Shown: positions 1-64,000 of the stretch, in pieces
How positions within the stretch are numbered: the stretch's first letter is position 1
How the letters are laid out: each line of letters opens with the position of its first letter
Sequence record: MT764208.1
Source of the DNA: Escherichia phage JEP8
Direction: 5' to 3' (one strand)
Length of the DNA: 64,000 nucleotides
Notes under the pieces: model-generated
What the model saw: only the letters and a program-made list of their open reading frames with translations
Database searches by the model: none
What the model was told of the DNA's origin: nothing
Position numbers and translations under genes: made by a program

Positions 1-886
1 ACGCTTTTTACCAGTCCAGAATCCACCGATACCCGCAGATTTCAATGGAGGACCAGCAATTGCCTCACGGTCCATAAACATCAAGTGCTCATAGTTGTTC
101 ATGTACTCGCATAACTCGCGATATCCCTCGTCGATAATAGGTTCCATTCGATGTTTACCGAAATTATCAAGGAAGTCAACAAGTTTTTCGGTATCGTCGA
201 AACGGTCTTCCCCACCAACCTTATCAATAACATTGTTAACCAGCACATAAACGGAGTCAGTATCACAATAACGAACATATGCAAAATCAGTTGTTCCGCA
301 AAGCTCGTTTAAGTATTCGTTAATCTTACGCTCAATCCACTGAATTGCAAGCTGACCGAACAGTGTGATCGCACTAGCGTTACGGAGATCATAAAAACGG
401 AATTTAGGATTCCCCAACGCACCATAAAGGGAGTTGATCAAAACTTTTCGAGAAAGCTGGTTTGTATTGCACAAGATCGACTCGTCTTTACATTCATCCA
501 GCAATTTCTCTAAGGCATCTTTACTTAATTCAGAAAGCATCGATTTAAACGCTTCGTCAAAGTCGTGACGCACTTCAACGCTATAGCTAATGGTTCCCCC
601 ATAAACATGATTTTCATCGTGTAGAATCGCTTTACAGAGTTCAGCATTGCGATCACATGCCAACATCATGTTTTTGTACTGCTTACGCTGATCGAATACC
701 TTTTTAATCTCAATCGGTACGATACCATGAATATCTTTTCGATACATCCATCCGTTAGGCGAGCAAGAATACTCATCACTAGGACGTGGTGCAGTTTTAT
801 TGATATACTCGTGCATCGGTGCAGCATCAAAAGATCCAGCGATTGTTTCCGGCGAAATGTTAACCTGACGGATGATTGATGGATAC
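1..886 (-). CDS. 43: DNA polymerase gp43, downstream (C-terminal) exon; 3' end lies beyond the window edge
   Basis: Minus-strand frame from 886 downward reads (G)-YPSIIRQVNISPETI..., continuing PolB motif A of T4 gp43 (FDLTSL|YPSII). In-frame TAA at 889-891 directly upstream and no in-frame ATG/GTG/TTG or RBS, so not an independent cistron. Window start reads ...PPLKSAGIGGFWTGKKR. Confidence 0.85.
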
Positions 887-2000
887 CATTATGTTCAGCG
901 CGGTTCGCTACTCCCGCGCCCGTTCTCTTGCGAACTGCTACATGTCACCATGTAGATCAGACTATATCACATTCTCATAGAGAATCCTGCCATTTCGAAT
1001 CGCTTGATTCTACTCTACTCGGTTCGTTACCCTTTCGATAGTCGTTGAACAACTGCATCTTTAAGCTCATTTTGATCAAACGGTGTTCTCTTACAGTACC
1101 CGCTATAATTCTTAGCAAAAGGTTTCTTCTTACCAAAGATCTCTTTTCCTGAATTATGTGCTTCAACAAGAAAATTCACCATTTCATCAAATGTGAAACT
1201 TGCAAATTTAGCATAAGTTTCATTACGTTTTGACATTATTTTACTCATAACTTCCGGTCGTTTAGACGCTGAATTTTCGCGTTTCTCGCCAGTATTAAAT
1301 GATACCAACTCACCGGAAACATATCTAGGATCATCACAACTAACTCTAAACCGATTTCCTTCATTATCCTTAACGATAACAGTATTCTTTAGCTTTTCTG
1401 CCATAGAATCAAGACCTTTTCGTATAGTGTCCTCATCAGCCCCGAAATATTTCTTTCCGCTCATATCGGTTCTGGCTTTTCCGGTCTTGTTTTCGGATAT
1501 TTTCAGTCTAACTTCCTCTCGCTTGGCTGGGTTATTGTCTCCAGCGAATGCATCTTTGGTTAACGCCTTCACTTTATCGTCATAAGATCCTCTAGAGATG
1601 AAAGCATATGCTCTCTTGCATTCACCGTTATTGAATATTAAGCACAATAACCGATGCGCCTCGACGTGGTCTTCAAACTTAAGCCTAACAAGATTCCATT
1701 TATCTAACCGATATTCAGGGAACATTGACTTCGGGCATATATGATGCACCTCGGAATATTCTTCACCCTGATACGGATTAGACACCAGTTTAATGTAGTC
1801 GTTTAATGCTTCCTCGTTATGTATTTCGTACTTTCTTAAAATGTCTTTCATCTCGCGCCTCCAATGTATATCAATATCTATATACATTATAAGACACGTT
1901 AGCTCAAAATGCAACTGCTGCTGATTGTCTCCTTAGAGATTTCCCAGCAATTAAGCAGGTTATTCGATCACTGTCACCAGTGAAAGCCCCATATCAGTTT
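887..2000 (-). mobile_element. Putative group I intron in gene 43 carrying an HNH homing endonuclease ORF
   Basis: Upstream exon ends ...ACU UCC CU (U at 2001); intervening sequence ends with G at 887; joining restores T-S-L-Y-P-S. GGGG at intron nt 11-14 can pair with exon CCCU (P1, G-U at splice site). P-like AAUUGCUGGGAAA and Q-like AAUCAGCAGC (UGCUG/CAGCA pairing), S-like GAUAUAGUC, and GNRA-capped hairpins (CACUG-GUGA-CAGUG; CUACAUG-GUGA-CAUGUAG). Confidence 0.6.
1027..1851 (-). CDS. HNH homing endonuclease (encoded inside the gene 43 intervening sequence)
   Basis: HNH motif EVHHICPKS...WNLVRL...EDHVEAH. ORF track 1027..1914 trimmed to the ATG at 1851 (MKDILRKYEIHNEE...), which has GGAGG 6 nt upstream. 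Confidence 0.8.
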   Translation of the reverse strand: MKDILRKYEIHNEEALNDYIKLVSNPYQGEEYSEVHHICPKSMFPEYRLDKWNLVRLKFEDHVEAHRLLCLIFNNGECKRAYAFISRGSYDDKVKALTKDAFAGDNNPAKREEVRLKISENKTGKARTDMSGKKYFGADEDTIRKGLDSMAEKLKNTVIVKDNEGNRFRVSCDDPRYVSGELVSFNTGEKRENSASKRPEVMSKIMSKRNETYAKFASFTFDEMVNFLVEAHNSGKEIFGKKKPFAKNYSGYCKRTPFDQNELKDAVVQRLSKG

Positions 2001-3202
2001 AGGGAAGTAAGGTCAAAGCTCATCATCCAACGGTAAGCATTCGGCACAGGTTCTTTTACAAATGCGCCTGGATAAGTCTGCTTAGGCTGTATCTTATTTT
2101 CCGGTACTACTTTACCCTCTGCTTTCAGAGATCCGAAGATAATAGCATCCCATACCTTCATCGGGTTATATACATGGTTAAACTTAATTTTCGCATAGAA
2201 ACATAGACTATACACAAGATCGATAAATCCACGCTTTTTATCAATCGCCAGCACACGGTCAACGTCGCCGATGTTATAATCGATGTAAAGTTGATGGTTG
2301 TCATCACGCAATTTCTTTAATGGACCATCATAATCAACCTTACCGATTCCTGTCTCATATTCAGCAACATAATCTAATGCATATGTTGGTTGAGTCGTAA
2401 AGCTAAATTTCTTGTACAGGTCAATATAATCAAGGCTTTCGATCCCCATGATCGTAAATGCTTCACGCTCGTTGCCAAAATCATCCTGTGAGATTCTGGA
2501 TTTAATCTTACCGCACGGGCTTAGACGGTTTGCCGTTCGACTTCCAAACTTATTCCCGATACGTTTAATGATATATGGAATATCGAATGTTTCTGTGTTC
2601 CAGCCAGTGAAACCAACGGGTCGGTTTTCCTCAAAGAATCGGATGTATTCTAACAGCAATTCATCTTCTGTGTCATAAACGTTATAAACAACGCGCTCCA
2701 CAATATCAGGTCGAAGAATAGACTTGCTTGCTTCCCAGATTTCACCGTTTTTTCCTTTCAAATCAAATACAAAGAAACGATCATGTAAGGAATCATAATG
2801 CGTAATTGCATCGATAGGATATTTCGCTTCTTCTGGTTTAGGAAATTCTGGGGCAGTGACCTCAATATCAACCCACGCTACACGGATTTTATTTCGGTCA
2901 TATCGAATCTCGCCTTTATATGTATCGGACAGATAGGAGATGATAAAATCATCCATCCCTAGTGCCTCTTGCCCCATTTCCCCCATCTTTTTACGCCATT
3001 TGTTGGCCTCGTTCATAGATGGGAATTTTTTAGCAATGCAAGGCTTGCCATAGATATCTTTATAATTCGTAACCATACCAGGCGCGGCATGATGAAATAA
3101 AGTTGGCGTATATTCAACGTAACGCTCTTGTTCTTGTCCAGCATCATCAATATAACGCTCGTAGATCTTATCACCCACTCGCTCACATGACAGAAAATAC
3201 AT
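2001..3202 (-). CDS. 43: DNA polymerase gp43, upstream (N-terminal) exon
   Basis: MYFLSCERVGDKIYERYIDD...DIEV...FDLTSL matches the T4 gp43 N-terminus and 3'-5' exonuclease region (DIEVT, YIDLY...). ATG at 3202 preceded by GGAGGA; the track start at 3232 is GTG. Frame stops with TGA (1994-1996) just past the proposed 5' splice site. Confidence 0.9.
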
Positions 3203-3234
3203 AATATAAACTCCTCCACTTACGAAAGACACTC

Positions 3235-3263
3235 ATTATAGGGGAATCGACTTGGTTTGTCAA
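3235..3263 (-). promoter_or_regulatory. sigma70-type early promoter upstream of gene 43 (TTGACA-N17-TATAAT)
   Basis: Minus strand: TTGACA (3263..3258), 17-nt spacer, TATAAT (3240..3235), then GGAGGA RBS and ATG at 3202. Confidence 0.6.
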
Positions 3264-3284
3264 TACCCCTATCCCATCAGTATC

Positions 3285-3647
3285 TTAGCGTCCGATCTGA
3301 TATTTCTCGATCAGAGTCCACTCTTCTTTCTGTTTGAAAGACAGTACACGGAAATTATTAACTTCGGTAGTTTCAAAATCACTATCAATTAGGGTACATA
3401 GATTCCACTGCGCCAGAAGTTTTGCAATGTTATTACGGCGTAATTCATCTTCCCACGTCATTTTAACACTACGACCATCTAATTTCAACAACTCCTTGAA
3501 ATGAACGATGTAATAGCGCCCTTTCTTCTGGAGAATATGACAAGACTGATACAGAGTCTTGTCTCGATTGTTGGCAATGCCGCAGCGGGTTAAAGTCTCC
3601 TTAATTTTAAGGAAGTTTTCAGGACTAATCAAATTAATTTCAATCAT
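3285..3647 (-). CDS. regA: Translational repressor RegA
   Basis: MIEINLISPENFLKIKETLTRCGIANNRDKTLYQSCHILQKKGRYYIVHFKE... closely matches T4 RegA; position between 62 and 43 as in T4. Confidence 0.9.
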   Translation of the reverse strand: MIEINLISPENFLKIKETLTRCGIANNRDKTLYQSCHILQKKGRYYIVHFKELLKLDGRSVKMTWEDELRRNNIAKLLAQWNLCTLIDSDFETTEVNNFRVLSFKQKEEWTLIEKYQIGR

Positions 3648-3648
3648 T

Positions 3649-4227
3649 TTACCACCTTTCTATAATCTTTTTAAGTCGTTTCCTTTCTGTCTGATTCTTA
3701 GTAACACCCGCCAAAAGTTCATCGGTCGCATACGGTTTAATGTGCTTCAATAACTTGTCCATATATCCCTTTTCATTAGCCAAATCGAGATAAAACCGGG
3801 CGTCATCCATATTTACACAATATGCTTTCGCCACTGCCGTTAAAACCAATTTTTGGTCCAATTCTTCTGTTAGTTTAGCCCATTTACCGTATCGTTTCCC
3901 CTTAGAAATACTCTGTAAGAGATAATCAAAATGCATTTGATCTGGGAGGCCATGACCGATTAAATTCATCACATACGCGCTATATAGACAATCTGCGTGC
4001 TGGGAAAGAGCGGTGTTAATCCATCTCTGGTTATATGCAGAATTGTTTCCCACATTAACGCGCTGTTTATCTAAGGTGATATGATCCATCAGAGCAAATA
4101 ATGCATTGTCGGTTTTCTCGGTGAACGTGTCCGCTAATTCAGACACCTTTTCCCAATCACGAGAGCGCCATGCAATTTCATGCTCGTTTAATTGTGTATC
4201 ATCTTCACCGAAAAATTGACCTAACAT
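3649..4227 (-). CDS. 62: Clamp loader small subunit gp62
   Basis: Size and position between 44 and regA; motifs NEHEIAW..DW, MNLIGHGL, KGKRYGKWAKL match T4 gp62. Confidence 0.85.
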   Translation of the reverse strand: MLGQFFGEDDTQLNEHEIAWRSRDWEKVSELADTFTEKTDNALFALMDHITLDKQRVNVGNNSAYNQRWINTALSQHADCLYSAYVMNLIGHGLPDQMHFDYLLQSISKGKRYGKWAKLTEELDQKLVLTAVAKAYCVNMDDARFYLDLANEKGYMDKLLKHIKPYATDELLAGVTKNQTERKRLKKIIERW

Positions 4228-5201
4228 TATACGAACTCCAATTCAACCATTAATTGCATTAACAAAAAGACAATGTGAATCTCTTTATCAGCCGCGTGCG
4301 CAAACATCTGATTATTTTCACCGATGATCTCAGTGAGACGAATAATCGACGCTGGCTTAACTTGAGTATACAACTCATTATAAAGTTTCTTGACAAATTG
4401 AGCGTATGTATTGGTATATCGTGGCGCAAGTTTACGCACATTAGCAAACTGTTTAGTTTTAAGTGCTTCCACTACATCGGTTACTTCGGTATTGCTACTT
4501 TCGATAACCATACTCAATACACCAGCATCAATTTTACCGTGTTTTGCGTAACGGTCCAAAAGTTTCATTACGCGCCGGAAATCTGGGAAGTTCTGCTTAA
4601 CCAGTTCCGCCAATACGCGCATTTCTTCTACTGGAACACCTTCTTTATCAAGAATTGCTTTACACCGGACGATCATTTCTTTCATCATGCGAAGCTGGTC
4701 ATCTTTAGTCGGAGATCCAAACGTGATTGGATCAAATCGAGATCTCAACGCTGGGATAATACCTTCTAGATCGTTTGCTGTGATAATGAAGGTCACATTG
4801 TTTGAGTATGCCTCGGAGAAACTACGCAAGTGTCTTTGAGCATCAGCCAGCCCTGCTCGGTCATACTCATCGATAATAACAACTTTGCCTTTTTCTCGTT
4901 TTTCTTCATCGAGTGATACACTCTGCGCAAAGCGTGTAATCTCATCTCGGATAAAGTCAATCTTACAATCTGCGCCGTTAACAAACAGATAATCAACACC
5001 CACATCTTCACAAAGCGCCTTAGCAACGGTTGTTTTACCAGTACCCGGCGATGGGCTATGCAGAATCATTGAAGGGATTCGGCCTTGTTTAACGATCTGC
5101 GCGAAGATCTTTTTATCTGCTTCCGGCAGAATACATTCAGAAATTGATTTCGGACGGTATTTCTGTTCCCACTGAAACTCATTTTCATTAACACTCAGCA
5201 T
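4227..5201 (-). CDS. 44: Clamp loader large subunit gp44 (AAA+ ATPase)
   Basis: Walker A SPSPGTGKTT, Walker B VVIIDEYD, EQKYRP N-terminal motif as in T4 gp44. Start set to ATG at 5201 (GAGAGGTG RBS). Confidence 0.9.
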   Translation of the reverse strand: MLSVNENEFQWEQKYRPKSISECILPEADKKIFAQIVKQGRIPSMILHSPSPGTGKTTVAKALCEDVGVDYLFVNGADCKIDFIRDEITRFAQSVSLDEEKREKGKVVIIDEYDRAGLADAQRHLRSFSEAYSNNVTFIITANDLEGIIPALRSRFDPITFGSPTKDDQLRMMKEMIVRCKAILDKEGVPVEEMRVLAELVKQNFPDFRRVMKLLDRYAKHGKIDAGVLSMVIESSNTEVTDVVEALKTKQFANVRKLAPRYTNTYAQFVKKLYNELYTQVKPASIIRLTEIIGENNQMFAHAADKEIHIVFLLMQLMVELEFV

Positions 5202-5265
5202 ATAATCACCTCTCACAAATTACATCATTAAAAAGGGGAGTATAATACTCCCCACAAACATTATA

Positions 5266-5952
5266 TTAGTCGGTGTAGCTGGAGTCAAGGTCACACGCGA
5301 TCATATAAGATACGGTTTCACTTGCCAGCCATACAGCCTTACGGCGAGTGAAGCTCAGTTTGTAATCACCGAAGTCAGTAGCAACCAGTTTCATGTTGTC
5401 TTTACGAATAAAGAAATGGAAGTCGGCGGTTCCGGTATATTCGCCCATGTCAAGACAAAACATCTCATTAGGATTGTTTTTGTCAATCTCTTCCCAGCCT
5501 TTGATCATCAGACGACCATCAATCGGTAGAAATTCAAGGCGGTCCACTTTAAGCTGATTGCTCATTTTCATAAGCTGTTTCAGATCGTCGTTGCTCAATT
5601 CGTAATCTACATCGCTTGCAGGTGGAGTAACTCGGCCTTTCGGTGATACGATAGCGGCAGCACTAGCACCAGGATAGTTAATTTTCAGTCGATCGTTAGA
5701 CACACGAATGTTTCCAGTGCGGTTATCAACCGTAATATCTGCTTCATCGCCTACCAGATTCAGAATACCCAAGAAAGAGTTAAGATCGTAAATCCCAATT
5801 TCGTGTTCCAGTTCTTGATTCAGAGTCGCTTCACCATATACAACGTTTGTCATGTTTTTGGTGATCAGCACATTTCCTTTTTTCAGGATGATACCTGGGT
5901 TAATAGCGGAAAAGTTTTTCAGGGTAGCAATGGTTTCTTTAGTCAGTTTCAT
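5266..5952 (-). CDS. 45: Sliding clamp gp45
   Basis: MKLTKETIATLKNFSAINPGIILK... matches T4 gp45 (MKLSKDTTALLKNFATINSGIMLK); 228 aa. Confidence 0.9.
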   Translation of the reverse strand: MKLTKETIATLKNFSAINPGIILKKGNVLITKNMTNVVYGEATLNQELEHEIGIYDLNSFLGILNLVGDEADITVDNRTGNIRVSNDRLKINYPGASAAAIVSPKGRVTPPASDVDYELSNDDLKQLMKMSNQLKVDRLEFLPIDGRLMIKGWEEIDKNNPNEMFCLDMGEYTGTADFHFFIRKDNMKLVATDFGDYKLSFTRRKAVWLASETVSYMIACDLDSSYTD

Positions 5953-5982
5953 CAAATCACCTTTATCATGTTAATCAATTAA

Positions 5983-6381
5983 TTACGGGTTCACTTCGTG
6001 CTCATTTTGAATCTTTAGCATTCTTTCGATAAATTTTTTCTCGGCTTCCTTATCGGATGAGTGAGTATACTTCAATCCAATGTAAGCTGTCAAGTATTGT
6101 TGCAGAGCATAGACAGTAACAGGATTCTTTGCGGTCTTTTTTCCGTCGAGATATACCAGATCACCACGAACATCAAACGCAAGTTTACGACGAATCACAT
6201 CATCAACAAATTTATCTAGGACAAAATACCACTCAATACACTCTATCCCGTGACGGTAGTTCATTACATCATTATCTTTGATATAATCAAACGGAATATG
6301 ACATAATTTACTATTTTGTAGGATGAATAGCATTTGTTCTTTTAAGCTCATACGTTTCATTCTATCACTTCCCATCAGCAA
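5983..6381 (-). CDS. Hypothetical protein at the rpbA position between 45 and 46
   Basis: 132-aa ORF; assignment by position and size only. Confidence 0.5.
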   Translation of the reverse strand: MLMGSDRMKRMSLKEQMLFILQNSKLCHIPFDYIKDNDVMNYRHGIECIEWYFVLDKFVDDVIRRKLAFDVRGDLVYLDGKKTAKNPVTVYALQQYLTAYIGLKYTHSSDKEAEKKFIERMLKIQNEHEVNP

Positions 6382-6757
6382 TTGCGATCAGACGAGTTAC
6401 TACTACGCTAGCGGCTTCAATCAGCAGTTCATCAGTGTCAATCTGATAACTTTTTTCGAGAATATCTTTACCTCGAATAGTTTTAGCGCCTTTAGCAATT
6501 GAATCATCGTAATACTTGCGCATTGCAGCGATCCATTCTTTTTGCACCATATCATCAATATGCGCGTACAGTTCAAAGCGTGCTTGCTGCGGGATAACCT
6601 TCATTTTAGCTTTCTCGCTTTCTGGCATTTGTAGTACCCACGCTTTACGGATCTTGTTCATTGCTCGGTCAAATTCGAGACTGGTTTTCTTGTTCTGAAT
6701 GTCTGCTACAGTAATTTTAGCCAGGTTTGCGGAAGTAGTCATAATATTAATCTCCAA
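6365..6757 (-). CDS. Hypothetical protein
   Basis: 130-aa ORF tiling with neighbours on the early-gene strand. Confidence 0.55.
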   Translation of the reverse strand: MEINIMTTSANLAKITVADIQNKKTSLEFDRAMNKIRKAWVLQMPESEKAKMKVIPQQARFELYAHIDDMVQKEWIAAMRKYYDDSIAKGAKTIRGKDILEKSYQIDTDELLIEAASVVVTRLIAIADGK

Positions 6758-6772
6758 AATAAAATCAGTATA

Positions 6773-7003
6773 TCACGTTCTAAAGTTTGTTGCAACCCCA
6801 GCATCAGGGTAATCAAGTTTATCAAATTTGGGGACCAGCATAAACTCATGATGACGACAAGACAACATTTTTGTTATGTCTTCATCGCTGTATATGCTGT
6901 TTTTCATATCCCCCATACTAACTACATATTCTTCACCGGAATATAGATTGATTAATGTATACAATTCTAACTCCGGCTGCGTTACTCTGTCAAATGTTAA
7001 CAT
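6773..7003 (-). CDS. Hypothetical small protein
   Basis: 76-aa ORF immediately upstream of gene 46. Confidence 0.45.
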   Translation of the reverse strand: MLTFDRVTQPELELYTLINLYSGEEYVVSMGDMKNSIYSDEDITKMLSCRHHEFMLVPKFDKLDYPDAGVATNFRT

Positions 7004-8687
7004 TCATTTCAGTGAATCGCCCACGTTTAACCATCTTGAGATGACGGCTAAAATCATCAGGGTTATGGTCACGATGGCTGATAATATACACGTTATCATC
7101 TAACTTGTCAATGATGGAATCAAGTGCTTTTACGCCTTGAACGTCAGTAGCCCCATCATAGATTTCATCGAGTACCAACAAAGAAATATTAGTACCAGAT
7201 ACTTTACCAGCAACATCACGCCATGTAAAGAGCATCGCAAGATCAATACGTGCTTTTTCGCCTTGACTGAATGATGTATACGAAAACGATTCACGCCCCC
7301 GTGATTTGATTGTTTCGTTAAACTCTTCATCTAACGTAAAGATATAATCCGCTTCCATGATCTCCAGATAATAAGCAATTCGATCATTGAAATATGGAAT
7401 ATATTTCTTGACGATAGACGCCTTAACACCGGAATCCTTCAACATTTCTGTTACAAATCCGCGATGATATTTTTCAAGAACTAGTTTTGATTTTTCATTG
7501 GTAATCTCTACCAGTTCGTGTTCCAGTTTAGCAAGTTCTTCGGAATTGTCAACCCTTTCTTTTTGTAATTCCTGAATTGCTTTCTGGATCTGTTTAGCCC
7601 GACCTACAGATGCCGTTAAATTAGCTCTCTGTGACTCTATAGCGCGTTTAATTTCCAAGACCTTAGTTTGTGCTGTCTGGAAAGAATTGGCTTTCTCTGC
7701 GTATTCTACGCGCTTCTCGTCAATCAGAGACAGCTTATGTTCTGCTTGTGCTTTTTGCTCGCGCACCGCTTGATCATTACCCTGAATGATCGGTTGTGTA
7801 CACGTAGGACAGACACCGCCTTTCTCGTGCATATGGATAACACGATCAAAGTTCTGGATCTGTGCCCCAATCTGTGCGATAGCCGTATTAATTTTAGCCA
7901 ATGCCGCGCTGGGATCTTCCGGCATAACAACAGCCAATAGCTCATCGGTCAAGCGAGTTTCTTCGGCTTTAAATGCTTTAGCCGATTCCACCTCTTTATC
8001 ATACATATTCTGTAAACGCTGGAGATTCTCGGCACTCGCCTTGCTAGCGTCTTCTATGTACTTTTTATGAGTGTTGATTTGTTGCTGAACGTGATTAGCT
8101 TTCATTTCCTGCATTTGGATATTCTGGGTAATCTCGCGCACATACGCTTTATTCAGTTTATCCATTTCGCCTAGCGTAGCAATATCAAGCAAATCCTCGA
8201 CCAGCTTACGGCGACCCGCTGCCGGAAGACTCATAAACGGAACATAACCCGCAGTGCCTAAAACAACAATCTGCTTAAAGCTGGCTAGGTTCATGCCTAT
8301 GATACCTTCAAAATATTCCTGAAAGTCTTTGGTGCTTGCGCTCTCATCGATCTTTTGACCGTCGCGATGCACTTCGAATACTTCCGGCTTTTGTCCACGT
8401 TTAATATAAAATTCTTTCCCGTCCAGTTCAAACCAGACTTCGACTAACAGTTTCTTTTTGTTGACGCTGTTAATCAATTGGCCTTTCTTGATACTACGAA
8501 ACGGTTTACCAAACAATACAAAGCAAAGCGCCTCGATCATTGTTGATTTACCAGCACCGTTAACACCAGTGATCAGTGTCTTTTTGAATCCGTCTAGCTG
8601 AATCTCAACAGGTTCAGCACCCACGCTCATTATATTTTGATAGCGCAAGGTTTTAAAATTTAACTTTGCCATTAAGCCACTCCGCAA
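6990..8687 (-). CDS. 46: Recombination endonuclease subunit gp46 (SbcC/Rad50-like ATPase)
   Basis: Walker A GVNGAGKST, zinc-hook CPTC, long central coiled coil, C-terminal signature and D-loop (LLVLDEIYDG); 565 aa as in T4 gp46. Confidence 0.9.
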   Translation of the reverse strand: MRSGLMAKLNFKTLRYQNIMSVGAEPVEIQLDGFKKTLITGVNGAGKSTMIEALCFVLFGKPFRSIKKGQLINSVNKKKLLVEVWFELDGKEFYIKRGQKPEVFEVHRDGQKIDESASTKDFQEYFEGIIGMNLASFKQIVVLGTAGYVPFMSLPAAGRRKLVEDLLDIATLGEMDKLNKAYVREITQNIQMQEMKANHVQQQINTHKKYIEDASKASAENLQRLQNMYDKEVESAKAFKAEETRLTDELLAVVMPEDPSAALAKINTAIAQIGAQIQNFDRVIHMHEKGGVCPTCTQPIIQGNDQAVREQKAQAEHKLSLIDEKRVEYAEKANSFQTAQTKVLEIKRAIESQRANLTASVGRAKQIQKAIQELQKERVDNSEELAKLEHELVEITNEKSKLVLEKYHRGFVTEMLKDSGVKASIVKKYIPYFNDRIAYYLEIMEADYIFTLDEEFNETIKSRGRESFSYTSFSQGEKARIDLAMLFTWRDVAGKVSGTNISLLVLDEIYDGATDVQGVKALDSIIDKLDDNVYIISHRDHNPDDFSRHLKMVKRGRFTEMNVNI

Positions 8688-8916
8688 TCACACATTCCAT
8701 AATATTAAATGCTAACACATCTTCATCAATGTTGTAAACACTTGCAGCCTTCACTTTAACTAGTGTGTCTCTGCGATCTGGCAACATGATCACATAATCC
8801 AGTGTCGCCGGATCATATGTCATAAAGGGATCAATGTAAATCCCTTTATTCAATGCCAGATATTCGCGAAGACCTTCTATAACCCTGTGTCTAAGGTAGG
8901 TCATCGATAGAATCAT
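8653..8916 (-). CDS. Hypothetical protein
   Basis: 87-aa ORF between 46 and 47. Confidence 0.5.
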   Translation of the reverse strand: MILSMTYLRHRVIEGLREYLALNKGIYIDPFMTYDPATLDYVIMLPDRRDTLVKVKAASVYNIDEDVLAFNIMECVIAEWLNGKVKF

Positions 8917-9509
8917 TTTAGTTTATGTTCCTCTAAAAATTCTTCAATTTCACCTTGCAGGTCTTCCGCTTGCTGTTCCAGAATATCGCGAAATTCACCT
9001 ACAGTCAAGCGGTGATCACATTTCACCAGTCTATGCGGGAGAATATACCCCTTGTACATTGTCTCTGACGCTTCCAGGAATACCCCGCTATGCATGACAG
9101 AGATCCAACCTGTTAGAGTCAATGGAGTATTCGGAAAATAATATTTGCTGGATTGTTTCCACTGGACGAAAGCACCATATACAATCGGATTATATTCACC
9201 AACCACACTCTTAATAATAGCTTCTACTTTGTCTTTTACAAATACGCCCATATCCATATTGATCATCAATTCTTGTGGATGTATCACTTTAAGATAACGA
9301 TGATAACCATCATCATAATACAGCTTAACCACTGGCTGACCCCACGTAGATGAAATATTCGCTTTCAGATAACCATAAATCGGATTCTTGTAATGTGATT
9401 GTTTTATCGTGTAGTTATGCAACAGCGTAATAAAATGTTGCATTACCAATTTATCTGGATCAGCCGCGACCATAGTCGTATTCATAATATGTTCCCCCTT
9501 CAATCTCAT
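8913..9509 (-). CDS. Hypothetical protein
   Basis: 198-aa ORF between 46 and 47. Confidence 0.55.
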   Translation of the reverse strand: MRLKGEHIMNTTMVAADPDKLVMQHFITLLHNYTIKQSHYKNPIYGYLKANISSTWGQPVVKLYYDDGYHRYLKVIHPQELMINMDMGVFVKDKVEAIIKSVVGEYNPIVYGAFVQWKQSSKYYFPNTPLTLTGWISVMHSGVFLEASETMYKGYILPHRLVKCDHRLTVGEFRDILEQQAEDLQGEIEEFLEEHKLK

Positions 9510-9777
9510 ATTGTTTCAGGTCTTCTAAAAGTTCATCCATTGCTTGTTTCAGCACATGACGCAGCGTAAAGTAATAGCTTTCATCAAATTCTATTTCATC
9601 GCGAGGAATAGAGCGAAACTTACACTTAACGGTAGTGTCAGTGAGTCGCTTTTCGAGCATCATCCGAACTTCTTCATGCTCTTTGGAATACCATACATCA
9701 ACGGAGATCCCCTTACGGCGAGCAAACATAGGCAACGCTGCATTAAATTCCATTACTTTTTGTGCAAGTGTTTTCAT
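9460..9777 (-). CDS. Hypothetical protein
   Basis: 105-aa ORF; start may be internal. Confidence 0.45.
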   Translation of the reverse strand: MKTLAQKVMEFNAALPMFARRKGISVDVWYSKEHEEVRMMLEKRLTDTTVKCKFRSIPRDEIEFDESYYFTLRHVLKQAMDELLEDLKQYEIEGGTYYEYDYGRG

Positions 9778-10025
9778 CGTACAGACTCCATAGACCCACG
9801 AGCAATAACATTCTGGGTAATATCAGCAACCTTACGGGATACGATGGTTGCTAGTTCCAGTCTAGTGATATTGTCTCGGTCGAAAGGAATTTCATCATGT
9901 GTCCACATCCCGTAATTAGAACGGAAGGATAGCATATGTTGACCATTCCGAACAACCTCAAAAACTCGGATCTTAGTAAACTTCTCTAAACTTGCGTTAA
10001 ATTCTTTCAGTGTGTCGGTAATCAT
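9774..10025 (-). CDS. Hypothetical protein
   Basis: 83-aa ORF directly upstream of gene 47. Confidence 0.5.
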   Translation of the reverse strand: MITDTLKEFNASLEKFTKIRVFEVVRNGQHMLSFRSNYGMWTHDEIPFDRDNITRLELATIVSRKVADITQNVIARGSMESVR

Positions 10026-10080
10026 AATAACCTCCCATCAATTTTTTAGAGAGTATAACGGGGATTTCTCCCCGCGTCAA

Positions 10081-11106
10081 CTAACTTTTTGCGCTATTTA
10101 CTTCGGCTAAAAGCTCATCGGAGATACGCTTAACTGCCGCAAGTTCTTCCGGTTCTAGGTTTTGTTCTTCCAGATATTCATAGACCATCTGAATAGTGCT
10201 TTTAACTTCAATAACACCTGTTTCCTGTGATGCGCTACTCTCCAGCTTATGGACCACTTTTAGCTTGTGTACAACGGCCTCTAACGCGCTTTCTAACTTA
10301 GTTAACCCATTATCAGCGACCGTTGCAATTAGGCGCACACTAAGCCCTTTAAAGCGTTCTACATCGATTTTATCATCTGACGGGTAAGTGATACGCACAT
10401 GATAAGTTTTGTCATTCTGGATAAACTCCTTTTTGTGTGTATCTGTATCGAATACCCAAAAACCACGCGGATCATTTTCGTCGCCAGCCGTTAGTGTGTA
10501 TGGTGTACCGATATACGTTACGTTACCGCCATCACTGATAGTATGAAAGTGACCGGAAAACACTTCACGGTATTTCTTGAGGAAGTCCGCGCTATAACCT
10601 TCGGATTTTAACCCTTTATAGAAATAGTAGCCGGACAATTCCCAATGGCCTACACAATATTCGCTGAATGAATTTTGAATAAACTCTAAAACCTCGGATT
10701 TATTGTCATCACAAAACCACGGGAACAGGTCGAATGATACCCCATCAAAGGTAACTGTTTCCGGCTTATCAATAACCTTAATGCAATCATACTGGCTTAA
10801 CACTTCGCGCGGTGCGTTAGGCTGGATCTTATTGCGTTTAAACATATCATGATTCCCGACCGTGATATAACAGGTGATTCCTGCCTCTTCCAGTAATGGG
10901 ATGACCTTAGTACGGTTAAATTTCATGGTTTCATGTGTGATAGCCTTGCGACAATCAAACCAATCCCCTGTTTGAATCCATATCTTAATACCATTTTCTT
11001 TAGAATAATCAACAGCTTTCTTGATCGTGTCTAAAATATACTCATGCACCCACGGATCATCGCCACCGATACCAGTATGCAGATCACCCAAAAGCAAAAT
11101 TTTCAT
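10081..11106 (-). CDS. 47: Recombination nuclease subunit gp47 (SbcD/Mre11-like phosphoesterase)
   Basis: MKILLLGDLHTG, GDWFD, GNHD, GHWEL...GHFH phosphoesterase motifs; near-collinear with T4 gp47. Confidence 0.9.
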   Translation of the reverse strand: MKILLLGDLHTGIGGDDPWVHEYILDTIKKAVDYSKENGIKIWIQTGDWFDCRKAITHETMKFNRTKVIPLLEEAGITCYITVGNHDMFKRNKIQPNAPREVLSQYDCIKVIDKPETVTFDGVSFDLFPWFCDDNKSEVLEFIQNSFSEYCVGHWELSGYYFYKGLKSEGYSADFLKKYREVFSGHFHTISDGGNVTYIGTPYTLTAGDENDPRGFWVFDTDTHKKEFIQNDKTYHVRITYPSDDKIDVERFKGLSVRLIATVADNGLTKLESALEAVVHKLKVVHKLESSASQETGVIEVKSTIQMVYEYLEEQNLEPEELAAVKRISDELLAEVNSAKS

Positions 11107-11150
11107 AGTCTCTTCCTCTCTTCGTTTTCGATGCTCTCACTATATCATAG

Positions 11151-11187
11151 AAAAATAAAAAGGGAAACCCCTTTCGGAGTCTCCCTT
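11151..11187 (-). terminator. Rho-independent terminator (10-bp stem, GAAA loop, U-run)
   Basis: Minus strand GGGAGACUCC-GAAA-GGGGUUUCCC followed by UUUUUAUUUUU. Confidence 0.55.
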
Positions 11188-11196
11188 ATAAAGCCA

Positions 11197-11484
11197 TTAC
11201 AGCATACTTAATACCGTTTGCCGTGTACTAATCCACATAGCAGAAAGCAGTTCTGGCGTGTGTGGCTGTTTGTAGATATCACGTAACTTTCCGATAGCGT
11301 AGATATACGCATCACGGTTATCATCGATGATAGCTTGTTCAGCCCACCGCTTAAGGCGTGCAATCTCTCGCGAGTTCTTACGCAAGATCTTTTCCGCTTT
11401 CTTAGCGGCTTTAGCCTCTAGTTCTGCTTGTACTTTGTCTACTTCATTCACTGCAATCTTGTCATGCTGTTCATCGTAAGTCAT
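11197..11484 (-). CDS. Hypothetical protein
   Basis: 95-aa ORF between 55 and 47. Confidence 0.5.
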   Translation of the reverse strand: MTYDEQHDKIAVNEVDKVQAELEAKAAKKAEKILRKNSREIARLKRWAEQAIIDDNRDAYIYAIGKLRDIYKQPHTPELLSAMWISTRQTVLSML

Positions 11485-11485
11485 G

Positions 11486-11719
11486 TTATTTTACCTCTGG
11501 GATATAATCAATTATTAAAGAAAATTCATCTTCTGATACATTATAGCTATGTGAGATTGTACCCGTCAAGACCTCAAGATCCGGTGATTTGATATTGCAC
11601 GGATCGATAATCACCGGAACGCCGCAATCTCTCAAAAATAATTTGGCGAAATACGGCACGAGGTCAGTTTCAAACTCTGCTTCTTCCAGCAAACGGGAAA
11701 TGTTAATTTTCAATCTCAT
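11486..11719 (-). CDS. Hypothetical protein
   Basis: 77-aa ORF between 55 and 47. Confidence 0.5.
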
Positions 11720-12236
11720 AAAATTGGTCCAGGCTAGGCAATTCCTCAGTCAATACATCTTCAACCTTTGGCGCTTTCGGTTTATTGACCGATTCCTCGT
11801 AGTTGTTGATTTTATCGTAAATGTCCTGTATGAATGCCTCATCAGCAATCTGGCACATATCAGCGTCGCGTTCGTCATATACATGATGCACAAAATATTT
11901 GTATTTTGCGGCTGTCGCTGTTCTCTCTTTTTTAATGCGCTGTACAAAAGCATTAAAGCACGCTTGCGTGATGTAAGCATGAGGATTTTTATACTTTGTC
12001 TCGTCAAAATTAATCAAACCCTTGACCGCCGCTTCGATTCCGTCGTCGATCATTTCTTCGCGCCATGTTTGACTATAACCAGAAAAGTTAAAACGACGTG
12101 ATAGATTTTTAGAGATTTGCATAATTGCTAGGCCGATTTGATCGCTCATTGGAACTTGCCGACCTTCTGCTGCAATTTGTTGTTTCCAACGGCAAATTTC
12201 TTCGTAAAGCTCTTTATTGTTTACATAATCAGACAC
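11703..12236 (-). CDS. 55: Late-transcription sigma factor gp55
   Basis: YVNNKEL...RFNFSGY...[28 protein letters not shown]...FIQDIYDK almost collinear with T4 gp55. Confidence 0.9.
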
Positions 12237-12276
12237 TTCGCACCCTCGCTATTATTTAGGAAATAACCCTTTCGGG

Positions 12277-13746
12277 CTATTCCCCATTACCATTATACTT
12301 TCTTTGCTTAGTTATCCACACTCTAACCATCTCTACTGATTCACCGTCAGACGGATCAAGAGTTTTTCCTTTTTTCTTCATGCGATACTTAAATCCGTTA
12401 AATCTTGCATTCTCTTGCTCGTTAAAGTCGAACATCTTTTTAAATGATTTTCTCCCTTTACGCTCACCACATTCTAGCGGAATCATTCGGTCTGTTATTA
12501 CATTGGCATTAGGTAGAAACGTTTTTAGATAATCCACCAACGCCCAATCAGGAACATATAGATTAACATTCTCCTTGCTCTCGTTGTCTCTCAGGTTACA
12601 ACGCAAACATAATTGAAATGCTGGTTCCAGATAATCAGACACATGACGCGCTTTCAAAAACTCGTTTGTCGGGAGATCACAACTATTAGCAAGACCTTTT
12701 AAAATATCAATCTCCCATCGTTGAGGGTTAAAGCTGAACATCACAGCAACATTTTTATGATGAATGTAAGAGTTAAGACCATAAGATCCGTAAGGTATCC
12801 GCTCACCAATACCATTTGTGCACGCTTCACGGTCCCGATTCACGGTATAAATGAAGTCATCGCCACATTCATTTTTAACCATATCAACAAGACGTTCAAA
12901 GGTATTGTTTGTTTCTGACTGGTGACGCGACCAGCGTTCGGAGTCAGTCATAAGGATGATGTTAACTCTATCTGTATTTTTATACTCTTTGAAATATAGT
13001 CTGGATTCTAGCGCACTCGGAACAAAATCGCAATTTGCATAGTATCGTAGATACTTCCCACTATATGTATCAAAGAGATTTGCACATGCTATCGTAACCT
13101 TTTTAAAGTCTCCCCACGTACCGTGTTTGTTATCGTTCAAGAAAACAATTTTCGACCCATTCTTCCGGTGTCCTTCGTTATGTTTTACCATAACGTTGAT
13201 TTTCTTCTCTAATAACGCCTCATAAAGCCCTCTAAGAGAAGAATCGATCATATCAGTACCATCCTTTGCACTTTCTATCTTTTCTTTGATAGCGGCCTTC
13301 TCAGAGTCTTTTAGAACTAAGTTCTGTAGGCATTCCGATTCGTCGGCGATTGGTTCGCAATGCTTCGTGATAAGTTCAAGATTAGACTTAAACGGATACT
13401 CATTAAATTCAACCAGTTGAGGAACTTCATCAATGTAAAGAGCATATTCACCAAACATTTTTGAACGTTCCATATTAGATAACGCTGTATGTGTAATGAA
13501 TATCACATCAGCACCGTCTTTAACTGATTGCATTATCGACGCTTGCACTGTCTTAAGGCTTCTTAGTCTTGTGCTATCGATCAAGACAGCACGACCGCCC
13601 ATTCTTTTAAACTTATTGTAAGATTGTTCACTTAAAACACGAGATGGCGAAGCAATAACCGCTTTTTCTTTTGTCTCTAGGACGTGGGAAAGTATAGCAT
13701 CAGTTTTCCCCGCCGCTGGCAATGCGATTAATGTTTCAATCTTCAT
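12277..13746 (-). CDS. Uncharacterised P-loop NTPase-domain protein (489 aa)
   Basis: N-terminal Walker A-like LPAAGKTD and Walker B-like LYIDEVPQ; no resemblance to T4 alpha-glucosyltransferase despite lying in the 47-55-nrdH interval. Confidence 0.6.
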   Translation of the reverse strand: MKIETLIALPAAGKTDAILSHVLETKEKAVIASPSRVLSEQSYNKFKRMGGRAVLIDSTRLRSLKTVQASIMQSVKDGADVIFITHTALSNMERSKMFGEYALYIDEVPQLVEFNEYPFKSNLELITKHCEPIADESECLQNLVLKDSEKAAIKEKIESAKDGTDMIDSSLRGLYEALLEKKINVMVKHNEGHRKNGSKIVFLNDNKHGTWGDFKKVTIACANLFDTYSGKYLRYYANCDFVPSALESRLYFKEYKNTDRVNIILMTDSERWSRHQSETNNTFERLVDMVKNECGDDFIYTVNRDREACTNGIGERIPYGSYGLNSYIHHKNVAVMFSFNPQRWEIDILKGLANSCDLPTNEFLKARHVSDYLEPAFQLCLRCNLRDNESKENVNLYVPDWALVDYLKTFLPNANVITDRMIPLECGERKGRKSFKKMFDFNEQENARFNGFKYRMKKKGKTLDPSDGESVEMVRVWITKQRKYNGNGE

Positions 13747-14051
13747 TAGAAACCCTTACGTCGTGCTTTCTGGCATTTCTTGATCATTTTATCAGAAATT
13801 TCGCGCTTAGGTGCAAGCTCTTTCACACCGAAAGCACTAATGCCAAATTCAGAGAGAATATATTCAACCAACAATTCACGCACACGCGCTTTACCGATAT
13901 TCACGCCGTTATTTTTCAGATATGTCTGGCCTTCGACTTGCATCAGATCTAAATCAGCGTCGGTAATATTGATTTCTTCCATGCGCCCAAATCGAGAGTA
14001 AACCATGTGTGCGATTGCATTGTGTACTAACATAATATATTCCTCACTCAA
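13746..14051 (-). CDS. Hypothetical protein
   Basis: 101-aa ORF. Confidence 0.5.
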   Translation of the reverse strand: MSEEYIMLVHNAIAHMVYSRFGRMEEINITDADLDLMQVEGQTYLKNNGVNIGKARVRELLVEYILSEFGISAFGVKELAPKREISDKMIKKCQKARRKGF

Positions 14052-14202
14052 GAATTACTTAATGATACTTACTTTACCAGATCCATGACAATGAGCGCAA
14101 CACCCATCACCACGTAATCCTGTTCCGTTACAGTGTTTACACTTCTTCAACGGTAAAGTCATTATAGCAAATAAAGCAATAATGAACACCGAAACTAAAT
14201 TC

Positions 14203-14472
14203 TCAATAATCATAAATCGCCCTCAGTTCTTTATAGCCTCCAATGTGCTCGTTGTCAATGAATATCTGGGGGTATACAAACCGGAGGCTCTTTGAGTTCA
14301 GCCTCCCCGCCAGTTCTTCAATCATATCACGGTCGGGAATAATGTCAACCCCGACCTGCTTGAATACTGGTTTAAGTGTATACGGAATACCCAGATCATC
14401 CAGTAGCTTCATTGCACTAATACAACCATAACAATGATAAGCCTCTTTAGGTATACCGTATATCTCGATCAT
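14203..14472 (-). CDS. Glutaredoxin-like protein (NrdH-like)
   Basis: CxxC motif (CYGC) near the N-terminus, ~89 aa, ...GGY C-terminal region; adjacent to the anaerobic RNR genes. Confidence 0.65.
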   Translation of the reverse strand: MIEIYGIPKEAYHCYGCISAMKLLDDLGIPYTLKPVFKQVGVDIIPDRDMIEELAGRLNSKSLRFVYPQIFIDNEHIGGYKELRAIYDY

Positions 14473-14945
14473 TTCTCAGCCTTTAATCTTTCTAGTTCTT
14501 CTTCCAGTTCCTTGATCCGTTGGTCACGTTCAAAGTCACGCTGTAACTTAGTGGCGAATACTCGTTTAAACTGATTGTAATCATCGATTTTAAACACTTC
14601 TTCTTCGCCATAGCGACGCACAGAAACTTCGTAGTTATTGAAGAATTGTTGCATCATTGCTTCGGATGATAGTTCTGCTGATACTACTTTAAAATATTGA
14701 TCTTCGGTAGGTGAAAACCAATTACAAGCATAAAGATAAACCTTTTCATTGTCTGGACACTGATAAGCCTTACCATCGATTTCAATCACAGAAACATATT
14801 CAGGTATACTGGATGAATCAATAGCTAAGACTTTAAACGCACGGTCCCCGATAAACTCGGAGATCACACGATTCGCATCACTGGTTGCAAATGCTTTACG
14901 CGCTTGTTCGTTTTTCCACTGATAGGTCATACCAACAACAAACAT
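14469..14945 (-). CDS. Hypothetical protein, WEVGKTY-domain paralog family
   Basis: VGMTYQWKNEQARKAF...IEIDGKAY...; C-terminal charged coiled coil (KELEEELERLKAEK). Confidence 0.6.
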   Translation of the reverse strand: MFVVGMTYQWKNEQARKAFATSDANRVISEFIGDRAFKVLAIDSSSIPEYVSVIEIDGKAYQCPDNEKVYLYACNWFSPTEDQYFKVVSAELSSEAMMQQFFNNYEVSVRRYGEEEVFKIDDYNQFKRVFATKLQRDFERDQRIKELEEELERLKAEK

Positions 14946-14946
14946 A

Positions 14947-15771
14947 TTACCAACCTCGCTCTTTACCGATCAAAAATTCAACTTCACGACGTTTAATATC
15001 TTCTTGAAGGTCTTTAATCTTCTGGCGATCTTGCATGATTTCGTCCATCTTGTCAAGTGCTGTAATGAAATCATCGAAACGTTCAAAGGTTTTACCTTCA
15101 TTTGCTTCGCCAAATTTAACCATTGTCAGGCCGTAACGACTACTAAACAGACGTTTCAACTGTCCAACGATCTTAGAATCAGTAGTGACGACTTCCAATT
15201 CTTCTACTTCTTGAAAGAATTTTCTATCAGAATCAATAAACCAGCTAATTCCTTTATGGTCTTTATCTTCGGTTGCACTCATTAGAGTATGGTCTTTACC
15301 ATCAATTTCAATTACATCAATTTGCCCACATGGACTAACCTTTTTAACAGTAAAAGGTCTATAATTTATTGCTCGTGCAATAACATAATTAAGGTTTGAT
15401 ACGTTTTCAGCATAATGGCAGAAGTCGGTCATAGCATTCGCATCTTTCCAAGTATAAGTTTTACCAACTTCCCATTTCTGGGGAACTTCTTCGACTTCAC
15501 GAAAGAATTTTCTATCGAATGGACTAAAGAAATATGTTGCAGTCCAAATGTCTTTTCCTGTAGCAGTTTTCGCCGTATGATAAACACCGTCTAGCTCTAT
15601 TGCATCAATCCAACCGTTACCCTCGATCTCGATGATGGTAAATGGCTTGTCACCAATAGCTGCACTAATATCGCTGTTAAGTGGAGAAAGAACACCTTCT
15701 CCGTTAGTAATAAACTCAGTTTTAGCGTTTTCGTCTTTCCAAGTGTAAGTTTTACCAATTTCCCATTTCAT
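14947..15771 (-). CDS. Hypothetical protein with two tandem WEVGKTY domains
   Basis: Two internal copies: WEIGKTYTWKDENAKTEF...IELDG...DRKFFREVEE and WEVGKTYTWKDANAMTDF...IEIDGK...DRKFFQEVEE. Confidence 0.65.
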   Translation of the reverse strand: MKWEIGKTYTWKDENAKTEFITNGEGVLSPLNSDISAAIGDKPFTIIEIEGNGWIDAIELDGVYHTAKTATGKDIWTATYFFSPFDRKFFREVEEVPQKWEVGKTYTWKDANAMTDFCHYAENVSNLNYVIARAINYRPFTVKKVSPCGQIDVIEIDGKDHTLMSATEDKDHKGISWFIDSDRKFFQEVEELEVVTTDSKIVGQLKRLFSSRYGLTMVKFGEANEGKTFERFDDFITALDKMDEIMQDRQKIKDLQEDIKRREVEFLIGKERGW

Positions 15772-15783
15772 AATATATTCCCC

Positions 15784-16284
15784 TTAACCGATTTTATCAA
15801 GTTCGTTTAATGCTTTCTCTGCTTCCTGTATAGCTTGCACTCTTTCCGGCATTTTGTCAAGAAAATCTTTCAACTCTTCAAAACTGGAGATATGACGCAA
15901 GGCATTAGCACCGATAGCCGCATGTGATTTGCATTCAAAGCGGATTTTATAATTATCCATAGCCAATTTGAGAAGATCAATTAGATCATGTTCATGACCA
16001 GGCAATAAAACTTCTTTGAAGCACGCTCGGTCGTCATCGGAAAACCATATATTATCACCAACATCGATAGAACTAATATAATCCCCTTCGTGATTATAGA
16101 TTGAACGTACATTACCCCAACGGTCTACCGTAGCGACAGTAAATGGTTTATCTAGATATGTAAACACACCATCAATATTAGGTTTTTGTTCGTAACGCCA
16201 ACAATCACGCAAAATACGCTTTTCGTCCTCACCAACCAACTTATATGTCTTCCCTTCTTCCCATTTCATAATATCATCTCTCAT
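15784..16284 (-). CDS. Hypothetical protein, WEVGKTY-domain paralog family
   Basis: WEEGKTYKLVGEDEK...; C-terminal helical region resembles that of 16274..16810. Confidence 0.6.
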   Translation of the reverse strand: MRDDIMKWEEGKTYKLVGEDEKRILRDCWRYEQKPNIDGVFTYLDKPFTVATVDRWGNVRSIYNHEGDYISSIDVGDNIWFSDDDRACFKEVLLPGHEHDLIDLLKLAMDNYKIRFECKSHAAIGANALRHISSFEELKDFLDKMPERVQAIQEAEKALNELDKIG

Positions 16285-16810
16285 TTTTGATACGTGATTC
16301 TAATTGGATCATACGGTCGCGCGTTTGCTTATATTCGCGGATAGCACCGATTCGGCTAGGCATACCATCCAGTACGCTCTTAATACCTTCTAGGGTAGTG
16401 ATTTTAGCAATGCTATTATGCAATCCTGTCTTATCGATCAACTGAATGTCGTAGGCTTCCATAAGCAGACCCAGACGTTCTAAAGTTAGGTCTTCTTCTT
16501 TTTCTTCCGATTCTGGAATCTTAGGTTCAATAGTAACTTCGGTAAAGAAACGACGCTCACCAGCCCAAAACCACACACCGGAACAGCCAATAGGGGATTC
16601 TTTTAACGTCATAGAGTCGAAATCACTACCAATAATAGTAATTTCTCTAACATCACCATCATCGTCAATGTCTTCTACCATAAACGGGCGACCAGCCAAC
16701 AAGTCCACAATACATCTGTTAATAGACGACGAAAATTTAGTCAGTTCGGCTTTCGACGCTTCGCATTCAATCTTGTAAGTTTTACCAACTTCCCATTCCA
16801 TAATAATCAC
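16274..16810 (-). CDS. Hypothetical protein, WEVGKTY-domain paralog family
   Basis: WEVGKTYKIECEASKAEL...RRFFTEV... Confidence 0.6.
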   Translation of the reverse strand: MIIMEWEVGKTYKIECEASKAELTKFSSSINRCIVDLLAGRPFMVEDIDDDGDVREITIIGSDFDSMTLKESPIGCSGVWFWAGERRFFTEVTIEPKIPESEEKEEDLTLERLGLLMEAYDIQLIDKTGLHNSIAKITTLEGIKSVLDGMPSRIGAIREYKQTRDRMIQLESRIKNER

Positions 16811-16811
16811 C

Positions 16812-17315
16812 TCAAATAATTTTCACTGGAATACTATTAACAATCTTGTATTGTACTTGATTGTCAGACCCCCGCCACGGCTTCTTCGTTGGCATATCTT
16901 TAATATAACGCCCATCGATGAACATGTCAACTGATTCTACAATTTTTCTTTGCTCATCATTCAATTGGTCAAGGGTATAACCGGACCATAGCCAAATATC
17001 TTTATTTGGCATCCATGATTTTACTTCATCGATGATCCGCTGTACACCCTTTAAATTGCGTTTATACAGTGGATCGCCACCTAAGAATGTTAGCCCCTGA
17101 ATAAAATCAGGACTAAGCAGATCCAGAATCAATCCCATTGTATCATCGGTGAATGGTTCCCCGTTCTTAGGATTGAGTATACTGGAATTAAAACAACCAT
17201 CACATGCGTGTGAACATCCGGTAACGTAAAGGGAGACTCTCACTCCCTCACCGTTAACCATATCACAATCTTTAATATCGGCATAGCGTAGTTTGCCGTA
17301 TGTATCAGAACTCAT
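16812..17315 (-). CDS. nrdG: Anaerobic ribonucleotide reductase activating protein NrdG (radical SAM)
   Basis: Radical-SAM cysteine triad CSHACDGC; ~167 aa. The ORF-track start is TTG, so the ATG at 17315 (MSSDTYGKL...) is used. Confidence 0.85.
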   Translation of the reverse strand: MSSDTYGKLRYADIKDCDMVNGEGVRVSLYVTGCSHACDGCFNSSILNPKNGEPFTDDTMGLILDLLSPDFIQGLTFLGGDPLYKRNLKGVQRIIDEVKSWMPNKDIWLWSGYTLDQLNDEQRKIVESVDMFIDGRYIKDMPTKKPWRGSDNQVQYKIVNSIPVKII

Positions 17316-17499
17316 ATTCAATTACCCCGAACTCGTTTACAATCTGCGCTTTATAGTAACCACCGCGAGATGCCAATAGATAAGCTGGTCTTAGGTATTC
17401 GTATTCACGGATTTCTACTTGTGCGTTTTCAGTTTCCCAAATCAGTAAAGTCCACATATTTGATTCTCCTGTAAAGTTGTATCTCGTCTTGATGAATAT

Positions 17500-17528
17500 A
17501 GTATAGGGGATCTCGCGATCCCCGTCAA
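17500..17528 (-). promoter_or_regulatory. sigma70-type early promoter cassette
   Basis: Minus strand TTGACG-N17-TATACT followed by the conserved ...AGGAGAAUCAAAU leader. Confidence 0.5.
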
Positions 17529-17532
17529 GAAT

Positions 17533-18060
17533 TTATTTTAAATTTTTTCGAATGTATTCAGACCATTCCTTCCCTGTCATTTCGGACCCGTTCTGGAAAC
17601 TGAAATATTCATAAGGCATCGAGTCAAGATAAAACAGGATCATACATCGCGCCATATAATACCAATCACGATTAAAGTAAACTACGTTATCACCAGTGCC
17701 ATCAACCCCTTTATCATAACCATCGCGGGTACGGGCTACCCATTGAATAGTATCAGTTTTCTCACGGATAGTAACAGGTTCCCAATATCCAGCACATCCA
17801 GCATGACCACACGAACAAGTAAGGAAGTATTGGCCTTTTGCTTTGTTGTCATCCCATTCACGATGGATTGGTTCGACCTCGTGAAACAGTACCAAACAAT
17901 CATGATTATGCAACACTGGCTTACCATCAATCAATGCATGGAATGTATACAAACGACCAGTAGACAAATAGCTATCCTCACGCTCAACCAGTTCAATAGC
18001 AATCTTTTTAGCTCGTTCTTTGTGTCGTTGTGCTTTACGCTTACGGTTTAATGATTTCAT
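17533..18060 (-). CDS. Hypothetical Cys-rich protein
   Basis: Contains CSCGHAGCAGYWE; start set to the ATG with GAGGTG RBS (MKSLNRKRK...). Confidence 0.55.
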   Translation of the reverse strand: MKSLNRKRKAQRHKERAKKIAIELVEREDSYLSTGRLYTFHALIDGKPVLHNHDCLVLFHEVEPIHREWDDNKAKGQYFLTCSCGHAGCAGYWEPVTIREKTDTIQWVARTRDGYDKGVDGTGDNVVYFNRDWYYMARCMILFYLDSMPYEYFSFQNGSEMTGKEWSEYIRKNLK

Positions 18061-18077
18061 ATTCACCTCACACATTA

Positions 18078-18620
18078 TCAAAGGTCGCGATATAGTACAT
18101 TATGAAAATGAGAACTTGCATTACCAATATTGTAGATAATAAATTCTTCATCCGGCGCTTGCGCTACAAATTGAGTATGAGCAACCGCCACAACCTTAAA
18201 AATACGATCCGTGATCTTGTGTTTAATTTCTGCCCCTACTTCCATAGGAACATATTCATTTGTTTCTGTTTCAGTCGCAAAACAGCCATCTTCTTCATAA
18301 GCACGAACAAATCGGTCGCAATCAGTACGCTTAACAAATTCAAGAGTATATAATTCTCGTGAATTGTCGGTATAGACCAATACAGAATTATTATGATAGC
18401 GAATCACATACAGGTTATTATCATCGTCAATTACGCAAAAGCTACGGATTCCTTCGCCTTGACTCCAGCAGATATTAACCACCGTTCCTCTAATAAAAAA
18501 ACTTTCCTTTAAATTAAAACTAGTCAATGTGCTAGCGTGCATTTTAACAACAACACCATCGCCAATTTCCAGTTTACGAAGTTTAACTTCTTTGCTCAGT
18601 ACACAAAACATCATCATCAT
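18078..18620 (-). CDS. Hypothetical protein
   Basis: 180-aa ORF with an upstream promoter cassette. Confidence 0.55.
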   Translation of the reverse strand: MMMMFCVLSKEVKLRKLEIGDGVVVKMHASTLTSFNLKESFFIRGTVVNICWSQGEGIRSFCVIDDDNNLYVIRYHNNSVLVYTDNSRELYTLEFVKRTDCDRFVRAYEEDGCFATETETNEYVPMEVGAEIKHKITDRIFKVVAVAHTQFVAQAPDEEFIIYNIGNASSHFHNVLYRDL

Positions 18621-18649
18621 GTTGTCCTCTCGTTGTTTTCGATGTGAGC

Positions 18650-18677
18650 ATTATACATTAGCTAATCAAGTTGTCAA
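18650..18677 (-). promoter_or_regulatory. sigma70-type early promoter (TTGACA-N16-TATAAT)
   Basis: Minus strand TTGACA (18677..18672) and TATAAT (18655..18650), then GCUCACAUCGAAAAC leader, RBS and ATG at 18620. Confidence 0.65.
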
Positions 18678-18683
18678 CACCCC

Positions 18684-18714
18684 AAAACGAAAAAGCCGAC
18701 CCTTTCGGATCGGC
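18684..18714 (-). terminator. Rho-independent terminator downstream of nrdD
   Basis: Minus strand AGCCGAUCC-GAAA-GGGUCGGCU hairpin followed by UUUUUCGUUUU. Confidence 0.65.
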
Positions 18715-18720
18715 TGAAAA

Positions 18721-20583
18721 TTACATGTGCTTAACGCGGTTTACCATCTCGGAGTGTTTCCCGTGGTTAAATGGACGCAGATCAACAGATCCAAGATATC
18801 CACTAACGCGACGGATAACATTCATCTTTTCCAGATTGTCATTGCCGCAATCAGGGCAAACAAAACCAGACTCGGTCGCTCTCATTTCCTTATTAGATCC
18901 ACATACATGACATACATCAGAAGGAGTATTAACACCGAAGTAGTGCAATTTATCCATTGCATAGTCTACTACAGTTTCAAGACCTTTCAGGTTGTTTTTC
19001 ATGTCTGGGAACTCAACATAAGAGATCATGCCACCGGACGCCAGCCAGTGATAATCTTTCTCAAAGTCGATTTTCTCAAATGGTGTGACTTTCCGGTCTA
19101 CGTCAAGGTGGAATGAGTTGGTGTACCAGTCTTTATCGGTAGCACCCTTAACAATACCAAATTGCTCTCTGTCCAGTCGATTAAATCGATAGCAAAGGCT
19201 CTCGGCTGGCGTACCGTAAAGACTAAACCCAAGTCCGGTTTCATCCTTCCATTTTTCAGTATAATGACGCAAGATCTTAAGAATATGTTTACCGTATCGC
19301 TGCGCATCTTCCGAATCAAACGGATGAACACCAAACAGGACGCTCAATACCTCATGTAAACCAATATATCCAAGAGAGATACTAGCGCGACCATCTTTCA
19401 ACACTTCCAAAATTTCATCGTTTTGATGAATACGGAAAAATGCACCTTCTGTATACAGCACCGGAGCAACATTGGCTTTAGCGCCTTTTAAAGCGTCTAC
19501 GCGACTCATGAGCGCATCAAAGCAAATAGGCATACGATTGGCTAGCTCTTGTTCGAATAGCTCAATTCTGCGCATTACAGACGCTTTACCAGCACGACGC
19601 GCGGCAATAAGGGCAATACGCGGAAGATTCAGAGTCACAACACCTAAGTTATTACGTCCGTCTAATACTTCTTCTCCTTTCTCATTATGCCACACACCCA
19701 GGAAGCTACGACAACCCATCGGGCTAACCGGAACACTAGATCCGGTGATACTACGGTTATTCTTCGCAGAGATATAATCAGGGTAAAGACGCTTACTAGA
19801 ACATTCCAATGCAAGTTGCTTAATGTCGTAGTTCGGATCTTCCGGTTTAAGGTTTAATCCTTCTTCTAAGAACATCACCAGCTTAGGAAACACCGGAGTG
19901 ATACCATCTTTACCTAAACCTTTAGTTCGAACGTTCAGGATCGCTTTCTGAATCAGTTTTTCTTCCCAGCTAGTACCCATACCAAAGGTTAAAGTCACAA
20001 AAGGCGTTTGACCGTTGGTGGAGAACAAAGTGTTGATTTCATATTCCAACGCTTGATACCCGTCTAAAGTTTCTTTTTCTGTCTTCTCTTGTGCATAGAG
20101 AGTATCAGCTTTGATTCCGTAGGTTTCGGCATCAGCAAGGTGTTTATGATATGTTTTCTCAACATACGGTGCTAACACCTGATCGATGTTTGCGATTGTG
20201 GTCCCTCCATATTGATGACTTGCCACCTGTGCGATAATTTGAGCGGTCACAGCACATGCAACACCGATCGATTTAGGACTTTCGATTTGTGCGCTACCCA
20301 ATTTAAAACCATTCTCTAACATGTCTTTGAGATTAACAAGACAGCAGTTAGTAAACGGCATAGCGGGTGCATAATCCATATCATGATAATGAATATCACC
20401 GTCTACATGCGCTTTATAGATGTGCTCAGGTAACACGGTTTTAGCAATCTGTTTAGACACAGCACCAGCAATCAGATCTCGACGTGTCGGGAATGTTCGC
20501 GCGTCTTTGTTCGCGTTCTCTTTACTTACTTCGTTTTCTTTACCCGTTGCGATCTCTGTAATGTCTTTGATTAGTTTTTCCAT
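18721..20583 (-). CDS. nrdD: Anaerobic ribonucleoside-triphosphate reductase NrdD (glycyl radical enzyme)
   Basis: 620 aa; C-terminal glycyl-radical motif RVSGYLG and C-terminal Zn-ribbon cysteines (CHVCG...CPDCG); uninterrupted. Confidence 0.9.
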   Translation of the reverse strand: MEKLIKDITEIATGKENEVSKENANKDARTFPTRRDLIAGAVSKQIAKTVLPEHIYKAHVDGDIHYHDMDYAPAMPFTNCCLVNLKDMLENGFKLGSAQIESPKSIGVACAVTAQIIAQVASHQYGGTTIANIDQVLAPYVEKTYHKHLADAETYGIKADTLYAQEKTEKETLDGYQALEYEINTLFSTNGQTPFVTLTFGMGTSWEEKLIQKAILNVRTKGLGKDGITPVFPKLVMFLEEGLNLKPEDPNYDIKQLALECSSKRLYPDYISAKNNRSITGSSVPVSPMGCRSFLGVWHNEKGEEVLDGRNNLGVVTLNLPRIALIAARRAGKASVMRRIELFEQELANRMPICFDALMSRVDALKGAKANVAPVLYTEGAFFRIHQNDEILEVLKDGRASISLGYIGLHEVLSVLFGVHPFDSEDAQRYGKHILKILRHYTEKWKDETGLGFSLYGTPAESLCYRFNRLDREQFGIVKGATDKDWYTNSFHLDVDRKVTPFEKIDFEKDYHWLASGGMISYVEFPDMKNNLKGLETVVDYAMDKLHYFGVNTPSDVCHVCGSNKEMRATESGFVCPDCGNDNLEKMNVIRRVSGYLGSVDLRPFNHGKHSEMVNRVKHM

Positions 20584-20629
20584 TGTATCACCTATGAAAA
20601 AGCGGGATTTTCTCCCGCTCGTTGATAGT

Positions 20630-21124
20630 TTATTTTACCAGTTCTGCTAATTCTTTTTCTTTAGCTTCCAGTTCAGCTTTAAGCTGTTTAATCTCTTGTC
20701 GCTTCTTATTAGCGGCTTCCTGCTTACTATTGCGGATAATCTGATCTAGATACAACTCCCAATCCTGAATATTTTTGATAATATAACCGTCAACATTAAT
20801 TGGTCGGATATTTAGTACAGCTTCCAGTTTAGTCGCAAAAACTTTAATTGCTGGTGTGAAGTATTCATATTCGTTATCTTCAAACCAATAACCTAGACTT
20901 GCATTCTCAATACGAAGACGAAGTTCAAGATCAAGGTCTTTATCTTCGGTGTAAAGATCTTGCACATGCCCCATCGAACTAACAACAACTTTAAAACGAA
21001 TTTTATCAACACCACCAAACACATCAGTAAGGATACCAGCAATTGAGCTATTAGCGCAAGATTGGTCGCTGAATGCGTCAAGGTTTTCTTTAGTTACAGT
21101 ATACCAAACATCTTGTACCCACAT
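20630..21124 (-). CDS. Hypothetical protein, related to the WEVGKTY-family C-terminal region
   Basis: KVFATKLEAV resembles KRVFATKLQRDF of 14469..14945; C-terminal coiled coil. ATG preceded by the GAGGATTATATT leader. Confidence 0.55.
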   Translation of the reverse strand: MWVQDVWYTVTKENLDAFSDQSCANSSIAGILTDVFGGVDKIRFKVVVSSMGHVQDLYTEDKDLDLELRLRIENASLGYWFEDNEYEYFTPAIKVFATKLEAVLNIRPINVDGYIIKNIQDWELYLDQIIRNSKQEAANKKRQEIKQLKAELEAKEKELAELVK

Positions 21125-21153
21125 AATATAATCCTCTCGTTGTTAAGTGGGAG

Positions 21154-21181
21154 TATTATAGCATACTCCCTTCGCATGTCA
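21154..21181 (-). promoter_or_regulatory. sigma70-type early promoter (TTGACA-N16-TATAAT)
   Basis: Minus strand TTGACA (21181..21176), TATAAT (21159..21154), then GAGGATTATATT-ATG leader. Confidence 0.6.
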
Positions 21182-22357
21182 AGCACTAACTTTTTTCTTT
21201 ACTGCTTTCACCTTCTGGCGAATTGCTCGAATCTCTTCGATCTCTTTTTCAGTCTCTTTAACAATTTCTTTGCGATTCTGAATATCTGTATCGAGATTAT
21301 CATCAAGTTTAGGCAGCATGTCAATCAAGAACTTTTTAAAGTCTTTCAGGTTTCGGATAACAGCACCTTCACCCATTACCGCCACCCCTACACCATCCGG
21401 CAGATCACCAAACAGCTTAACCAGTTCAGACAGATGATCATGATCTTCTAGTGCTTCTTCCGGTTCAGATGGCAGTTCAACAAAGTTATAACGTTCATCA
21501 TTGCTGATCAAGTGATACCAGCAAAGCCCAAAAGATTTAGGAGTATATTCTACACCATCAACTTCAACCGCGTCAACACTTCCGAAAGAATCTACTTTAG
21601 TTGCCTTAAATCCGTGTTCCAGCTTTTGAACAATTTCAATAACATGACTGGATACGGTTTCCGTATTAAACCAATGAGGCAAATTATGTGGATTTGGCTT
21701 GTAGCGTTCGCCTACTTTAAATCTCTGACCACGCTCTTGCATACGGACATATTCAACTCGCGTGATTTCCGCGAAGTATTCAAATTCGCCACCGTCAAAC
21801 ACACAAGCCCATTGATCACAAAAACGATCTGCCTTAACAGTTTCACCTTTCGCGGTGATCATGGTAGCTGATCCGTGCAATTCTTCTTCAACTAAAAAGC
21901 CATATTCGACAAAATCAACAAGTTTCATAGCTTCTTTGTGATCTGGATCATGCTCTCCCCAGAATCGCTTAAATTCTTGCAAACCTTCTGGGGTAAACGA
22001 ATAACATTTACCTTTTTCAAAGTAAGTCGGCATTGCATCCTCTTTCTTGTTCATCGCTTCGTATGCCTCTTTTGAGATGCGTTTAAAGTATTTACGCTCA
22101 TTGTGCATAATCATAGTAGCCCAATAATCAACAATATCATTAGCGGAATAAACTACATCTCCAGCTTCAATAGTAATAACATGACCGTGGTCATCTTTTT
22201 CTAATACTTTAAAGCCCTTTTCTACGATTTCAGCAACCCGAATATGACCACGGCGCGAAGCATCGGTCAGAATAATTGAATAGCGAGAAAAGTCTAGAAA
22301 CTCATCTTTACCACCTTCACGGAATGCATAGTAATGACCTTCAAAGAATTTAGCCAT
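21179..22357 (-). CDS. Hypothetical protein (392 aa) with repeated domains of the paralog family
   Basis: Shares ERKYFKRISK..., GFKVLEKDD... and a C-terminal ...NLKDFKKFLIDM helical region with 22414..22980. Confidence 0.6.
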   Translation of the reverse strand: MAKFFEGHYYAFREGGKDEFLDFSRYSIILTDASRRGHIRVAEIVEKGFKVLEKDDHGHVITIEAGDVVYSANDIVDYWATMIMHNERKYFKRISKEAYEAMNKKEDAMPTYFEKGKCYSFTPEGLQEFKRFWGEHDPDHKEAMKLVDFVEYGFLVEEELHGSATMITAKGETVKADRFCDQWACVFDGGEFEYFAEITRVEYVRMQERGQRFKVGERYKPNPHNLPHWFNTETVSSHVIEIVQKLEHGFKATKVDSFGSVDAVEVDGVEYTPKSFGLCWYHLISNDERYNFVELPSEPEEALEDHDHLSELVKLFGDLPDGVGVAVMGEGAVIRNLKDFKKFLIDMLPKLDDNLDTDIQNRKEIVKETEKEIEEIRAIRQKVKAVKKKVSA

Positions 22358-22413
22358 AATATAATCCTCTCGTTGTTTAGATGTGAGTATCTTACTACTC
22401 CCGTTTCATCATG

Positions 22414-22980
22414 TCAAGCGTTAAATGACTTTTGGATCTCTTTCAGTTCAGCTACTTTATCGGCGCTGAATTTAGCGTAGGTATCATGTCGAATAATTTC
22501 ACTTTCAAGAAAGGTTTCCAGCCGAGATCTATTTTCAATAAGGAACTCTTTCAGGTCTTCCGCGTTCTTGATAAAGATTTTATTGTCAGTAATGTCATCT
22601 TCAATCGCAAAGGAGATAGAGCGAACTTTACCAAACAAGTTAATCAGATCTTCCAGAGATTCTTCTTTCTTAACTGGTTTCATTTCTTCAAACTGCTTTT
22701 TAGTGATGCGTTTAAAGTATTTGCGCTCGCTTGCATCAATCATGATTGACGCACCCTCATAATCATGAGTTTCTACCAAATACACTTTACCCATAACATT
22801 AACCGTAAGAACTTTAAAGCCCCTGTGAAGCACACCATACAGGAACTTGTTATGTTGTGGATAGCGTTTAACAAATTCCTCTGCGGACTCAGCATTACGG
22901 AAAGTGTAATAACGACCTCGTTCAAAAACAGCATCATTTGAAGACTTAGCTGGATACAATTTATACGTTTTCTGTACCAT
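22414..22980 (-). CDS. Hypothetical protein, paralog of 21179..22357
   Basis: ASERKYFKRITKKQFEEM, GFKVLTVNVMGKV, ...NAEDLKEFLIEN. Start set to the ATG with GAGGA RBS (MVQKTYKLY...). Confidence 0.6.
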   Translation of the reverse strand: MVQKTYKLYPAKSSNDAVFERGRYYTFRNAESAEEFVKRYPQHNKFLYGVLHRGFKVLTVNVMGKVYLVETHDYEGASIMIDASERKYFKRITKKQFEEMKPVKKEESLEDLINLFGKVRSISFAIEDDITDNKIFIKNAEDLKEFLIENRSRLETFLESEIIRHDTYAKFSADKVAELKEIQKSFNA

Positions 22981-22994
22981 AATATAATCCTCTA

Positions 22995-23267
22995 TCATTT
23001 CACTAATTGAACAGCACGGAACAGAATGCGCTCACACGGAAGCAGCATAAATTCCCAACGCGGATCAAAGTCTTTAGCGGTGTATGTTTTCCCATCAACC
23101 GAGATTTCACTTACATAACCAACAGGTGACACTTTAAGAACAGTAAATCCATTCTTGATGACTTCGTAGGTATCTTTCACTCCTTCGTATTCATCATCTA
23201 AGAAGTCTTTACGTGCTTGCTCAGATTTAAAAACATAGGCAACACCGGATTTAAACATCTTACGCAT
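22995..23267 (-). CDS. Hypothetical protein, WEVGKTY-family single-domain member
   Basis: VAYVFKSEQARKDF...GFTVLKV...ISVDGKTY; start set to the ATG with AAGGAGAA RBS. Confidence 0.55.
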   Translation of the reverse strand: MRKMFKSGVAYVFKSEQARKDFLDDEYEGVKDTYEVIKNGFTVLKVSPVGYVSEISVDGKTYTAKDFDPRWEFMLLPCERILFRAVQLVK

Positions 23268-23330
23268 TGTTGATTCTCCTTCTTGATTAGATGGGAGCAT
23301 TTTACTACTCCCATTTCTTATTGTCAACTA

Positions 23331-23804
23331 CTATCTTAAACTTTTTATGAATTGTTTCTTATACTTCTTCGTGATCTCTTCTCTTGTATCAGCGTCGCAG
23401 TAATCGAAACCTTCTGCGTCCATAATAGCAACCATCTCCGCGCGGGTCAAGCGTGAAAATAGTTTTACTTTATCAACGGCATATTGAGGATGTAAATGAT
23501 TGTTGGTGTAGTCTCCTTTGATGTAATTAACATAGTTTGTAGCCCAAACAACGAAATCAGCACCTAAAGCACCAACACCAAACCGCTTAAAGTCTCCGGT
23601 CAACGATCCTTCTAGGCGGTTGCAACACGAATGAAGCAATCCCCTTACGCGGCCTTGCCCTTTCCCATCTAGATCATGATCATGGTCAAGATGGTTTTTG
23701 CTCATATCCTCAAAAAGTGGCAATTGACAAAGGGGGCAAATGCCCCCCTGTTTTTCGAATAGTTCTTGTTTGTACTCTTTAGCACTCTTAGCAGTCAGTA
23801 ACAT
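23331..23804 (-). CDS. 49: Endonuclease VII (Holliday junction resolvase) gp49
   Basis: MLLTAKSAKEYKQ...CPLCQ...HLDHDH...GLLHSCCN matches T4 endonuclease VII; ATG at 23804 with GGAGGGTG RBS. Confidence 0.85.
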   Translation of the reverse strand: MLLTAKSAKEYKQELFEKQGGICPLCQLPLFEDMSKNHLDHDHDLDGKGQGRVRGLLHSCCNRLEGSLTGDFKRFGVGALGADFVVWATNYVNYIKGDYTNNHLHPQYAVDKVKLFSRLTRAEMVAIMDAEGFDYCDADTREEITKKYKKQFIKSLR

Positions 23805-23828
23805 AAATTCACCCTCCAAAGAAGGTAT

Positions 23829-24110
23829 TTAACCATTAATCTTGTTTTTGACTACAAAGGATCTGAACTCATCAAAACCACCTATATAATCACCATTATA
23901 GAAAATCTGCGGCATGGTGGCAATAACTTCTACCCCTGAGCGATCCTGAATGTCGGCAATGATAGAATCAATCTTTACCGGACGACCGTTTTCGTCTACA
24001 CCATCATTAACCGGAATGTAGATGTAAGGGATCTTACGCGATTCACAAAGGCGCTTTGCATTCTGGCAATACTTACAGTTGTAACCTTCAAAACCAAAAA
24101 TTTCTACCAT
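23829..24110 (-). CDS. nrdC: Thioredoxin/glutaredoxin NrdC-like
   Basis: CKYCQNAKRL...MPQIF..GDYIGGFDE pattern as in T4 NrdC; ~93 aa. Confidence 0.8.
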   Translation of the reverse strand: MVEIFGFEGYNCKYCQNAKRLCESRKIPYIYIPVNDGVDENGRPVKIDSIIADIQDRSGVEVIATMPQIFYNGDYIGGFDEFRSFVVKNKING

Positions 24111-24118
24111 GTTATACC

Positions 24119-24931
24119 TCAATCTACGTTAGTTACATAAACTTCTTGCGTATCAGAAGACTTACCACCTGAACGATCTAGGCAATAGGTCTTATTCAAC
24201 AGGACGCAGTTTAAATCATTCCGCTTGATAAAGTCAAGGAGATGATCATTTACCTTTCCCTTATGATGTGTGACATTACTGATACCAAACTGAAAACCAC
24301 GCGCCATAATAGATTCTACCCACTGATAGAATTTAATCTCTTCCTCGTTACTCCAGAACTTATTGTATTCCGCAGAAGTGATAAGGTACGGCGGGTCCAA
24401 ATAAACGAAATCACCTGGCAAGATCTCGATCTCGTCATAGCGACCAGACGTAAAACTGATTCGACCGTCTTTGTTTTCTTCCTTAAAATTCAGGACACGC
24501 TCTACCGCGTTTTCGTTAAAAGTCCGGCGACCAAAATTAGCATTAAATTCTCCCTTTCGGTTATGGCGGTTAATGTTGCTAAAACTGTGCTGAATCAACA
24601 CAAACAGAGATAGCGGATCTGGATTCTCGTTATACTTCTTACGGAATATCATGTAAGCGTCTTTATCATCACGAGACAAATCATTTTCGGCAATAATACG
24701 CTTGATCGTAGAAACCGGATCAGGACACTCGTCAATCGCTTTGTACGCGTCAATTAAGCGGTGATCATAGTCATTAGCCAGCACATCACCTTCGACGTAC
24801 AGAGACACGCTCAAGCCGCCACAGAAGGCATCAACAAAGCGGTTATAGCGCTTAGGGAAATACTTACTAACACCGGGCAATAGCTTTTCCTTATTGCCAG
24901 TATAGGGAATTAAACCTAATGCTTTCTTCAT
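24119..24931 (-). CDS. dam: DNA adenine methyltransferase (Dam, alpha-class)
   Basis: N-terminal YTGNK, motif I FVDAFCGGLSVS, catalytic DPPY (FVYLDPPYLITSAEYNKFW); near-collinear with T4 Dam. Confidence 0.9.
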   Translation of the reverse strand: MKKALGLIPYTGNKEKLLPGVSKYFPKRYNRFVDAFCGGLSVSLYVEGDVLANDYDHRLIDAYKAIDECPDPVSTIKRIIAENDLSRDDKDAYMIFRKKYNENPDPLSLFVLIQHSFSNINRHNRKGEFNANFGRRTFNENAVERVLNFKEENKDGRISFTSGRYDEIEILPGDFVYLDPPYLITSAEYNKFWSNEEEIKFYQWVESIMARGFQFGISNVTHHKGKVNDHLLDFIKRNDLNCVLLNKTYCLDRSGGKSSDTQEVYVTNVD

Positions 24932-25362
24932 TATCCCTTCCTCAAATAAGTTCGCTCAATCTCTACCAGTTCGAAAAAATCTTGCCAGTCGCAAGGAAAA
25001 TTGCAGTTTCCGAAATGATCCTCTTTGTAAAGTTCTTTACCGGATGGCAGCTTAATATCTGTTACGCTGTAGTATCCGCAACAATCGCAATCACCATCTG
25101 TATATTCTGTTTTGGTAGGAATATCCATCATTGCCAGATACAAAGGTACATCGTCTTGCTCAAAGTTCATGTAACCTTCATGGTCGAATGAAACAAAGTT
25201 ATCATCGCCACCGAAAGGGATATAATGGTCATAATCGGTTACAGGTTGACCGTGCAATTCCCATTCTACAATTTTAACATTACCGCTAAACTTGATGCCC
25301 ATAATTTCAACAAGAAAATGAGTATCGTCAATGTAAATCTTACTAGGAGTTGGATAACCCAT
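24931..25362 (-). CDS. Hypothetical protein (Cys-rich C-terminal region)
   Basis: 143-aa ORF; DGDCDCCGYY...CNFPCDW. Confidence 0.55.
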   Translation of the reverse strand: MGYPTPSKIYIDDTHFLVEIMGIKFSGNVKIVEWELHGQPVTDYDHYIPFGGDDNFVSFDHEGYMNFEQDDVPLYLAMMDIPTKTEYTDGDCDCCGYYSVTDIKLPSGKELYKEDHFGNCNFPCDWQDFFELVEIERTYLRKG

Positions 25363-25372
25363 TATATAATCC

Positions 25373-25669
25373 TCATATCTCAGAGAATAGAATCTCTGTT
25401 AGCTTCACTGACTGCTCTCTGAATGTTAGCGTATACTCGAAAGGAAAGTCAACACCCAACTTCAAAAGAGAATAGCCTACCGCCTCTTTATGCTTATCGG
25501 TTAGGGCGATCCTAACCAATTCCCGTTGAATCTCTTTAGGCGGTGAATGGATAGTAACACGGGTATCATGTAATGTCCAGTCACCATTTCGAATTAAGAT
25601 TAACGGTTTATCATCATTGAAGATCACCGACCCCTTTCCGGTCGGTGAATGTTTTATATTAATCATCAA
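25373..25669 (-). CDS. Hypothetical protein
   Basis: 98-aa ORF. Confidence 0.5.
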   Translation of the reverse strand: MMINIKHSPTGKGSVIFNDDKPLILIRNGDWTLHDTRVTIHSPPKEIQRELVRIALTDKHKEAVGYSLLKLGVDFPFEYTLTFREQSVKLTEILFSEI

Positions 25670-25880
25670 ATTCTAAGAAATATTCTGGAACGATATAACC
25701 GTTAAAGTCATTGCACTTATAAAAATGTGGTGCATTCAATGCTGGATGAGCATTAGTAAAGAGTTTACCCTCTAGAAACAGAATGTAATTAATCGGTCTA
25801 ATACCGACAGAATCAGGATCTAAACCTTTTTCTTTCAGTTCAGCCAGCGTTAAAACTCGTCCAGATCGTAACTTAGCCAT
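25659..25880 (-). CDS. Hypothetical protein
   Basis: 73-aa ORF. Confidence 0.45.
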   Translation of the reverse strand: MAKLRSGRVLTLAELKEKGLDPDSVGIRPINYILFLEGKLFTNAHPALNAPHFYKCNDFNGYIVPEYFLEFDD

Positions 25881-26166
25881 GATTTACCCCCAATTCATCA
25901 AGATTATGTCGCAGCATTTCAGAGTATTTTTCTACTTCCTTGATCTTAGTGTGGATCTCCACGATCTCATCTTCACTATCAGATAGTTTAATGGCAATCG
26001 CGAGCGTGCTTTTACCAGCTTTCATAGTCTCTTTCCGTTCAACCAATAGATCCGCGTGTTTCAATAGCAATTCTTCACGTCGAACATAAGCGACGGTCAA
26101 AGCCTCATCAGCGATTTCTAAAGCATTTTCAGCGACACCAACAACCATTTTACGAGTAGACAGCAT
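25873..26166 (-). CDS. Hypothetical protein
   Basis: 97-aa ORF. Confidence 0.5.
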   Translation of the reverse strand: MLSTRKMVVGVAENALEIADEALTVAYVRREELLLKHADLLVERKETMKAGKSTLAIAIKLSDSEDEIVEIHTKIKEVEKYSEMLRHNLDELGVNHG

Positions 26167-26180
26167 AAATTCACCTCACA

Positions 26181-26489
26181 TTATTTCACGTTAACGCCGT
26201 CATCAATCCAGCCGACGCTATTTTGTTTAACAGTTTTACCATAGGATGCATACTTAATCAAGCATGGTTTAACATCATTATCAAATCTTCCTAAACGTAC
26301 TCCCAAATCAGGAATATCCATGTATGCGGCTTTATATCCCCATGTGCCGTATTCAGAATCAATCTCAACCGGACGGCCTTTAAAAGCATACACTACACCG
26401 TGACGGTCAACGATAACATAGCGATAGCCAGCCGGAAGATACACAGTTTCGCCGTAAACTTTAACTGGAGTAGCAGAAGAGATAAACAT
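26181..26489 (-). CDS. Hypothetical protein
   Basis: Start set to the ATG (MFISSATPVKVYG...) preceded by GAGGATTATATT. Confidence 0.55.
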   Translation of the reverse strand: MFISSATPVKVYGETVYLPAGYRYVIVDRHGVVYAFKGRPVEIDSEYGTWGYKAAYMDIPDLGVRLGRFDNDVKPCLIKYASYGKTVKQNSVGWIDDGVNVK

Positions 26490-26523
26490 AATATAATCCT
26501 CACATCGTTCATTTGATGCGGTC

Positions 26524-26552
26524 ATTATATGATAACCGCATTTTCATGTCAA
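26524..26552 (-). promoter_or_regulatory. sigma70-type early promoter (TTGACA-N17-TATAAT)
   Basis: Minus strand TTGACA (26552..26547) and TATAAT (26529..26524). Confidence 0.6.
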
Positions 26553-26559
26553 CAGTTTT

Positions 26560-26869
26560 TTAAAAATCTTCTTCCGGTTTATATCGACCGTCATCGACTG
26601 GTTTTGGACTGAATCCTTTATGCGTGCGCGGCTTCGCTTCCGGTTTACCAGCAATCATCAAACCAAAACATTTCAGCCCCTTATAACACATAACAATATC
26701 AACCACGGTCCACGTTATAGGCCATACGATTGCAGCAATACAAAATGCTCCTGTATCGACCTCTTTGGTGTCCTTGTCGAATCTGGCGTACAAGCAGAAT
26801 ACTAGATACGAGATCATTGCACCAGTAGTCCAGATATAAAGCACATTAACAATATCTTGTGTTGTCACA
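26560..26869 (-). CDS. Hypothetical membrane protein
   Basis: Hydrophobic segments; probable GTG start at 26869 with AGGAGG 5 nt upstream. Confidence 0.5.
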
Positions 26870-26878
26870 TTATCCTCC

Positions 26879-27157
26879 TTACATGTCTTGCAGTGCATAA
26901 AAGCATTTTTCTTCATAGTCATAGAAAATGTCAAAGTATGCTTTTTCCACATACTCGCCATTAATCCAAGCGGCAGTAACAATCAGAGTGGTCCAGTTAG
27001 ATCCGCTCTCAACGGTAAAGGTTTTAATACCCAGCTTCGCTGCCAAGTCGAACGCAAACCGGACGCAACCACGGCAGGAAGTGATATTGGAAGTTTTGAT
27101 TTTAAAGCCACCGCGAGTTTTAGAAATTTCTACTTTAGCGAAAGACAGGTTGCTCAT
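26879..27157 (-). CDS. Hypothetical protein
   Basis: Start at the ATG with AAGGAGAATCAAA leader (MSNLSFAKVEI...). Confidence 0.55.
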   Translation of the reverse strand: MSNLSFAKVEISKTRGGFKIKTSNITSCRGCVRFAFDLAAKLGIKTFTVESGSNWTTLIVTAAWINGEYVEKAYFDIFYDYEEKCFYALQDM

Positions 27158-27199
27158 TTTGATTCTCCTTAAGAAAGTGTGTTTCGTTTTGATGTGTGT

Positions 27200-27228
27200 A
27201 GTATAGGGGATCACCGATCCCCTGTCAA
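27200..27228 (-). promoter_or_regulatory. sigma70-type early promoter cassette (TTGACA-N17-TATACT)
   Basis: Minus strand TTGACA (27228..27223), TATACT (27205..27200), then the ...CAUCAAAACGAAACAC... leader. Confidence 0.55.
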
Positions 27229-27236
27229 CAACTTTT

Positions 27237-27500
27237 TTATGATTTTAGTGAATTAACCACCACATCAAAATGATGTACAGAGTACACCTTATTAAACACA
27301 TATTCATCGTGTTTAGGAATCGCCCCTAATCGCTCTATTTCGCTCGCTAACACGATAAAACGTTTATCCGGTGCATTTACCTTATATGCTTCAACAACGC
27401 ACGGAAAACGCGTTTTAGCGAGTTCGGGATAGTTTTCTGACTCCATCAGGACAATGAATACCCTATTACATTGATTGTAGAATCCGGTTTTTGATTTCAT
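27237..27500 (-). CDS. Hypothetical protein
   Basis: Start trimmed to an internal ATG to limit overlap with the upstream ORF; start uncertain. Confidence 0.45.
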   Translation of the reverse strand: MKSKTGFYNQCNRVFIVLMESENYPELAKTRFPCVVEAYKVNAPDKRFIVLASEIERLGAIPKHDEYVFNKVYSVHHFDVVVNSLKS

Positions 27501-27807
27501 CAAGTTTTCTTCTCTGTGAAATTCGTGCAATCTTCCTTTCATGATTTCGTTGGTTCTTGTCTTCACAGTTTACCCACTCAACAAGGTCTTTACCTAACTC
27601 GAAAGCCCATTCTCGGTCCTGCTTTACGTTTTGTAGGTATGGACTTTCCGACACTCGAAGAAGTGATCTTGTCGTAACAAGAATGATCTCAGGAATGTTC
27701 GGATGTTCCTTTCCATATACAATAGGACGCGAGTCACTATCAATACCCTGTAAGAAGGTGTATCCTGAATCACTTAGAATCATATACTTTTTCATTTCAC
27801 ACATCAC
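27466..27807 (-). CDS. Hypothetical protein
   Basis: 113-aa ORF. Confidence 0.5.
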   Translation of the reverse strand: MMCEMKKYMILSDSGYTFLQGIDSDSRPIVYGKEHPNIPEIILVTTRSLLRVSESPYLQNVKQDREWAFELGKDLVEWVNCEDKNQRNHERKIARISQRRKLDEIKNRILQSM

Positions 27808-28061
27808 AGTTTCCTCAACCAGTTATTAAAGCGAGCAAACCATGACGCTTTTCGTGCTTCTTTTACTTTATGTGCACGCAAACCACTGAAACACCATTCA
27901 TAATCATCACTGAAATATGATTCAACAGGAACACCCGCATTTCGTAGTTCTCTGGTCTTTATCATGAATCCTTGACATAAGGGGCGACCTTCAACAATGA
28001 TAGGAAGTTTAACTTTTTCCATGAAAGTATACCCAGCACGGTCAATAATTTCAATTTTCAT
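27804..28061 (-). CDS. Hypothetical protein
   Basis: 85-aa ORF. Confidence 0.5.
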   Translation of the reverse strand: MKIEIIDRAGYTFMEKVKLPIIVEGRPLCQGFMIKTRELRNAGVPVESYFSDDYEWCFSGLRAHKVKEARKASWFARFNNWLRKL

Positions 28062-28305
28062 TTACATTATCTCCATAGATCTTTCCATCAATATCAATTT
28101 CACCAGCACGAACATCTAGGATAAGATGCGGTAGGTGAATGCAGTTTTCCCACCCTACTCGCTTCATTTCTGAAACAGTGACGTAAGCCCACCCGTTCGC
28201 TGTAATAAAGTCTACTTCAACCTTGAGAGGAAAGCAAGACTTTTCTATGTCTTCAAATCCGATAATGTGTTTTGTCGTTGAATATGGAATATATCCGGTG
28301 ATCAT
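28051..28305 (-). CDS. Hypothetical protein
   Basis: 84-aa ORF. Confidence 0.5.
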   Translation of the reverse strand: MITGYIPYSTTKHIIGFEDIEKSCFPLKVEVDFITANGWAYVTVSEMKRVGWENCIHLPHLILDVRAGEIDIDGKIYGDNVNEN

Positions 28306-28736
28306 TTTGTGATCTCCTTATACTCAACACACCATAAGCGGGTAGCCCATGATAAACGCTCATAACGCTGGCAGAAATCGGACCATAGATATTGTGTACC
28401 GTCTTGCATGGTTGAAATATGCGTTTTCTCACCTACTTTCACGAAAGAAGTATTCGATTTTGTGATCTCGACCGGAGTATATCCGAAAGCGGGTTCCAAG
28501 CCAACATCTGAACTAAATGCCAATTTAACAGAATTTGTTTTTCTGACCGCTGTCCGGTTTCCTTCTGGGTACAGCACAGCAGGTTTAGCGCCTAAGCGGA
28601 TAAACTCAGTGTTTTTAATAAACAGAATATCATGATAACCGTCATATTCCGACACTTCCATAGTAACAGGAAAATCGACATGTTCTAAACCTGGTAGATC
28701 TCGCATATCATGAAAGGTCGCCATCAACTTTTTCAT
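28302..28736 (-). CDS. Hypothetical protein
   Basis: Start at the ATG with GAGGA RBS (MKKLMATFHD...). Confidence 0.5.
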   Translation of the reverse strand: MKKLMATFHDMRDLPGLEHVDFPVTMEVSEYDGYHDILFIKNTEFIRLGAKPAVLYPEGNRTAVRKTNSVKLAFSSDVGLEPAFGYTPVEITKSNTSFVKVGEKTHISTMQDGTQYLWSDFCQRYERLSWATRLWCVEYKEITK

Positions 28737-28746
28737 TCTATATTCC

Positions 28747-28944
28747 TCACTCTTCTGTTTCATTTCTTTTATATGGTACTATAACAGGATTAATACAGCA
28801 AGCACCAATTACGTTATGAGCACCACAATTTAAGCATTTATAATCATGGAACTTATTAAGGAATCGACCAAACTCATAACCGACTAGCGCCGCATGTACT
28901 TGAGTCTCGATCTCATCCATATCAGCCAATGTTTTAACCTTCAT
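28747..28944 (-). CDS. Hypothetical small Cys-containing protein
   Basis: Start at the ATG preceded by GAGGATTATATT (MKVKTLADM...); CxxC...CC pattern. Confidence 0.5.
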   Translation of the reverse strand: MKVKTLADMDEIETQVHAALVGYEFGRFLNKFHDYKCLNCGAHNVIGACCINPVIVPYKRNETEE

Positions 28945-28954
28945 AATATAATCC

Positions 28955-29245
28955 TCAAATTGTAGTTTTGCGAAGATGGTCATTACATGCTTTTAATGCA
29001 TCGGTCGCGGTGTCATAGCGAGTATTATCATAGCACCAATAACCATCTGTCAACTGATAAATTAATCCATCCTTTTTAGCTTCGATGAAAGACAATTCTT
29101 TGAAAGTTTCTACTTTCTTTGCTGATACTCCACGGTCACGTCGCTTATACAGTTTAGCTAAAATGCGTTCAGCTTGTTCCTCTTTATCTCCAGACAGATC
29201 CCAGATGATGTTTCGGATATGCTTGATTAATTGTTCAGTGGTCAT
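28955..29245 (-). CDS. Hypothetical protein
   Basis: 96-aa ORF downstream of a promoter cassette. Confidence 0.55.
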   Translation of the reverse strand: MTTEQLIKHIRNIIWDLSGDKEEQAERILAKLYKRRDRGVSAKKVETFKELSFIEAKKDGLIYQLTDGYWCYDNTRYDTATDALKACNDHLRKTTI

Positions 29246-29274
29246 CTTTGATTCTCCTTAGTTGGTATGCGTGC

Positions 29275-29302
29275 ATTATAGCATTGTGATTATCTTTGTC
29301 AA
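29275..29302 (-). promoter_or_regulatory. sigma70-type early promoter (TTGACA-N16-TATAAT)
   Basis: Minus strand TTGACA (29302..29297), TATAAT (29280..29275), then GCACGCAUACCAACUAAGGAGAAUCAAAG-AUG. Confidence 0.65.
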
Positions 29303-29307
29303 CACCC

Positions 29308-29340
29308 AAAAACAAAAAAGGCTACCCCGAAGGATAGCCC
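29308..29340 (-). terminator. Rho-independent terminator downstream of the gp38-like gene
   Basis: Minus strand GGGCUAUCC-UUCG-GGGUAGCC hairpin followed by UUUUUUGUUUUU. Confidence 0.65.
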
Positions 29341-29346
29341 ATAAAA

Positions 29347-30126
29347 TTACACGCGAGCACCGTAGATCGTGCCTACTTTATCCCAGCGAGGGGCATTGCC
29401 AGTAACAGCCTTACCAGCCGCTCCGCCATTATATTCCGATCCCCGTCCACGGATATTACATTTACCACCAGCGCCACCAGCATCACCACCGTTACCGCCA
29501 TTATATACACCGTTGACAGACCCTTTACCTGGCGCGGAAATAGTACCAGCAGTAGCACCCTGTTCCATTTTAGCAGACCCACCAGCAGCGCCAAATGGAC
29601 GACCGCCGCCACCTCCAAAAGTCAATTTCATTTGTGGAAAAGGAGACCAGTATCCTCCGCCACCACCACCACCGCCACCGCAAATAGCGCCGTTATTTGT
29701 GATGCGTAAGCGTGTGCCTATACCGTTGTTAATTGCATTACCACCAGCACCACCAGCGGAGTTATTGCCACCATTACCACCACGCCCCCAAACATGAACA
29801 CCTGCATTAATGATCAATGTTACATATTCGTTTGTTAACGAGCTAGGGAAGTCAAGACAAGGAACGCCAGTAGATTGGGAAACAATATTACCCGTGATAG
29901 TAATTACTACCGGAGTAGATCCTTGTGCTTTCATCCAGTTAATAAGAGTGTCTTTATTGTAAGAGTTACTAGCACCAATGCTATAATGAATCTCTTTAGA
30001 GCGTCCGACCATTGCCGACATATACGCCGGACGACCTAAGCGTACAGCTTGCATTGCGGCGCTCATCCACCGTTGACCAGTCTCGGACACCGCAGATGAT
30101 CCTACCCATCCAGAAGATATTGCCAT
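29347..30126 (-). CDS. gp38-like glycine-rich receptor-binding adhesin (T2-type)
   Basis: N-terminal WVGSSAVSETGQRWM...NTLINWMKAQG, GRGGNGGNNS, poly-Gly run GGGGGGGGG, GGGGGRPFG and C-terminal ...TIYGARV match the T2/T6-type gp38 adhesin as recalled; 259 aa. Confidence 0.75.
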   Translation of the reverse strand: MAISSGWVGSSAVSETGQRWMSAAMQAVRLGRPAYMSAMVGRSKEIHYSIGASNSYNKDTLINWMKAQGSTPVVITITGNIVSQSTGVPCLDFPSSLTNEYVTLIINAGVHVWGRGGNGGNNSAGGAGGNAINNGIGTRLRITNNGAICGGGGGGGGGYWSPFPQMKLTFGGGGGRPFGAAGGSAKMEQGATAGTISAPGKGSVNGVYNGGNGGDAGGAGGKCNIRGRGSEYNGGAAGKAVTGNAPRWDKVGTIYGARV

Positions 30127-30138
30127 AAAATTTCCTCA

Positions 30139-30162
30139 CAAGAAAAGCCCCAATTAAGGGGC
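30139..30162 (-). terminator. Hairpin/terminator between the 73-aa ORF and the gp38-like gene
   Basis: Minus strand GCCCC-UUAAUU-GGGGC followed by UUUUCUU. Confidence 0.45.
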
Positions 30163-30180
30163 ATTGATTGATAATATTAC

Positions 30181-30402
30181 TTAGATGACCTCTGCTTCAC
30201 CATCCAGGAAGAAAGACCATGTTTTGTTAGGATAGCGAAGCGCCCATGATTCAGCAGTTTTAACACCAGCTTCGAACAATTGACGGCTGGTTACTTTAGC
30301 CATACCATCTTCGATGGCAACGTTTTCAATAATCATCGGGTACTTAGCGCCACGCATGAAACCGAAACCAGCGGAAGATTTGATAATTTTAACAGTTGCC
30401 AT
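30181..30402 (-). CDS. Hypothetical protein (73 aa), co-transcribed upstream of the gp38-like gene
   Basis: ATG preceded by the AGGAGAATCAAAA leader and a promoter cassette. Confidence 0.55.
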   Translation of the reverse strand: MATVKIIKSSAGFGFMRGAKYPMIIENVAIEDGMAKVTSRQLFEAGVKTAESWALRYPNKTWSFFLDGEAEVI

Positions 30403-30443
30403 TTTTGATTCTCCTAGAAAGTGTATCTCGTTTCGATGTGTGT

Positions 30444-30473
30444 ATTATGCAATAACACCGGAACGCTGTCAAC
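30444..30473 (-). promoter_or_regulatory. sigma70-type early promoter (TTGACA-N18-CATAAT)
   Basis: Minus strand TTGACA (30473..30468) and CATAAT (30449..30444), then the ACACACAUCGAAACGAG leader. Confidence 0.6.
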
Positions 30474-30490
30474 ACTTTCTAAGAAAAATT

Positions 30491-30775
30491 TTAAACTAAT
30501 CGAATGTAGCCCAAAATTTCAGCACTTTTAGCCAGATCTAAAATTTCCCATTCAAGATCGCCGTAGTCATAATTTGCAACCATCAACTGACCATTTTTCA
30601 TGCAGCAATCATGAGAGAAAATTTGCCCCGCATAAACTACGATAGTGATAAACTTTCCTGATTCTGGCGGTGTGGAAGACAAAGCGACCATATGACCATT
30701 CAGCTTAGTCACCAGTGATGGAACAATAAAATTCGGGCTTACCTTAATACCGTTAAATTCGTTTGTGTCTTTCAT
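30491..30775 (-). CDS. Hypothetical protein
   Basis: 94-aa ORF. Confidence 0.5.
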   Translation of the reverse strand: MKDTNEFNGIKVSPNFIVPSLVTKLNGHMVALSSTPPESGKFITIVVYAGQIFSHDCCMKNGQLMVANYDYGDLEWEILDLAKSAEILGYIRLV

Positions 30776-31122
30776 GCCAGACCTCGCAAAACACTAATAG
30801 CATAATCATGCTGGTTATTCATAATATCAATTGCATTGTGATAACGAGCTAAACCATCAAGGATAAATTCTTGTTTATCCTGTTTCAGTTTGGTATCACG
30901 CGCAGCCATAAGAGCATCGAGAACAGGTCCAAAGTGATTATCTAATTCATCTTCGGTTGCAATGTTTCCTATTGCCTCGTCGATCCGTGATTCTAATGCT
31001 TGCTTTTCGTTGATCACTTGCTGGGTATATTCCAACACATCAAGAATATCGCGGGTAACGTCGCCGTGATAAGGTATTCCCGCATGAAGATGATCAATTA
31101 ATCGCTGAATATCGATGTTCAT
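30772..31122 (-). CDS. Hypothetical protein
   Basis: 116-aa ORF. Confidence 0.5.
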   Translation of the reverse strand: MNIDIQRLIDHLHAGIPYHGDVTRDILDVLEYTQQVINEKQALESRIDEAIGNIATEDELDNHFGPVLDALMAARDTKLKQDKQEFILDGLARYHNAIDIMNNQHDYAISVLRGLA

Positions 31123-31457
31123 TTGTAACCCTCCTCTGAAAGCACATCCCAGATCGTTGAGTCAAGGTGCATTAAATTCCACATAATAGAGTCATAACTA
31201 CCGAAGCCAGAAGTAAAAATTACATCACACTGGCGATAGGTCTTATGAAAATCGGTGGCTGTCTCTGCATCAATCGGCATATCGTCACCAGAAAGCACCA
31301 GACATTTAAGAATCATAACTCTGTTAGCCGTTGGCGCTTGCTTAGTCTTTTCAGCATATTTTTCGATGATCCGTTTTGCCTTTTCTTCTTTGATACGTCC
31401 AGACCAAATCCGGTTTCGGTATTGATTCATAATAATTTCAATCACATCATTTTGCAT
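31119..31457 (-). CDS. Hypothetical protein
   Basis: 112-aa ORF. Confidence 0.5.
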   Translation of the reverse strand: MQNDVIEIIMNQYRNRIWSGRIKEEKAKRIIEKYAEKTKQAPTANRVMILKCLVLSGDDMPIDAETATDFHKTYRQCDVIFTSGFGSYDSIMWNLMHLDSTIWDVLSEEGYK

Positions 31458-31656
31458 TCTTCACGGTCTCCATAATTGTTTTGTAAGCCAGTTTAAGATG
31501 ATCACCGAAAAACTTTGCAGTGTTACCCTTCGGATCGCGGAGCATGGTTTCTACGATCTCATCGGCAGTAACAATTTCTCCTTTCTTTGCTGCATGTTCT
31601 ACCATATACTTCAAAGTTTCTTCGGAAGCAAGTGCTGCGGCTACTGGATTAATCAT
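31447..31656 (-). CDS. Hypothetical protein
   Basis: 69-aa ORF downstream of a promoter cassette. Confidence 0.5.
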   Translation of the reverse strand: MINPVAAALASEETLKYMVEHAAKKGEIVTADEIVETMLRDPKGNTAKFFGDHLKLAYKTIMETVKNAK

Positions 31657-31685
31657 TTTGATTCTCCTTTGTTGTCGATGTATGC

Positions 31686-31714
31686 ATTATGCTATACCCT
31701 ATTCCGGTTGTCAA
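31686..31714 (-). promoter_or_regulatory. sigma70-type early promoter (TTGACA-N17-CATAAT)
   Basis: Minus strand TTGACA (31714..31709) and CATAAT (31691..31686). Confidence 0.6.
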
Positions 31715-31720
31715 CACCTA

Positions 31721-31750
31721 AAAACGAAAAAGCCACCCTTTCGGATGGCT
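31721..31750 (-). terminator. Rho-independent terminator
   Basis: Minus strand AGCCAUCC-GAAA-GGGUGGCU followed by UUUUUCGUUUUU. Confidence 0.6.
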
Positions 31751-31983
31751 TTTGATTATATTTTATTCTAATCCATTTGTATAGTAGTGTTTGAATCGAC
31801 CTTTGCTAAACTCGTTAAACATAGTAACCAATTTACCACCACTTTCCAATGATAGCACTTCCTCGTCTTAGACGGGTCTTCCGATTCGGCAGTAATTGAA
31901 CACGCGAAAGTATGAGGAAGCCAAATAGTTGTGTTAATGCTAGTATTCTTTTACTTCTGGTATGCATCCCACAGTGACTAACA

Positions 31984-32382
31984 TTAAGCCAGTCGAGTGA
32001 GTTTATAAATTGTTTTAAAGCATAGAGCTTTGATATCGTCTAAAACGCTCTGTAACGAGCTATCAACATCATTATAAATCTCACTAGCCATTTGCGTTAA
32101 CTCTTGCAAATAGGCAATTTCGCTCATCTCCTTGCGGACGACCAACGTTGGCTGATAACGACCAGTGATCCCAATATTGGTTTCAGTGAAATCATCAACC
32201 AATTCTTGCATTTCAAGATAGAACTCTTCTAGAGCCTTATGTTTTGCATAAGATCCAGGACCAGTTACTCCAAAATGCGCAGAATGCATATAAGTAACAC
32301 TCATCAGACATTCACCGATAAAGCGGTCAACTTTATTAGCTTTCCCCTCTTCGGACGTCTTTAGAAAATCAATGAATTTCAT
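31984..32382 (-). CDS. Hypothetical protein, possibly ferritin/Dps-like four-helix bundle (weak)
   Basis: Start trimmed to MKFIDFLK...; motif HSAHFGVTGPGSYAKHKALEEFY loosely resembles Dps helix A/B region. Confidence 0.4.
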   Translation of the reverse strand: MKFIDFLKTSEEGKANKVDRFIGECLMSVTYMHSAHFGVTGPGSYAKHKALEEFYLEMQELVDDFTETNIGITGRYQPTLVVRKEMSEIAYLQELTQMASEIYNDVDSSLQSVLDDIKALCFKTIYKLTRLA

Positions 32383-32671
32383 GTTCTTTATTCTCCATAT
32401 TATGCAACATAACAAACTGTTGTGCGGCATATTCCCCCATAATAAAACACTGCTTAGAATCCATACATTTACTACGAGCATACATCTTCATAATATGGGC
32501 ATGAAATTTCTGGCTGGTTTCAATGGAAGGAGATATTTTGTTTACATATACTATCATTGCACCGTCGAAATAATCAGTAAAGTCACCAGTTGGATCATAT
32601 TGATCAGCACTGACGCTTCCGACCGCAGTAAAGCATATTGCCGCTGTTAGAGTTTTACGAATAAATGACAT
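32369..32671 (-). CDS. Hypothetical secreted/periplasmic protein
   Basis: N-terminal signal-peptide-like MSFIRKTLTAAICFTAVGSVSA. Confidence 0.5.
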   Translation of the reverse strand: MSFIRKTLTAAICFTAVGSVSADQYDPTGDFTDYFDGAMIVYVNKISPSIETSQKFHAHIMKMYARSKCMDSKQCFIMGEYAAQQFVMLHNMENKEHEIH

Positions 32672-32740
32672 AAGTCATTCCCCCAGATTTAAAAATATTC
32701 AGTTATATTTATAATCTGGGGCTTTATTTATGATTAACTC

Positions 32741-33337
32741 TTAGTTGGTAGTACCATCAATAAAATGTTTACGGCACACAGAAACATATTTATCCTCTGC
32801 ACCAACTTCGATTTGAGCACCATCGCGAATAACATTACCCTCTTTATCTACACGAAGGACCATTGTTGCTTTCTTGCCACAATGACAAATACCCTTCATT
32901 TCGACCAGTTTATCAGCAAATGCCATTAATGCCGCAGATCCTTCAAATAGATTGCCCTGAAAGTCAGTGCGAAGGCCATAGCACAGTACAGGGATATTTG
33001 CATCATCAACAAGCGCACACAAGCCTAAAACATGCTCTTTAGTCATAAATTGGGCTTCATCTACAAAAACTGCATCTGGACGCCATCGATCCGGTCTACG
33101 CTTACCTAACGATTCACGATAAACCAAGTCGAAAAGATCATCCGATTTAGTGAAGGTGATCGCTGGAGCACTTAGGCCAATTCGGGAAACAACTTCACTT
33201 TCTGAATCTCGATTATCAATCGCTGGCTTAAGAATTAATACTCGCATATCACGTTCGGTATAGTTATAAGCACTTTGTAACAGGGAAGTTGATTTGCCAG
33301 CGTTCATAGATGCATAGTAGAAATATAATTGCGCCAT
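32741..33337 (-). CDS. tk: Thymidine kinase
   Basis: P-loop MNAGKST near the N-terminus, DEAQF, and C-terminal Zn-binding cysteines (C..C...C..H); 198 aa. Confidence 0.9.
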   Translation of the reverse strand: MAQLYFYYASMNAGKSTSLLQSAYNYTERDMRVLILKPAIDNRDSESEVVSRIGLSAPAITFTKSDDLFDLVYRESLGKRRPDRWRPDAVFVDEAQFMTKEHVLGLCALVDDANIPVLCYGLRTDFQGNLFEGSAALMAFADKLVEMKGICHCGKKATMVLRVDKEGNVIRDGAQIEVGAEDKYVSVCRKHFIDGTTN

Positions 33338-33630
33338 TAATTAATCTCCAAAAATCCAGCAAGACCTAAACCGATATAAACCCAGATACAAAGGAAAAAG
33401 AAGCAAACACCCATAGCAAAGATAAATCCGCGTAGTGTCTTTGGATAACCTACCCAATATTCCCGACCATCTTCTAACCGGATCAGCTTATTTCCTTGAG
33501 AGTCCATATCAATTACAACATGTTTATTTCTGGATTGTAACAGATACTGCTTGACAATCTCAATACCCGCCATAATAACAATAACGAAAATAAAAGTCCA
33601 CACAACAAGATTAATGATAGTCTCAAGCAT
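33337..33630 (-). CDS. Hypothetical membrane protein
   Basis: Two hydrophobic segments. Confidence 0.5.
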   Translation of the reverse strand: MLETIINLVVWTFIFVIVIMAGIEIVKQYLLQSRNKHVVIDMDSQGNKLIRLEDGREYWVGYPKTLRGFIFAMGVCFFFLCIWVYIGLGLAGFLEIN

Positions 33631-33865
33631 TTTCTATCACCTCCACCCAATCAGGTGTTTCCTGAAAGACTCCTTCGCCTTCATGATGGTCGCAACCTTT
33701 ATTGCTGCAATACATCCACCAATCCCACATTCCCCACGGTAAACGATGCATATCGTCGTTACAGCAAGTGAAGATGATAGGCCAACCACATCTACCACAA
33801 CGGCAGTTTTCCTTCATGTGAGCGGTATTAGGCTTCTTCATAGATGACTCCAATATAATCGACAT
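33623..33865 (-). CDS. Hypothetical Zn-ribbon-like protein
   Basis: CRCGRCGW...CCND...CSNKGCDHH. Confidence 0.5.
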   Translation of the reverse strand: MSIILESSMKKPNTAHMKENCRCGRCGWPIIFTCCNDDMHRLPWGMWDWWMYCSNKGCDHHEGEGVFQETPDWVEVIENA

Positions 33866-34068
33866 TTACATTTAGGGCAATGCGGTTCTTTAATATAATA
33901 CCCGTCTGTCTTCGGAACACTAACAGGAGCGGTTTTTATATTGTATTCAGTGAAACAACGAAAACAAGTTACGTTTTCTACAGACTGACGTTTCACCCAA
34001 TCACCGGAATATAGATCATTTTTATTTGTCATATTCAACCACCACAATGTTAATGTCTGGAGTAGCAA
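33838..34068 (-). CDS. Hypothetical Zn-ribbon-like protein
   Basis: CFRCF...CPKCKC. Confidence 0.45.
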   Translation of the reverse strand: MLLQTLTLWWLNMTNKNDLYSGDWVKRQSVENVTCFRCFTEYNIKTAPVSVPKTDGYYIKEPHCPKCKCRLYWSHL

Positions 34069-34477
34069 TATTAATGATCTCTTCTACACATTCCCACTCA
34101 AGGCCACCGATACCGCAACCGATTTTAGGAATATAGAAAGGCTGTATAGCACCCTCAAAAACATCATTGAGAGACTCAAATCCTTTCAGGATAGCACCAT
34201 ATTCAGCATTTGGACCCGGTCGGAATTGGGTATAGAGATTCACCCCGCACCAGTTATAACCATTAACTTGATGCGTCCAGATACTAAACCCACCCAACTT
34301 TTCTACCTTACCGCGAGAAGTTTGCTTGTCAATCTCTAACGCTTGCGGGAACTCTTTCGCGATCTTCGCAGCAATACCAGCGCCCATAGTATGAAAACAA
34401 TTACAACCATGAATTAAATGACCGTTTCCTTGTTTAAACAGGGCGATGAGATCGCCCTTTACAGTATCAATAATCAT
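34022..34477 (-). CDS. Macro-domain protein (TARG1/OARD1-like ADP-ribose-processing fold)
   Basis: GDLIAL...HGCNCFHTMGAGIAAKIAKEFP...PKIGCGIGGLEWECVEEII resembles the TARG1-type macro domain pattern. Confidence 0.6.
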   Translation of the reverse strand: MIIDTVKGDLIALFKQGNGHLIHGCNCFHTMGAGIAAKIAKEFPQALEIDKQTSRGKVEKLGGFSIWTHQVNGYNWCGVNLYTQFRPGPNAEYGAILKGFESLNDVFEGAIQPFYIPKIGCGIGGLEWECVEEIINIATPDINIVVVEYDK

Positions 34478-34492
34478 AATATAAACCTCTCA

Positions 34493-34852
34493 TTAGTCAC
34501 GGGAAGACAACCCAGCCATAAAACGGCTTAACAGTGTGTCGCGATAAGCAAAGCATAATTGCTTATCAGGGGCAGTATCACACAGGTTGCGTTTTGTTTT
34601 AGCAAAGCTGGCAATACTCAGATCCCATGCTCGATTTTTTCGTTTTTCGTCTCGACCTTGTTTATATGCTTCATCAAGTTCGAGCGCGATAAAATCACTA
34701 CACATGTTATCATCATCACAGAAAGTTTTAATGATCTTTTTGTTGATCTCAAATCCTTTGTATTCGAACTTTGGATAAGGGCGCTCATTACTAGCAAGCG
34801 CACCAGCCGAGAACATCATAACAATCATAGCAATTATTGTCAACTTTTTCAT
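34493..34852 (-). CDS. Hypothetical secreted protein
   Basis: Signal peptide MKKLTIIAMIVMMFSAGALA. Confidence 0.5.
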   Translation of the reverse strand: MKKLTIIAMIVMMFSAGALASNERPYPKFEYKGFEINKKIIKTFCDDDNMCSDFIALELDEAYKQGRDEKRKNRAWDLSIASFAKTKRNLCDTAPDKQLCFAYRDTLLSRFMAGLSSRD

Positions 34853-34859
34853 ATATTCC

Positions 34860-35450
34860 TCAATAGCGTTTAGTCTTAAGAATGCCTTTACTCTTTAGAT
34901 GGTTAGCCTTTTTTAGTACGTCATCAGCATAACCTAATCCGGCTTTATAGTTCCATCCAGCATTGTAAGAAGCTAGCGCGAGTCTGATATTACCGTTTCG
35001 AATATCCAGCCAGTATGCTAACTCATCCATCGCGTAGAATGCAGAAACCTCGCGATTCATGATAAAGTTGATAGTCTGGCGATCACTCATTTTAACACCG
35101 CGCTTTGCATTTTTCGCTTTCACCGTTTTAAGGTAATTTTGAAATAATCCATAAGCATGATGATTTTTCTTTGGTGCTAAGTTTGCACCCGCGCTTGATT
35201 CTTGCCATGCGATACCCGCCAGGATGTGACCTAAACCCTTTCCGTTATAGCGAATATTCGGATGGTACTTTTTCAACTTACCGCTTTTCTCGAATTGCTC
35301 GCCGTATTGATAGGCGAAATGTAAATTATCTAGTTGGTGTGCTGTAAAGTTGTCTATCGGCGCTTTTTTGATCGGTGCGCTAGTCGATGCGTGTGTAGCA
35401 CCAACGGCTAGTGACAGACTCAATACTATCGCTTTTAGAACTTTTAACAT
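34860..35450 (-). CDS. Secreted lytic transglycosylase (SLT)-domain protein
   Basis: Signal peptide MLKVLKAIVLSLSLAVGATHA; SLT-like motifs IAWQESS and AYGLFQ. Confidence 0.6.
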   Translation of the reverse strand: MLKVLKAIVLSLSLAVGATHASTSAPIKKAPIDNFTAHQLDNLHFAYQYGEQFEKSGKLKKYHPNIRYNGKGLGHILAGIAWQESSAGANLAPKKNHHAYGLFQNYLKTVKAKNAKRGVKMSDRQTINFIMNREVSAFYAMDELAYWLDIRNGNIRLALASYNAGWNYKAGLGYADDVLKKANHLKSKGILKTKRY

Positions 35451-35535
35451 TAATTTCTCCTGTTTGGCTTAACTTTCTGATTTCATAATATAGCCCTATC
35501 ACCAGAAAGTCAAGCATTAACTCAACCAATTTCCA

Positions 35536-35958
35536 TTATTGGTCTACCTTCAAAACAACCGCCGACATTTTACCCGCCAGTCGTTTTGGATTCTCTATAA
35601 TCATTCGGCAGCATAGACCGTGATATGGCTTACCCTCTTCGATTAGATCTACTGTCATCCCGATCCACATGTTACCGTCAGTAATTTCTAATCGATTAGG
35701 TCGGTCTTCCATTTTCAGGAAGTCGAAGATCTCCGGCAAACGAGTTTCTATCTTATTGAATAGTTCCATTGTCTTATGTTCATCGATATGACGATCGGTT
35801 AGACGGTCGATCATATGCGGACTAAAGCGAATGAAAATATACTCGCCGTAACCATCATTCAAGCACTTTTCTTTGATCTGCGCATTGGTTTTGCGCATTT
35901 CGGTTTCGAAGAATCTACGCAGCTTACTACGGCGAACATGTACGTTAATTGTTTCCAT
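35536..35958 (-). CDS. regB: Endoribonuclease RegB
   Basis: From the internal Met: METINVHVRRSKLRRFFE...RLEITDGNMWIGMTV...CRMIIENPKRLAGKMSAVVLK matches T4 RegB. Confidence 0.8.
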   Translation of the reverse strand: METINVHVRRSKLRRFFETEMRKTNAQIKEKCLNDGYGEYIFIRFSPHMIDRLTDRHIDEHKTMELFNKIETRLPEIFDFLKMEDRPNRLEITDGNMWIGMTVDLIEEGKPYHGLCCRMIIENPKRLAGKMSAVVLKVDQ

Positions 35959-35962
35959 TTTA

Positions 35963-36298
35963 TTATCCTTTCTTAAACAAATTGCGAAGCCAGTATACAA
36001 ACGGGATTTCTTTAAACTTGAACTTGTCAATAGTTAATTCTTTAGTAGCAAGATGAATACCATAAGCATCATGTGTAACTATATGCCATTTTCTATAGTC
36101 CAAATGTGAACAACCGTCTGGATCTAGGTTAATAAGAGTTTCTCGCTCACTAGGATTATTTTTCCACAATTTTGTAATAGGATCGCACATAATTCGACCT
36201 AGCGTACCATGAATAATCTCACAACGGTAAAGTTTTCCAGCAGTGAGATAGGCGCACCCGTCATAGTCGGTATAAACAAACACTTCTTTAACACTCAT
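35963..36298 (-). CDS. Hypothetical protein, DGxCSHL small-paralog family
   Basis: DPDGCSHLDYRKWHIV; start at the ATG with AGGAGTATTAAA leader (the ORF-track start overlaps the promoter). Confidence 0.5.
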   Translation of the reverse strand: MSVKEVFVYTDYDGCAYLTAGKLYRCEIIHGTLGRIMCDPITKLWKNNPSERETLINLDPDGCSHLDYRKWHIVTHDAYGIHLATKELTIDKFKFKEIPFVYWLRNLFKKG

Positions 36299-36319
36299 TT
36301 TAATACTCCTTTGTTTCGA

Positions 36320-36355
36320 TGGGGGTATATTACTACCCCCGATCATGTGTGTCAA
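36320..36355 (-). promoter_or_regulatory. sigma70-type early promoter cassette (TTGACA-N17-TAATAT)
   Basis: Minus strand TTGACA (36355..36350) followed by TAATAT and the CCCAUCGAAACAAAGGAG leader. Confidence 0.5.
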
Positions 36356-36616
36356 CTACTTTTTCAAGATTTTTTTGATCACATTCCAAAGACCTTTATT
36401 CTCAGGTTGTTTTGGTTCTTCGATCAGTGTCCATGTTCGACCGTCTAAGTGTGCACAATTTTTAAGACAAATAAAAATCTGGTGTCCCTTATCATCACGG
36501 ATATAACCACTATTCGCAAATCTTTCATGTGGTGTATATTCATACAGTGTATTTGGTGTAATATACTTGCGGTTACTATAAGGTGTCATCACATACATCA
36601 TGGTACTAACTCCCAT
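36356..36616 (-). CDS. Hypothetical protein, DGxCSHL small-paralog family
   Basis: GYIRDDKGHQIFICLKNCAHLDGRTWTL. Confidence 0.5.
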   Translation of the reverse strand: MGVSTMMYVMTPYSNRKYITPNTLYEYTPHERFANSGYIRDDKGHQIFICLKNCAHLDGRTWTLIEEPKQPENKGLWNVIKKILKK

Positions 36617-36792
36617 TTATCACCGCGAAGATGAGAACATCCACCATCAAGAAGGATCGTAATACGAAACCCCGCATCATCTTCAATATACCCGATAGTC
36701 GGTGGATGTTCGTCGTCTCGTGCCGGGGTAAAATCATACATCTTCCCCGGTGTGATATCATTGCCTTTATTGCTATTGGTATAAACTTGCAT
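36598..36792 (-). CDS. Hypothetical protein, DGxCSHL small-paralog family
   Basis: GYIEDDAGFRITILLDGGCSHLRGDKWEL. Confidence 0.5.
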   Translation of the reverse strand: MQVYTNSNKGNDITPGKMYDFTPARDDEHPPTIGYIEDDAGFRITILLDGGCSHLRGDKWELVP

Positions 36793-36813
36793 TTTCTTAA
36801 TCTCCTATATTAA

Positions 36814-37512
36814 CTAACCACGGGTATAGTGTTCCAGAACAACTGTCAGATGAATATATTCTAATAGATCTTTCCAAAAGTCAACATCTGGTTCTTCCGG
36901 CATACCGTTTTTCTTTGCCTCTTCACGAGCGAGTTTAACACGCTCGTAGAGATCTTTCAATTCTTCCCGCACATTATCAAAGGTTCTTTCTCCTAACTTA
37001 CACGCTAAAATCGAAGAACGTCTCGCGAGCGGGAATTGTATATCACCTGTCTGATAGATTTCAAGTAGCTGATAACCAACACGCAGAGCATGAGAAAGAT
37101 CTTTCCAGTTACTGAAATACTTTTCAGATTTGGCTACCTGTTTCTTGAGATAACCAGACAAACCCCACATACCAACATGATAGAATTTATCGCGATGTGT
37201 TCGGATGTATTCCCATTCTCTGGAGGATTCAACCAACATGTTACTAGGCGCGTGCACCATGTCAATAGCACCGATATCGCCTTTACATGCCAGATTGATA
37301 AACCGTTTTAGACTGAACATATTAACGTCAATATCGTCTTTGGTGTTCTTGATACCTTGACCGCTAGTGCTTTGGTCATAGTGTTCTTTCATCGATCCTA
37401 AGATAATTTCTTTCGCAGTCGGAACAAAGATACCACGATAATCTTTATCGGAATTTTCAGTATCAAGGCCGTATAAGTGAGACCCGAAGACCATTTTAAC
37501 CATTGTATGCAT
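36814..37512 (-). CDS. Nucleotidyltransferase-fold protein (Pol-beta superfamily)
   Basis: N-terminal FGSHLYGLDTENSDKDYRGIFV (GS...D.D signature of Pol-beta-type NTases) with a helical C-terminal region; ATG with GAGGGT RBS. Confidence 0.6.
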   Translation of the reverse strand: MHTMVKMVFGSHLYGLDTENSDKDYRGIFVPTAKEIILGSMKEHYDQSTSGQGIKNTKDDIDVNMFSLKRFINLACKGDIGAIDMVHAPSNMLVESSREWEYIRTHRDKFYHVGMWGLSGYLKKQVAKSEKYFSNWKDLSHALRVGYQLLEIYQTGDIQFPLARRSSILACKLGERTFDNVREELKDLYERVKLAREEAKKNGMPEEPDVDFWKDLLEYIHLTVVLEHYTRG

Positions 37513-37598
37513 AATTAAACCCTCAGTTGATTAAGAGATTGCATCATACCATCATAAAAATAAAAAGCCAACCCTTTTCGGATTGGCTTGATGAAAAA

Positions 37599-38015
37599 TT
37601 AGAGAGATTCGGTAAAGGTACGAGCGATAACATCACGTTGCTGGTCTGGAGTCAGACTATTGAAGCGCACTGCGTAACCAGAAACGCGAATTGTAAGCTG
37701 CGGGTACTTCTCAGGATGTTCAACAGCGTCCAGCAACATTTCTCGTAACAATACATTAACATTCAAATGCTGACCACCTTCGACAACCGGAGCACCATTA
37801 TCTACAATGACAGGACGGAAGCTAGTTGTGTGCAGTGCCAGCGAATCGACGTCTTCTGCGGTGATCACATGGTCTTCTGCGAAAGTTTTACTAACAATTA
37901 CTTTAGCACCGATCAGTGCTTTCGGTTCGGATACCAGAATCATAGGCGCGAAGTGTCCACCAATAATAGTACCTTTATGCTCACCTTTCATGATTTGAAT
38001 TGCTTTAAATTCCAT
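37599..38015 (-). CDS. Autonomous glycyl radical cofactor (GrcA/YfiD-like)
   Basis: C-terminal [61 protein letters not shown] nearly matches E. coli YfiD, including the RVSGY glycyl-radical motif. Confidence 0.85.
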
Positions 38016-38150
38016 AATTCACCTCTTATAGATCAGGACGTTCGTCATTAACTTTTCCAACCAAAACACCATAGAGTTTATCAGGTTGGACTTTACGATT
38101 CTTTTTAATTGTAGCACGAAATCGACGAGCTACGCTATCTTTATTTTTCA

Positions 38151-38636
38151 TTAGTTGATACCTAAGCCAATGAAAATAGGTTGGTCTTCTACATTACCCA
38201 TCCCAACACTAAGTCGATTCACTTCTAAAAACTGCAATACGCTGTCAGTAAATCCGCGCATGGTAGTATCTAGGATAAAAATTGTTTTGTCAAGACTACG
38301 ACCTCGCCATGTGATCGGATTCAGGAAAGTTCGGATCGACGTACAATCTACATTTGAAATATTTACATTTTCACCGCGACCGCGATCTCGGATCGTTTTG
38401 GCATGTTCCCGCGTCGTTGAAACGATAAAGACACTATAGCCTTTTCTAGTATAATGGTCATATAACTTGATTGTAGCGTCTGTATGCCCTGTCTGACGTC
38501 CTAAATTGATTGAGACGATGGAATCTAGGTCATCAGCAAAATTGCGTCGCTTACGACGTTCTATGATGCCATTTACGGCAGATACACACGCAGCATAAAT
38601 CAAATCTTTACTTTCTAATTTTACATCAATATTCAT
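38151..38636 (-). CDS. Hypothetical protein
   Basis: 161-aa ORF. Confidence 0.5.
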   Translation of the reverse strand: MNIDVKLESKDLIYAACVSAVNGIIERRKRRNFADDLDSIVSINLGRQTGHTDATIKLYDHYTRKGYSVFIVSTTREHAKTIRDRGRGENVNISNVDCTSIRTFLNPITWRGRSLDKTIFILDTTMRGFTDSVLQFLEVNRLSVGMGNVEDQPIFIGLGIN

Positions 38637-38698
38637 GGTAAAGTCTCCAGTGAACGGGGAGAGATCCTTAGATTGTCTCCCCGTTGATGGTTAATATT

Positions 38699-39088
38699 TT
38701 ATTTTGGATCTGGGTATTTGCTGTGTGGTAATTGTAGATGAGGACCATCTTTAAAACTAGTCCAATCCCCACCCCATTCAACAGGAACACCCAATTCTCG
38801 ACCAGCTTGTTTAAATGCATCAGCGATCATGCGGTAATATTTCATGTTCCATGTATCTTTATCTTTCGGATACGCTACAACGTCAACCGCGAAACCGTGA
38901 AGATGACGAGATTTCATAGTCTTAGATTTACCTTCCGCAACATATTTCTTTTGCGTTTCTAGACTACGCACACCTTCCGTAATACCAAAATCGACCGGAG
39001 TCAGTTCTAATGCACGATGAACGACTTTTACCAGGTCTGGATGTACACCAACAAGCCGATCTTTGCTTCTTTGAGATAATCTAAACAT
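38699..39088 (-). CDS. Peptidase M15-type endolysin (probable L-alanyl-D-glutamate endopeptidase)
   Basis: Zn-binding pattern SRHLHGFAVDV ... DGPH typical of M15 cell-wall peptidases; occupies the locus where T4 has lysozyme e; GGGGGTGA RBS. Confidence 0.7.
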   Translation of the reverse strand: MFRLSQRSKDRLVGVHPDLVKVVHRALELTPVDFGITEGVRSLETQKKYVAEGKSKTMKSRHLHGFAVDVVAYPKDKDTWNMKYYRMIADAFKQAGRELGVPVEWGGDWTSFKDGPHLQLPHSKYPDPK

Positions 39089-39116
39089 TATTCACCCCCT
39101 TTGTGAGTGATAATAT

Positions 39117-39308
39117 TTAGATTCCTGCAATCCTGCATAGAGTTCTTGTATTAGCACCAATCAGGATAGCATTGACTACAACCATTCCCCAATCAACCCA
39201 CGGATTATTATAAATGCTAAATCCGTTTGTTATGCCAAATACAAGCATTCCGGTACACATACTCAGAGCAATAATCAACATCACGGTAAAACCAAATGCA
39301 AATTTCAT
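39117..39308 (-). CDS. Small hydrophobic membrane protein (holin/lysis-accessory candidate)
   Basis: 63 aa, two predicted TM segments; immediately upstream of the endolysin. Confidence 0.5.
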   Translation of the reverse strand: MKFAFGFTVMLIIALSMCTGMLVFGITNGFSIYNNPWVDWGMVVVNAILIGANTRTLCRIAGI

Positions 39309-39309
39309 A

Positions 39310-39527
39310 TTATTTTCCTTTTCTCTGTTTACGTTTATAAAAGTAATACATTACCTCATCGCGTCCGGTGATCCAACATGCTAGGGCAGTAAACAGGTTT
39401 ACAATTCCCAACACACCTACTGACGCGGCGCTGTCAACAGACATAGGAACAGTAAAGGCCATAGCTAACATAGCAATGCCACAAATGACATTAAGCACCA
39501 TTATAATAAGACCGAAGAAAACCATTG
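39310..39527 (-). CDS. Small hydrophobic membrane protein
   Basis: Start set to the ATG with GGAGGA RBS (MVFFGLIIMVLNV...). Confidence 0.5.
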
Positions 39528-39529
39528 TC

Positions 39530-39707
39530 AATCCTCCCAAATAAGAAAACCAACAATCACGCCAGTGATAAGACATGATGCGCCGCTAATAAGACAACCA
39601 GCACCAAGTGATTCCCACCAGATCAGAGAAGCGACAATAACGCAAATTCCCCAGACTACCGCAATCACAACATAGGCAAGGGTCGCCCAAAACATATATT
39701 TGTTCAT
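39530..39707 (-). CDS. Small hydrophobic membrane protein (59 aa, below ORF-track cutoff)
   Basis: Manual translation MNKYMFWATLAYVVIAVVWGICVIVASLIWWESLGAGCLISGASCLITGVIVGFLIWED. Confidence 0.4.
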
Positions 39708-39892
39708 AATAAACCCAACTCACCAAACAAATAAGAAAAAAGCCATATCAACAGAAACGAGGCAATTGATCCGACAAGCAAAATGATATTAGAGAATCCA
39801 CCGTCTACCCAGGCAACAAAACAGAATACGCTAGTATAGAAGCATAAACCCATTACAAAGCATACTATAAGCAACCATAGATAAAACGTCAT
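39704..39892 (-). CDS. Small hydrophobic membrane protein
   Basis: 62 aa, hydrophobic. Confidence 0.5.
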   Translation of the reverse strand: MTFYLWLLIVCFVMGLCFYTSVFCFVAWVDGGFSNIILLVGSIASFLLIWLFSYLFGELGLL

Positions 39893-40114
39893 AGAAAGTC
39901 CTCCAGCGAGATAAATTAGTGCGGGTAGTGGAATGTACTACCCGCTTTGTTAATCAACGCAGAGCTTCTTCTAGCGCGATCCCAAACCATCCACAAACAA
40001 CGCCCATACAGACAGCTACAAGAAGATTCATTCTCTCTTTAGGGATCATTGCAATCATAACAACAACCATACAGAAAGCCATTACCATTGATGTTAACAT
40101 TTGTTCAACCATTA

Positions 40115-40453
40115 TCACACCTTTAAAGTCATAGACGCATAAACATTAATGCCAGGCCAGTTAGGATCGCAATTATACTCAACATCCCACAAATAAAGCG
40201 GTTTAGATGTATCAGCCAAGTTTTTAAAATCTTCTACCCACATTTCAAGGCTATATGATGGATAAACTAGGCTATCATATCCGCCGTAACGTTGGCCTAC
40301 TGGTCGGTCAGTAAAAACTACCTCAAGATCCGGTAATTCTTTTTCAAGGATAACCGCCAGCGCATAAATCAGACGGTCTTCCTTGTTACGCTGCCGAAGG
40401 ACCGTTGTCAGTTGGTTTTTCTGGTTCACTAGCAAGCACCTCCACATTTTCAC
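40115..40453 (-). CDS. Hypothetical protein (start uncertain)
   Basis: 112-aa ORF overlapping the upstream ORF by ~68 nt. Confidence 0.4.
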   Translation of the reverse strand: MKMWRCLLVNQKNQLTTVLRQRNKEDRLIYALAVILEKELPDLEVVFTDRPVGQRYGGYDSLVYPSYSLEMWVEDFKNLADTSKPLYLWDVEYNCDPNWPGINVYASMTLKV

Positions 40454-40706
40454 AGAATGAAATTTTCACAGACACAATTTTACCATAAGTGAAGAATGAA
40501 TATACATTATCGATATATTCAACGTCACCTACAATCACATCAAACTGCGGATCAGCAACCGCCGCAACATATTCTACCAGTTCATCAAGAGAATGCAACT
40601 TAATTTCATCAATTCGGCTGTATTTGGTTGCATCTTTGATTTTAAAACCACGTTCTTTCAGCTTATCAATTAGAATTTCACGCGGAGTTTCAAACAGTTT
40701 GCTCAT
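40386..40706 (-). CDS. Hypothetical protein
   Basis: 106-aa ORF. Confidence 0.5.
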   Translation of the reverse strand: MSKLFETPREILIDKLKERGFKIKDATKYSRIDEIKLHSLDELVEYVAAVADPQFDVIVGDVEYIDNVYSFFTYGKIVSVKISFCENVEVLASEPEKPTDNGPSAA

Positions 40707-40727
40707 AATATAATCCTCACATTAAAT

Positions 40728-40928
40728 CTAAAATTTGTTAACGACGAATTGCATAATTAGACTAATCATAAACATTGCAAACCAAGTATAAATGCAACAG
40801 ATAAAAGCTACATACAATTCAATCTGGTCAGAGAATACACCGGGTAAAAGCATTAGCAAAATAACAACAGTAAAGACGCTAGCGATACCCGCAACAAAAC
40901 CAATATCATTTTTACTAATCGTCATCAA
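40728..40928 (-). CDS. Small hydrophobic membrane protein
   Basis: 66 aa. Confidence 0.45.
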   Translation of the reverse strand: MMTISKNDIGFVAGIASVFTVVILLMLLPGVFSDQIELYVAFICCIYTWFAMFMISLIMQFVVNKF

Positions 40929-41122
40929 GTCACCGTTTTGTAAAGAAACACAATAAAATCCAAGACAAGAAAGACAGTGTAAATGATCATCGTCAAGACA
41001 GTAAACACTGTCAAATTTTCATCGTTAGTTAATTCATAGTCGCCCATCCATACAATAACAAGATATAGCATTGAAAGAATGGAAGCACCTACTAAGTTAA
41101 AAAACATATTCTTTAGCGTCAT
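40925..41122 (-). CDS. Small hydrophobic membrane protein
   Basis: 65 aa. Confidence 0.45.
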   Translation of the reverse strand: MTLKNMFFNLVGASILSMLYLVIVWMGDYELTNDENLTVFTVLTMIIYTVFLVLDFIVFLYKTVT

Positions 41123-41123
41123 G

Positions 41124-41306
41124 TTAACAATCCTCGCGGCTTAAGTCAACAGCAATTGCATACAGAATAATGAATATACTAGCAGATCCGAGAATCAATG
41201 CACCGTCACATTTTGAAACTCGCTCATCAAAATGCAACATTATCCATCCGAGGATGTTAAAGGCGCACACCGCGCCTATGTTATCTAACCAATTAATCTT
41301 TTTCAT
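41124..41306 (-). CDS. Small hydrophobic membrane protein
   Basis: 60 aa. Confidence 0.45.
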   Translation of the reverse strand: MKKINWLDNIGAVCAFNILGWIMLHFDERVSKCDGALILGSASIFIILYAIAVDLSREDC

Positions 41307-41314
41307 AATATACC

Positions 41315-41641
41315 TTAGAAAGAAACAGTTTTCAAGAAATCCAGATTTTCAGTACCGAATACAGAAAAGTAGTGTTTTCCTTTTTCGGTTTTAGAGAAAG
41401 CGATTGTCTTCTCTACATGGTGACGGAAGCCAGACAGACGATCACCCAGGTCAAGGCGGCAAGCGTAAGTAGTGCCGTTTTCGAAAGTAACCTCGATTTG
41501 AGTTTTGTCGTATTCGCTTTCATAGGCTTTTGCTGCCGCTTCCAGTGCTTTACGCTCGAAGTCTTCGAAGTGGAATACTTCGTTTGCGTTAGCGAATACA
41601 GAAGATTCAGAGAAGATAACTTTAACAGATACTGGTTTCAT
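41315..41641 (-). CDS. Hypothetical protein
   Basis: 108-aa ORF downstream of a promoter cassette. Confidence 0.55.
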   Translation of the reverse strand: MKPVSVKVIFSESSVFANANEVFHFEDFERKALEAAAKAYESEYDKTQIEVTFENGTTYACRLDLGDRLSGFRHHVEKTIAFSKTEKGKHYFSVFGTENLDFLKTVSF

Positions 41642-41682
41642 TTGATACTCCTTAGTAGTTCGTGTTTCGTTTCGATGGGTGT

Positions 41683-41711
41683 ATTATGCTATACACCCTC
41701 TCGTGTGTCAA
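41683..41711 (-). promoter_or_regulatory. sigma70-type early promoter (TTGACA-N17-CATAAT)
   Basis: Minus strand TTGACA (41711..41706) and CATAAT (41688..41683), then the ACACCCAUCGAAACGAAACAC leader. Confidence 0.6.
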
Positions 41712-41719
41712 CAACTTTT

Positions 41720-41908
41720 TTAGTCTTTTTTCATAATTTCTAGAGCAGTTTCTACAGCACCTTTCCAACCCTCCCACATAATGGACATAGTAATGAAGTT
41801 AAAGCACCCGCAGGAATCAGCCTTTTTAGAAATAAACCATTCTGCAAACTCTTCGCTCATACCATGCTCTTTAGCGGATTCGCGTAATTGTTCAATTTGG
41901 TCTTCCAT
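41720..41908 (-). CDS. Hypothetical protein
   Basis: 62-aa ORF. Confidence 0.45.
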   Translation of the reverse strand: MEDQIEQLRESAKEHGMSEEFAEWFISKKADSCGCFNFITMSIMWEGWKGAVETALEIMKKD

Positions 41909-41917
41909 AGTATCACC

Positions 41918-42118
41918 TCAACACTTAACGTTATTCAAACGATTTTGAAAGTACATATAGCAAGCATAATTTTGTTTTGGCTGTACCGTATCAGATAAGC
42001 ACGCTTTTACAGCCTCGCGGTCCGATGGGTCTACGCCCTCAGCGTTAAGCAATGCTAAGATCTGATAATAGCGTACTCTCAGTTGCGTTAATGGTTTCTC
42101 TCCCATAAAACCCTCCAA
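41918..42118 (-). CDS. Hypothetical protein
   Basis: 66-aa ORF. Confidence 0.45.
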   Translation of the reverse strand: MEGFMGEKPLTQLRVRYYQILALLNAEGVDPSDREAVKACLSDTVQPKQNYACYMYFQNRLNNVKC

Positions 42119-42346
42119 TTAAAGTTGTTCTGCAATGTATGCGGTGCATTTACGGAGTTTAGCCATCGCACCACCTTTCATGTCGCTTGCACCTACAAGG
42201 TTCATAATCTCTAAGCGGTCAGCCGGATTCAGTCTAGTAGCCCAGATCTGGTTAGCCAGTTCCATTTTACCCATCTGCGGTTCCATCTCTAACAGTTCGC
42301 GCTCAAATTCGATAATTTCTTTTGCTGCGTCTTTAAAGTTAATCAT
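42119..42346 (-). CDS. Hypothetical protein
   Basis: 75-aa ORF. Confidence 0.5.
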   Translation of the reverse strand: MINFKDAAKEIIEFERELLEMEPQMGKMELANQIWATRLNPADRLEIMNLVGASDMKGGAMAKLRKCTAYIAEQL

Positions 42347-42412
42347 TTTGGTCCTCCCGTTTCGTTGATGGTTATATTGTAGGGGAGTTATCCTCCCCTG
42401 TCAACACTTTTA

Positions 42413-42598
42413 TCAGAAATATGCAATATAGTTTGCCAGTCCTACAGAGTCATCATTCGGCATTGCTTTTACTGCCAGTTCAAACCCTGCTTCAACTTTC
42501 TGTTTAGCGGATTCTTCGTTATAACCCCAGATTACCAGAATAGCTACTACGTTTTCTTTGCTTACTGCTTTAAGTGCTTTAGTGATGCGACGTGCCAT
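42413..42598 (-). CDS. Hypothetical protein
   Basis: 61-aa ORF downstream of a promoter cassette. Confidence 0.5.
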   Translation of the reverse strand: MARRITKALKAVSKENVVAILVIWGYNEESAKQKVEAGFELAVKAMPNDDSVGLANYIAYF

Positions 42599-42644
42599 AA
42601 TTTGATTCTCCGTTTAAGAAAGTGTGTTTCGTTTCGATGGGTGT

Positions 42645-42673
42645 ATTATGCTATAGGCCGGATCTGGTGTCAA
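42645..42673 (-). promoter_or_regulatory. sigma70-type early promoter (TTGACA-N17-CATAAT)
   Basis: Minus strand TTGACA (42673..42668) and CATAAT (42650..42645), then the CAUCGAAACGAAACAC leader. Confidence 0.6.
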
Positions 42674-42700
42674 CAACTTTTTTAAAAAAATTTTAGGCAA

Positions 42701-42725
42701 TAAAAAAGCCACTCCGAAGAGTGGC
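42701..42725 (-). terminator. Rho-independent terminator
   Basis: Minus strand GCCACUC-UUCG-GAGUGGC followed by UUUUUUAUU. Confidence 0.65.
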
Positions 42726-42876
42726 TTATAGGGAAGGTAGCGAATCTTCCTTGTCTCCAACCTGCTAGCGGACTAGCAAGTGAATGCTTTAGCGTACCGG
42801 ATCGCCCACATACGCTGTAATAAATGCGGCTAGGTGACGTCCAAATCATTCTAACCGCGCTGTCTTTAGTTCACTA

Positions 42877-43095
42877 TTATTTATATCGCTTTCTCTCGCG
42901 ACGTTTTTGATCTTCTTCCTTGATAGAGTTAAATGCATCAAAAAGACACATGACACTGATAATGAACATAACCGTATTTTCTACGATATCCCACGGCTTC
43001 GCATCAGTACAGATCCCCCAAACGGTAAGAAATGCAAATAAGGCAGAAGAGATCACAAGCATGATACTTGCTAAGATATAAAAAGTCATTTTCAT
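42877..43095 (-). CDS. Small membrane protein
   Basis: 72 aa, hydrophobic N-terminus, basic C-terminal tail. Confidence 0.5.
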   Translation of the reverse strand: MKMTFYILASIMLVISSALFAFLTVWGICTDAKPWDIVENTVMFIISVMCLFDAFNSIKEEDQKRRERKRYK

Positions 43096-43286
43096 GGTTT
43101 TACCTCAATTCTTCGATATTCATCACACATCCACGCAGTAAGCAAGAATCCCAACACATAAGCAACAAAATACGTTAATGCTTCTTCTGGTTCGGTGCTA
43201 TGCGCCATCATCAGACCAGCGAGAAAGGTCTTAACAATTACATTTAAAATAATTAGCCACGCAAATAATTTCATCGTTTGCCCCAT
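43092..43286 (-). CDS. Small membrane protein
   Basis: 64 aa. Confidence 0.45.
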   Translation of the reverse strand: MGQTMKLFAWLIILNVIVKTFLAGLMMAHSTEPEEALTYFVAYVLGFLLTAWMCDEYRRIEVKP

Positions 43287-43510
43287 TTCGGACGAGTCTG
43301 TTCAAACTTATACATTACGTAACAATCTCGAATCATCCACGTAACAAGAGCACCAGTCAACACAGACAACACACAGAAGAAGTAAAACGGTCCGGTTGCA
43401 TTATCAACATGAGCAAGCCATGTAAAGAAAACACATGCAAGGAATGTAAAGAACATCATAAAGCACAAAAAAGCGAAATATTTTATACTACTCATATCGC
43501 CACCATACAA
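43271..43510 (-). CDS. Small membrane protein
   Basis: 79 aa. Confidence 0.45.
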   Translation of the reverse strand: MYGGDMSSIKYFAFLCFMMFFTFLACVFFTWLAHVDNATGPFYFFCVLSVLTGALVTWMIRDCYVMYKFEQTRPKWGKR

Positions 43511-43598
43511 CAGATCATAAGAAAACCCAACGCAATAAGAATTGCATCAAATTTAGTGAACTCCGGTCCACCTATCAACATCATTCGTTCCTGTTCAG

Positions 43599-43798
43599 TC
43601 ATAGATCACAGATCCATCTAAAAGCACCACATACAGCGATCAGGAGTGTAGGAACACTTGAGAAGAAAACCAACGTACAAAAATCATCTAGTGTAATACC
43701 GGAATAACTACCGACTGCAATCACACCGATGATCAGACACAGAAAGAAAACAAATGCAATCAGAAACAAAGTATTGCTAAACAGTTTAGTGATCATTA
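43599..43798 (-). CDS. Small membrane protein
   Basis: Start set to the ATG with GGGGTG RBS (MITKLFSNTLFL...). Confidence 0.45.
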
Positions 43799-43989
43799 GA
43801 CACCCCACGACGATCAATTTCAAAAACTTTTTTATCATCAACGAAGCATGTCACAACTGCCTCGTTGACTTCCGCAAATTGTTGTGTTACCCACTTAAGG
43901 TCAGATCGAAACAATGTTCTATTAATAACAAATGTTTTACCGCTCTTATCCTTACCCATAAATTTTGCTTTAACCATATCCAATTCCAT
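43786..43989 (-). CDS. Hypothetical protein
   Basis: 67-aa ORF. Confidence 0.45.
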   Translation of the reverse strand: MELDMVKAKFMGKDKSGKTFVINRTLFRSDLKWVTQQFAEVNEAVVTCFVDDKKVFEIDRRGVSNDH

Positions 43990-44000
43990 ATTATCACCTT

Positions 44001-44159
44001 ATTTGCTAATCGCTAAACCTAATCCGAAGAGAGCACCCGAGGCTACAGTATACCCGAAAGTTTCAAAGGCAGTAAAGACATCTAAGCCACCAGCTAACAG
44101 AGTTGCAGTAAACAGAGTACCAGCTACGAACATAAAAGTTTTACCGATAAATTTCATTT
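44001..44159 (-). CDS. Small membrane protein (52 aa, below ORF-track cutoff)
   Basis: Manual translation MKFIGKTFMFVAGTLFTATLLAGGLDVFTAFETFGYTVASGALFGLGLAISK; preceded by the AAGGAGAATCAAAAA leader. Confidence 0.4.
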
Positions 44160-44189
44160 TTTGATTCTCCTTTCGTTTCGTTTCGATGG

Positions 44190-44222
44190 GAGTATCTTAC
44201 TACCCCCGTTTCATGTTGTCAA
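44190..44222 (-). promoter_or_regulatory. sigma70-type early promoter cassette (TTGACA-N17-TAAGAT)
   Basis: Minus strand TTGACA (44222..44217) followed by TAAGAT and the CCCAUCGAAACGAAACGAAAGGAG leader. Confidence 0.5.
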
Positions 44223-44228
44223 CTATTT

Positions 44229-44603
44229 TTAAGAATATTTTACTTCGTCTACAATGTCTTTCATGACATTGATTTCCATTCCGGTCAGAACACGTTGGAA
44301 CATGTGCTGCACATACGCTTTCAGATATTCATTTGATGGCTTGCTATCGAAAGTCTTTTTAGTGTAGTAGTCATCACCGAAAGCTACTGTAATTACATTT
44401 TCGTCGTCGTTCCAAGCGATATAAGCAAATTTGCCGTTATCCCAGAAGCGAGCACTAATTGCTACTTTTGTTGAATCGAATCCTACTTCGCTGTGAGATT
44501 CAAGAACTACTTGCGTGCCAGTTTCTTTATGAATGTAGTAGCGGGATACTAAGTCAAAGTTACGGGTGTAGTGACATTCGAATTTATCTTTAAACATCAT
44601 CAT
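44229..44603 (-). CDS. Hypothetical protein
   Basis: 124-aa ORF. Confidence 0.55.
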   Translation of the reverse strand: MMMFKDKFECHYTRNFDLVSRYYIHKETGTQVVLESHSEVGFDSTKVAISARFWDNGKFAYIAWNDDENVITVAFGDDYYTKKTFDSKPSNEYLKAYVQHMFQRVLTGMEINVMKDIVDEVKYS

Positions 44604-44637
44604 TTTTTGATTCTCCTAAGTGTGTTTCGATGTGTGC

Positions 44638-44666
44638 ATTATGCTATAGTCGTTTATGGTTGTCAA
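44638..44666 (-). promoter_or_regulatory. sigma70-type early promoter (TTGACA-N17-CATAAT)
   Basis: Minus strand TTGACA (44666..44661) and CATAAT (44643..44638). Confidence 0.6.
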
Positions 44667-44672
44667 CACATA

Positions 44673-44702
44673 AAAACAAAAAACCCCGAAAAATTTTCGG
44701 GG
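44673..44702 (-). terminator. Rho-independent terminator
   Basis: Minus strand CCCCGAAAA-UUUUUCGGGG hairpin followed by a U-run. Confidence 0.6.
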
Positions 44703-44709
44703 TATAAAA

Positions 44710-45180
44710 TTACAGTTTGGTCGTCCACTCCAGGTCTAGATCTTCGACATACTCATGAGATCGGACAATCTCTAAATCGAACTCTAGGTCAGTGCCAAAT
44801 TTACGCGCACCAACATCATAAGAAAGCGTGATATGCGGTACATATTCAGGATAATCCCACGTCGCACCTAAAGCAGTTCCGATATCGTGTCTGAATTGCA
44901 TGTAGTCGCTTTCAAATGCCAGCACAAGTGCATTAGTACCGGATTGAGTTTCAAACACTTTAAGATGACACAGAGAGCCTAAGAACTTTTCCCCTTCTTC
45001 TGGGATAAACGGAACATAGACACGAGAATATAAGATAGTGCTATGCAGTTTATCACGAGGAACGGCATTAGGCAGATCGTAGAACTCCTGCAATTTTTCA
45101 ATGCGGTCTAGTGTATCCTCAGTGAATTTAACAGCCGCATATGTACCTTTAACGGATTCTCGAAACGGGGTCATAATCAA
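44710..45180 (-). CDS. 2H phosphoesterase at the gene 57B position (Acb1-like cyclic-oligonucleotide phosphodiesterase candidate)
   Basis: Two H-x-[TS]-x motifs (HSTILYS and HITLSY) ~80 aa apart, the 2H/LigT-fold signature; directly upstream of 57A. Confidence 0.65.
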   Translation of the reverse strand: MIMTPFRESVKGTYAAVKFTEDTLDRIEKLQEFYDLPNAVPRDKLHSTILYSRVYVPFIPEEGEKFLGSLCHLKVFETQSGTNALVLAFESDYMQFRHDIGTALGATWDYPEYVPHITLSYDVGARKFGTDLEFDLEIVRSHEYVEDLDLEWTTKL

Positions 45181-45443
45181 GCCTCCGTGATCAGTTCTAC
45201 TTCCTCTTTATCGTCTTCCGCTGCTTCGTCTTTAGGGAGAAGTGCTTTCACTTCTTCGACAATAGCATCAAGGGAAACAGTGCCGTTTTCGTCTGGCTGA
45301 ATACCCAGAATGCGTACCAGTTCCATCAATACACGCTCACGATCTTTCAGTTGGCCTTCTAAGAATGCGGCCTTTTCTTGAGTGTCAAACAGACGTACTT
45401 TCAGGACATTAATCATTTGTTCATGCTGATTGGACATATTCAC
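45177..45443 (-). CDS. 57A: Tail-fibre assembly chaperone gp57A
   Basis: 88-aa acidic coiled-coil protein ...LMELVRILGI...AIVEEVKALL...EDDKEE resembling T4 gp57A; position before gene 1. Confidence 0.75.
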   Translation of the reverse strand: MNMSNQHEQMINVLKVRLFDTQEKAAFLEGQLKDRERVLMELVRILGIQPDENGTVSLDAIVEEVKALLPKDEAAEDDKEEVELITEA

Positions 45444-45469
45444 ATCTCCTACTTGTTGATAACTTTTTA

Positions 45470-46126
45470 TTAAATGTTCGCGAGAATCGCGCTTTCAAAT
45501 TCTTCTAATGTGCCATTATTTATAATGATGGTTTCACCGTCAATAGGCAAAATTCCTTTTTCGGTGGAGTGAGTCGATACAATACCAGTATCACGCTGAA
45601 TATGCAACACCTTAGCACCCATAGCACGCATGAGAGCAATTTCAATAGGCTGACGCACATCAACCACTACAAAATACCCTTCTTCATTTTTGCGCTTCAT
45701 AAACTCATCCACAAAGAGATTACACCAATAAAGCGGATTGATCAAGTTAACCATTATATCAGTACCGAGAGTGGTTAACATGAGACGAATAGACCAGACG
45801 TTATTATGTTTTTCGCCGATCTCATTAACAACCTTGTAAATCTCAGCCAGACGATCACAAGTAAAGGAGCTACCGCCATACTTCGAATCTAGCATAAGCA
45901 GACACTGAATAAACCACTTATGCGCGGTATAGGTATCAATACCTAGATCGGCTTCTCTGTCACGCCCTAACCCGTCAAAGTCAAGATAAGTCAGACCTAA
46001 GTCTGGTTGACATTCGCATAAGATTTCTTTGATCGGTGCTGCCAGTTGATAACTGTGTCCATCAATGATTAACGCGGCAGTGTCTTTTCCTACTCGCTTT
46101 TTACCACAAAGTGCAATCAATTTCAT
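45470..46126 (-). CDS. 1: dNMP kinase gp1
   Basis: P-loop CGKKRVGKDT at the N-terminus; ...WSIRLMLTTLGTDIMVN...VLHIQRD... matches T4 gp1. Confidence 0.85.
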   Translation of the reverse strand: MKLIALCGKKRVGKDTAALIIDGHSYQLAAPIKEILCECQPDLGLTYLDFDGLGRDREADLGIDTYTAHKWFIQCLLMLDSKYGGSSFTCDRLAEIYKVVNEIGEKHNNVWSIRLMLTTLGTDIMVNLINPLYWCNLFVDEFMKRKNEEGYFVVVDVRQPIEIALMRAMGAKVLHIQRDTGIVSTHSTEKGILPIDGETIIINNGTLEEFESAILANI

Positions 46127-46141
46127 TATATAAGCCTCTTA

Positions 46142-46732
46142 TTATTTTCTAAAAACAGGGTGCATAGCTTTAATACCTTCCACCCGCTGACGATCCGCCG
46201 CCTGAATTGCTGGGCGAGGAACGATCAGTTGACCATCACGTTCAATGCTCATTGTTTTAAAGGGAAGAATTGCAGTACACACCAGAGATTCATGCATATC
46301 ATCGGTGTATGTTAACTCAAGTTCCCCCAATTGTGAACACCAACAACCATAAAAGTTAAAGGTGCAAACAATGTTACGGCGTTCATTGTCCATCATGTGG
46401 ACTTGAACGGCTTCCGGCATTGAATCCTTCCACGCTGTGGAGTTACCGTTATTGTAGTCTACTATAGAAAGCATCCATGTGTAAAGGTTTAGATAGCTTT
46501 CCAAATGCTCATCGACAATAAACCGGACTACCAACGGGTCAAACTCCACATGACTAGACGGATAATCAGCAACCGCCAAACCATATTGACCAGCAACTTG
46601 CTTAGTCGGTGGAATGGTTATAGCAGGAAGTGTAACACCTTGAGCATTTAAAGTAAAGCCTTTTGTTAGCTGTCCATCTGGAATATTGATCTGCCAGTTA
46701 CTAGGGTTAGCATAGTTAAAGAGATTAGACAT
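46142..46732 (-). CDS. 3: Tail completion / sheath stabiliser gp3 (by position)
   Basis: 196-aa ORF between genes 1 and 2; assignment mainly by synteny. Confidence 0.55.
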   Translation of the reverse strand: MSNLFNYANPSNWQINIPDGQLTKGFTLNAQGVTLPAITIPPTKQVAGQYGLAVADYPSSHVEFDPLVVRFIVDEHLESYLNLYTWMLSIVDYNNGNSTAWKDSMPEAVQVHMMDNERRNIVCTFNFYGCWCSQLGELELTYTDDMHESLVCTAILPFKTMSIERDGQLIVPRPAIQAADRQRVEGIKAMHPVFRK

Positions 46733-46921
46733 TACTGATTCCTCAAATGAAAATATTTATTAACAATTGTCGCTTTGCGACGTGCCGTAGGCACTGACTA
46801 ATTTTTAACCGAAACAAATTTTTATTATTCTAAAGATCTTTCTTCGTTTTGGTTATGTTTTAACCAATAACTATATTTTTATACAGTAATAAATAAAACG
46901 GGTACTATACGAGGACTTCTT

Positions 46922-47176
46922 ATGACAGAAGACATTTTGTTAAAACTCTATGATCGTTTGGATAACGAATTAGCAACATTGCGGGGTGAAGTTCTCTATT
47001 TGTCTAAATGCAATACAGATCTGCTTAAGCAGATTGCAGAAAGGGATGATCAAATAAAATCCCTTTCAGGTGCATTACGTGATCGCGACAAGGCATTAGA
47101 GATTTTACAGCGTGTTACCAATAAGGAAGAATTAAAAGACTTCTTACATGGTTATGCTCATGCCATCGATCTATAA
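46922..47176 (+). CDS. Hypothetical coiled-coil protein on the opposite strand between genes 3 and 2
   Basis: 84-aa ORF with GAGGA-like RBS, AAUAAAUA element upstream, and a hairpin terminator immediately downstream. Confidence 0.45.
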   Translation: MTEDILLKLYDRLDNELATLRGEVLYLSKCNTDLLKQIAERDDQIKSLSGALRDRDKALEILQRVTNKEELKDFLHGYAHAIDL

Positions 47177-47204
47177 TAAAAAAGCCCGTCATTGACGGGC
47201 TTAA
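47177..47204. terminator. Bidirectional hairpin terminator
   Basis: GCCCGUCA-UUGA-CGGGC flanked by A-run (5') and U-rich (3'); lies between the stop codons of the plus-strand 84-aa ORF and minus-strand gene 2. Confidence 0.6.
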
Positions 47205-47206
47205 TC

Positions 47207-48028
47207 TTATGCATCCTTCCAAACTTTCCTTGCGTCGTATTTCTTGCCTTTTGACATAAACTGATATGTAGGCATATAGATAATATTGCTCCAGTCTTTC
47301 GGGCTAATCTCAACAAGTTTTGTTTTAATGTGTCCCGGTAGATATGCTTTGATCATATGGTCACTACCACGCATACCTTTTACATCGCTCCATTTGATTT
47401 TTAAGCGTGTTTTATTGCTCAAGGTAGGAGTAGATGCATATTGCTTTAAAAGTGCCTCTAAAAACTGCTGACGGGCTTTAGGAGTTACATAGTGTAAGTT
47501 AAGACCCAACATTACAGTATTACCCGCCTTTGTCTTAGAATCACCCAGACAAATGATCAGCGGGAAAACATCCCAATATGGCAAAGTGTCTTTATACTTC
47601 GCATCATACATAAAGGTATAGATTCGCCCTACTTGCGGTTTTACAATCTGGTGTCCCTTTATTCCCGCTTTTATTGTTTTAGTAAACCACTCCTGTGATT
47701 TTTCTTTAGGGCGACTCTTTGATACAGCACGCATAGACGCACGAAAATCATTAATCATCATCATTGCGCGTTGCTGCTTATTGAGACCCTTTGCGCCTTT
47801 CCCTTTTAGTTTTTCAACTTCTATTGCTGTTTTAATTTCGCTGGCATAACGAGACATACTTTTAGTGAAAGTCGCATAGGCTATTCCCTTAGAATCTGCA
47901 AATGCTTTAGCTGTCATGCCTTTGGCTTTTGCTTTCGCAAATTCTACACCCAATTCGACCCACTGTTTAGACTTTCGTTTTTGGGGAGACGGCTTTTCGT
48001 CTTCGGTGATTATTTCAAATACGCTCAT
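47207..48028 (-). CDS. 2: DNA end-protector protein gp2
   Basis: 273 aa (T4 gp2 is ~274 aa); basic N-terminal region; position between 4 and 3; GAGGATAATATT-ATG leader. Confidence 0.7.
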   Translation of the reverse strand: MSVFEIITEDEKPSPQKRKSKQWVELGVEFAKAKAKGMTAKAFADSKGIAYATFTKSMSRYASEIKTAIEVEKLKGKGAKGLNKQQRAMMMINDFRASMRAVSKSRPKEKSQEWFTKTIKAGIKGHQIVKPQVGRIYTFMYDAKYKDTLPYWDVFPLIICLGDSKTKAGNTVMLGLNLHYVTPKARQQFLEALLKQYASTPTLSNKTRLKIKWSDVKGMRGSDHMIKAYLPGHIKTKLVEISPKDWSNIIYMPTYQFMSKGKKYDARKVWKDA

Positions 48029-48039
48029 AATATTATCCT

Positions 48040-48516
48040 CTATTTGTTAAGCCCTTTAAAGCCAAACACTTTCTTTAATGCATGTTCGGTTATGATCTTA
48101 AACTCCATGTTATGCTTTTGGCACAAATCAACCGCAGCTTTCCACTTTTCCGTGTTTACAGTATATGTGTAACACTCTTGCATGTATCTTTGCTTAGTCT
48201 TAGTGGTTATTCTTTTTGGCCTTTCCGGTGGCCGTGTCTCTTTTGCCGGTTTAACTTCCCACAAGAACTCTTTACCATCTACAAATTTCACCCAAAAATC
48301 CATATGATACTTTCTGGATCGTTTATCTGCGCTAGACCAGTAAGGTATAATCACACACTCAGAGTTCCATTTAGACACGCTAGGACTACGGTCCAAAAAT
48401 TTCATTATGTGCAATTCCCAGCTTGATCTATAAGTGATTTTATGCAAGTTGTTTCCTTTGTACTTCTCAGGATTTTCTGGCTTGAACTTGCCCTTATAAG
48501 TGTTAGATCCTCCCAT
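48040..48516 (-). CDS. 4: Head completion protein gp4
   Basis: 158 aa; position between 53 and 2 on the opposite strand to 53. Confidence 0.7.
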   Translation of the reverse strand: MGGSNTYKGKFKPENPEKYKGNNLHKITYRSSWELHIMKFLDRSPSVSKWNSECVIIPYWSSADKRSRKYHMDFWVKFVDGKEFLWEVKPAKETRPPERPKRITTKTKQRYMQECYTYTVNTEKWKAAVDLCQKHNMEFKIITEHALKKVFGFKGLNK

Positions 48517-48531
48517 TTTAGCACCCTTTAT

Positions 48532-48539
48532 TATAAATA
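48532..48539 (+). promoter_or_regulatory. T4-type late promoter core TATAAATA upstream of gene 53
   Basis: Exact TATAAATA 33 nt upstream of the gene 53 ATG. Confidence 0.6.
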
Positions 48540-48571
48540 CATAATACTATTTATCAATTGAGGGTGCTAAA

Positions 48572-49126
48572 ATGCTCTTTTCTTTCTTCCCTGCCATTGA
48601 ATACAACGGCAAGATGATTACTGACATTGTGCGCAATTACCGCGCATATTTCAACGCAATAATTTCTGATTATAACATACAAACATATTACATTCAAGGT
48701 AGTCCACGACCGGAACAAGTTGCATATGAAGTATACGGAAACCAACAACTTTATTGGATCTTGCTGATGCTTAATGACGTATACGATCCGTTCCATGACT
48801 GGATCACCGATCAAGAGACAGCATATGAATCAGCCGAACAACGATATGCAAACGTAGGAGGAAATCAAGTATTATACCACGTTGATATTGACGGAAACAA
48901 GTATTGGAATCTTACCGAATATCCGAAAGGATCAAGCAATTGGTATGATAAAGGGGATATTCATCATCGTCATTTGCAGTTTCAAGGTGCATTATCGGCG
49001 GTAGACACACTGGAAGATGCGATCCTCCGCAATGAGGAACGACGCAAGATCAAGATCATAGATCCTACACAAATTAAACAATTTATTAACGCATTCATTC
49101 GAGAAATGGAAAAGGCTGATGTGTAA
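48572..49126 (+). CDS. 53: Baseplate wedge protein gp53
   Basis: ...QTYYIQGSPRPEQVAYEVYGNQQLYWILLMLNDVYDP...WYDKGD...GALSAVDT... matches T4 gp53. Confidence 0.9.
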   Translation: MLFSFFPAIEYNGKMITDIVRNYRAYFNAIISDYNIQTYYIQGSPRPEQVAYEVYGNQQLYWILLMLNDVYDPFHDWITDQETAYESAEQRYANVGGNQVLYHVDIDGNKYWNLTEYPKGSSNWYDKGDIHHRHLQFQGALSAVDTLEDAILRNEERRKIKIIDPTQIKQFINAFIREMEKADV

Positions 49127-49137
49127 GGTGATTAATT

Positions 49138-50937
49138 ATGCTAATGTTTAATAACTCCGTTAAATGGTTTACCGGAATTGTAGAAAACAGGGAAGACCCA
49201 TTAATGCTGGGGCGTGTTCAGGTTAGGATTCATGGTATACATCCCTCGCTATCCGCGCACGGTGACATTCAAGGTCTTCCAACCGAAGATCTATTATGGA
49301 TTACGCCAGTACAAGATATTACAAGCGCGGCGATCTCCGGTATAGGTCAAAGCCCTACTGGTATTGTTGAAGGTTCAATGGTATTTGGTTTGGCTTTAGA
49401 TGAACGTTATTTAAACTGCGTTATTCTTGGTACTATTGCCGGACAATATACAGAGAAACCACTCACTACAGAAGGTTTTTGCGACCCTTCTGGTGCATAT
49501 CCTCGTTATATTGGTAATGATGTTAATATTCTTGCTCGTGGCGGTATTAACCCAGAAACCGGGCAAACAACAAAACCTGATAGTGTCTATATTCGAGATG
49601 AAAACACTGGAGTTGCAGTAAATCCAGACGACGAGCCATTAGACCAAATTCCGGTTGATGATAATCCTGATTTTACAATAGAAAAAATGCTGCGGGGCGA
49701 TGAGGGATATCGCGAGAAATGGTATCTTGATTCAGAAGGATATCCGACAATAGGCATCGGGCATTTGATCATTTATAAGAAAACCAGTGATCTTGATATT
49801 ATCAATAATGAACTTTCTAAGCTGGTAGGGCGTGAAGTTACAAACGGAAGACTTACCGCCGAAGAAGTTAGTAAAGTATTTGCCGACGATATAGAAAAGA
49901 CTCGTCGTGATATGCGCAAACATCCACGAATTGCACCTGTCTATAATAAATGTAATGCCTCACGTCGTATGGCATTAGAAAATATGGCGTTTCAAATGGG
50001 TGTTGGTGGATTGGGTAAATTTAAGAATAGTCTTGCTGCGATGTTAGCGGAAGAATGGAAACAAGCCTATGATGGATTACGTCAATCGGTATGGGCTAAC
50101 CAAACTCCAGGACGATCCAGCCGTGTTTCTAAAATTATTCTTACTGGCAACTTAGAATCATATGGCGTAATTGCTCCAAAGAAAGAGGAATCAATTTCTG
50201 ATGATCCGCGAGCACGTTTGAGAAATGCCCGTATTGCTGCCTATAAGACGCAGAGAGCAGAAGAAGACCCAGAAGCACCGTTTACCCCACAAGACACACG
50301 AATCATGTTTAAAGAGCCTAAGAGTTCGTATTCTGCAAGGTATCCTTATAACCATGTGTACGAGTCAGAGAGCGGTCATATTATCGAGATTGATGATACT
50401 CCTTCTCATGAGCGATATCATCGTAAACATCCTTCGGGTACATTTGAAGAAACCAGACCGGACGGAACGAGGGTAGAAAAGATTGAAGGCGATGATTATC
50501 TGATCGTTAAACAAGGCCGGAAAGTAAACGTTAAGGGTAATTTGCAAGTTGTTGTTGAAGGTGACGCGCAAGTTTATTATATGGGTAATGTGATGCAAAC
50601 CGTTGATGGTAACGTCACTGAATTTATTCGTGGTAATGTTAATCAGACCGTTGAAGGTACTGCTAACATGCATGTTGTAGGTGATGTTACCGCTCAGCTT
50701 GACGCTAATTTGACGGCTAACGTCAAGGGTAATGCTGAATTAATGATCGAGGGTAACACTACCGAAACAATTAAAGGTAACTATGATTTAACCGTTGAGG
50801 GTAATTTTAATATGACCGTCAATGGCACTAAATCAGATCAGGTTAATGGTGACTGGTCCCGTAATTGTGGTGCAAGCGTTAAAGATATTGCATCTGGTAC
50901 AGTTAAAATTGATGGTAGCCGTATTGATCTTGGGTGA
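49138..50937 (+). CDS. 5: Baseplate hub / tail lysozyme gp5
   Basis: N-terminal OB-fold region, central T4-lysozyme-like domain (EGYPTIGIGHL...NMAFQMG...WANQTP), C-terminal beta-helix repeats (VxGNxxxxVEG...). Confidence 0.9.
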   Translation: MLMFNNSVKWFTGIVENREDPLMLGRVQVRIHGIHPSLSAHGDIQGLPTEDLLWITPVQDITSAAISGIGQSPTGIVEGSMVFGLALDERYLNCVILGTIAGQYTEKPLTTEGFCDPSGAYPRYIGNDVNILARGGINPETGQTTKPDSVYIRDENTGVAVNPDDEPLDQIPVDDNPDFTIEKMLRGDEGYREKWYLDSEGYPTIGIGHLIIYKKTSDLDIINNELSKLVGREVTNGRLTAEEVSKVFADDIEKTRRDMRKHPRIAPVYNKCNASRRMALENMAFQMGVGGLGKFKNSLAAMLAEEWKQAYDGLRQSVWANQTPGRSSRVSKIILTGNLESYGVIAPKKEESISDDPRARLRNARIAAYKTQRAEEDPEAPFTPQDTRIMFKEPKSSYSARYPYNHVYESESGHIIEIDDTPSHERYHRKHPSGTFEETRPDGTRVEKIEGDDYLIVKQGRKVNVKGNLQVVVEGDAQVYYMGNVMQTVDGNVTEFIRGNVNQTVEGTANMHVVGDVTAQLDANLTANVKGNAELMIEGNTTETIKGNYDLTVEGNFNMTVNGTKSDQVNGDWSRNCGASVKDIASGTVKIDGSRIDLG

Positions 50938-50945
50938 GGTAACTA

Positions 50946-51512
50946 ATGGTTGAAATTCTTCCGATGAGTTCAAAATTGGAGGATATCAGCGAGCGAGAAA
51001 TCTTTGAGGTGGTGTTCTCTTATAAAGCAACGCCACCGGATGCAAATACCACATACACGATTAAAGAGTTTAAGATCAGCGAGTATCGCCCTAATAAGGG
51101 CGTTACCGTTGAAGAAACTAAAATATCTGGTGAGTATCGGGATAGTTTTTCGCTTGGCACGGATTCTCTTAAATATATAACGAAAGATAGAATTAAAAAA
51201 TCTGCCGGAAGTTTTGATGATTTACCAGATCCAACTACCGCAGATCTATATTATTTTAACGCTCCTACACGTCTACAGGAGGTTTATACTTATAAAGTCA
51301 CCCTAACCTATATCCAATCTGTTTCAGAGTCTTCTGGTGGTTCTGGTGAAGGAAATAGTGGTGGTTCCAATAGCCGAGAGGGTGCTGGTGAAACTAATCC
51401 GCCTCCGGTAGTAACCGAACACACAATAGAGAAAGTTTATACTCAAACCGTTTTTGGAAATTGGGATGTGTGGTCGCAGCAACTAAGAGATTATGTACAT
51501 AGGGGTGTTTAA
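50946..51512 (+). CDS. Hypothetical protein at the gene 5.1 position
   Basis: 188-aa ORF directly after gene 5. Confidence 0.6.
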   Translation: MVEILPMSSKLEDISEREIFEVVFSYKATPPDANTTYTIKEFKISEYRPNKGVTVEETKISGEYRDSFSLGTDSLKYITKDRIKKSAGSFDDLPDPTTADLYYFNAPTRLQEVYTYKVTLTYIQSVSESSGGSGEGNSGGSNSREGAGETNPPPVVTEHTIEKVYTQTVFGNWDVWSQQLRDYVHRGV

Positions 51513-51578
51513 TGGCTGGCGGGTGTCGATGCCCCGCCGTCATAAATAGTTATATAATGATTTAATATGAGGTGTTTT

Positions 51579-52319
51579 ATGATTAAAGTGCATGACGATT
51601 TCAAAGAACTTTATAATGTATGCTCTGAACGTTTTTATTATGATGAAACGAGCGGAACAATTAGACGAAAATATGATTGTAAGAGCAATCATTATAAAGC
51701 GGGTGATGTAGTAGGATATAAAAGAAAACAAAAAAGAACAAATAGTGAAGATGATGTGTGCTATCTGTTTACTAAGATTGATGGAGTTTCTTATTCAATT
51801 CAACAAATTGTCTTCTTGCTTACCGACGGATATATACCAAATTGCATCGATCATATTAACAGAGACACACTAGATAATCACCGTGAAAATCTTCGTGATG
51901 CATCGCGAAGCGGAAATGCTCGCAATAAGTGCAAAGTATATAAAAATGGTTTCGCCTCTTCCGATTACATTGGTGTGTCTAAGCGGGGTTCTGGATTTAG
52001 GTGTCGTATTAGAATAAACCATGTTATTGCATATGATGAAACGTTCGAAAATGAAACATCTGCTGCATATGCATATAACGTAGAATGTATAAAATTAGGT
52101 GTCAGTGAGTATACCAACTTTAATAAATTTGAAGACGAAGAATCTGTTAGGAAACTTTACGAAAAAGAGAAAGAAAATAAAGAGTTTCAAGAATATTGGA
52201 AGGGAACACATAAACAGGGTAAAAGATGGGGTGCTAAAGTTAAGAGTGTGCGTTTGGGTACATTCGAAACAAGGGAAGAAGCTAGACTAGCTATAATTCG
52301 CTACAAAGAGGGGTTTTGA
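51579..52319 (+). CDS. HNH homing endonuclease with two AP2-like DNA-binding domains
   Basis: HNH motif [18 protein letters not shown]; AP2-like segments [38 protein letters not shown] and [35 protein letters not shown]. Start at the second ATG (GAGGTG RBS). Confidence 0.8.
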
Positions 52320-52612
52320 TGGCTGGTTTATCATATGACAAAGCAAAAACTACTGGACATGGTAATTACGGTCCGACAATAATTAATGCAACTCAATCTA
52401 AGGTATTTGTTGAGGGTATCCCTGTATTAGTCGAAGGAGACCCAATTACACCACACACAAAAACAACAAAGCCTTATGATACACACGGGGGAACTACGGT
52501 CGCCAGTACCCCGAAAGTATTTGTTACCGGAAAGAAAGCAATTCAAATGGCAGATCGTATTAGCTGTGGCGATACCGTCGCTATGGCATCACCGAAGGTA
52601 TTCATAAAATGA
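52316..52612 (+). CDS. 5.4: PAAR-repeat spike-tip protein gp5.4
   Basis: 98 aa; position before gene 6; PAAR-like repeated beta-strand motifs ([19 protein letters not shown]...[10 protein letters not shown]...KVFIK). Confidence 0.8.
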
Positions 52613-54513
52613 CAAAGCAAAAGATTACACAAATTCCTGATATTTTTAATGCTGCTACATTCGATGAAATTAAAAGCGCATTAACAGACTGGATGAGAAA
52701 CCAGGAAGAATTTAAAGATTTTGATTTTAATGGTGCTGGTATTAACGTATTGATGGACTTGCTCGCATATAACACTCTGTATATTCAGCAATTCGCTAAC
52801 GCCGCGCTATATGAATCTTTTATCAGAACTGCAATTAAGCGTAGTTCAGTTGTTCAAGCCGCGCAAGATTTAGGATATTTGCCAGCAAGTAAAACTAGTG
52901 CATCGACTACAATTATGTTGCACGTAACACATCCTCGAAATCCGGCAAGTATTCGAATCCCACGAGGAACTAAATTTATTGCAAGTGTGGACCGCCAGAC
53001 GTCTTATACGTTTGTTACTACAGAAGACGTTGTGAGCGTTTTAGGTTCAAATGGTTTATATACGCCTATGCTTAAAGTCGCGCAAGGTCGTATTGTTCGT
53101 ACAGAAATGTTATTTGATCCGAAGAAACAAATTCTGATCCGCGATCCAGATATTGACCGCGCTCAGGTTAAGTTGTGGGTAGACGGTGCTGAATGGAAAG
53201 ACTGGACGCGAGAAAGTATTGTTAATGCAACTGGCGCTAGTAATATTTTCTATATGCGTGAAACCGTAGACGGTCATACCGAAATCTTCTTTGGTGAAGG
53301 TGAATCAACTTTATCTGCTGCTGGCGGTGCACTGGAAGCAAATTATATTGGTGGACTTAAGCCGTCAACTGGTGCTAATATCGTAATTGAATATATTAGC
53401 ACTAAAGGCGCGGAAGCAAACGGATCTGTCAATTTCACATACGCGGATACCCTTGCATCTATCTCTATTGTTAAAATTATTGAGAATCCGACAAATGATC
53501 GTGATTATGTCGGTGCAGATGGTGGTGGTGATCCTGAATCAATCGAACGTATTCGTGAACTTGCTCCGGTAATGCGTGAATCTCAGCGTCGTTGTGTTAC
53601 TGCTTCCGACTATGAGGCTTTTGTGTCTAGCCGTTTTGGTAGTATTGTTCAGGCGGTACAATGTTTCACCGACCGAGAAAAACCGGGTTATGCTTTTGTT
53701 GCGGTTAAGCCTAAATCTGGCTTGCGCTTGACAACTGTTCAAAAAGAAGATATGCGGGATTATCTGGCAAAATATAATCTTGCCCCTATCACGCCGAGCA
53801 TCATTGACCCTAACTATCTGTATATTAAACAGAATATTAAAGTTTCCTATTCAATCAATGACTTGTCAGAATCAGAGCAGTGGTTGCGCGGTGCGGTTAT
53901 TGATCAGATTGATGCATATTATACCGACGAAGTGGAAATTTTTAACCAGACCTTTAGTAAGTCTAAAATGCTTGCGCGTATTGACAAAGCTGATGTATCT
54001 GTGATAGGTTCTAGTGCAGAAATCGAGATGGTGCGAGAGATCGACAACTTCTATAAAGCACCGATGGCTGGAATCAAGTTTTTAAACCAGTATAAGAGCG
54101 GAATCAAGTCTAGTTCATTCAACTTCGAAAAGGACGACAAGCAATATCCGATCCATTATGTAAGTACAGAAATGAACAAAGAATCCGGTTTAGCTAAATT
54201 GCTGGTTGGACCTTTCCCTGTTGGTTCTGCAATCGCTTTACCGCACTATTCCGGCACTGATTTTGATAAAGAGGTTATCGACGGTGCAGACCTATACTTT
54301 GAGGTTGGAGAGGTTCAGCATTATGAAGACCTTATTTCATGGGATCTGGGTAAACTGAATATCAATAGCGATCGCTTTACGGGTTCATATATTGAGTTGA
54401 CAGCTAAACCGATTGCTGATAACATCTTTACTAAAGACGGTTCTTTGATCGTGTTTGAAAACGATCTCCGTCCTCAGTACACAACTATTAGTCTGGAGGC
54501 AATTGCTCAATGA
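52609..54513 (+). CDS. 6: Baseplate wedge protein gp6
   Basis: 634 aa, position and size as T4 gp6; N-terminal ...[27 protein letters not shown]. Confidence 0.85.
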
Positions 54514-57500
54514 TTAAAGCGCCTAGTGTAACTAGCTTGACAATAGAAAAATTGTCTGCTAATCAGGCGTATATCACATGGGATGACGTAGGCGAAAACT
54601 TCTTTTATTTTGTGGAGTTAGCCGAAACCAGAACACGAGACGGGGAGATCATCCCCGTCGATGAGTTAAGCTGGGTAAACCTGGGATATACTGCCGAACA
54701 AAACTGGTTTGAGGATAAAAACCTTTTTCCAGAATATTATTACAAATTTCGTGTAGCAGTAGCCGCAGAAGGATTTGAACAAAGTAAATGGATTGAAACC
54801 GAAGAGTTTCAGACATTTAAAACAAACGCATATAATTTTTCTATGATGCGAGAGTTCAACCTTGCAAACGAGTTTGTTAAGCAAAAGTTTACATATGATA
54901 ATCGTGATTATATTAAATTCAATACTGATTTAATTCAAGCATCATTGATGAAGGAAGATTTTGTCTTTAGTCCTGAATATGCAAACATGACAAATATCTC
55001 AAACTACATTGTAGTTGATGAGAACTTTCATGAAATACAGGATCACATAGAAAAAGTTTGTATTGATATAAACCGCACTATGTTAGCGGAAATGAACGGT
55101 GTTTTGTACCTTTTCGAACGGTTCCAGCCGATCGTGAAAGTGTCAAATGATAAAGGTCAATCATGGAAAGCATACAAGGCTTTTAATGACCGTGTAGGAA
55201 ATCCGGTTTCCCGCACATGCGTTTATCAGTCTAAAACCACTACTTACGTTTTAGGATATGACCGAATCTTTTACGGACGACAAGCTAGAGATACTCGATG
55301 GAGCGCGGACGATGTTCGATTTAGTGATGATACGATCACTTTTGCAAAGGTTGGTGACGAGAACGATTTAGGCTTTGACGTTGAGGTCTTTGGTGTGTTT
55401 TCCAGATTAACAGGGGACACCACAAAATACGCCGAAGCTATGGCGTGCAGTGATGACTATTTGTGGGTTGGTGCTAAAGATGTTATTCGCCGGATTCGTC
55501 TTAAGAATACTCCAGTTGATACCGTACAGGGTTCGCCTACGTTTGGCGAAAAAATATTCGACCCTGATGTTATCCGAGTAACAGGAAATGATAAAGCTGT
55601 CATTCAGAAAATGGATGTGATCGACGGTAAATTGCTTGTGTTTGTTACTGGTGAAGTTAAACAGCGTTATCAAGATCCAACTAAACCAGAAAACGTTGTT
55701 CCGTCAGATGATGCGGGTGTATACTTAATCGAGAGTGATGGTCTGTCTTTTCAGAGAGTATTTGGCAACACTCCGCAGGAAAGGGAATATATTCAGCATG
55801 GGTTCAGTAATATGTCAACCAATGGTGATGAGGTGTTCATAAGCCATTATAATCATCACTTCGAAAGCATTTTACCTGATCCAGAAACTGCCGCGAAATA
55901 TGAATTAAGCGAAGCCGTAAAATATTCTCAGGAGCCAACTTATCTAACTGATAAGAAAATACATCAAACTACTTTCAGAGCAAGTTATGATGATTTGCGT
56001 ATCTGGGAGTTAGGACCGCAAGCGTATTATAATGAGGCTGATTATACATGGATGCGTCGAAACGGTGTTCGTGTGTGGATCACAAATGATAATCGCCCGT
56101 TGGTTGTTTATCCAGAGGTTATCTATACTCAAGAAGTTGATACGTCTGGCATTCTTGACCAAAATAGGGTTAACCGAGAAGTTTATGATAAGGGGACCGT
56201 GACCTGTTATCTGAACAATGTTAAATTTGAAGGATTCAAACAATATGCATCCGGTGTAATGTTCCATAAAAACACGGGAGAGATCATAGGATTCTATCAA
56301 TTTAATTACCGTGTTCGTGATCAAGTTGGTGTATACTGGAAGCCAACAAATGTAGCATTTGTTGCTGAATTGCAAAATCAGGTTCGAGAGGTTCCCTGGG
56401 TTCCGGTTCACTACGATCGAGAGCAAGATCCAGATTTGCGACCTTTACTGAATAAGATGACACCGGATAGCTTTTTACTTGAGAACGAAAATTTCAGAAA
56501 ATTCTCTGAATATTATCTGCAATTCTTAAGTGATGGTTCAGGAACATATTATAATAAACTAAAAAATCTGATTAAAAACAAATATCCACGCGAGCAAGAT
56601 GCATATGAGTATCTTTGGTCAGAAATGAACAAACGAAACATCTATGCAGACAAAAACAAGCGAGATGCGGTAGTAAGATTCTTTGAATCCCGCAAATCAG
56701 ATTTTTATTCCACTAAGGGCGTGGAGGCTTCTTATAAGTTCCTGTTTAAGTTACTGTATAATGAAGATGTGGAAATTGAGGTTGAATCGCAAGCCGGACT
56801 AGAGTATGATATTGTCGTTAGTTCAACGAACATTGACGAGGATATCGTAGGTCGCACGATCTATACTCAAACCGGACGGGCTAACGTGACGTATCTTGAA
56901 AGGGAATATGAAGGTGGTCGCCTACGCTGGCGAGTAACCATTCATAACCTGATCGGGCGGTTCGAAGAAGGTCAAGTGATCAAATCAGAGAAAACAGCGT
57001 TTGAAGGGATGATCCTTGTTGGTGTACGTGGTAAAGAGTTGTTGAGTAGTTCAATCGACTATATCAACCGCTCACGAAGCCAATACACCATGAAGATTAA
57101 AAGTGCATTGCCAGTTTCTCGCTATGCAAATGATGTAATGCGATTCGTTCATCCTGTCGGCTTTGGGTTTATCGGTGTTACCCTGCTTACGATGTTCATT
57201 AACAGCGGGTTAAGCATGAAACACACAGAGACGATAATTCAATCTCTAAAAAATTATAAGTTTGACAGCGGATTGCCTAGCGTGTATCCTGATCGGGTGG
57301 CAGACCTTGACGTTGACGGAAACATTAAGAAAGACCCGCTTACCGGAAAAGCATTATACTTAACGTCACCGACAATGGGCGAAGAGTTCCCCGTTCCTCC
57401 TGAATATGATCAGGAGAACAGCGAATTGTTCCACGGACTTAAAGCAAGCGAACGAAGATTTGCAATGAGTCCACTGTTTGACCAGTCGGCGGTAACATTC

Positions 57501-57596
57501 TCTATGTTCCGTGAACTTGTAGATAAACGGTTGAAGGATAATATAGGGAATCCACGAGATCCGAAGAATCCGACACAGAGGAAAATTAATGGCTAA
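54510..57596 (+). CDS. 7: Baseplate wedge protein gp7
   Basis: 1028 aa (T4 gp7 ~1032 aa), between 6 and 8. Confidence 0.85.
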   Translation: MIKAPSVTSLTIEKLSANQAYITWDDVGENFFYFVELAETRTRDGEIIPVDELSWVNLGYTAEQNWFEDKNLFPEYYYKFRVAVAAEGFEQSKWIETEEFQTFKTNAYNFSMMREFNLANEFVKQKFTYDNRDYIKFNTDLIQASLMKEDFVFSPEYANMTNISNYIVVDENFHEIQDHIEKVCIDINRTMLAEMNGVLYLFERFQPIVKVSNDKGQSWKAYKAFNDRVGNPVSRTCVYQSKTTTYVLGYDRIFYGRQARDTRWSADDVRFSDDTITFAKVGDENDLGFDVEVFGVFSRLTGDTTKYAEAMACSDDYLWVGAKDVIRRIRLKNTPVDTVQGSPTFGEKIFDPDVIRVTGNDKAVIQKMDVIDGKLLVFVTGEVKQRYQDPTKPENVVPSDDAGVYLIESDGLSFQRVFGNTPQEREYIQHGFSNMSTNGDEVFISHYNHHFESILPDPETAAKYELSEAVKYSQEPTYLTDKKIHQTTFRASYDDLRIWELGPQAYYNEADYTWMRRNGVRVWITNDNRPLVVYPEVIYTQEVDTSGILDQNRVNREVYDKGTVTCYLNNVKFEGFKQYASGVMFHKNTGEIIGFYQFNYRVRDQVGVYWKPTNVAFVAELQNQVREVPWVPVHYDREQDPDLRPLLNKMTPDSFLLENENFRKFSEYYLQFLSDGSGTYYNKLKNLIKNKYPREQDAYEYLWSEMNKRNIYADKNKRDAVVRFFESRKSDFYSTKGVEASYKFLFKLLYNEDVEIEVESQAGLEYDIVVSSTNIDEDIVGRTIYTQTGRANVTYLEREYEGGRLRWRVTIHNLIGRFEEGQVIKSEKTAFEGMILVGVRGKELLSSSIDYINRSRSQYTMKIKSALPVSRYANDVMRFVHPVGFGFIGVTLLTMFINSGLSMKHTETIIQSLKNYKFDSGLPSVYPDRVADLDVDGNIKKDPLTGKALYLTSPTMGEEFPVPPEYDQENSELFHGLKASERRFAMSPLFDQSAVTFSMFRELVDKRLKDNIGNPRDPKNPTQRKING

Positions 57597-58584
57597 TGAA
57601 AATAGTGTGATCTATCGCTCAATAATTACTAGTAAATTTAGAACGGAAAAACTTCTGAATTTCTATAATTCTGTAGGCGATGAGGCAAATCAAATTACAA
57701 TTTATGGAACGTTTGGACGTTCGGAGCCGTGGTCAGAAAACGAAAAAGAGGTGGGCTTTGCCCCACCTTATCCGACCGATTCAACGGCTGGCGTTGTTGA
57801 TATGTGGACCCATATGATGGGGGCGGTTAAGATTAACAAATCACTTCTTGATGCGGTTATCCCTCGTAAAGATTGGGGTGATACCGGACAGGATAACCCG
57901 CGCACGTTCTTTATCAATGACGTTGTTGTTGTAAACTCAGCACCATATAACCGTACAGATGTTGGTAGCGGTTGGATGGTGTATCGAGTGACAGATGTTC
58001 CTGATCGCGGTTATTGTTCTATTTCAAGCATTGACGCAAAAGTAGAGTGTTTGAAATTGGGTGGAAAATGGACCCCTACGCATGAATCAATCGCGCCACC
58101 AGTAGGGAAAGGCGATTCTATTGATATGGGTGACGGATATCGTTGGGAATATTTGTACACAATTCCACCTGATGCGGCGATCAACCGTTGCACCAATGAA
58201 CATATTGTTGTACCGTTCCCCGATGAACTGCGACAAGATCCGGCGCGTTGGGGCTATGACAATGTGATCACCTGGTATAATGACTATAATCTGCTTTATC
58301 GGCTGAAAGTAGTAACTTTGCGTTTTCAGGCTTATATGGACTCTGCGCAATTCCCAACTACCGCGTTAGTGGGTAATACTGGTTTCCGTCAGTTAAGCAT
58401 TATCCTTAACCCATTGGAAAAGAAAGCACGCCCTAGCGATCCAGACGTTAAAGCGGTTAAAGATCAGTACCGTCCGCAAGACTTAGAGCCACACTCAGGA
58501 GAAATGATCTACATGGAAAACCGACAACCTATCGTTCGGTCATTAGATCAAACAGAACTTGTTTCTGTATTGTTTGAGTTCTAA
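57589..58584 (+). CDS. 8: Baseplate wedge protein gp8
   Basis: 331 aa (T4 gp8 ~334 aa), between 7 and 9. Confidence 0.85.
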   Translation: MANENSVIYRSIITSKFRTEKLLNFYNSVGDEANQITIYGTFGRSEPWSENEKEVGFAPPYPTDSTAGVVDMWTHMMGAVKINKSLLDAVIPRKDWGDTGQDNPRTFFINDVVVVNSAPYNRTDVGSGWMVYRVTDVPDRGYCSISSIDAKVECLKLGGKWTPTHESIAPPVGKGDSIDMGDGYRWEYLYTIPPDAAINRCTNEHIVVPFPDELRQDPARWGYDNVITWYNDYNLLYRLKVVTLRFQAYMDSAQFPTTALVGNTGFRQLSIILNPLEKKARPSDPDVKAVKDQYRPQDLEPHSGEMIYMENRQPIVRSLDQTELVSVLFEF

Positions 58585-58596
58585 GTGTATGATTTA

Positions 58597-58634
58597 AAAG
58601 CCAATTCGAGAGAGTTGGCTTTTCTGTTTTTGGT
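58597..58634 (+). terminator. Rho-independent terminator after gene 8
   Basis: GCCAAUUC-GAGAGA-GUUGGC hairpin followed by UUUUCUGUUUUU. Confidence 0.65.
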
Positions 58635-58635
58635 G

Positions 58636-58664
58636 TTGACAATCTTGTCTGGTAAAGGTATAAT
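58636..58664 (+). promoter_or_regulatory. sigma70-type promoter (TTGACA-N17-TATAAT) inside the late baseplate cluster
   Basis: TTGACA (58636..58641), TATAAT (58659..58664), then GCUCACAUCUAAACAACGGAGGAUAAAUU-AUG, the same cassette leader type as the minus-strand early promoters. Confidence 0.7.
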
Positions 58665-58693
58665 GCTCACATCTAAACAACGGAGGATAAATT

Positions 58694-58927
58694 ATGGCAC
58701 GTCGTAAATTTACAGATAATTGTGAAGCAATTCAGGTATCCCCTTGCGGTTGGGATGTGATCGCGAACGGTGAAAAGATCGGAGAGATCATCGATCATAC
58801 TCATTCATCATTAGCCGATTACACCGATGAACTATGGGAGGGTATCAACTTCATGAATGACACTAAACGATTCAAGACTATCGACGAAGCTATCTATTTT
58901 GTGTATAATCCAACTTTCGGTATGTGA
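58694..58927 (+). CDS. Hypothetical protein (inserted module between genes 8 and 9)
   Basis: 77-aa ORF with GGAGGA RBS directly after the promoter. Confidence 0.55.
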   Translation: MARRKFTDNCEAIQVSPCGWDVIANGEKIGEIIDHTHSSLADYTDELWEGINFMNDTKRFKTIDEAIYFVYNPTFGM

Positions 58928-58938
58928 GGAACTAGAAA

Positions 58939-59271
58939 ATGGCACGCGTAAATATTAAATTGCATTACACAATGAATAAAGCTAAGTTCCCAATGCAAAA
59001 GCATTACTATGGTCTACGTGCACAAGATCCTAAACTCTATGGTACTCATTGGTTTTGTAAACATGATAACCAATGGCACACATACGAAGAAATGCACGAG
59101 ATGATGAAACAGGGTATTGAATTTAGTTATTCTAATTATGACCATCGTATAACTTGCATTCGAAAATTGAAACGATGGATTCGTAAGAATCCGCAATTTA
59201 AAAACTTTGTGTTCTTTATGTCTCATGTTTATTTGGGGCATAGCGTTACCGTCACAGCAAAGGTTAAATAA
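58939..59271 (+). CDS. Hypothetical protein (inserted module)
   Basis: 110-aa ORF with GAGGAA RBS; His/Cys-containing. Confidence 0.55.
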   Translation: MARVNIKLHYTMNKAKFPMQKHYYGLRAQDPKLYGTHWFCKHDNQWHTYEEMHEMMKQGIEFSYSNYDHRITCIRKLKRWIRKNPQFKNFVFFMSHVYLGHSVTVTAKVK

Positions 59272-60110
59272 TGGCACGACTTTCTAAACAAGAACAAAAA
59301 TTACACGACCGAGCAATGGAGTTGATTAATTCAGATCGCCCATTGACATATGAAGAAAAAGAATTTTGCTATAATAACTATCATGGCGATGGGCTAGGTG
59401 GTTCCGGTGCATTCTTTACCCCAGAAGGGCTTGCATGGGATTTTACCATCGATGCACATTGCACAGGAAAAGTATTGGATCTTTGTGCTGGGATCGGTCG
59501 CTTATCTTTTTGTATGTTACATCGTTGTAAGCCAGAAAAGATCGTATGCGTCGAACTCAATCCAGAATTTGCGCGGATTGGCAAGCGACTATTACCGGAA
59601 GCAGAATGGATCACCAGCGATGTATTCGAATTTGAGTCAAACGAAAAATTCGATGTTGTAATTAGCAATCCACCTTTCGGGAAAATCAATACAACCGACA
59701 CAAAGGATGTATTTGAGTACACTGGCGGCGAATTTGAATTTAAGGTTATGACGCTAGGGCAAAAGTTTGCCGATGTTGGCTATTTTATTGTTCCTGTGGG
59801 TTCCGCTGGTTTTGCTTATTCCGGCAGACCTTATTATGACGGGACCATGAAGTCTAATAAATATCTAAAATGGAGCAAACAAACTGGTTTGGTGACTTAT
59901 GCCGGATGTGGGATCGATACATCAATCTATCGCGATGAATGGCACAGTACCAACGTTTTAACAGAAGTGGTTGAGGTTCGGTATTACGAGAAAGAAGCCG
60001 TAGAAGCGCCTAAATCGCGTCCTAACGAACAAATAGAAGAAAGTAAGGAGATTACCTTACCGAAACAGGAAAGCGAGTCTGGGACGCTCTCAGATTTGTT
60101 TGACATTTAA
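59271..60110 (+). CDS. SAM-dependent methyltransferase with NPPF motif (gamma-class amino-MTase fold; DNA N6-adenine/N4-cytosine or RNA/protein target unresolved)
   Basis: Motif I VLDLCAGIGRLS, acidic loop VCVELNPE, motif IV VISNPPFG, in the order I then IV. Confidence 0.7.
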   Translation: MARLSKQEQKLHDRAMELINSDRPLTYEEKEFCYNNYHGDGLGGSGAFFTPEGLAWDFTIDAHCTGKVLDLCAGIGRLSFCMLHRCKPEKIVCVELNPEFARIGKRLLPEAEWITSDVFEFESNEKFDVVISNPPFGKINTTDTKDVFEYTGGEFEFKVMTLGQKFADVGYFIVPVGSAGFAYSGRPYYDGTMKSNKYLKWSKQTGLVTYAGCGIDTSIYRDEWHSTNVLTEVVEVRYYEKEAVEAPKSRPNEQIEESKEITLPKQESESGTLSDLFDI

Positions 60111-60140
60111 TTATAAGCCGTCCTTGTGGGCGGCTTTTTT

Positions 60141-60148
60141 GTATGTAT
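60141..60148 (+). promoter_or_regulatory. T4-type late promoter core TATAAATA upstream of gene 9
   Basis: Exact TATAAATA 37 nt upstream of the gene 9 ATG, after a weak hairpin plus T-run that closes the inserted module. Confidence 0.55.
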
Positions 60149-60185
60149 TTTATAAATAATACATCATAACATGAGGAATTAAACA

Positions 60186-61040
60186 ATGGCACAAGTTCCA
60201 AAGAAAAGAATAGACACAGGTACTGTCGGCAATCCATCGACTGGCGATATCTTATATGATGGCGGCAATAAAATTAACGATAACTTTGATTCAATATATG
60301 ACGCATTTGCTGATCAGCGGTTTAAAGACGTAGACCACGGTGTGGGAAGAATGGTTATTCATGCAACCGGATACTATCAGAAGCATCCACGTCAAAGCTA
60401 CGCTGGTTCCGCTGTTGAGATTGGGAGTCTACACGATATCGATACAACTCAAGGCGCACTTATTGCTATTCTACCTAAAGCAAAGGTCGGCGAGGGTGTT
60501 GTATTCATAAATAGTAACGGTAGCCTTTCAACGACGACACCGCTCAATATTCGAACTCAAGCAGGTGATTCTATTAGCGGTTATTCCGGTGATGCTACAA
60601 TAACACAACCATTTTCAAAAGTCACTGTTTGGTGTACTGCCGTTGAAGGTAGTCGCGTAACGTGGCGATTGGGTATCGAAAGTATGTTTACCGATACAAC
60701 AACGCCATTAGATAAAACAGTTAACGTAACTGGAGTAGCAACAAACGTTGCTATTGCCGCAAAAACAGAATACGTTTCCATCAAATTATTAACTACCGCT
60801 AGCAATACATCCGGTTCAAAAATGCGTTCAAGTGAAACGCTACTGATGATTGATTCTAAAGCCGGAAAAGTTTATGCGACGGAATATGCAGTTTTGCAGA
60901 AGACAGAAGATGAACTATACACGGTTCGTTATTTCATCGGTTCCGGCGATAAAGTATATGCAGAGTATAAGGCTACTGGCGAAAATATTCGTTTAGCAGT
61001 TAAAGCCGTAGACACTATTAAAATCGGGGTTGCTACATGA
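60186..61040 (+). CDS. 9: Baseplate wedge / long-tail-fibre connector gp9
   Basis: PKKRIDTGTVGNPSTGDILYDGGNKINDNFDSIYDAFADQR...HATGYYQKH... closely matches the T4 gp9 N-terminus. Confidence 0.9.
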   Translation: MAQVPKKRIDTGTVGNPSTGDILYDGGNKINDNFDSIYDAFADQRFKDVDHGVGRMVIHATGYYQKHPRQSYAGSAVEIGSLHDIDTTQGALIAILPKAKVGEGVVFINSNGSLSTTTPLNIRTQAGDSISGYSGDATITQPFSKVTVWCTAVEGSRVTWRLGIESMFTDTTTPLDKTVNVTGVATNVAIAAKTEYVSIKLLTTASNTSGSKMRSSETLLMIDSKAGKVYATEYAVLQKTEDELYTVRYFIGSGDKVYAEYKATGENIRLAVKAVDTIKIGVAT

Positions 61041-62839
61041 AACAATTAATTAATATCGGTAACGTTGTTGATGACGGTACAGGTGATTATCTAAGAAAAG
61101 GTGGTCAAAAGATTAATGACAACTTTTCTGAACTTTATAATAAGCTGGGGGATGGTGATATCCCTCATGCATCCGGCGCATGGAAAACTCACACACAACC
61201 AGTATTAAAACCAAATTTTGGTGATGCATGGGCGATTAATACAACGAACAACGCTGTTTCTGTTGAATTGCCTAAAGGAAGCGCGAGTGATTATAATAAA
61301 ACAATTAAACTTCGTGATGTTTGGCGCTCATGGGCTGCACATAACGTAACGTTGAAGCCAGCACAAGGTGATACCATTAAGGGATCTCCAATCGACCGTG
61401 AGTTGTATAAAGATTTCATGGATGTTGAATTGGTTTATTGTGCGCCTGGACGTTGGGAATATGTCGAAAATAAACGAGTAGATACTATCACCACTTCCGA
61501 TTTAAGCACAGTCGCCAAAGAAGTTTATATTGCAACCGAAGGACAAACAGACTTCCCCAATGTGTTTGGTTCCAATACTTACAATATTCGAAATGTTGAA
61601 GTGTATTATCGCGGTAACTTGCTTTATTATGGCAAGGATTTAACCGATGATTCTAACTATGGTTCAATCGGTGAAAACGGTGATATTGTTCCGCTGGACG
61701 GTAAAAGCATTAAATTACGCTTCCCTTGTTCGGCTGGTGATACCATTCAAATCATCACTTATATGGACGGTATCGCATCTTTCCGGTCAAGCTATATTAC
61801 TCATACAATCCGCGTTTATGAAACAGGAATGACCACTTTGGAATCCATCCCTGGTGAAGTTTGGGTTGGTGAACTGGCTAATAAGAAAGAATTTACTAAT
61901 GCGGAATTAGGCGTAAGTAAGAGAGATCTTATTAATCCAAATTCATTTGAATTGCTGATCAACGGCACACAAATGATTAAAGCGGGTGATGCTGATTTAC
62001 CTTCCTTTATTTGTGAAGGCGCTGACGGTGAAACGGAAGAAACCTGCGTACTTGCTGGCGGTCAATGGGTGGAATCTGGGGAAGATTATTCATTGATGTT
62101 CGACGAAAACAGCGTGGTGACTGGTATTAAATTATCTAAAGCACTAGATAACCGAGATACTATCACAATTCGCTGGTTTAATAATGATATCGGAACATTA
62201 ATGGAATGGGACGGTGTAGGCGGTATTAAAGAAAAAGCAGATAAAATCTATCTTAATAACGAAGATGAAGTTACTCTGACAAATCGAATTGAATATACCG
62301 ATTTCCAGAATCCAAGCCAAGCAACTAAACGCCCAATGGAAGATTATACAGGTCGTGTGATGGATATCTATTCCATATTCGATATTTTCTATCCTATAGG
62401 CACAATTTATGAAAATGCGCATAACCCAGCTAACCCAGCGACATATATGGGATTTGGTACATGGGTACGTTATGCAGAAAAAGAATTTTTAGTTGGTTGG
62501 TCTTCTGACGCAAGCGATCAAAACTTCGCACTAAACAACAACGATCTTGATACACATGGTCAACCTACACACACCGCAGGTGGTAACGGTGGTGATGTTG
62601 CATACCAGATCAAGAAAAATATGATTCCTGAATTACAGAGCGACGTTCGAGTTCTTGTAAAAGATGATAACGGAAATATTATCATTGGTGGTTGTCAGGT
62701 AGACCCTGATGCAGTAGGTCCAGCGTTTACCAAATATCGCGAAGATAATGTTAAAGTTAATCAGGGAAATACCGACCCATCAATGATTGGTATTCTTCCT
62801 CCATACAGAACTGTCTATCGTTGGCTAAGGGTAGGTTAA
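61037..62839 (+). CDS. 10: Baseplate wedge protein gp10
   Basis: 600 aa (T4 gp10 ~602 aa); N-terminal IGNVVDDGTGDYLRKGGQKINDNF motif shared with gp9. Confidence 0.85.
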   Translation: MKQLINIGNVVDDGTGDYLRKGGQKINDNFSELYNKLGDGDIPHASGAWKTHTQPVLKPNFGDAWAINTTNNAVSVELPKGSASDYNKTIKLRDVWRSWAAHNVTLKPAQGDTIKGSPIDRELYKDFMDVELVYCAPGRWEYVENKRVDTITTSDLSTVAKEVYIATEGQTDFPNVFGSNTYNIRNVEVYYRGNLLYYGKDLTDDSNYGSIGENGDIVPLDGKSIKLRFPCSAGDTIQIITYMDGIASFRSSYITHTIRVYETGMTTLESIPGEVWVGELANKKEFTNAELGVSKRDLINPNSFELLINGTQMIKAGDADLPSFICEGADGETEETCVLAGGQWVESGEDYSLMFDENSVVTGIKLSKALDNRDTITIRWFNNDIGTLMEWDGVGGIKEKADKIYLNNEDEVTLTNRIEYTDFQNPSQATKRPMEDYTGRVMDIYSIFDIFYPIGTIYENAHNPANPATYMGFGTWVRYAEKEFLVGWSSDASDQNFALNNNDLDTHGQPTHTAGGNGGDVAYQIKKNMIPELQSDVRVLVKDDNGNIIIGGCQVDPDAVGPAFTKYREDNVKVNQGNTDPSMIGILPPYRTVYRWLRVG

Positions 62840-62840
62840 T

Positions 62841-63485
62841 ATGATTTCGAAAACACGTTCAAAAGCTAGTGTATTTTCCAGCGATGCGGCGTTTATTTCA
62901 TACGATCCAGGATCGAAAGATCCTGTTATCGGTGGTTCTCGTCCTATTGGTGGTGTTAATGTCGATCAATCAAGAAAAGGTTCCTATGTAAGCAACGTTC
63001 AATCTGCAATTGATGACCTTTATTCATTGTCAATGATCCGAATTGGTGATGTGTTGGTTACAACCAACTCAACTCCACCACAAGCCGCAGGACAGATTGA
63101 AACTCTGTCATTTTCTGGTTCTGTTAACAATCAGCATAATCCAGACGCAAACAAAGTATTAATTGATGTTTTGGGTTATCCATTTATTGTTGATGTTGGG
63201 TCTTCCGGTGTTTCTCTATGTGAAAAAGTAACGGAAAAATTTACCGAACTAATGAATAAAAACATTATGTTCAAAGAAGTAAAAAGAAAAGGAAGTAGCA
63301 ACGACCAATTAGAAATTCATTATATCGATTCTCTTGAACATCCACCAACCGATATTAACAAGTACGGAATTACAATTACAGGAAATGTTGATTCTCCTGC
63401 TCGTGTTGGTTATGGTTCATGGTCTCGAATGGGTACAGAAGAGAAATTTGGAACTACCCTATATTATTTCAAACGTATTGCATAA
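62841..63485 (+). CDS. 11: Baseplate wedge protein gp11
   Basis: 214 aa (T4 gp11 ~219 aa), between 10 and 12. Confidence 0.8.
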   Translation: MISKTRSKASVFSSDAAFISYDPGSKDPVIGGSRPIGGVNVDQSRKGSYVSNVQSAIDDLYSLSMIRIGDVLVTTNSTPPQAAGQIETLSFSGSVNNQHNPDANKVLIDVLGYPFIVDVGSSGVSLCEKVTEKFTELMNKNIMFKEVKRKGSSNDQLEIHYIDSLEHPPTDINKYGITITGNVDSPARVGYGSWSRMGTEEKFGTTLYYFKRIA

Positions 63486-63496
63486 GGTGATGTATA

Positions 63497-64000
63497 ATGG
63501 CAAACAATACTATTAACCATGTAAAAGACGATGCTCAATACGTCAAGTTTAACCCTGTAAATGATTGGCCTCAAAGCATTACCAACGTACAAGCGGCTTT
63601 AGCCGCTATTAATGGCTTTGCCGTAAATGGATTACCAGACGCTACGGAAGATACAGCCGGGATCGCTGCAATCGCAACTCAGGAAGAAGTAAACGACGGG
63701 ACAGTAGACAATAAGATCGTGACTCCAAAAACACTGGCTGTTAAAATGTCACGTCCAGATGCCACAAAAGAAGTAAAAGGCATTACCCGATTTGCCACGA
63801 TGGAAGAATCGCTGCAAGAGAGCAACGAGAACATGGCAATCGGTCCAGACACACTAAACCATTACTTCACCACTAAAAAGGCGTCAGAGAGCGTTCAGGG
63901 GACTATTAAGATATGTTCTCTTGAGGCGGCAAAGATTGGCAGTGATGACACAATGGCAGTAACACCGAAAAAGATGCACACTGCCATTGCACAGATTGTA
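63497..64000 (+). CDS. 12: Short tail fibre protein gp12 (N-terminal part; continues beyond the window)
   Basis: MANNTINHVKDDAQYVKFNPVNDWPQSITNVQAALAAINGFAVNGLPDATEDTAGIAAIATQEEVNDGT... resembles the T4 gp12 N-terminus. Confidence 0.85.
   Translation, partial: MANNTINHVKDDAQYVKFNPVNDWPQSITNVQAALAAINGFAVNGLPDATEDTAGIAAIATQEEVNDGTVDNKIVTPKTLAVKMSRPDATKEVKGITRFATMEESLQESNENMAIGPDTLNHYFTTKKASESVQGTIKICSLEAAKIGSDDTMAVTPKKMHTAIAQIV

Follow-up and report, generated by a model that had tools for sequence, protein, structure and literature searches.

Organization of the gene 43 locus

The window analysed here is a 64,000-nucleotide stretch of the Escherichia phage JEP8 genome (sequence record MT764208.1). 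Gene 43 encodes a PolB-type replicative polymerase and is located on the minus strand, with genes 62 and regA upstream of it; this region is 100% identical to that of Phage ELT4 and 96-99% identical to those of RB49-like phages (genus Krischvirus). The gene is interrupted by an insert of 1114 nucleotides (window 2000..887, minus strand) that splits a Leu codon of motif A (FDLTSL|YPSII). The features of the locus are as follows.

2001..3202, minus strand: gene 43 exon 1, with the start codon ATG at 3202-3200 and the last bases ...GAC CTT ACT TCC CU; its end was set by the intron-less RB49 allele
2001..2011, minus strand: recoded tract of exon 1, with six fixed synonymous differences between intron-plus and intron-minus genomes
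887..2000, minus strand: predicted group I intron of subgroup IA, from A2000 to the terminal G887, delimited by the Rfam model, the RB49 alignment and covariation
1994..1996, minus strand: in-frame UGA, two codons into the intron, in the P1 loop and ahead of the ribozyme core
1854..1898, minus strand: 18-bp hairpin in the P6 loop (minimum free energy structure, z = -2.4)
1027..1851, minus strand: intron-encoded ORF of 274 amino acids with an HNH-like motif (E34, H36, H37, N53, H62, H66)
1..886, minus strand: gene 43 exon 2, beginning G|TAT CCA TCA... = (L)YPSIIRQ and running off the start of the window

An earlier note on this DNA had placed an interruption of about 1.1 kb within motif A. Alignment to the intron-less RB49 gene 43, which is uninterrupted (2679 nt), and to four further intron-less Krischvirus genomes set the boundaries at U2001 and G886, and the RB49 alignment showed the proposed interruption to be exact to the base. 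The product of exon 1 corresponds to the N-terminal exonuclease region of gp43 and the first half of motif A (FDLTSL). As previously described, its frame ends with ...RWMMSFDLTSL-N-TGA (stop at 1996-1994), and the downstream gp43 frame resumes after an in-frame stop. The latter reads TAA-W-YPSIIRQVNISPETI, its TAA preceding the junction by two codons. The first in-frame ATG of this frame was found at window 816, 23 codons past the junction, and no Shine-Dalgarno sequence was present in the 20 nucleotides upstream of it; the statement that the resumed frame has neither a start codon nor a ribosome-binding site (RBS) is therefore correct. When the insert was removed, ...UCC CU was joined to G UAU CCA, which creates the Leu codon CUG and restores FDLTSLYPSII, again in agreement with the earlier note. 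The resulting junction peptide, FDLTSLYPSIIRQ, is identical to that of RB49 gp43, whose gene carries the intron-less site TTAACAAGTCTGTATCCATCAATC. The tryptic peptide predicted to span the junction in spliced gp43 is WMMSFDLTSLYPSIIR.

All inspected GenBank records with the element annotate gp43 incorrectly as two truncated "DNA polymerase" CDSs, accompanied by a hypothetical or HNH protein. This annotation corresponds to a gene that is truly split, in which 43A and 43B polypeptides would assemble and a free-standing homing endonuclease gene would lie between them. Split gp43 enzymes are indeed documented in T4 relatives such as Aeromonas phages 44RR and 25 (PMC2988022). In the present locus, however, the downstream cistron has no independent start codon for 23 codons past the break and no RBS, and the records choose differing second starts (ATG at 816 or 747), with the loss of 23-46 conserved residues including YPSIIRQ. 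Moreover, the break falls within a codon of the catalytic motif A, and the intervening RNA contains a complete group I core with covariation, as described below. A split polymerase is thus very improbable, and it fails above all because its second cistron would be devoid of any start signal. In addition, an intein was rejected because of the in-frame stop codons within the insert, and translational bypass because 1114 nucleotides is far too long. A group II intron was also rejected, since no reverse-transcriptase ORF was present in the ORF list and no Rfam group II match was obtained over the region.

Predicted secondary structure of the intervening RNA

The helices assigned to the insert, all on the minus strand, are listed below.

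P1: exon CCCU 2004-2001 with GGGG 1990-1987 (the internal guide sequence), the pair at the 5' splice site being a U2001·G1990 wobble
Candidate P10: GAUAU 1995-1991, which can pair with GUAUC of the 3' exon
P2: 1982-1978 with 1973-1969 (CACUG-GUGA-CAGUG), compensatory changes
P3: 1959-1955 with 990-986, compensatory changes
P4: 1949-1944 with 1924-1919, in the motifs AAUUGCUGGGAAA and AAUCAGCAGC
P5: 1939-1936 with 1931-1928, compensatory changes
P6, 10 bp: 1918-1909 with 1058-1049, compensatory changes
R element GUUCAACGACUA: 1050-1039, containing the P7 5' strand
P7: GACUA 1043-1039 with UAGUC 964-960, invariant, the 3' strand lying within GAUAUAGUC
P7.1 candidate: about 1038-1021, a plausible UCG...CGA pairing
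P7.2: 1010-1006 with 1001-997, compensatory changes
P8: 985-980 with 976-971
P9: 955-949 with 944-938 (CUACAUG-GUGA-CAUGUAG)
P9.1: 935-932 with 925-922, compensatory changes
P9.2: 920-914 with 903-897, compensatory changes
Intron tail GAACAUAAUG: ends at the terminal G, 887
Core halves: 5' half 1909..1982 and 3' half 887..1038

Several features that define a group I intron were found in the insert. The last base of the 5' exon is the U of the U·G pair in P1, and a terminal (omega) G, G887, immediately precedes the 3' exon; the relatives also all end in G. The P3-P8 core, including the P3/P7 pseudoknot, was backed by covariation except for P7, which rests on conservation. The presence of P7.2 and a plausible P7.1 between P7 and P3, together with P9.1 and P9.2 after P9, places the insert in subgroup IA. 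Each of the motifs picked out in the earlier note (GGGG, the CACUG hairpin, the P-, Q- and S-like sequences, the CUACAUG hairpin and the terminal G) was found and mapped to a group I helix. On the other hand, the canonical P7 5' strand GACUA, which had been reported as not identifiable, is present at 1043-1039, where it overlaps the final codons of the endonuclease ORF.

Covariation and Rfam analyses

Covariation was examined in two alignments of introns from which the ORFs had been excised. The first comprised nine related introns found in six different host genes, namely gene 43 (motif A), the Ackermannviridae polymerase, td, nrdB, primase-helicase and gene 43B, with two Acinetobacter phage introns. 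The second consisted of six polymerase motif-A introns. As a control, each 3' partner was slid 1-3 columns out of register. In the first set, 91.3% of the cells were paired, compared with 38-45% in the slid controls; compensatory changes were seen at 43 of 61 pairs, and none of 500 shuffles matched any observed measure. In the second set, 94.1% were paired against 35-43% in the slid controls, and half of the pairs (34/68) were compensatory, the 10-bp P6 included. RNAalifold, applied blind to the first alignment, recovered P2-P6, P7.2, P8, P9, P9.1 and P9.2. It is apparent from the covariation controls that the motifs of the insert are far beyond chance. Covariation is silent on P7 because this helix never varies. 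All eight relatives have a P1 helix with U·G at the splice site, and the sequence of this helix tracks each host exon. In a BLAST search, the two RNA halves matched hundreds of phage group I introns, and over 95 nt the 3' half shared 80-81% identity with the T4/RB3 nrdB intron.

The group I model RF00028 aligned with the window over its full length (model positions 1-253; 31.1 bits, E = 1e-5), and this alignment places the 5' half wrongly, into the ORF. The naturally ORF-truncated copy in phage JSE scored 42.9 bits (E = 1.5e-9). Neither score reaches the RF00028 gathering score of 50 bits, so that the covariance-model check suggested in the earlier note gave a full-length alignment that stays below the threshold. 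The RB3 nrdB intron with its I-TevIII ORF, used as a positive control, obtained 34 bits, and the ORF-less intron in gene 43B of phiAS4 obtained 69.4 bits. Because a proven intron such as that of RB3 nrdB receives only 34 bits, the 50-bit threshold does not discriminate among ORF-bearing phage introns. These results show that the sub-threshold score reflects the limited sensitivity of the model and does not count against group I membership. A scan of the whole window with Rfam at the gathering threshold returned no match, and at the E-value threshold it returned this intron alone; there is therefore no second intron in the window. The original proposal of a putative group I intron is thus supported by the RF00028 alignment, by the two independent covariation analyses, which back all helices able to vary, and by the lack of a start for a second cistron.

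Putative endonuclease ORF and its expression

The ORF is seated in the P6 loop and is preceded by a GGAGG ribosome-binding site at 1862-1858. The earlier note had described it as a free-standing HNH ORF with its own GGAGG; the ORF and the GGAGG are both present, whereas "free-standing" does not apply to a gene that lies in the P6 loop and overlaps the core. Its last eight codons (VVQRLSKG) overlie the P6 3' strand, J6/7, the P7 5' strand and the start of P7.1. The homologous I-LimII of the Dickeya phage LIMEstone1 ends in ...VQRLSKARPTTKRLI and uses the same frame through the R element. Since the two ORFs share their frame over the core, the ribozyme dictates the C-terminal residues of the protein.

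The ORF matched PHROG 12434, "HNH endonuclease" (1.8e-130), and a second homing-endonuclease PHROG. No sequence match to the ORF protein was obtained in Pfam, NCBIfam or the PDB, and none of its 42 homologues in a large protein database carries a Pfam domain. In an alignment of 35 homologues, E34, H36, H37, P40, H62 and H66 were invariant and N53 was nearly so, which gives an H-H...N...H pattern. BLASTP against I-TevIII was not significant (E = 0.8), the resemblance being limited to the short HNH motif. An AlphaFold model of the protein was locally confident (pLDDT 87.8) and extended (pTM 0.49). A Foldseek search of the PDB with this model gave nothing meaningful, an outcome probably due to its extended, multi-domain shape. 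On the basis of the PHROG matches and the conserved residues, the ORF product is a likely, rather than an established, member of the HNH family.

In the minimum free energy structure, the lower stem of the hairpin at 1898-1854 pairs with the GGAGG site of the endonuclease gene. Pectobacterium phage POP12 and two metagenomic relatives have a perfect T4-type late-promoter box, TATAAATA, 26-32 nt before the start codon of the endonuclease gene, and three further relatives have TAAATA. The homologous position in the window reads TATAATGTATATAG and forms part of the hairpin; the box is degenerate here (TATAATGT). This arrangement of hairpin and promoter resembles the known control of I-TevI, and by analogy it may have a regulatory role in the gene 43 intron. 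A sigma-70 promoter scan upstream of the endonuclease gene found none. A TTGCAT-17-TATAAT promoter chosen by eye was dropped, since its −35 hexamer matches 3/6 bases and the scan required a minimum of 4 per hexamer.

Distribution in Krischvirus and the recoded exon tract

The intron was present in 13 of 66 matching phage records, representing 11 distinct phages, or 11 of about 55 Krischvirus genomes. The remaining records (about 50) are mostly Krischvirus genomes with an empty site. The 13 intron-bearing records share this structure at 97-100% identity. In the window and in phages ECD7, JK32 and kvi the ORF is intact, with few amino-acid changes. JSE has lost about 650 bp of the ORF by a deletion bounded by AAGAAT direct repeats; PTE-Eco09 has a TGC-to-TGA nonsense mutation in the endonuclease gene and, 3 nt away from the 3' splice site, a one-base deletion. 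In this one genus, the whole homing cycle can be seen: some sites are empty, some hold an intact intron and endonuclease gene, and in two cases the endonuclease gene has decayed independently. Among five full-length copies, polymorphism was concentrated in the ORF and both ribozyme halves were nearly invariant. The ribozyme core is, as judged from these copies, under purifying selection relative to the ORF.

The interrupted reading frame by itself could also be read as a dead gene 43 or a chimeric assembly artefact. This reading is opposed by the purifying selection on the core and by the isolation of the intron-bearing phages as viable phages that are propagated lytically. Because the same structure recurs in 13 independently sequenced records of such phages, a pseudogene or an artefact is excluded for practical purposes, and we assign it almost no probability.

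Six intron-plus and five intron-minus genomes were compared over 500 nt on each side of the junction. The only fixed differences were six synonymous changes in exon 1, at positions −11, −9, −6, −5, −4 and −3, where intron-plus genomes read CTT ACT TCC and intron-minus genomes read TTA ACA AGT. The change of the Ser codon from AGT to TCC creates the CCCU needed for P1, and all intron-plus relatives use TCC-CT. The idea that all six substitutions serve the strength of P1 was rejected; only −4 and −3 lie inside P1, and the gain is modest (−5.0 versus −3.2 kcal/mol). The three changes outside the Ser codon match the exon of a metagenomic relative, L027, and the first 20 intron bases of L027 are the same as those of the window. 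The tract therefore looks as if it had been co-converted from a donor during homing, and co-conversion from an L027-like donor would explain the remaining four substitutions better than the strengthening of P1 does. The patchy distribution and the apparently co-converted exon tract point to recent homing.

These observations bear on whether the intron moves. It might splice and yet be an immobile passenger here, its endonuclease being inactive or unexpressed and its inheritance only vertical. The sequestration of the RBS in the 18-bp hairpin, the degenerate TATAAATA box, the decay of the endonuclease gene in JSE and PTE-Eco09, and the failure of any catalytic-domain model to recognise the protein all speak for such a state. 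However, the ORF has stayed intact in four phages, E34, H36, H37, H62 and H66 are invariant in 35 homologues, and the distribution and exon tract suggest recent homing. RBS sequestration also regulates active T4 enzymes; according to Gibb and Edgell, it reportedly takes part in the control of I-TevI and MobE. We therefore regard an immobile intron as unlikely, although it deserves far more weight than a split or a dead gene 43.

Proposed splicing and homing

Very probably, the 1114-nt insert represents a mobile group I intron with a homing endonuclease of its own. To a group I intron, splicing into a single gp43 and endonuclease-driven mobility, taken as one explanation, we assign a probability of roughly 0.92. 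Splicing, as well as the activity of the endonuclease and its target site, is inferred from comparative sequence analysis. The following scheme is proposed. One pre-mRNA would be transcribed from the whole of gene 43, and ribosomes translating exon 1 may halt at the UGA two codons inside the intron. The RNA would then fold into the P1-P9.2 ribozyme. Free guanosine would attack after U2001, a base held in place by P1 (CCCU/GGGG), and exon 1 would in turn attack after the terminal G887. In the ligated mRNA, motif A (DLTSLYPS) would again be intact, with its CUG Leu codon restored, and one full-length gp43 would be made. This protein is essential in T4.

A ribosome that completed the endonuclease ORF would unfold the catalytic core. 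Since the RBS is buried and the last codons overlap the core, endonuclease translation and ribozyme folding would presumably be mutually exclusive on one RNA. In a mixed infection, the enzyme would cut an intron-less gene 43 near the motif A codons, and recombinational repair would then copy the intron along with about 11 nt of donor exon. By analogy, the endonuclease might also be a weapon against co-infecting intron-less phages; an endonuclease acting in this way on a co-infecting phage has reportedly been shown for PhiPA3.

Related putative introns at polymerase motif A

A homologous intron with its endonuclease occupies the identical codon in Pectobacterium phage POP12, in three metagenomic T4-like phages and in six Ackermannviridae, which infect Dickeya (LIMEstone1, "I-LimII"), Salmonella, E. 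coli and Acinetobacter. In each relative, the intron follows the second base of the Leu codon in D-x-x-S/A-L|Y-P and has a homologous ORF in the P6 loop. The intron RNA of the window is 69-74% identical to those of its motif-A relatives, whereas the N-terminal halves of the window and LIMEstone1 polymerases are 26% identical. This difference favours the view that an element specialised on the motif A coding sequence has spread horizontally. We favour, with some reserve, a single intron-endonuclease lineage that is specialised on the PolB motif-A codons (D-x-x-S-L|Y-P) and has moved horizontally between phage families; the 11-nt donor exon tract in the window's copy is in keeping with this. The families in the proposed transfer are Straboviridae (hosts E. 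coli and Pectobacterium) and Ackermannviridae (Dickeya, Salmonella, E. coli and Acinetobacter). Petrov et al. (2010) found "no convincing evidence" for cross-cluster intron transfer (PMC2993671); if the lineage is real, it would be the case that they lacked. The motif-A element is a convenient system for the study of intron transfer across families and of target recognition by the endonuclease.

Comparison with known systems

Group I introns bearing homing endonuclease genes are of a well-known kind, and the probable one in gene 43 is ordinary in this sense; knowledge of group I introns and the picture of T4-type replication are unchanged by it. Its main value lies in a natural example of intron homing, in the evidence for spread across families and in the correction of the annotation, the predicted product being a single spliced polymerase. 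Literature searches found no paper on the intact Krischvirus version or on its splicing. The element was already noted in the sister phage JSE, where the gene 43 copy was described as a putative group I intron, its ORF being inferred to be "a former HEG" (Petrov et al. 2010, Virol J 7:292; PMC2993671). The JSE copy interrupts gene 43 at the very same nucleotide and represents the same element; the two are about 98% identical across the ribozyme halves and the flanking exon sequence. The JSE copy differs in the loss of most of its ORF and in one P9.2 mismatch, whereas the window retains all 274 codons.

The homologue in LIMEstone1 was named I-LimII, likewise as a putative element, by Adriaenssens et al. 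in 2012 (PMC3296691). That putative intron shares the insertion point in the SLYP Leu codon, a P6 ORF that continues through the R element and the C-terminal VQRLSK. The RNAs are 73% and the endonucleases 37% identical. The LIMEstone1 intron differs in its longer P7.1 and P9.1, in an ORF that extends further into P7.1 and in the presence of a second intron downstream. In phage CB7, introns of the polymerase gene that bear HNH ORFs have been demonstrated by RT-PCR to splice (PMC7344957).

Among T4-like phages, the gene 43 intron of the window resembles the nrdB intron of T4 and RB3 in its subgroup (IA), in P7.1/P7.2 and P9.1/P9.2, in the HNH-type ORF in the P6 loop and in the decay of the endonuclease gene in some phages (T4 itself in the case of nrdB). 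The T4/RB3 nrdB intron is experimentally self-splicing, and its HNH enzyme I-TevIII has been characterised. It differs in its host gene, which encodes the small subunit of ribonucleotide reductase, and in its endonuclease, which has no detectable homology to the window ORF beyond the short HNH motif; Pfam HNH_3 recognises I-TevIII but not the window ORF.

A self-splicing group I intron in gene 43B of Aeromonas phage 25 was reportedly described by Petrov, Ratnayaka and Karam (J Mol Biol, 2010); it was represented in our analyses by the intron at the same 43B position in phiAS4. This is likewise a group I intron with a homologous core in the gp43 gene of a T4 relative. In contrast to the intron of the window, it is inserted at motif B (KILINSLYGA|LGN) and lacks an ORF and P2, its mobility being attributed to a free-standing endonuclease encoded nearby; the polymerase is also split into 43A and 43B. 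Finally, the T4 td intron with I-TevI shares an endonuclease gene in the P6 loop, an RBS within a hairpin and, with relatives of the window intron, an upstream late-promoter box. I-TevI differs in being a GIY-YIG enzyme, and the late-promoter box is degenerate in the window.

Annotation and decay of the putative polymerase intron

The 1114-nt putative group I intron of gene 43 (887..2000, minus strand) was the subject of a comparison with phage relatives. At neither threshold did an Rfam scan of the window (1-64000) yield another family or a further group I intron. Neither the intron nor a joined CDS was annotated in any of the six GenBank records of Krischvirus relatives carrying the same intron (ELT4, ECD7, JSE, JK32, kvi, and PTE-Eco09; compared sequences L001, L003, L004, and L020-L022). 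The internal ATG chosen for the second 'DNA polymerase' CDS varied among these records, being equivalent to window position 816 or 747, and 23-46 conserved residues were lost from this CDS through such starts.

A deletion of approximately 650 bp within the endonuclease ORF of JSE (L001) was flanked by the short direct repeat AAGAAT (about 2040-2055), and in the intact copy (window 1700s to 1110s) AAGAAT was located at both ends of the segment deleted in JSE. The presence of this repeat at both deletion ends suggests that the segment was lost by replication slippage or a microhomology-mediated event. In PTE-Eco09 (L021), the endonuclease ORF (1050-1874) contained a nonsense mutation (TGC to TGA), and the intron tail was CAUAUG instead of CAUAAUG, a one-base loss 3 nt away from the 3' splice site. 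These changes could be true decay or a sequencing error.

Upstream of the endonuclease gene, an 18-bp hairpin at window 1854-1898 (minus strand) was predicted to sequester the ribosome-binding site. The position occupied by this hairpin in the window was taken by a late-promoter box, TATAAATA, in Pectobacterium phage POP12 and in L025 and L026, which are T4-like sequences with motif-A introns.

Related introns in other phages

The metagenomic T4-like contigs L024 and L025 (3470-5800) harbored a motif-A intron as in the window. Their exon 2 stopped after approximately 93 codons (...ILARRKK*); beyond it, small ORFs extend for 2 kb or more, and neither PolB motif B nor motif C was found among them. 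These contigs may have an additional 43A/43B-type split, roughly where Aeromonas phages have theirs.

In Proteus phage phiP4-3 (L006), an intron at 1613-2729 splits td between the codons of ...YQR and SCDVPLG...; its 3' half showed 81% identity with the window intron over 134 nt, and its ORF was annotated only as 'homing endonuclease'. Escherichia phage A7_1 (L007) carried a related intron (about 1925-2680) between 'hypothetical protein' and 'DNA primase/helicase'. The plus-strand ORF within it, which starts MKRIKGFENYIITRRGDVY..., resembles an endonuclease gene, but what the record annotates is a minus-strand ORF over the ribozyme core. Acinetobacter phage YMC13/03/R2096 (L015) had two related group I introns in tandem, at about 1395-1760 and at about 1805-2090, neither of them with an ORF; the CDS annotated as terminase large subunit lies directly downstream of the pair. 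Because both introns were unannotated, this terminase gene has probably been mis-called.

Classification of I-LimII

I-LimII (ORF179), the endonuclease of the homologous polymerase intron of Dickeya phage LIMEstone1, was placed under GIY-YIG in Table 1 of PMC3296691. The window ORF (274 aa) and I-LimII shared 37% identity, and an H-H...N...H motif was present in both. This alignment and the GenBank record NC_019925 indicate that I-LimII is probably an HNH-type enzyme.

Follow-up and report, generated by a model that had tools for sequence, protein, structure and literature searches.

Recurrent promoter-leader units in an RB49-like coliphage are very probably PeSL cassettes

Background

The closest described counterparts of the units analyzed here are the promoter-early stem-loop (PeSL) elements of phages RB49 and Phi1. 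In the main text of the two papers on them (Arbiol et al. 2010, PMC2839356; Comeau et al. 2014, PMC4122927), PeSLs consist of a near-perfect sigma70 promoter preceded by an AT-rich tract, together with a G(n)-loop-C(n) stem-loop that can take any of five positions, and their 3' end carries a Shine-Dalgarno sequence and start codon; most of them lie 5' of ORFans in hyperplastic regions. The former text also reports that RB49/Phi1 PeSLs have promoter and terminator activity and that crossovers fall in the interval from the -10 box to the Shine-Dalgarno sequence (PMC2839356). For RB49, 5'-end mapping is consistent with the early-promoter consensus (PMC1524935).

The window analyzed here (64,000 nucleotides of Escherichia phage JEP8, MT764208.1) is that of a Krischvirus, an RB49-like coliphage with ~96-97% identity to RB49, Phi1 and GEC-3S. 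A preliminary description had listed 18 repeated units in it and likened them to PeSLs; its promoters and leaders stood up to analysis, while the near-identity and uniform hairpin layout that it claimed did not. The units are real and very probably represent the PeSL cassettes of RB49-type phages, each placed at a gene junction and combining several functions. Since PeSLs have already been described and occupy the same positions in RB49 and Phi1, a known element has been correctly recognized again, and nothing new discovered.

Results

A sigma70-type promoter (TTGACA-N16-18-TATAAT-like), followed in the same orientation by a Shine-Dalgarno sequence and an ATG, was present at all 18 listed coordinates, with two one-base corrections (21154-21181 becomes 21155-21182, and 30444-30473 becomes 30444-30472). 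Across the window, matches to TTGACA-N16-18-TATAAT at 11 or more of 12 positions numbered 27, compared with 2.6 +/- 1.4 expected from dinucleotide shuffles, and 26 of them were on the minus strand, i.e., the gene strand; perfect 12/12 matches numbered six (0.18 expected from such shuffles). Two further sites with promoter and stem-loop had been missed: i) 10080 (10023..10095, minus strand; TTGACG-17-TATACT; dG -13.1), with a stem-loop in the spacer (CGGGGAGAAATCCCCG) and the gp47 stop codon directly adjoining the -35 box; and ii) the weaker 35513 (35448..35528, minus strand; TTGACT-17-TATTAT) in the regB/vs.1 interval. Both are annotated as promoters in GEC-3S.

The hairpin layout was found to differ among sites (all minus-strand unless stated; brackets give dG and leave-one-out E-value). 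The proposed order of GC-rich hairpin with U-run, then TTGACA, held for six sites only, all of them core cassettes: 18677 (18618..18715; -16.0; 6e-8), 3' of nrdD, where hairpin 18715-18694 and its U-run precede TTGACA-16-TATAAT; 29302 (29243..29340; -14.2; 4e-7), whose hairpin 29340-29319 ends gp38; 31714 (31654..31753; -16.0; 1.4e-12), with hairpin 31753-31728; the long-leader site 42673 (42596..42727; -14.3; 6e-11), whose hairpin and U-run (42727-42706) lie 33 nt 5' of the -35 box and may instead terminate an upstream non-coding transcript; 44666 (44601..44703; -12.3; 2e-12), 3' of 57B, with hairpin 44703-44683 and U-run; and 58636 (58596..58696; -15.1; 1.7e-9), the sole plus-strand core cassette, in which a terminator after gp8 (58596-58623) is followed by TTGACA-17-TATAAT, 5' of a 77-aa ORF within the baseplate module.

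At four listed sites, as at the unlisted 10080, the stem-loop lay in or spanned the -35 box and spacer. Among these, 3263 (3200..3278; -16.6; 0.1) is a peripheral cassette 5' of DNA polymerase gp43 (Pfam DNA_pol_B_exo1 in the downstream ORF), in which a GGGG...CCCC stem spans the -35 box and spacer of TTGACA-17-TATAAT (3263-3235), followed by Shine-Dalgarno sequence GGAGGAG and ATG 3202. The core members 17528 (17455..17543; GGGGATCGCGAGATCCCC; ATG 17457; -12.5; 5.8e-7) and 27228 (27155..27243; GGGGATCGGTGATCCCC; -12.0; 2e-10) both have a long leader with Shine-Dalgarno sequence GGAGAATCAAA, and the fourth site, also a core cassette, is 42404 (42344..42419; GGGGAGGATAACTCCCC; -16.6; 2e-6).

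At six other core sites the stem-loop overlapped the -10 box and discriminator: 21182 (21122..21197; GGGAGTAT..ATACTCCC; -11.8; 8e-7), where TTGACA contains the frd.2 TGA stop; 23327 (23265..23342; ATGGGAGTA..TGCTCCCAT, one G.U pair; -13.1; 1e-10); 26552 (26487..26567; ATGCGGTTAT..ATGACCGCAT; -12.2; 1.6e-7), which heads the dam-containing operon and, like 21182, has the ribosome-binding site GAGGATTATATT; 36355 (36296..36370; GGGGGTA..TACCCCC; -14.3; 6e-11), where the upstream TAG stop adjoins the -35 box; 41711 (41639..41726; GGGTGTAT..ATACACCC; -13.5; 1.7e-11), with a long leader containing GAAACGAAAC; and 44222 (44155..44237; GGGGGTA..TACTCCC, one G.U pair; -9.5; 4e-10), with (GAAAC)x3 in its leader and Shine-Dalgarno sequence GGAGAATCAAA. 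The remaining two core sites were 22417 (22355..22432; -5.2; 2e-9), whose degenerate stem covers the -10 box and which has the upstream stop codon inside TTGACA and ribosome-binding site GAGGATTATATT, predicted to drive frd.2/goF; and 30472 (30400..30487; -7.7; 1.2e-10), with no strong stem-loop, a long leader and Shine-Dalgarno sequence GGAGAATCAAA, predicted to drive ORF080, 5' of gp38.

These stem-loop positions reproduce the PeSL subclasses in the main text of Arbiol et al. 2010 (PMC2839356). Moreover, the classes could be told apart by how far the -35 box lies from the upstream stop codon: at least 43 nt with an upstream terminator, and at most 8 nt with an internal stem. Having no U-run, the ~12 promoter-internal stem-loops do not qualify as canonical intrinsic terminators.

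Contrary to the earlier claim, the units are far from near-identity: from -15 of the -35 box through the ATG, pairwise identity averaged 0.48 and reached 0.75 at most. Nevertheless 17 of the 18 listed sites are a true sequence family, each recovered by leave-one-out nhmmer at E <= 2e-6 (individual values down to 1e-12), with 3263 marginal (E=0.1); a profile search of the window found no additional members. What the family has in common is a start-site/leader motif, C.C.CATC.AAAC, together with ribosome-binding site GGAGAATCAAA or GAGGATTATATT, and the conserved leader motifs of the preliminary description proved real (CATCNAAAC, 15 vs 2.5; GGAGAATCA, 10 vs 0.6; GAGGATTATATT, 6 vs 0.07).

Could these instead be early promoters, terminators and strong ribosome-binding sites of the usual kind that arose independently and are alike only through convergence of each part on a host optimum, with no cassette that has common descent or a role in recombination? 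The low mean identity would suit such an explanation, as would the coincidence of most conserved alignment columns with functional motifs (-35, -10, start region and Shine-Dalgarno sequence) and the use of GAGGATTATATT by three promoter-less genes (40718, 28956 and 22992). However, the leave-one-out E-values are stronger than hexamers alone would give: 10080 and 35513 were not recovered and so have only the hexamers in common with the family. In addition, the long-leader subfamily (27228, 30472, 41711, 42673 and 17528) has a common ...CATCGAAACGAAACACACTTTCTTA... and 67-73% identity for which there is no known functional need.

Positional evidence bears on the same question. Orthologous cassettes occupied the same positions in 11/11 Krischvirus loci (RB49, Phi1 and nine other genomes), and the GEC-3S record has promoters and terminators annotated there. 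The modular gene shuffling that had been proposed found weak backing in the window. In the gp38 indel (G2494, G37-3 and MIZ5), one junction (left breakpoint 29269) falls between the -10 box and leader of cassette 29302, and an insertion hot spot at 31.76-31.98 kb adjoins cassette 31714, beginning at 31762, 9 nt 5' of the hairpin. On the other hand, of 18 indels or replacements just four touched a cassette (P=0.11 for uniform placement; P=0.16 relative to gene junctions), most of the rest being homing-endonuclease insertions or paralogous-gene crossovers. The suggested bracketing of modules held for one gp38 breakpoint; dam's eight-gene operon was bracketed only loosely (26552 and 23327). A gene-shuffling role in the window is thus only weakly visible. 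Fixed positions across 11 genomes and non-significant breakpoint enrichment fit convergence, but the gp38 junction inside a cassette and the published mini-circle junctions speak against it; taken together we consider convergence unlikely and prefer PeSL cassettes.

In 14 of 20 cassettes, the local hairpin ranked no higher than the 5th percentile of 150 random control segments. For 17 of 18 stems the sense strand equaled or surpassed the antisense in stability (summed energies -232 vs -189 kcal/mol), and 10 of the 18 contained G.U pairs valid in sense RNA only. It is therefore highly improbable that the inverted repeats act as DNA, either as dimeric phage repressor operators for early shut-off or as endonuclease VII cruciforms that start recombination, even though many coincide precisely with the spacer or the -10 box, positions from which an operator would obstruct RNA polymerase, RB49 has no motA, AsiA orthologues are reported only from other T4-like phages (PMC1524935) and gp49 endonuclease VII is encoded in the window: G.U pairs and greater sense stability indicate a sense-RNA structure and not a sequence-specific protein site or symmetrical cruciform, stems vary while pairing is kept (GGGAGTA/TACTCCC, GCGGTTAT/ATGACCGC and GGGTGTAT/ATACACCC), loops range from 3 to 7 nt and stem position is variable.

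The window also encodes RegB (Pfam REGB_T4, E 2e-48), whose RNA-cleavage consensus with S1 is GGAGRAYARAA (PMC1702504). The ribosome-binding site of most cassettes, GGAGAAUCAAA, fits it at 10 of 11 positions, with C for A at position 8. Sites matching at 10 or more of 11 positions numbered 12 in the window (4.5 expected in total), ten of them in cassette leaders.

Discussion

The PeSL interpretation is supported by the RB49-type Krischvirus identity of the phage, by orthologues of the cassettes in RB49/Phi1 and by the cassettes themselves, which, as read from their sequence, have all the defining PeSL features. Promoter and terminator activity are predicted by extrapolation from RB49 and Phi1. 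In a PeSL cassette, the G-run/C-run stem-loop, with the position and stability observed, would be read in sense RNA arriving from the upstream gene. Where the spacer allows (43 nt or more), a canonical hairpin-plus-U-run 5' of the -35 box would act as terminator; where the upstream stop codon is within 8 nt of the -35 box or inside it, the stem-loop would be displaced to the spacer or the -10 box, and its action there would be limited to attenuating transcription or capping the transcript from upstream. The near-consensus TTGACA-N17-TATAAT, preceded by an A-tract or the terminator's T-tract, would be used by unmodified host sigma70 RNA polymerase right after infection, as published RB49/Phi1 work suggests, giving a short G/U-poor leader that would start at ~CATC and end in a strong ribosome-binding site, mostly GGAGAAUCAAA. 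The cassette probably also programs later RegB inactivation of its own mRNA. Finally, ~70-100 bp are common to dispersed copies, so cassettes can be substrates for homologous recombination, which may occasionally add, remove or swap flanking genes, as at the gp38 junction and weakly elsewhere.

Compared with the T4 early system (Durand et al. 2006, PMC1702504; Uzan and Miller 2010, PMC3014915), early transcription here is likewise predicted to depend on host sigma70, a Shine-Dalgarno GGAG is followed by an A-rich tract (GGAGAAUCAAA vs GGAGRAYARAA) and regB is present. Unlike in T4, the -35 box reads TTGACA instead of GTTTAC, motA is absent from RB49, no asiA orthologue is reported for RB49, and the leaders are candidate RegB sites that depart from the T4 consensus at position 8. 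The six terminator-type units (18677, 29302, 31714, 42673, 44666 and 58636) resemble general junctions of operons where a Rho-independent terminator precedes a promoter: a GC hairpin with U-run is followed ~15-35 nt on by a promoter, with the T-tract in the UP-element position. The other cassettes, with a hairpin inside the promoter and no U-run, are unlike such junctions.

Against the RB49/Phi1 PeSLs as presented in the main text of Arbiol et al. 2010 (PMC2839356) and Comeau et al. 2014 (PMC4122927), there is no essential difference: the genus and positions are the same, as are TTGACA-N17-TATAAT, the AT-rich upstream tract containing the upstream stop codon, the G(n)-loop-C(n) stem-loop 5' of, within or overlapping the promoter, the 3' Shine-Dalgarno sequence plus ATG, and the concentration 5' of small hyperplastic-region ORFs of unknown function, with single copies at gp43 and nrdD. 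The association of cassettes with indels is weaker in the window than the 10/14 reported there for the RB49/Phi1 pair. The main text of neither paper mentions the CATC(G)AAAC start/leader motif, the two ribosome-binding-site classes or the rule linking stem-loop position to upstream-stop distance. The clustering of RegB/S1 consensus matches in the leaders is one small addition to the known PeSL picture.

Catalogue of promoter cassettes at gene junctions

Stretches of 15 kb and 25 kb from the window matched ~80 phage records, and the closest of these (RB49, Phi1, GEC-3S, JSE and others) were all Krischvirus, with 96-97% identity at full length. The minus strand is the coding strand for ~1 to 47 kb of the window, with genes including DNA polymerase, the clamp loader, gp46/47, gp55, nrdD/G, dam, gp38, tk, regB and many small ORFs; the baseplate module on the plus strand comes after this block. 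No tRNAs were found in the window, and Rfam at gathering thresholds returned no match anywhere in it.

The preliminary description had placed sigma70-type promoters at 18 coordinates, and a promoter was found at every one of them, each with a short leader, SD and ATG downstream. Cassettes are named here by the start coordinate of the -35 element, and all lie on the minus strand except 58636(+). All 18 sites scored at least 10/12 against the promoter consensus, and six scored 12/12. Over the whole window, TTGACA-N16-18-TATAAT at 11/12 or better was observed 27 times (26 on the minus strand), as against 2.6 +/- 1.4 in dinucleotide shuffles, while perfect matches numbered six against 0.18 expected; separate promoter scans of the window agreed with these counts. 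Leader motifs were similarly enriched in the window: CATCNAAAC occurred 15 times (2.5 expected), GGAGAATCA 10 times (0.6 expected) and GAGGATTATATT six times (0.07 expected).

With the addition of sites 10080 and 35513, 20 units were aligned and used to build a cassette HMM, which on scanning the window found the 20 input units and otherwise only noise, with no extra members. In leave-one-out runs, 17 units were recovered by the model of the remaining units (E 2e-6 to 1e-12), 3263 was marginal, and 10080 and 35513 were not recovered. The tally is thus 17 core members (16 on the minus strand at 17.4-44.7 kb, plus a single plus-strand unit at 58.6 kb) and three peripheral promoter/stem-loop sites. 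These units had been called near-identical; their mean pairwise identity is 0.48, with a maximum of 0.75 (31714/44666).

The tract before the -35 is either an A-tract such as AAAAAAGTTG or the T-tract of a terminator, and in 11 of the 20 units the stop codon of the upstream gene lies inside the -35 or 0-8 nt before it. The leader is 26-46 nt long and ends, in all 20 units, with GGAG/GAGG and then ATG at its 3' end. The ribosome-binding sequence GAGGATTATATTATG also occurs exactly before three promoterless genes (40718, 28956 and 22992, all minus strand), so the RBS of the leader is a general strong translation start and not cassette-specific.

Coding regions contain nine more sigma70 matches scoring 11/12 or better, every one on the minus (gene) strand, at 39531, 34843, 23923, 21324, 16930, 14348, 7111, 6993 and 6093. 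They carry no leader, RBS or stem-loop and were left out of the cassette count. Nine is more than would be expected from the two strands combined (2.6), which makes them possible internal promoters.

Stem-loop placement and probable action in sense RNA

The order first proposed, a hairpin with a U-run followed by TTGACA, holds for six units only (18677, 29302, 31714, 42673, 44666 and 58636). The stem-loop lies in or across the -35/spacer in five units (3263, 10080, 17528, 27228 and 42404) and over the -10 and discriminator in six (21182, 23327, 26552, 36355, 41711 and 44222); it is degenerate and over the -10 in 22417, and 30472 and 35513 have no strong stem. The best local hairpin was at or below the 5th percentile (-12.1 kcal/mol) of 150 random segments in 14 of 20 units, and a GC-rich hairpin directly followed by a U-run, as in an intrinsic terminator, was found in only 6 of 20. 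What follows the promoter-internal stem-loops is TATACT... or ATCGAAAC....

The position of the stem-loop follows the room left by the upstream stop codon. A canonical upstream terminator is found where that codon is at least 43 nt from the -35 (nrdD, 43 nt; gp38, 44 nt; 57B, 43 nt; gp8, 51 nt; and two long intergenic regions), and the stem-loop falls within the promoter where the stop codon is inside the -35 or 0-8 nt away. In units 21182 and 22417 the upstream gene ends on the TGA within TTGACA.

Folding was compared between strands in per-cassette folds; a fixed-register count of covarying pairs in cassettes with the stem over the -10 was unclean, since registers shift slightly. Hairpins were at least as stable in the sense as in the antisense orientation in 17 of 18 cases, with summed energies of -232 kcal/mol (sense) versus -189 kcal/mol (antisense). 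Ten hairpins contain G.U pairs, which are A.C mismatches on the opposite strand, and pairing is retained while the stem sequence varies between copies. A protein operator or a symmetrical cruciform would be an alternative reading of these elements, and the stop-codon spacing, sense stability, G.U pairs and kept pairing argue against both. Taken together, the same four features favour a structure that functions in sense RNA transcribed through from the upstream gene, where it would serve as terminator, attenuator or 3' cap.

A separate locus of interest lies within 42700-42890, where a non-coding stretch of ~165 nt runs from the ORF118 stop codon to a terminator hairpin at 42706-42727 (minus strand). 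It is preceded by a T4-late-promoter-like TATAAATA at 42886-42879, folds at -58.9 kcal/mol (z = -3.3) and shows 96-99.5% conservation across 11 Krischvirus genomes, the only indels (1-2 nt) being in one predicted hairpin. The stretch has no Rfam match and is a candidate structured late RNA.

RegB-like target sites in cassette leaders

RegB is encoded in the window (Pfam REGB_T4, E 2e-48). The RegB/S1 target has been described as an 11-nt single-stranded GGAGRAYARAA, typically in the SD region of early mRNAs (PMC1702504). The commonest cassette RBS, GGAGAAUCAAA, fits this consensus at 10 of 11 positions, while a second RBS class, GAGGAUUAUAUU, lacks GGAG. Sites matching the consensus at 10/11 or better numbered 12 in the whole window against 4.5 expected, and 10 of the 12 are in cassette leaders, ten of which match at 10 of 11 positions. 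It is reasonable to suppose that most cassettes would in addition program the inactivation of their own transcripts by RegB. A term search of the text of Arbiol 2010 (PMC2839356), the paper on the promoter-early stem-loop (PeSL) cassettes of RB49 and Phi1, found no mention of RegB.

We regard as possible, and rather doubtful, a joint reading in which each cassette would have three functions: it would stop or cap the upstream transcript, start a sigma70 transcript, and offer in its leader a RegB/S1 target (GGAGAAUCAAA) that times shut-off of the gene. Genes with the GAGGAUUAUAUU class would escape RegB, and the position of the stem-loop would be set by the room that the stop codon leaves. Were this true, early genes in a phage without MotA and AsiA would fall into two expression sub-classes.

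Cassettes and differences in gene content

The window was aligned to 11 Krischvirus loci by megablast chaining, and merging of the differences left 18 distinct events in the 8-57 kb interval. A cassette was touched by 4 of the 18, versus 1.9 expected under uniform placement (P=0.11); tested against gene junctions, the value was about P=0.16. By these counts, the coincidence of breakpoints with cassettes on which the preliminary description had staked its shuffling proposal is neither convincingly borne out nor refuted.

One of the four is at gp38. G2494, G37-3 and MIZ5 lack the gp38 module (29269-30181) at this site and have one variant cassette between ORF080 and ORF078; the point where homology restarts falls exactly in the stretch separating the -10 of cassette 29302 from its leader. 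In place of the gp38 adhesin gene (region 12474-12541 of the compared locus L020) stand 37 bp that form another promoter, TTGACA-N16-TATAAT, which has its stem in the spacer and leads into an unchanged leader. PMC2839356 reports mini-circle junctions located between the -10 and SD. The cassettes had been said to bracket both the gp38 and the methyltransferase modules: at gp38 one junction lies inside cassette 29302, and dam is bracketed only loosely, in an eight-gene operon between 26552 and 23327. Two replaced gene segments terminate at cassettes 17528 and 18677. An insertion hot spot at 31762-31977, within a 230-nt intergenic region (31754-31983, minus strand), is sited immediately before the terminator of cassette 31714. 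In Phi1 it is occupied by ORF084.1, and in Brandy, SFHK24 and JK32 by an ORF of ~2.1 kb whose function is unknown; no second cassette was found flanking these inserts.

Other events have other sources. Insertions of homing-endonuclease type were found at 11105, 19704, 24121, 37525-37548, 38714, 47195-47217 and 51519-52309, and a +703-bp insertion of Brandy at 48504 may be another. Crossovers between tandem paralogues explain some events. For example, an additional small gene, ORF074, is present in RB49, Phi1, GEC-3S, Brandy and MIZ5, where it lies between 77-nt direct repeats (19985-20277 in locus L014) that are the 5' ends of ORF073/074, shared at 79% identity. The window has a single copy of the repeat at 27985-28061, consistent with unequal crossover without cassette involvement. 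The remaining events are divergent patches inside genes. A cassette can serve as a recombination junction. As a caution, however, more of the gene-content differences in this segment come from homing endonucleases and paralogue crossovers than from cassettes, which are not their main source.

The 789-bp insert at 51519-52309 (plus strand), in the baseplate module between gp5.1 and gp5.4, holds a 250-aa ORF (51567-52319) with an HNH_3 domain; it is window-specific among five genomes covering the region, being absent in RB49, Phi1, JSE, Brandy and JK32. A 1121-bp insert relative to GEC-3S (886-2008, minus strand) lies inside the DNA polymerase (gp43) region and holds a 295-aa ORF (1027-1914) with no Pfam match; the polymerase exonuclease domain is on the upstream fragment 1994-3232. 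Rfam found no group I intron in this insert; gp43 may be split here, or the insert may be a mobile element. A ~260-bp patch at 15983-16243 (minus strand), at the junction of ORFs 15784-16284 and 16274-16810, is too diverged for megablast against RB49, Phi1, JSE, Brandy and JK32, with flanks about 96% identical, and looks like a local replacement inside genes.

Relationship to published PeSLs

The recognition of a published element class from sequence alone was confirmed, and its anatomy was corrected. For phage biology the gain is an incremental one, made up of a clean listing of the 17 core and three peripheral cassettes in this genome segment, evidence for stem-loop action in sense RNA, a simple spacing rule for stem-loop placement, and the concentration of RegB-like target sites in cassette leaders.

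As described in Arbiol 2010 (PMC2839356), RB49 and Phi1 hold about 51-52 PeSL motifs per genome, each with a consensus sigma70 promoter, an AT-rich upstream tract, a polyG/polyC stem-loop in one of five alternative positions (commonest between the boxes or over the -10), and a 3' end formed by the SD and start codon of the downstream gene. In that paper most of them stand before ORFans of hyperplastic regions, and a few are found at gp43, nrdD and hoc; promoter and terminator activity is reported there, in lacZ reporters, for only a few RB49/Phi1 PeSLs. Comeau 2014 (PMC4122927) describes the RB49 type by its TTGACA-N17-TATAAT promoter and its G(n)-loop-C(n) stem. According to Nolan 2006 (PMC1524935), motA is absent from RB49 and the predicted early-promoter consensus fits 5'-end mapping; Desplats 2002 is cited there for the mapping of RB49 early 5' ends.

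A thymidine kinase search of IMG/VR gave one Krischvirus locus and 11 distant T4-like loci, and comparisons were made on GenBank records. The cassette profile had no convincing match in the eleven tk-centred loci of distant T4-like contigs, in line with the published view of PeSL consensuses as specific to each T4-like lineage. The RB49 and Phi1 loci cover 16 core units, and for each of these the profile located a copy at the homologous position; it did so in nine other Krischvirus loci for every core unit covered. Promoters and terminators are already annotated at cassette positions in GEC-3S, and most units precede genes annotated 'hypothetical protein' in RB49, Phi1 and GEC-3S.

The units of the window share with the RB49/Phi1 PeSLs the near-perfect TTGACA-N17-TATAAT promoter; the stem-loop classes upstream (6), in the -35/spacer (5) and over the -10 (6 plus 1 degenerate); the AT-rich tract with the upstream stop codon before the -35; and hyperplastic siting, with 16 of 17 core units within 17.4-44.7 kb. 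Because every sequence-level defining feature of the RB49/Phi1 type is present, as the preliminary description had proposed, membership of the cassettes among the PeSLs is secure at that level, and they represent an already known element class.

Follow-up and report, generated by a model that had tools for sequence, protein, structure and literature searches.

The largest open reading frame (ORF) between gene 47 (10081..11106) and nrdH (14203..14472) of Escherichia phage JEP8 encodes a divergent superfamily 2 (SF2) helicase-like ATPase that most likely acts on DNA. The window analysed, 64,000 nucleotides of record MT764208.1, belongs to a Krischvirus (RB49-like phage), and the 489-aa protein is 100% identical to RB49ORF044c. 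With a probability of roughly 0.6 we favour an ATP-driven SF2 helicase or translocase, similar in build to XPD, DinG and CasDinG, that would be made early and play an accessory part on phage DNA. The initial annotation had singled out this ORF as the largest of the interval and noted its LPAAGKTD and LYIDEVPQ motifs, in agreement with the ORF list.

12277..13746, minus strand: SF2 helicase-like ATPase gene, 489 aa, equivalent to RB49ORF044c, phrog_2467

The ORF, which begins with ATG, is a real gene and not a chance reading frame. It matched phrog_2467 end to end (E 9e-175), and tblastn recovered full-length homologues in 237 of the 243 matching phage records, from phages of Escherichia, Aeromonas, Proteus, Serratia, Erwinia and Klebsiella. 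The gene is strongly conserved in RB49-like phages and in many other T4-related phages, being present in those of the RB49, RB43, 44RR, Aeh1, Proteus and Serratia types. Comparison with RB49ORF044c revealed 11 nucleotide differences and comparison with another Krischvirus contig 16, in both cases without a single amino-acid change, indicating that the gene is under purifying selection among Krischviruses. No orthologue was detected in T4 by tblastn of phage records or from the T4 gene order, consistent with the earlier remark that the protein has no recognisable similarity to T4 enzymes. T4 and its close relatives manage without the gene.

The catalytic motifs and the surrounding layout could be assigned along the whole protein:

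13699..13722, minus strand: codons of motif I (Walker A), LPAAGKTD, residues 9-16, placed by sequence alignment
13417..13440, minus strand: codons of motif II (Walker B), LYIDEVPQ, residues 103-110; D106 and E107 invariant, P109 nearly invariant
13102..13416, minus strand: insertion of ~105 residues between motifs II and III, residues 111-215, at the position that the Arch domain has in XPD/DinG
12589..12618, minus strand: codons of motif VI, FQLCLRCNLR, residues 377-386, with the arginine finger(s) of RecA-like domain 2, placed by alignment
12280..12465, minus strand: codons of the basic two-helix C-terminal tail, residues 428-489, with model helices at 443-458 and 468-484

The protein possesses the sequence features of SF2, namely Walker A and B, motif Ia, and motif VI with its arginine finger(s) in the second RecA-like domain. 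Seven residues (G13, K14, D106, E107, Q378, R382 and R386) are invariant among 34 relatives of 18-42% identity. In Walker A, G13 and K14 are accompanied by a nearly invariant T15 in the 34 sequences down to 18% identity, and in the T4-like set P10, G13, K14 and T15 are all invariant; in motif VI, Q378, R382 and R386 are found in 34 of 34 aligned relatives. The 23 T4-like members share invariant motifs I (PAAGKT), Ia (IASxSRxLxxQS), II (DEVP) and VI (QxxxRxxxR). C130 and C380 are the only family-wide invariant cysteines. The C-terminal end is strongly basic, residues 421-489 having a pI of 9.8 and 17 K/R.

Almost all of the top 50-60 fold matches were SF2 or related P-loop motor ATPases, and those that matched best over most residues were DNA helicases with an Arch domain. 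The Pfam DEAD match was marginal, covering residues 11-130 only at 27.4 bits against a cut-off of 26, and the second domain had no Pfam match to Helicase_C. A search of solved structures with the single protein returned nothing, XPD and DinG included; the same search with the family profile gave two chance-level matches (E 0.7 and 1.4), neither of them a helicase; and the profile of the long-form relatives reached only the generic motif I/Ia regions of DDX52, reverse gyrase and NS3. NCBIfam contained no match for the protein and PADLOC yielded only noise (best E 0.009). A P-loop NTPase of the helicase type had been one of several options named initially, and fold, motifs and relatives all point to it within SF2. 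The KAP, Zot-like and kinase options fell away, as no such family profile matched at Pfam E ≤ 0.1 and the fold is that of a two-domain SF2 protein. Literature searches by locus tag, by PHROG id and for RB49 with helicase found no functional study of any family member; the helicase nature itself was weakly noted in 2006 and probably predicted in 2018.

We then considered the neighbourhood of the gene, in which the following features were located:

11703..12236, minus strand: gene 55 (late sigma factor), separated by 40 bp from the helicase gene upstream of it; phrog_234 E 4e-63 and RB49 annotation
11160..11187, minus strand: terminator-like hairpin and T-run, 3' of a-gt.4, in the spacer equivalent to the T4 a-gt slot; 12-bp stem with 6 GC pairs, slot by T4 synteny
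13746..14051, minus strand: gp55.2 homologue (DUF7570, phrog_1475); Pfam DUF7570 E 1e-28; sequence TTTCTAATGAAG
14055..14213, minus strand: 52-aa ORF homologous to RB49ORF046c, with CxxC..CxxC, the gene that directly follows the promoter-like site; phrog_3931 E 4e-10
14321..14348, minus strand: sigma-70-type promoter-like site inside nrdH, TTGACA-16-TATGAT with TG, 11 of 12 matches

In T4 the order is nrdH..55.3, 55.2, 55.1, 55, a-gt.5, a-gt.4, a-gt.3, a-gt.2, mobB, a-gt, 47.1, 47. Lying between 55.2 and 55, the 489-aa ORF takes the 55.1 slot of T4. Its initial placement, where T4 has alpha-glucosyltransferase, therefore holds for the broad 47-55-nrdH interval but not for the a-gt slot, which corresponds to positions 11107..11196 and is here a 90-bp spacer with the terminator-like hairpin. 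The RB49 annotation has an HNH endonuclease gene in the equivalent spacer. The block nrdH, 55.2-like gene, helicase, 55 and 47 is maintained in most of 29 T4-like loci; in the RB43-like loci among them gene 55 was not found downstream of the helicase gene.

The TAA stop of the gp55.2 homologue overlaps the ATG of the helicase gene (TAATG). In 26 of the 29 T4-like loci an ORF upstream runs up to or into the helicase start, and the adjacency of 55.2 and helicase recurs in most of them. This arrangement points to translational coupling of the helicase gene with the gp55.2 homologue in most T4-like phages. T4 gp55.2 is an inhibitor of E. coli topoisomerase I (PMC4396842). The 52-aa ORF further upstream gave only weak Pfam matches of the zinc-finger type. 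The site at 14321..14348 is a candidate early promoter for ORF046c, 55.2, the helicase gene and 55, and a candidate only, since promoter-like sites in the region are not more numerous than expected by chance.

Distant relatives of the protein have either a fused primase-polymerase domain or a terminal helix-turn-helix (HTH), and they adjoin integrases. A first genome scan for their contexts found none and a second found one Pseudomonas island, while plasmid searches with two distant relatives gave three partial Sinorhizobium matches for one and none for the other. The gene contexts of relatives in phages Atu_ph07 and PH357 were uninformative. The tail of the T4-like proteins displayed no HTH similarity to the tails of the distant relatives (hhalign probability 0.3%), and a search of positions 10900-14600 detected no iterons and no inverted or origin-like repeats around the helicase gene. 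The phage protein lacks a primase domain and shows no recognisable HTH, and iteron-like repeats are missing near its gene; an origin-initiator role can therefore be ascribed to it by analogy only.

In the favoured architecture two RecA-like motor domains, the first of which would hold an Arch-like insertion, are followed by a short tail of basic helices, and there is no iron-sulfur cluster. The protein would be made early, from a transcription unit shared with genes of nucleotide and DNA metabolism. Its job would most likely be an accessory one, opening or remodelling replication or recombination intermediates of phage DNA, and its substrates may include stalled forks and structures of the origin or R-loop/D-loop kind. 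The protein would work in addition to gp41, Dda and UvsW, the three canonical T4 helicases. RB49 also has all three, and a replacement of Dda or UvsW was therefore rejected. Because the gene is absent from T4 and its close relatives, and RB49 is already equipped with these helicases, its function is expected to be auxiliary or conditional. We infer that the substrate is DNA rather than RNA and that the motor actually unwinds it, presumably with the 5'-to-3' polarity of XPD and DinG; a role in replication or recombination and any cooperation with gp55.2 are likewise putative. Overall, the gene appears to be an ordinary, uncharacterised accessory helicase.

Other roles can be envisaged for such a motor. 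It might serve counter-defence or host takeover, stripping or remodelling host proteins on DNA or shielding phage DNA with unmodified cytosine from nucleic-acid-targeting defences, with no part in the phage's own replication. We regard this as unlikely. The gene does occur in T4-related groups that include RB49, with its unmodified cytosine, and T4 lacks it; this accessory gene lies in a variable interval and adjoins gp55.2, a manipulator of a host enzyme, and SF2 proteins can be protein-displacing translocases (PMC9943667). However, no defence or anti-defence family matched beyond the PADLOC noise, conservation across phages of six host genera suits a core DNA transaction better than an arms-race gene, and the primase-fused relatives also speak against it. 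Less probable again is a domesticated or selfish replication-initiator helicase, derived from an integrative element or a satellite-type Rep, whose basic tail recognises a phage sequence to start replication, or which persists as a mobile-element remnant. Location by integrases and combination with HTH or primase-polymerase domains, as seen in the relatives, is the architecture of mobile-element replication initiators. Herpes_ori_bp (PF02399) matched 1 of the 34 relatives weakly (E 0.0014), and the sister group pVOG9714 was reported to be most similar to the herpesvirus UL9 origin-binding helicase (PMC5862659). The 489-aa protein itself did not match PF02399 at E ≤ 0.1, though, the T4-like tail carries no HTH signal, there are no flanking repeats or iterons, and the fixed syntenic position and phage-like conservation differ from patchy mobility. 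A DEAD-box RNA helicase with phage or host mRNA as its target, perhaps controlling translation or decay beside the goF-like and RegB-type RNA functions nearby, is very improbable. The defining motifs are missing: motif I begins at residue 10, leaving no room for a Q motif, and D-E-A-D, S-A-T and HRxGRxGR are replaced by DEVP, IACAN and QLCLRCNLR. Moreover, the best structural matches over most residues are Arch-domain DNA helicases, and relatives are fused to DNA primase-polymerases.

That the protein is a DNA-modification enzyme or a cryptic glycosyltransferase in place of alpha-glucosyltransferase is effectively refuted. Its case consists of location in the broad 47-55-nrdH interval and of the two Rossmann-like domains that GT-B enzymes likewise possess. 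Against this, no glycosyltransferase appeared among the matches in Pfam, PHROG and NCBIfam or in the top 50-60 fold matches, the invariant Walker A, Walker B and arginine-finger motifs denote an ATPase, the gene lies outside the a-gt slot, and the cytosine of RB49 is already known to be unmodified (PMC4041780). The 489-aa protein does not take the place of the missing glucosyltransferase, and nothing was found to link it to modification, one of the roles first proposed for it. The initial annotation was right that the 47-55-nrdH interval holds no glucosyltransferase-like ORF, as none of its ORFs matched a glycosyltransferase family in Pfam or PHROG, and that the window carries two methyltransferase genes:

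24119..24931, minus strand: Dam methyltransferase
59271..60110, plus strand: MTS/Eco57I-like methyltransferase

A DNA strategy other than glucosyl-hmC, which it had deduced from these observations, is correct but was already established for RB49, and the methyltransferases are not diagnostic because Dam is also found in T4. RB49 has neither dCMP hydroxymethylase nor beta-glucosyltransferase, and HpaII and NheI, described as sensitive to methylated cytosines, cut its DNA (PMC4041780). In the RB49 gene order, a small ORF and gene 43 come directly after uvsX, and neither b-gt nor gene 42 intervenes. The picture of DNA modification in RB49-like phages is unchanged by the helicase-like gene.

A more specific version of the accessory-helicase reading, which we put forward as a long shot, is that the helicase and a gp55.2-type topoisomerase I inhibitor form a translationally coupled two-gene module, present across T4-related groups but not in T4, in which an Fe-S-less motor of the XPD/DinG-like type would clear or open origin or R-loop structures and gp55.2 would maintain negative supercoiling locally. 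If so, these phages would possess a route of replication initiation or restart that T4 itself lacks, and the protein would be the free-standing phage counterpart of the helicase that bacterial mobile islands carry in fusion with primase-polymerases. The textbook picture of T4-type replication and recombination rests on the three helicases gp41, Dda and UvsW. A helicase-like gene beyond these three means that a large part of the T4-type family carries an uncharacterised DNA-transaction function. In integrative elements of bacteria the same motor occurs joined to primase-polymerase or HTH domains, and characterising this small phage protein would provide annotation for well over a thousand uncharacterised proteins.

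Among known motors, the helicase UvsW of T4 belongs to SF2 and unwinds branched DNA and R-loops; it is not orthologous to the phage protein, shows no sequence similarity to it and lacks an Arch-like insertion. UL9 is an SF2 helicase with a motor followed by a C-terminal DNA-binding region, and initiates replication. UL9 far exceeds the phage protein in size and includes a defined origin-binding domain, whereas neither such a domain nor target repeats were found for the phage protein. E. coli IEE, a mobile-element protein, resembles the long-form relatives in joining an AEP domain to an SF2 motor, although in the opposite domain order and with a motor resembling RadD (PMC9943667). The ATPase of IEE depends on DNA, and the protein stabilises DNA ends without helicase activity (PMC9943667), which advises caution, as a helicase-like protein is not necessarily a helicase. 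Kazlauskas et al. (2018) described uncharacterised proteins of 'some T4-like phages', only remotely SF2-like, as the closest homologues of the helicase domains fused to AEP primases of the All3500 family, and predicted that these proteins constitute a new family of helicases in viruses and plasmids (PMC5862659). This description of their 'pVOG1685/9714-like' putative helicases (T4-like phages, SPbeta, AEP-primase fusions) fits the phage protein, which has in common with them remote SF2 similarity, T4-like hosts and AEP-fused relatives. The primase comes first and the helicase last in those fusions (PMC5862659), whereas in the relatives found here the helicase is first and the primase-polymerase last.

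The closest known system is the XPD/Rad3/DinG family, including the Fe-S-less CasDinG of type IV CRISPR, with which the phage protein shares two RecA-like motor domains. Members of this family are SF2 5'-3' DNA helicases, and XPD and DinG carry an Arch domain. Sequence identity to this family is 9-16%. In contrast to XPD and DinG, the phage protein has no 4Fe-4S domain, the ~60 residues between motifs Ia and II containing no Cys, and its motif II reads DEVP instead of DEAH. It is also smaller, at 489 aa, places motif I at the extreme N-terminus and ends in a basic two-helix tail.

Window positions 10000-15000 were 97-98% identical to RB49, JSE, phi1 and about 55 more RB49-like phages, and on this sequence identity the source is a Krischvirus. 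The 489-aa ORF (12277..13746, minus strand, in the ORF listing) encodes LPAAGKTD (residues 9-16) and LYIDEVPQ (residues 103-110). Its product matches RB49ORF044c (AAQ15319.1, 'hypothetical protein') at 100% identity and PHROG 2467, of unknown function, over the whole length (E 9e-175). The ORF differs by 11 nucleotides from RB49 and by 16 from another Krischvirus contig, with no amino-acid change in either comparison, a substitution pattern indicating a genuine gene under purifying selection. By tblastn the protein was present in 243 phage records, 237 of them full-length: RB49-like phages; RB43-like phages of Escherichia, Citrobacter, Cronobacter, Enterobacter and Klebsiella; Aeromonas phages of the 44RR/31, 25 and Aeh1/CC2/PX29 types; and, at 35-42% identity, T4-like phages of Proteus, Morganella, Providencia, Serratia and Erwinia. 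The phage matches show an identity gap, with Krischvirus at or above 95% and other genera below 60%, and those named for Escherichia are all explained by RB49-like and RB43-like phages. T4 lacks the gene, and the match pattern suggests that its hmC-containing close relatives lack it as well; that this absence is tied to cytosine modification, as opposed to lineage loss, is unproven.

Pfam returned a marginal DEAD-domain match for residues 11-130 (27.4 bits; cut-off 26 bits), and no meaningful match was found in NCBIfam, PADLOC or sequence searches of solved structures. When 23 T4-like members were aligned, the following SF2 motifs emerged.

SF2 motifs of the 489-aa protein, all invariant among the 23 members
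Residues 10-15: motif I, PAAGKT
Residues 30-42: motif Ia, IASxSRxLxxQS
Residues 81-89: Ib-like motif, VIFITHxAL
Residues 103-109: motif II, LYIDEVP
Residues 218-223: III-like motif, TIAxAN
Residues 377-386: motif VI, FQLCxRxxxR

Across 34 relatives (18-42% identity) the initiator Met, G13, K14, D106, E107, Q378, R382, R386 and G323/N325 were invariant, and the invariant catalytic residues are the signature of a predicted active ATPase. AlphaFold2 with the family alignment gave a confident model (pLDDT 87.2, pTM 0.76), for which Foldseek ranked XPD (3crw/3crv, E 6e-11 and 2e-10), DinG and CasDinG at the top of the PDB. Generic SF2 motors (Ino80, HsdR, Chd1, SecA, DEAD-box domains and T4 UvsW) scored 12-14.6 over about 250 aligned residues or fewer. 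Together with a structured insertion of ~105 residues between motifs II and III (residues 111-215), the extra residues aligned in the model are consistent with an Arch-like domain. In contrast to XPD and DinG, the protein has no iron-sulfur domain, with about 60 residues separating motifs Ia and II, and its motif II reads DEVP, not DEAH. Two cysteines only, C130 and C380, are invariant in the family alignment. DEAD-box hallmarks are likewise missing: the N-terminus is too short for a Q motif, and no DEAD, SAT or HRxGRxGR is present. The C-terminal 60 residues are basic (pI 9.8) and fold into two helices in the model; comparison of this tail detected no helix-turn-helix (HTH). The guess of a helicase or NTPase in the initial annotation was thus borne out by motifs and fold. 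We regard the protein as very probably an SF2 ATPase, best classed as a divergent, helicase-like ATPase of SF2 with XPD/DinG-like architecture but without an Fe-S cluster.

Searched with a profile, 1.84 billion representative proteins yielded 1323 relatives (759 at E <= 1e-10), split into short forms of about 470-560 aa and long forms of about 750-890 aa. Many short forms finish in a clear HTH (for example, tails GISRATAYRWLK), with matches to Pfam HTH_23, HTH_29 and HTH_7. Such a protein is encoded in a Pseudomonas sp. PB120 island adjoining tRNA-Ser (NZ_RWIN01000051.1, 8077-20720), in the order tyrosine integrase, helicase-HTH, 1106-aa protein without Pfam match, two response-regulator proteins and serine recombinase; the cargo of this island might represent a defence or signalling system not recognised so far. 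Long forms carry a C-terminal extension with motifs such as vLDfDnGdL, NSfS..rFRv and sGlDxSK..sSlFYLP, and finish in PriCT-like helices. Pfam did not recognise this extension; its comparison gave values of 9.6 for HP0184, 9.5 for the cyanophage S-2L PrimPol, 7.5-7.6 for Prim-PolC/LigD polymerase domains, 7.1 for CAPP Prim-Pol, 6.6 for RepB' and 6.0 for archaeal PriS. The superfamily is a helicase module joined by mobile elements to DNA-binding or DNA-priming modules, and the 489-aa protein belongs to this large virus and mobile-element family with primase-polymerase or HTH members. Mainly because relatives carry such modules, DNA is preferred over RNA as the substrate. Nolan et al. (2006) had already recorded a weak DEAD/DEAH similarity for RB49ORF044c in Pfam (E 0.069; PMC1524935). 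Kazlauskas et al. (2018) described All3500-family primases fused to helicase-like domains 'only remotely similar to SF2' and predicted that viruses and plasmids have a new helicase family of their own (PMC5862659). Our protein fits that description and is a candidate member of the pVOG. The literature search found no experimental study of the protein.

Features from nrdH to gene 47 in the window
14348..14321, minus strand: strong sigma-70-like site within nrdH (consensus match only)
14203..14472, minus strand: nrdH
14055..14213, minus strand: 52-aa Cys-rich ORF
13746..14051, minus strand: 55.2 homologue (DUF7570)
11703..12236, minus strand: gene 55
11486..11719, minus strand: a-gt.5
11197..11484, minus strand: a-gt.4
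11187..11160, minus strand: terminator-like hairpin after a-gt.4 (consensus match only)
10081..11106, minus strand: gene 47

The T4 record reads, in the direction of transcription, nrdH, 55.6, 55.5, 55.4, 55.3, 55.2, 55.1, 55, a-gt.5, a-gt.4, a-gt.3, a-gt.2, mobB, a-gt, 47.1, 47. The initial annotation had put the ORF in the interval of T4 alpha-glucosyltransferase, which holds for the broad interval only: the a-gt slot corresponds to a 90-bp spacer (11107..11196) with the terminator-like hairpin inside, and gene order therefore places the ORF at the position of the small T4 gene 55.1, the sole gene of the T4 syntenic interval. In RB49 an HNH/AP2 endonuclease gene (ORF040c; RB49 interval 26380-26934) occupies the a-gt/mobB slot between a-gt.4 and 47, and the slot looks like a hotspot of mobile endonucleases.

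Among 29 T4-like loci from a viral contig collection, the block order was nrdH, 55.2-like gene, helicase, 55, 47. In RB43-like loci, which have a different genome arrangement, gene 55 was not found downstream of the helicase (gene 34 is next in RB43). In 26 of these 29 loci an upstream ORF ends at the start of the helicase gene or runs into it; in the window the overlap of 55.2 stop and helicase start reads TAATG. This ORF is of the 55.2 family in RB49-, Proteus/Morganella-, RB43- and Aeh1-type loci (tblastn or PHROGs 1475/4822/11230), a 187-190-aa 'DprA-like' protein (phrog_768) overlapping the helicase start in the Aeromonas 25/31/44RR type (2941-3504 in the phage 31 locus, L002) and a 111-aa ORF without known identity in the Serratia/Erwinia type. 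The candidate site at 14348..14321 and the hairpin at 11187..11160 would bound a single early transcription unit. No iterons or inverted repeats adjoin the helicase gene. The 40-bp spacer from its stop to gene 55 (12237-12276, minus strand) holds a small hairpin, CCCGAAAGGG, then TTATTT and an A/T-rich stretch; the hairpin may act as a weak attenuator, or else as a promoter/stem-loop element like those reported from RB49-like phages. In Aeromonas phage 31, repeat element 31repeatA is annotated between helicase gene and gene 55 (L002, 5071-5141).

A modification strategy other than glucosyl-hmC was also proposed initially. RB49 was already established to do without glucosyl-hmC: it lacks dCMP hydroxymethylase and beta-glucosyltransferase, and HpaII and NheI, described there as sensitive to methylated cytosines, cut its DNA (PMC4041780). 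Between uvsX and gene 43 of the RB49 record we found a small ORF and neither b-gt nor gene 42. The two methyltransferases cited in support are both present.

Methyltransferase genes in the window
24119..24931: Dam methyltransferase (D12 class, E 4e-30)
59271..60110, plus strand: MTS/Eco57I-like methyltransferase, 279 aa (Pfam MTS, Methyltransf_25)

Since T4 also has Dam, the pair says little about modification. Nothing connects the 489-aa protein with DNA modification, and nothing demonstrable links it to the absent glucosyltransferase. The 279-aa enzyme is encoded inside the baseplate cluster, between genes 8 and 9, and probably corresponds to RB49ORF143w.

Other features of the window
887-2007: 1.1-kb insertion interrupting the DNA polymerase gene (gene 43), absent from RB49
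1027..1914, minus strand: 295-aa HNH homing-endonuclease ORF inside the insertion (phrog_12434, E 4e-131)
14469-16810, minus strand: four consecutive ORFs (158, 274, 166 and 178 aa) with a common N-terminal 'W.(I/E/V)GKTY' module
21179-22357, minus strand: 392-aa ORF matching phrog_5347 and goF-like PHROGs
51567-52319, plus strand: 250-aa ORF with an HNH_3 endonuclease domain, in the structural block (gene 5 region to gene 6)

The gene 43 insertion is 100% identical in Phage ELT4 and is annotated with the polymerase as two CDSs in kvi, MIZ4, ECD7 and JK32; an intron, an intein-less split and a free-standing endonuclease are candidates. The 158- and 274-aa ORFs, the two of the four scanned, matched phrog_5347 and goF-like 'mRNA metabolism modulator' PHROGs, the latter ORF with two copies; the series, directly upstream of nrdH, looks like a tandem paralogue expansion. 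The HNH_3 ORF is a probable homing endonuclease.

RB49 also encodes gp41, Dda and UvsW, and the 489-aa gene is therefore an addition, not a replacement. The likeliest role of its product is an accessory one, as a DNA helicase or translocase taking part in replication or recombination, perhaps in partnership with gp55.2. In T4, gp55.2 is a DNA-binding protein and an inhibitor of E. coli topoisomerase I (PMC4396842). We give the statement as a whole, a divergent XPD/DinG-like SF2 ATPase with an accessory role in replication or recombination, a probability of roughly 0.6. Novelty is modest, since earlier papers already report the gene, the weak similarity to helicases and the predicted family; of value is that T4-related phages would have a putative fourth helicase, well defined and open to testing but as yet uncharacterised. 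One reason for caution is E. coli IEE, an AEP-SF2 fusion whose motor is a DNA-dependent ATPase without unwinding (PMC9943667): an SF2 motor linked to an AEP need not unwind.
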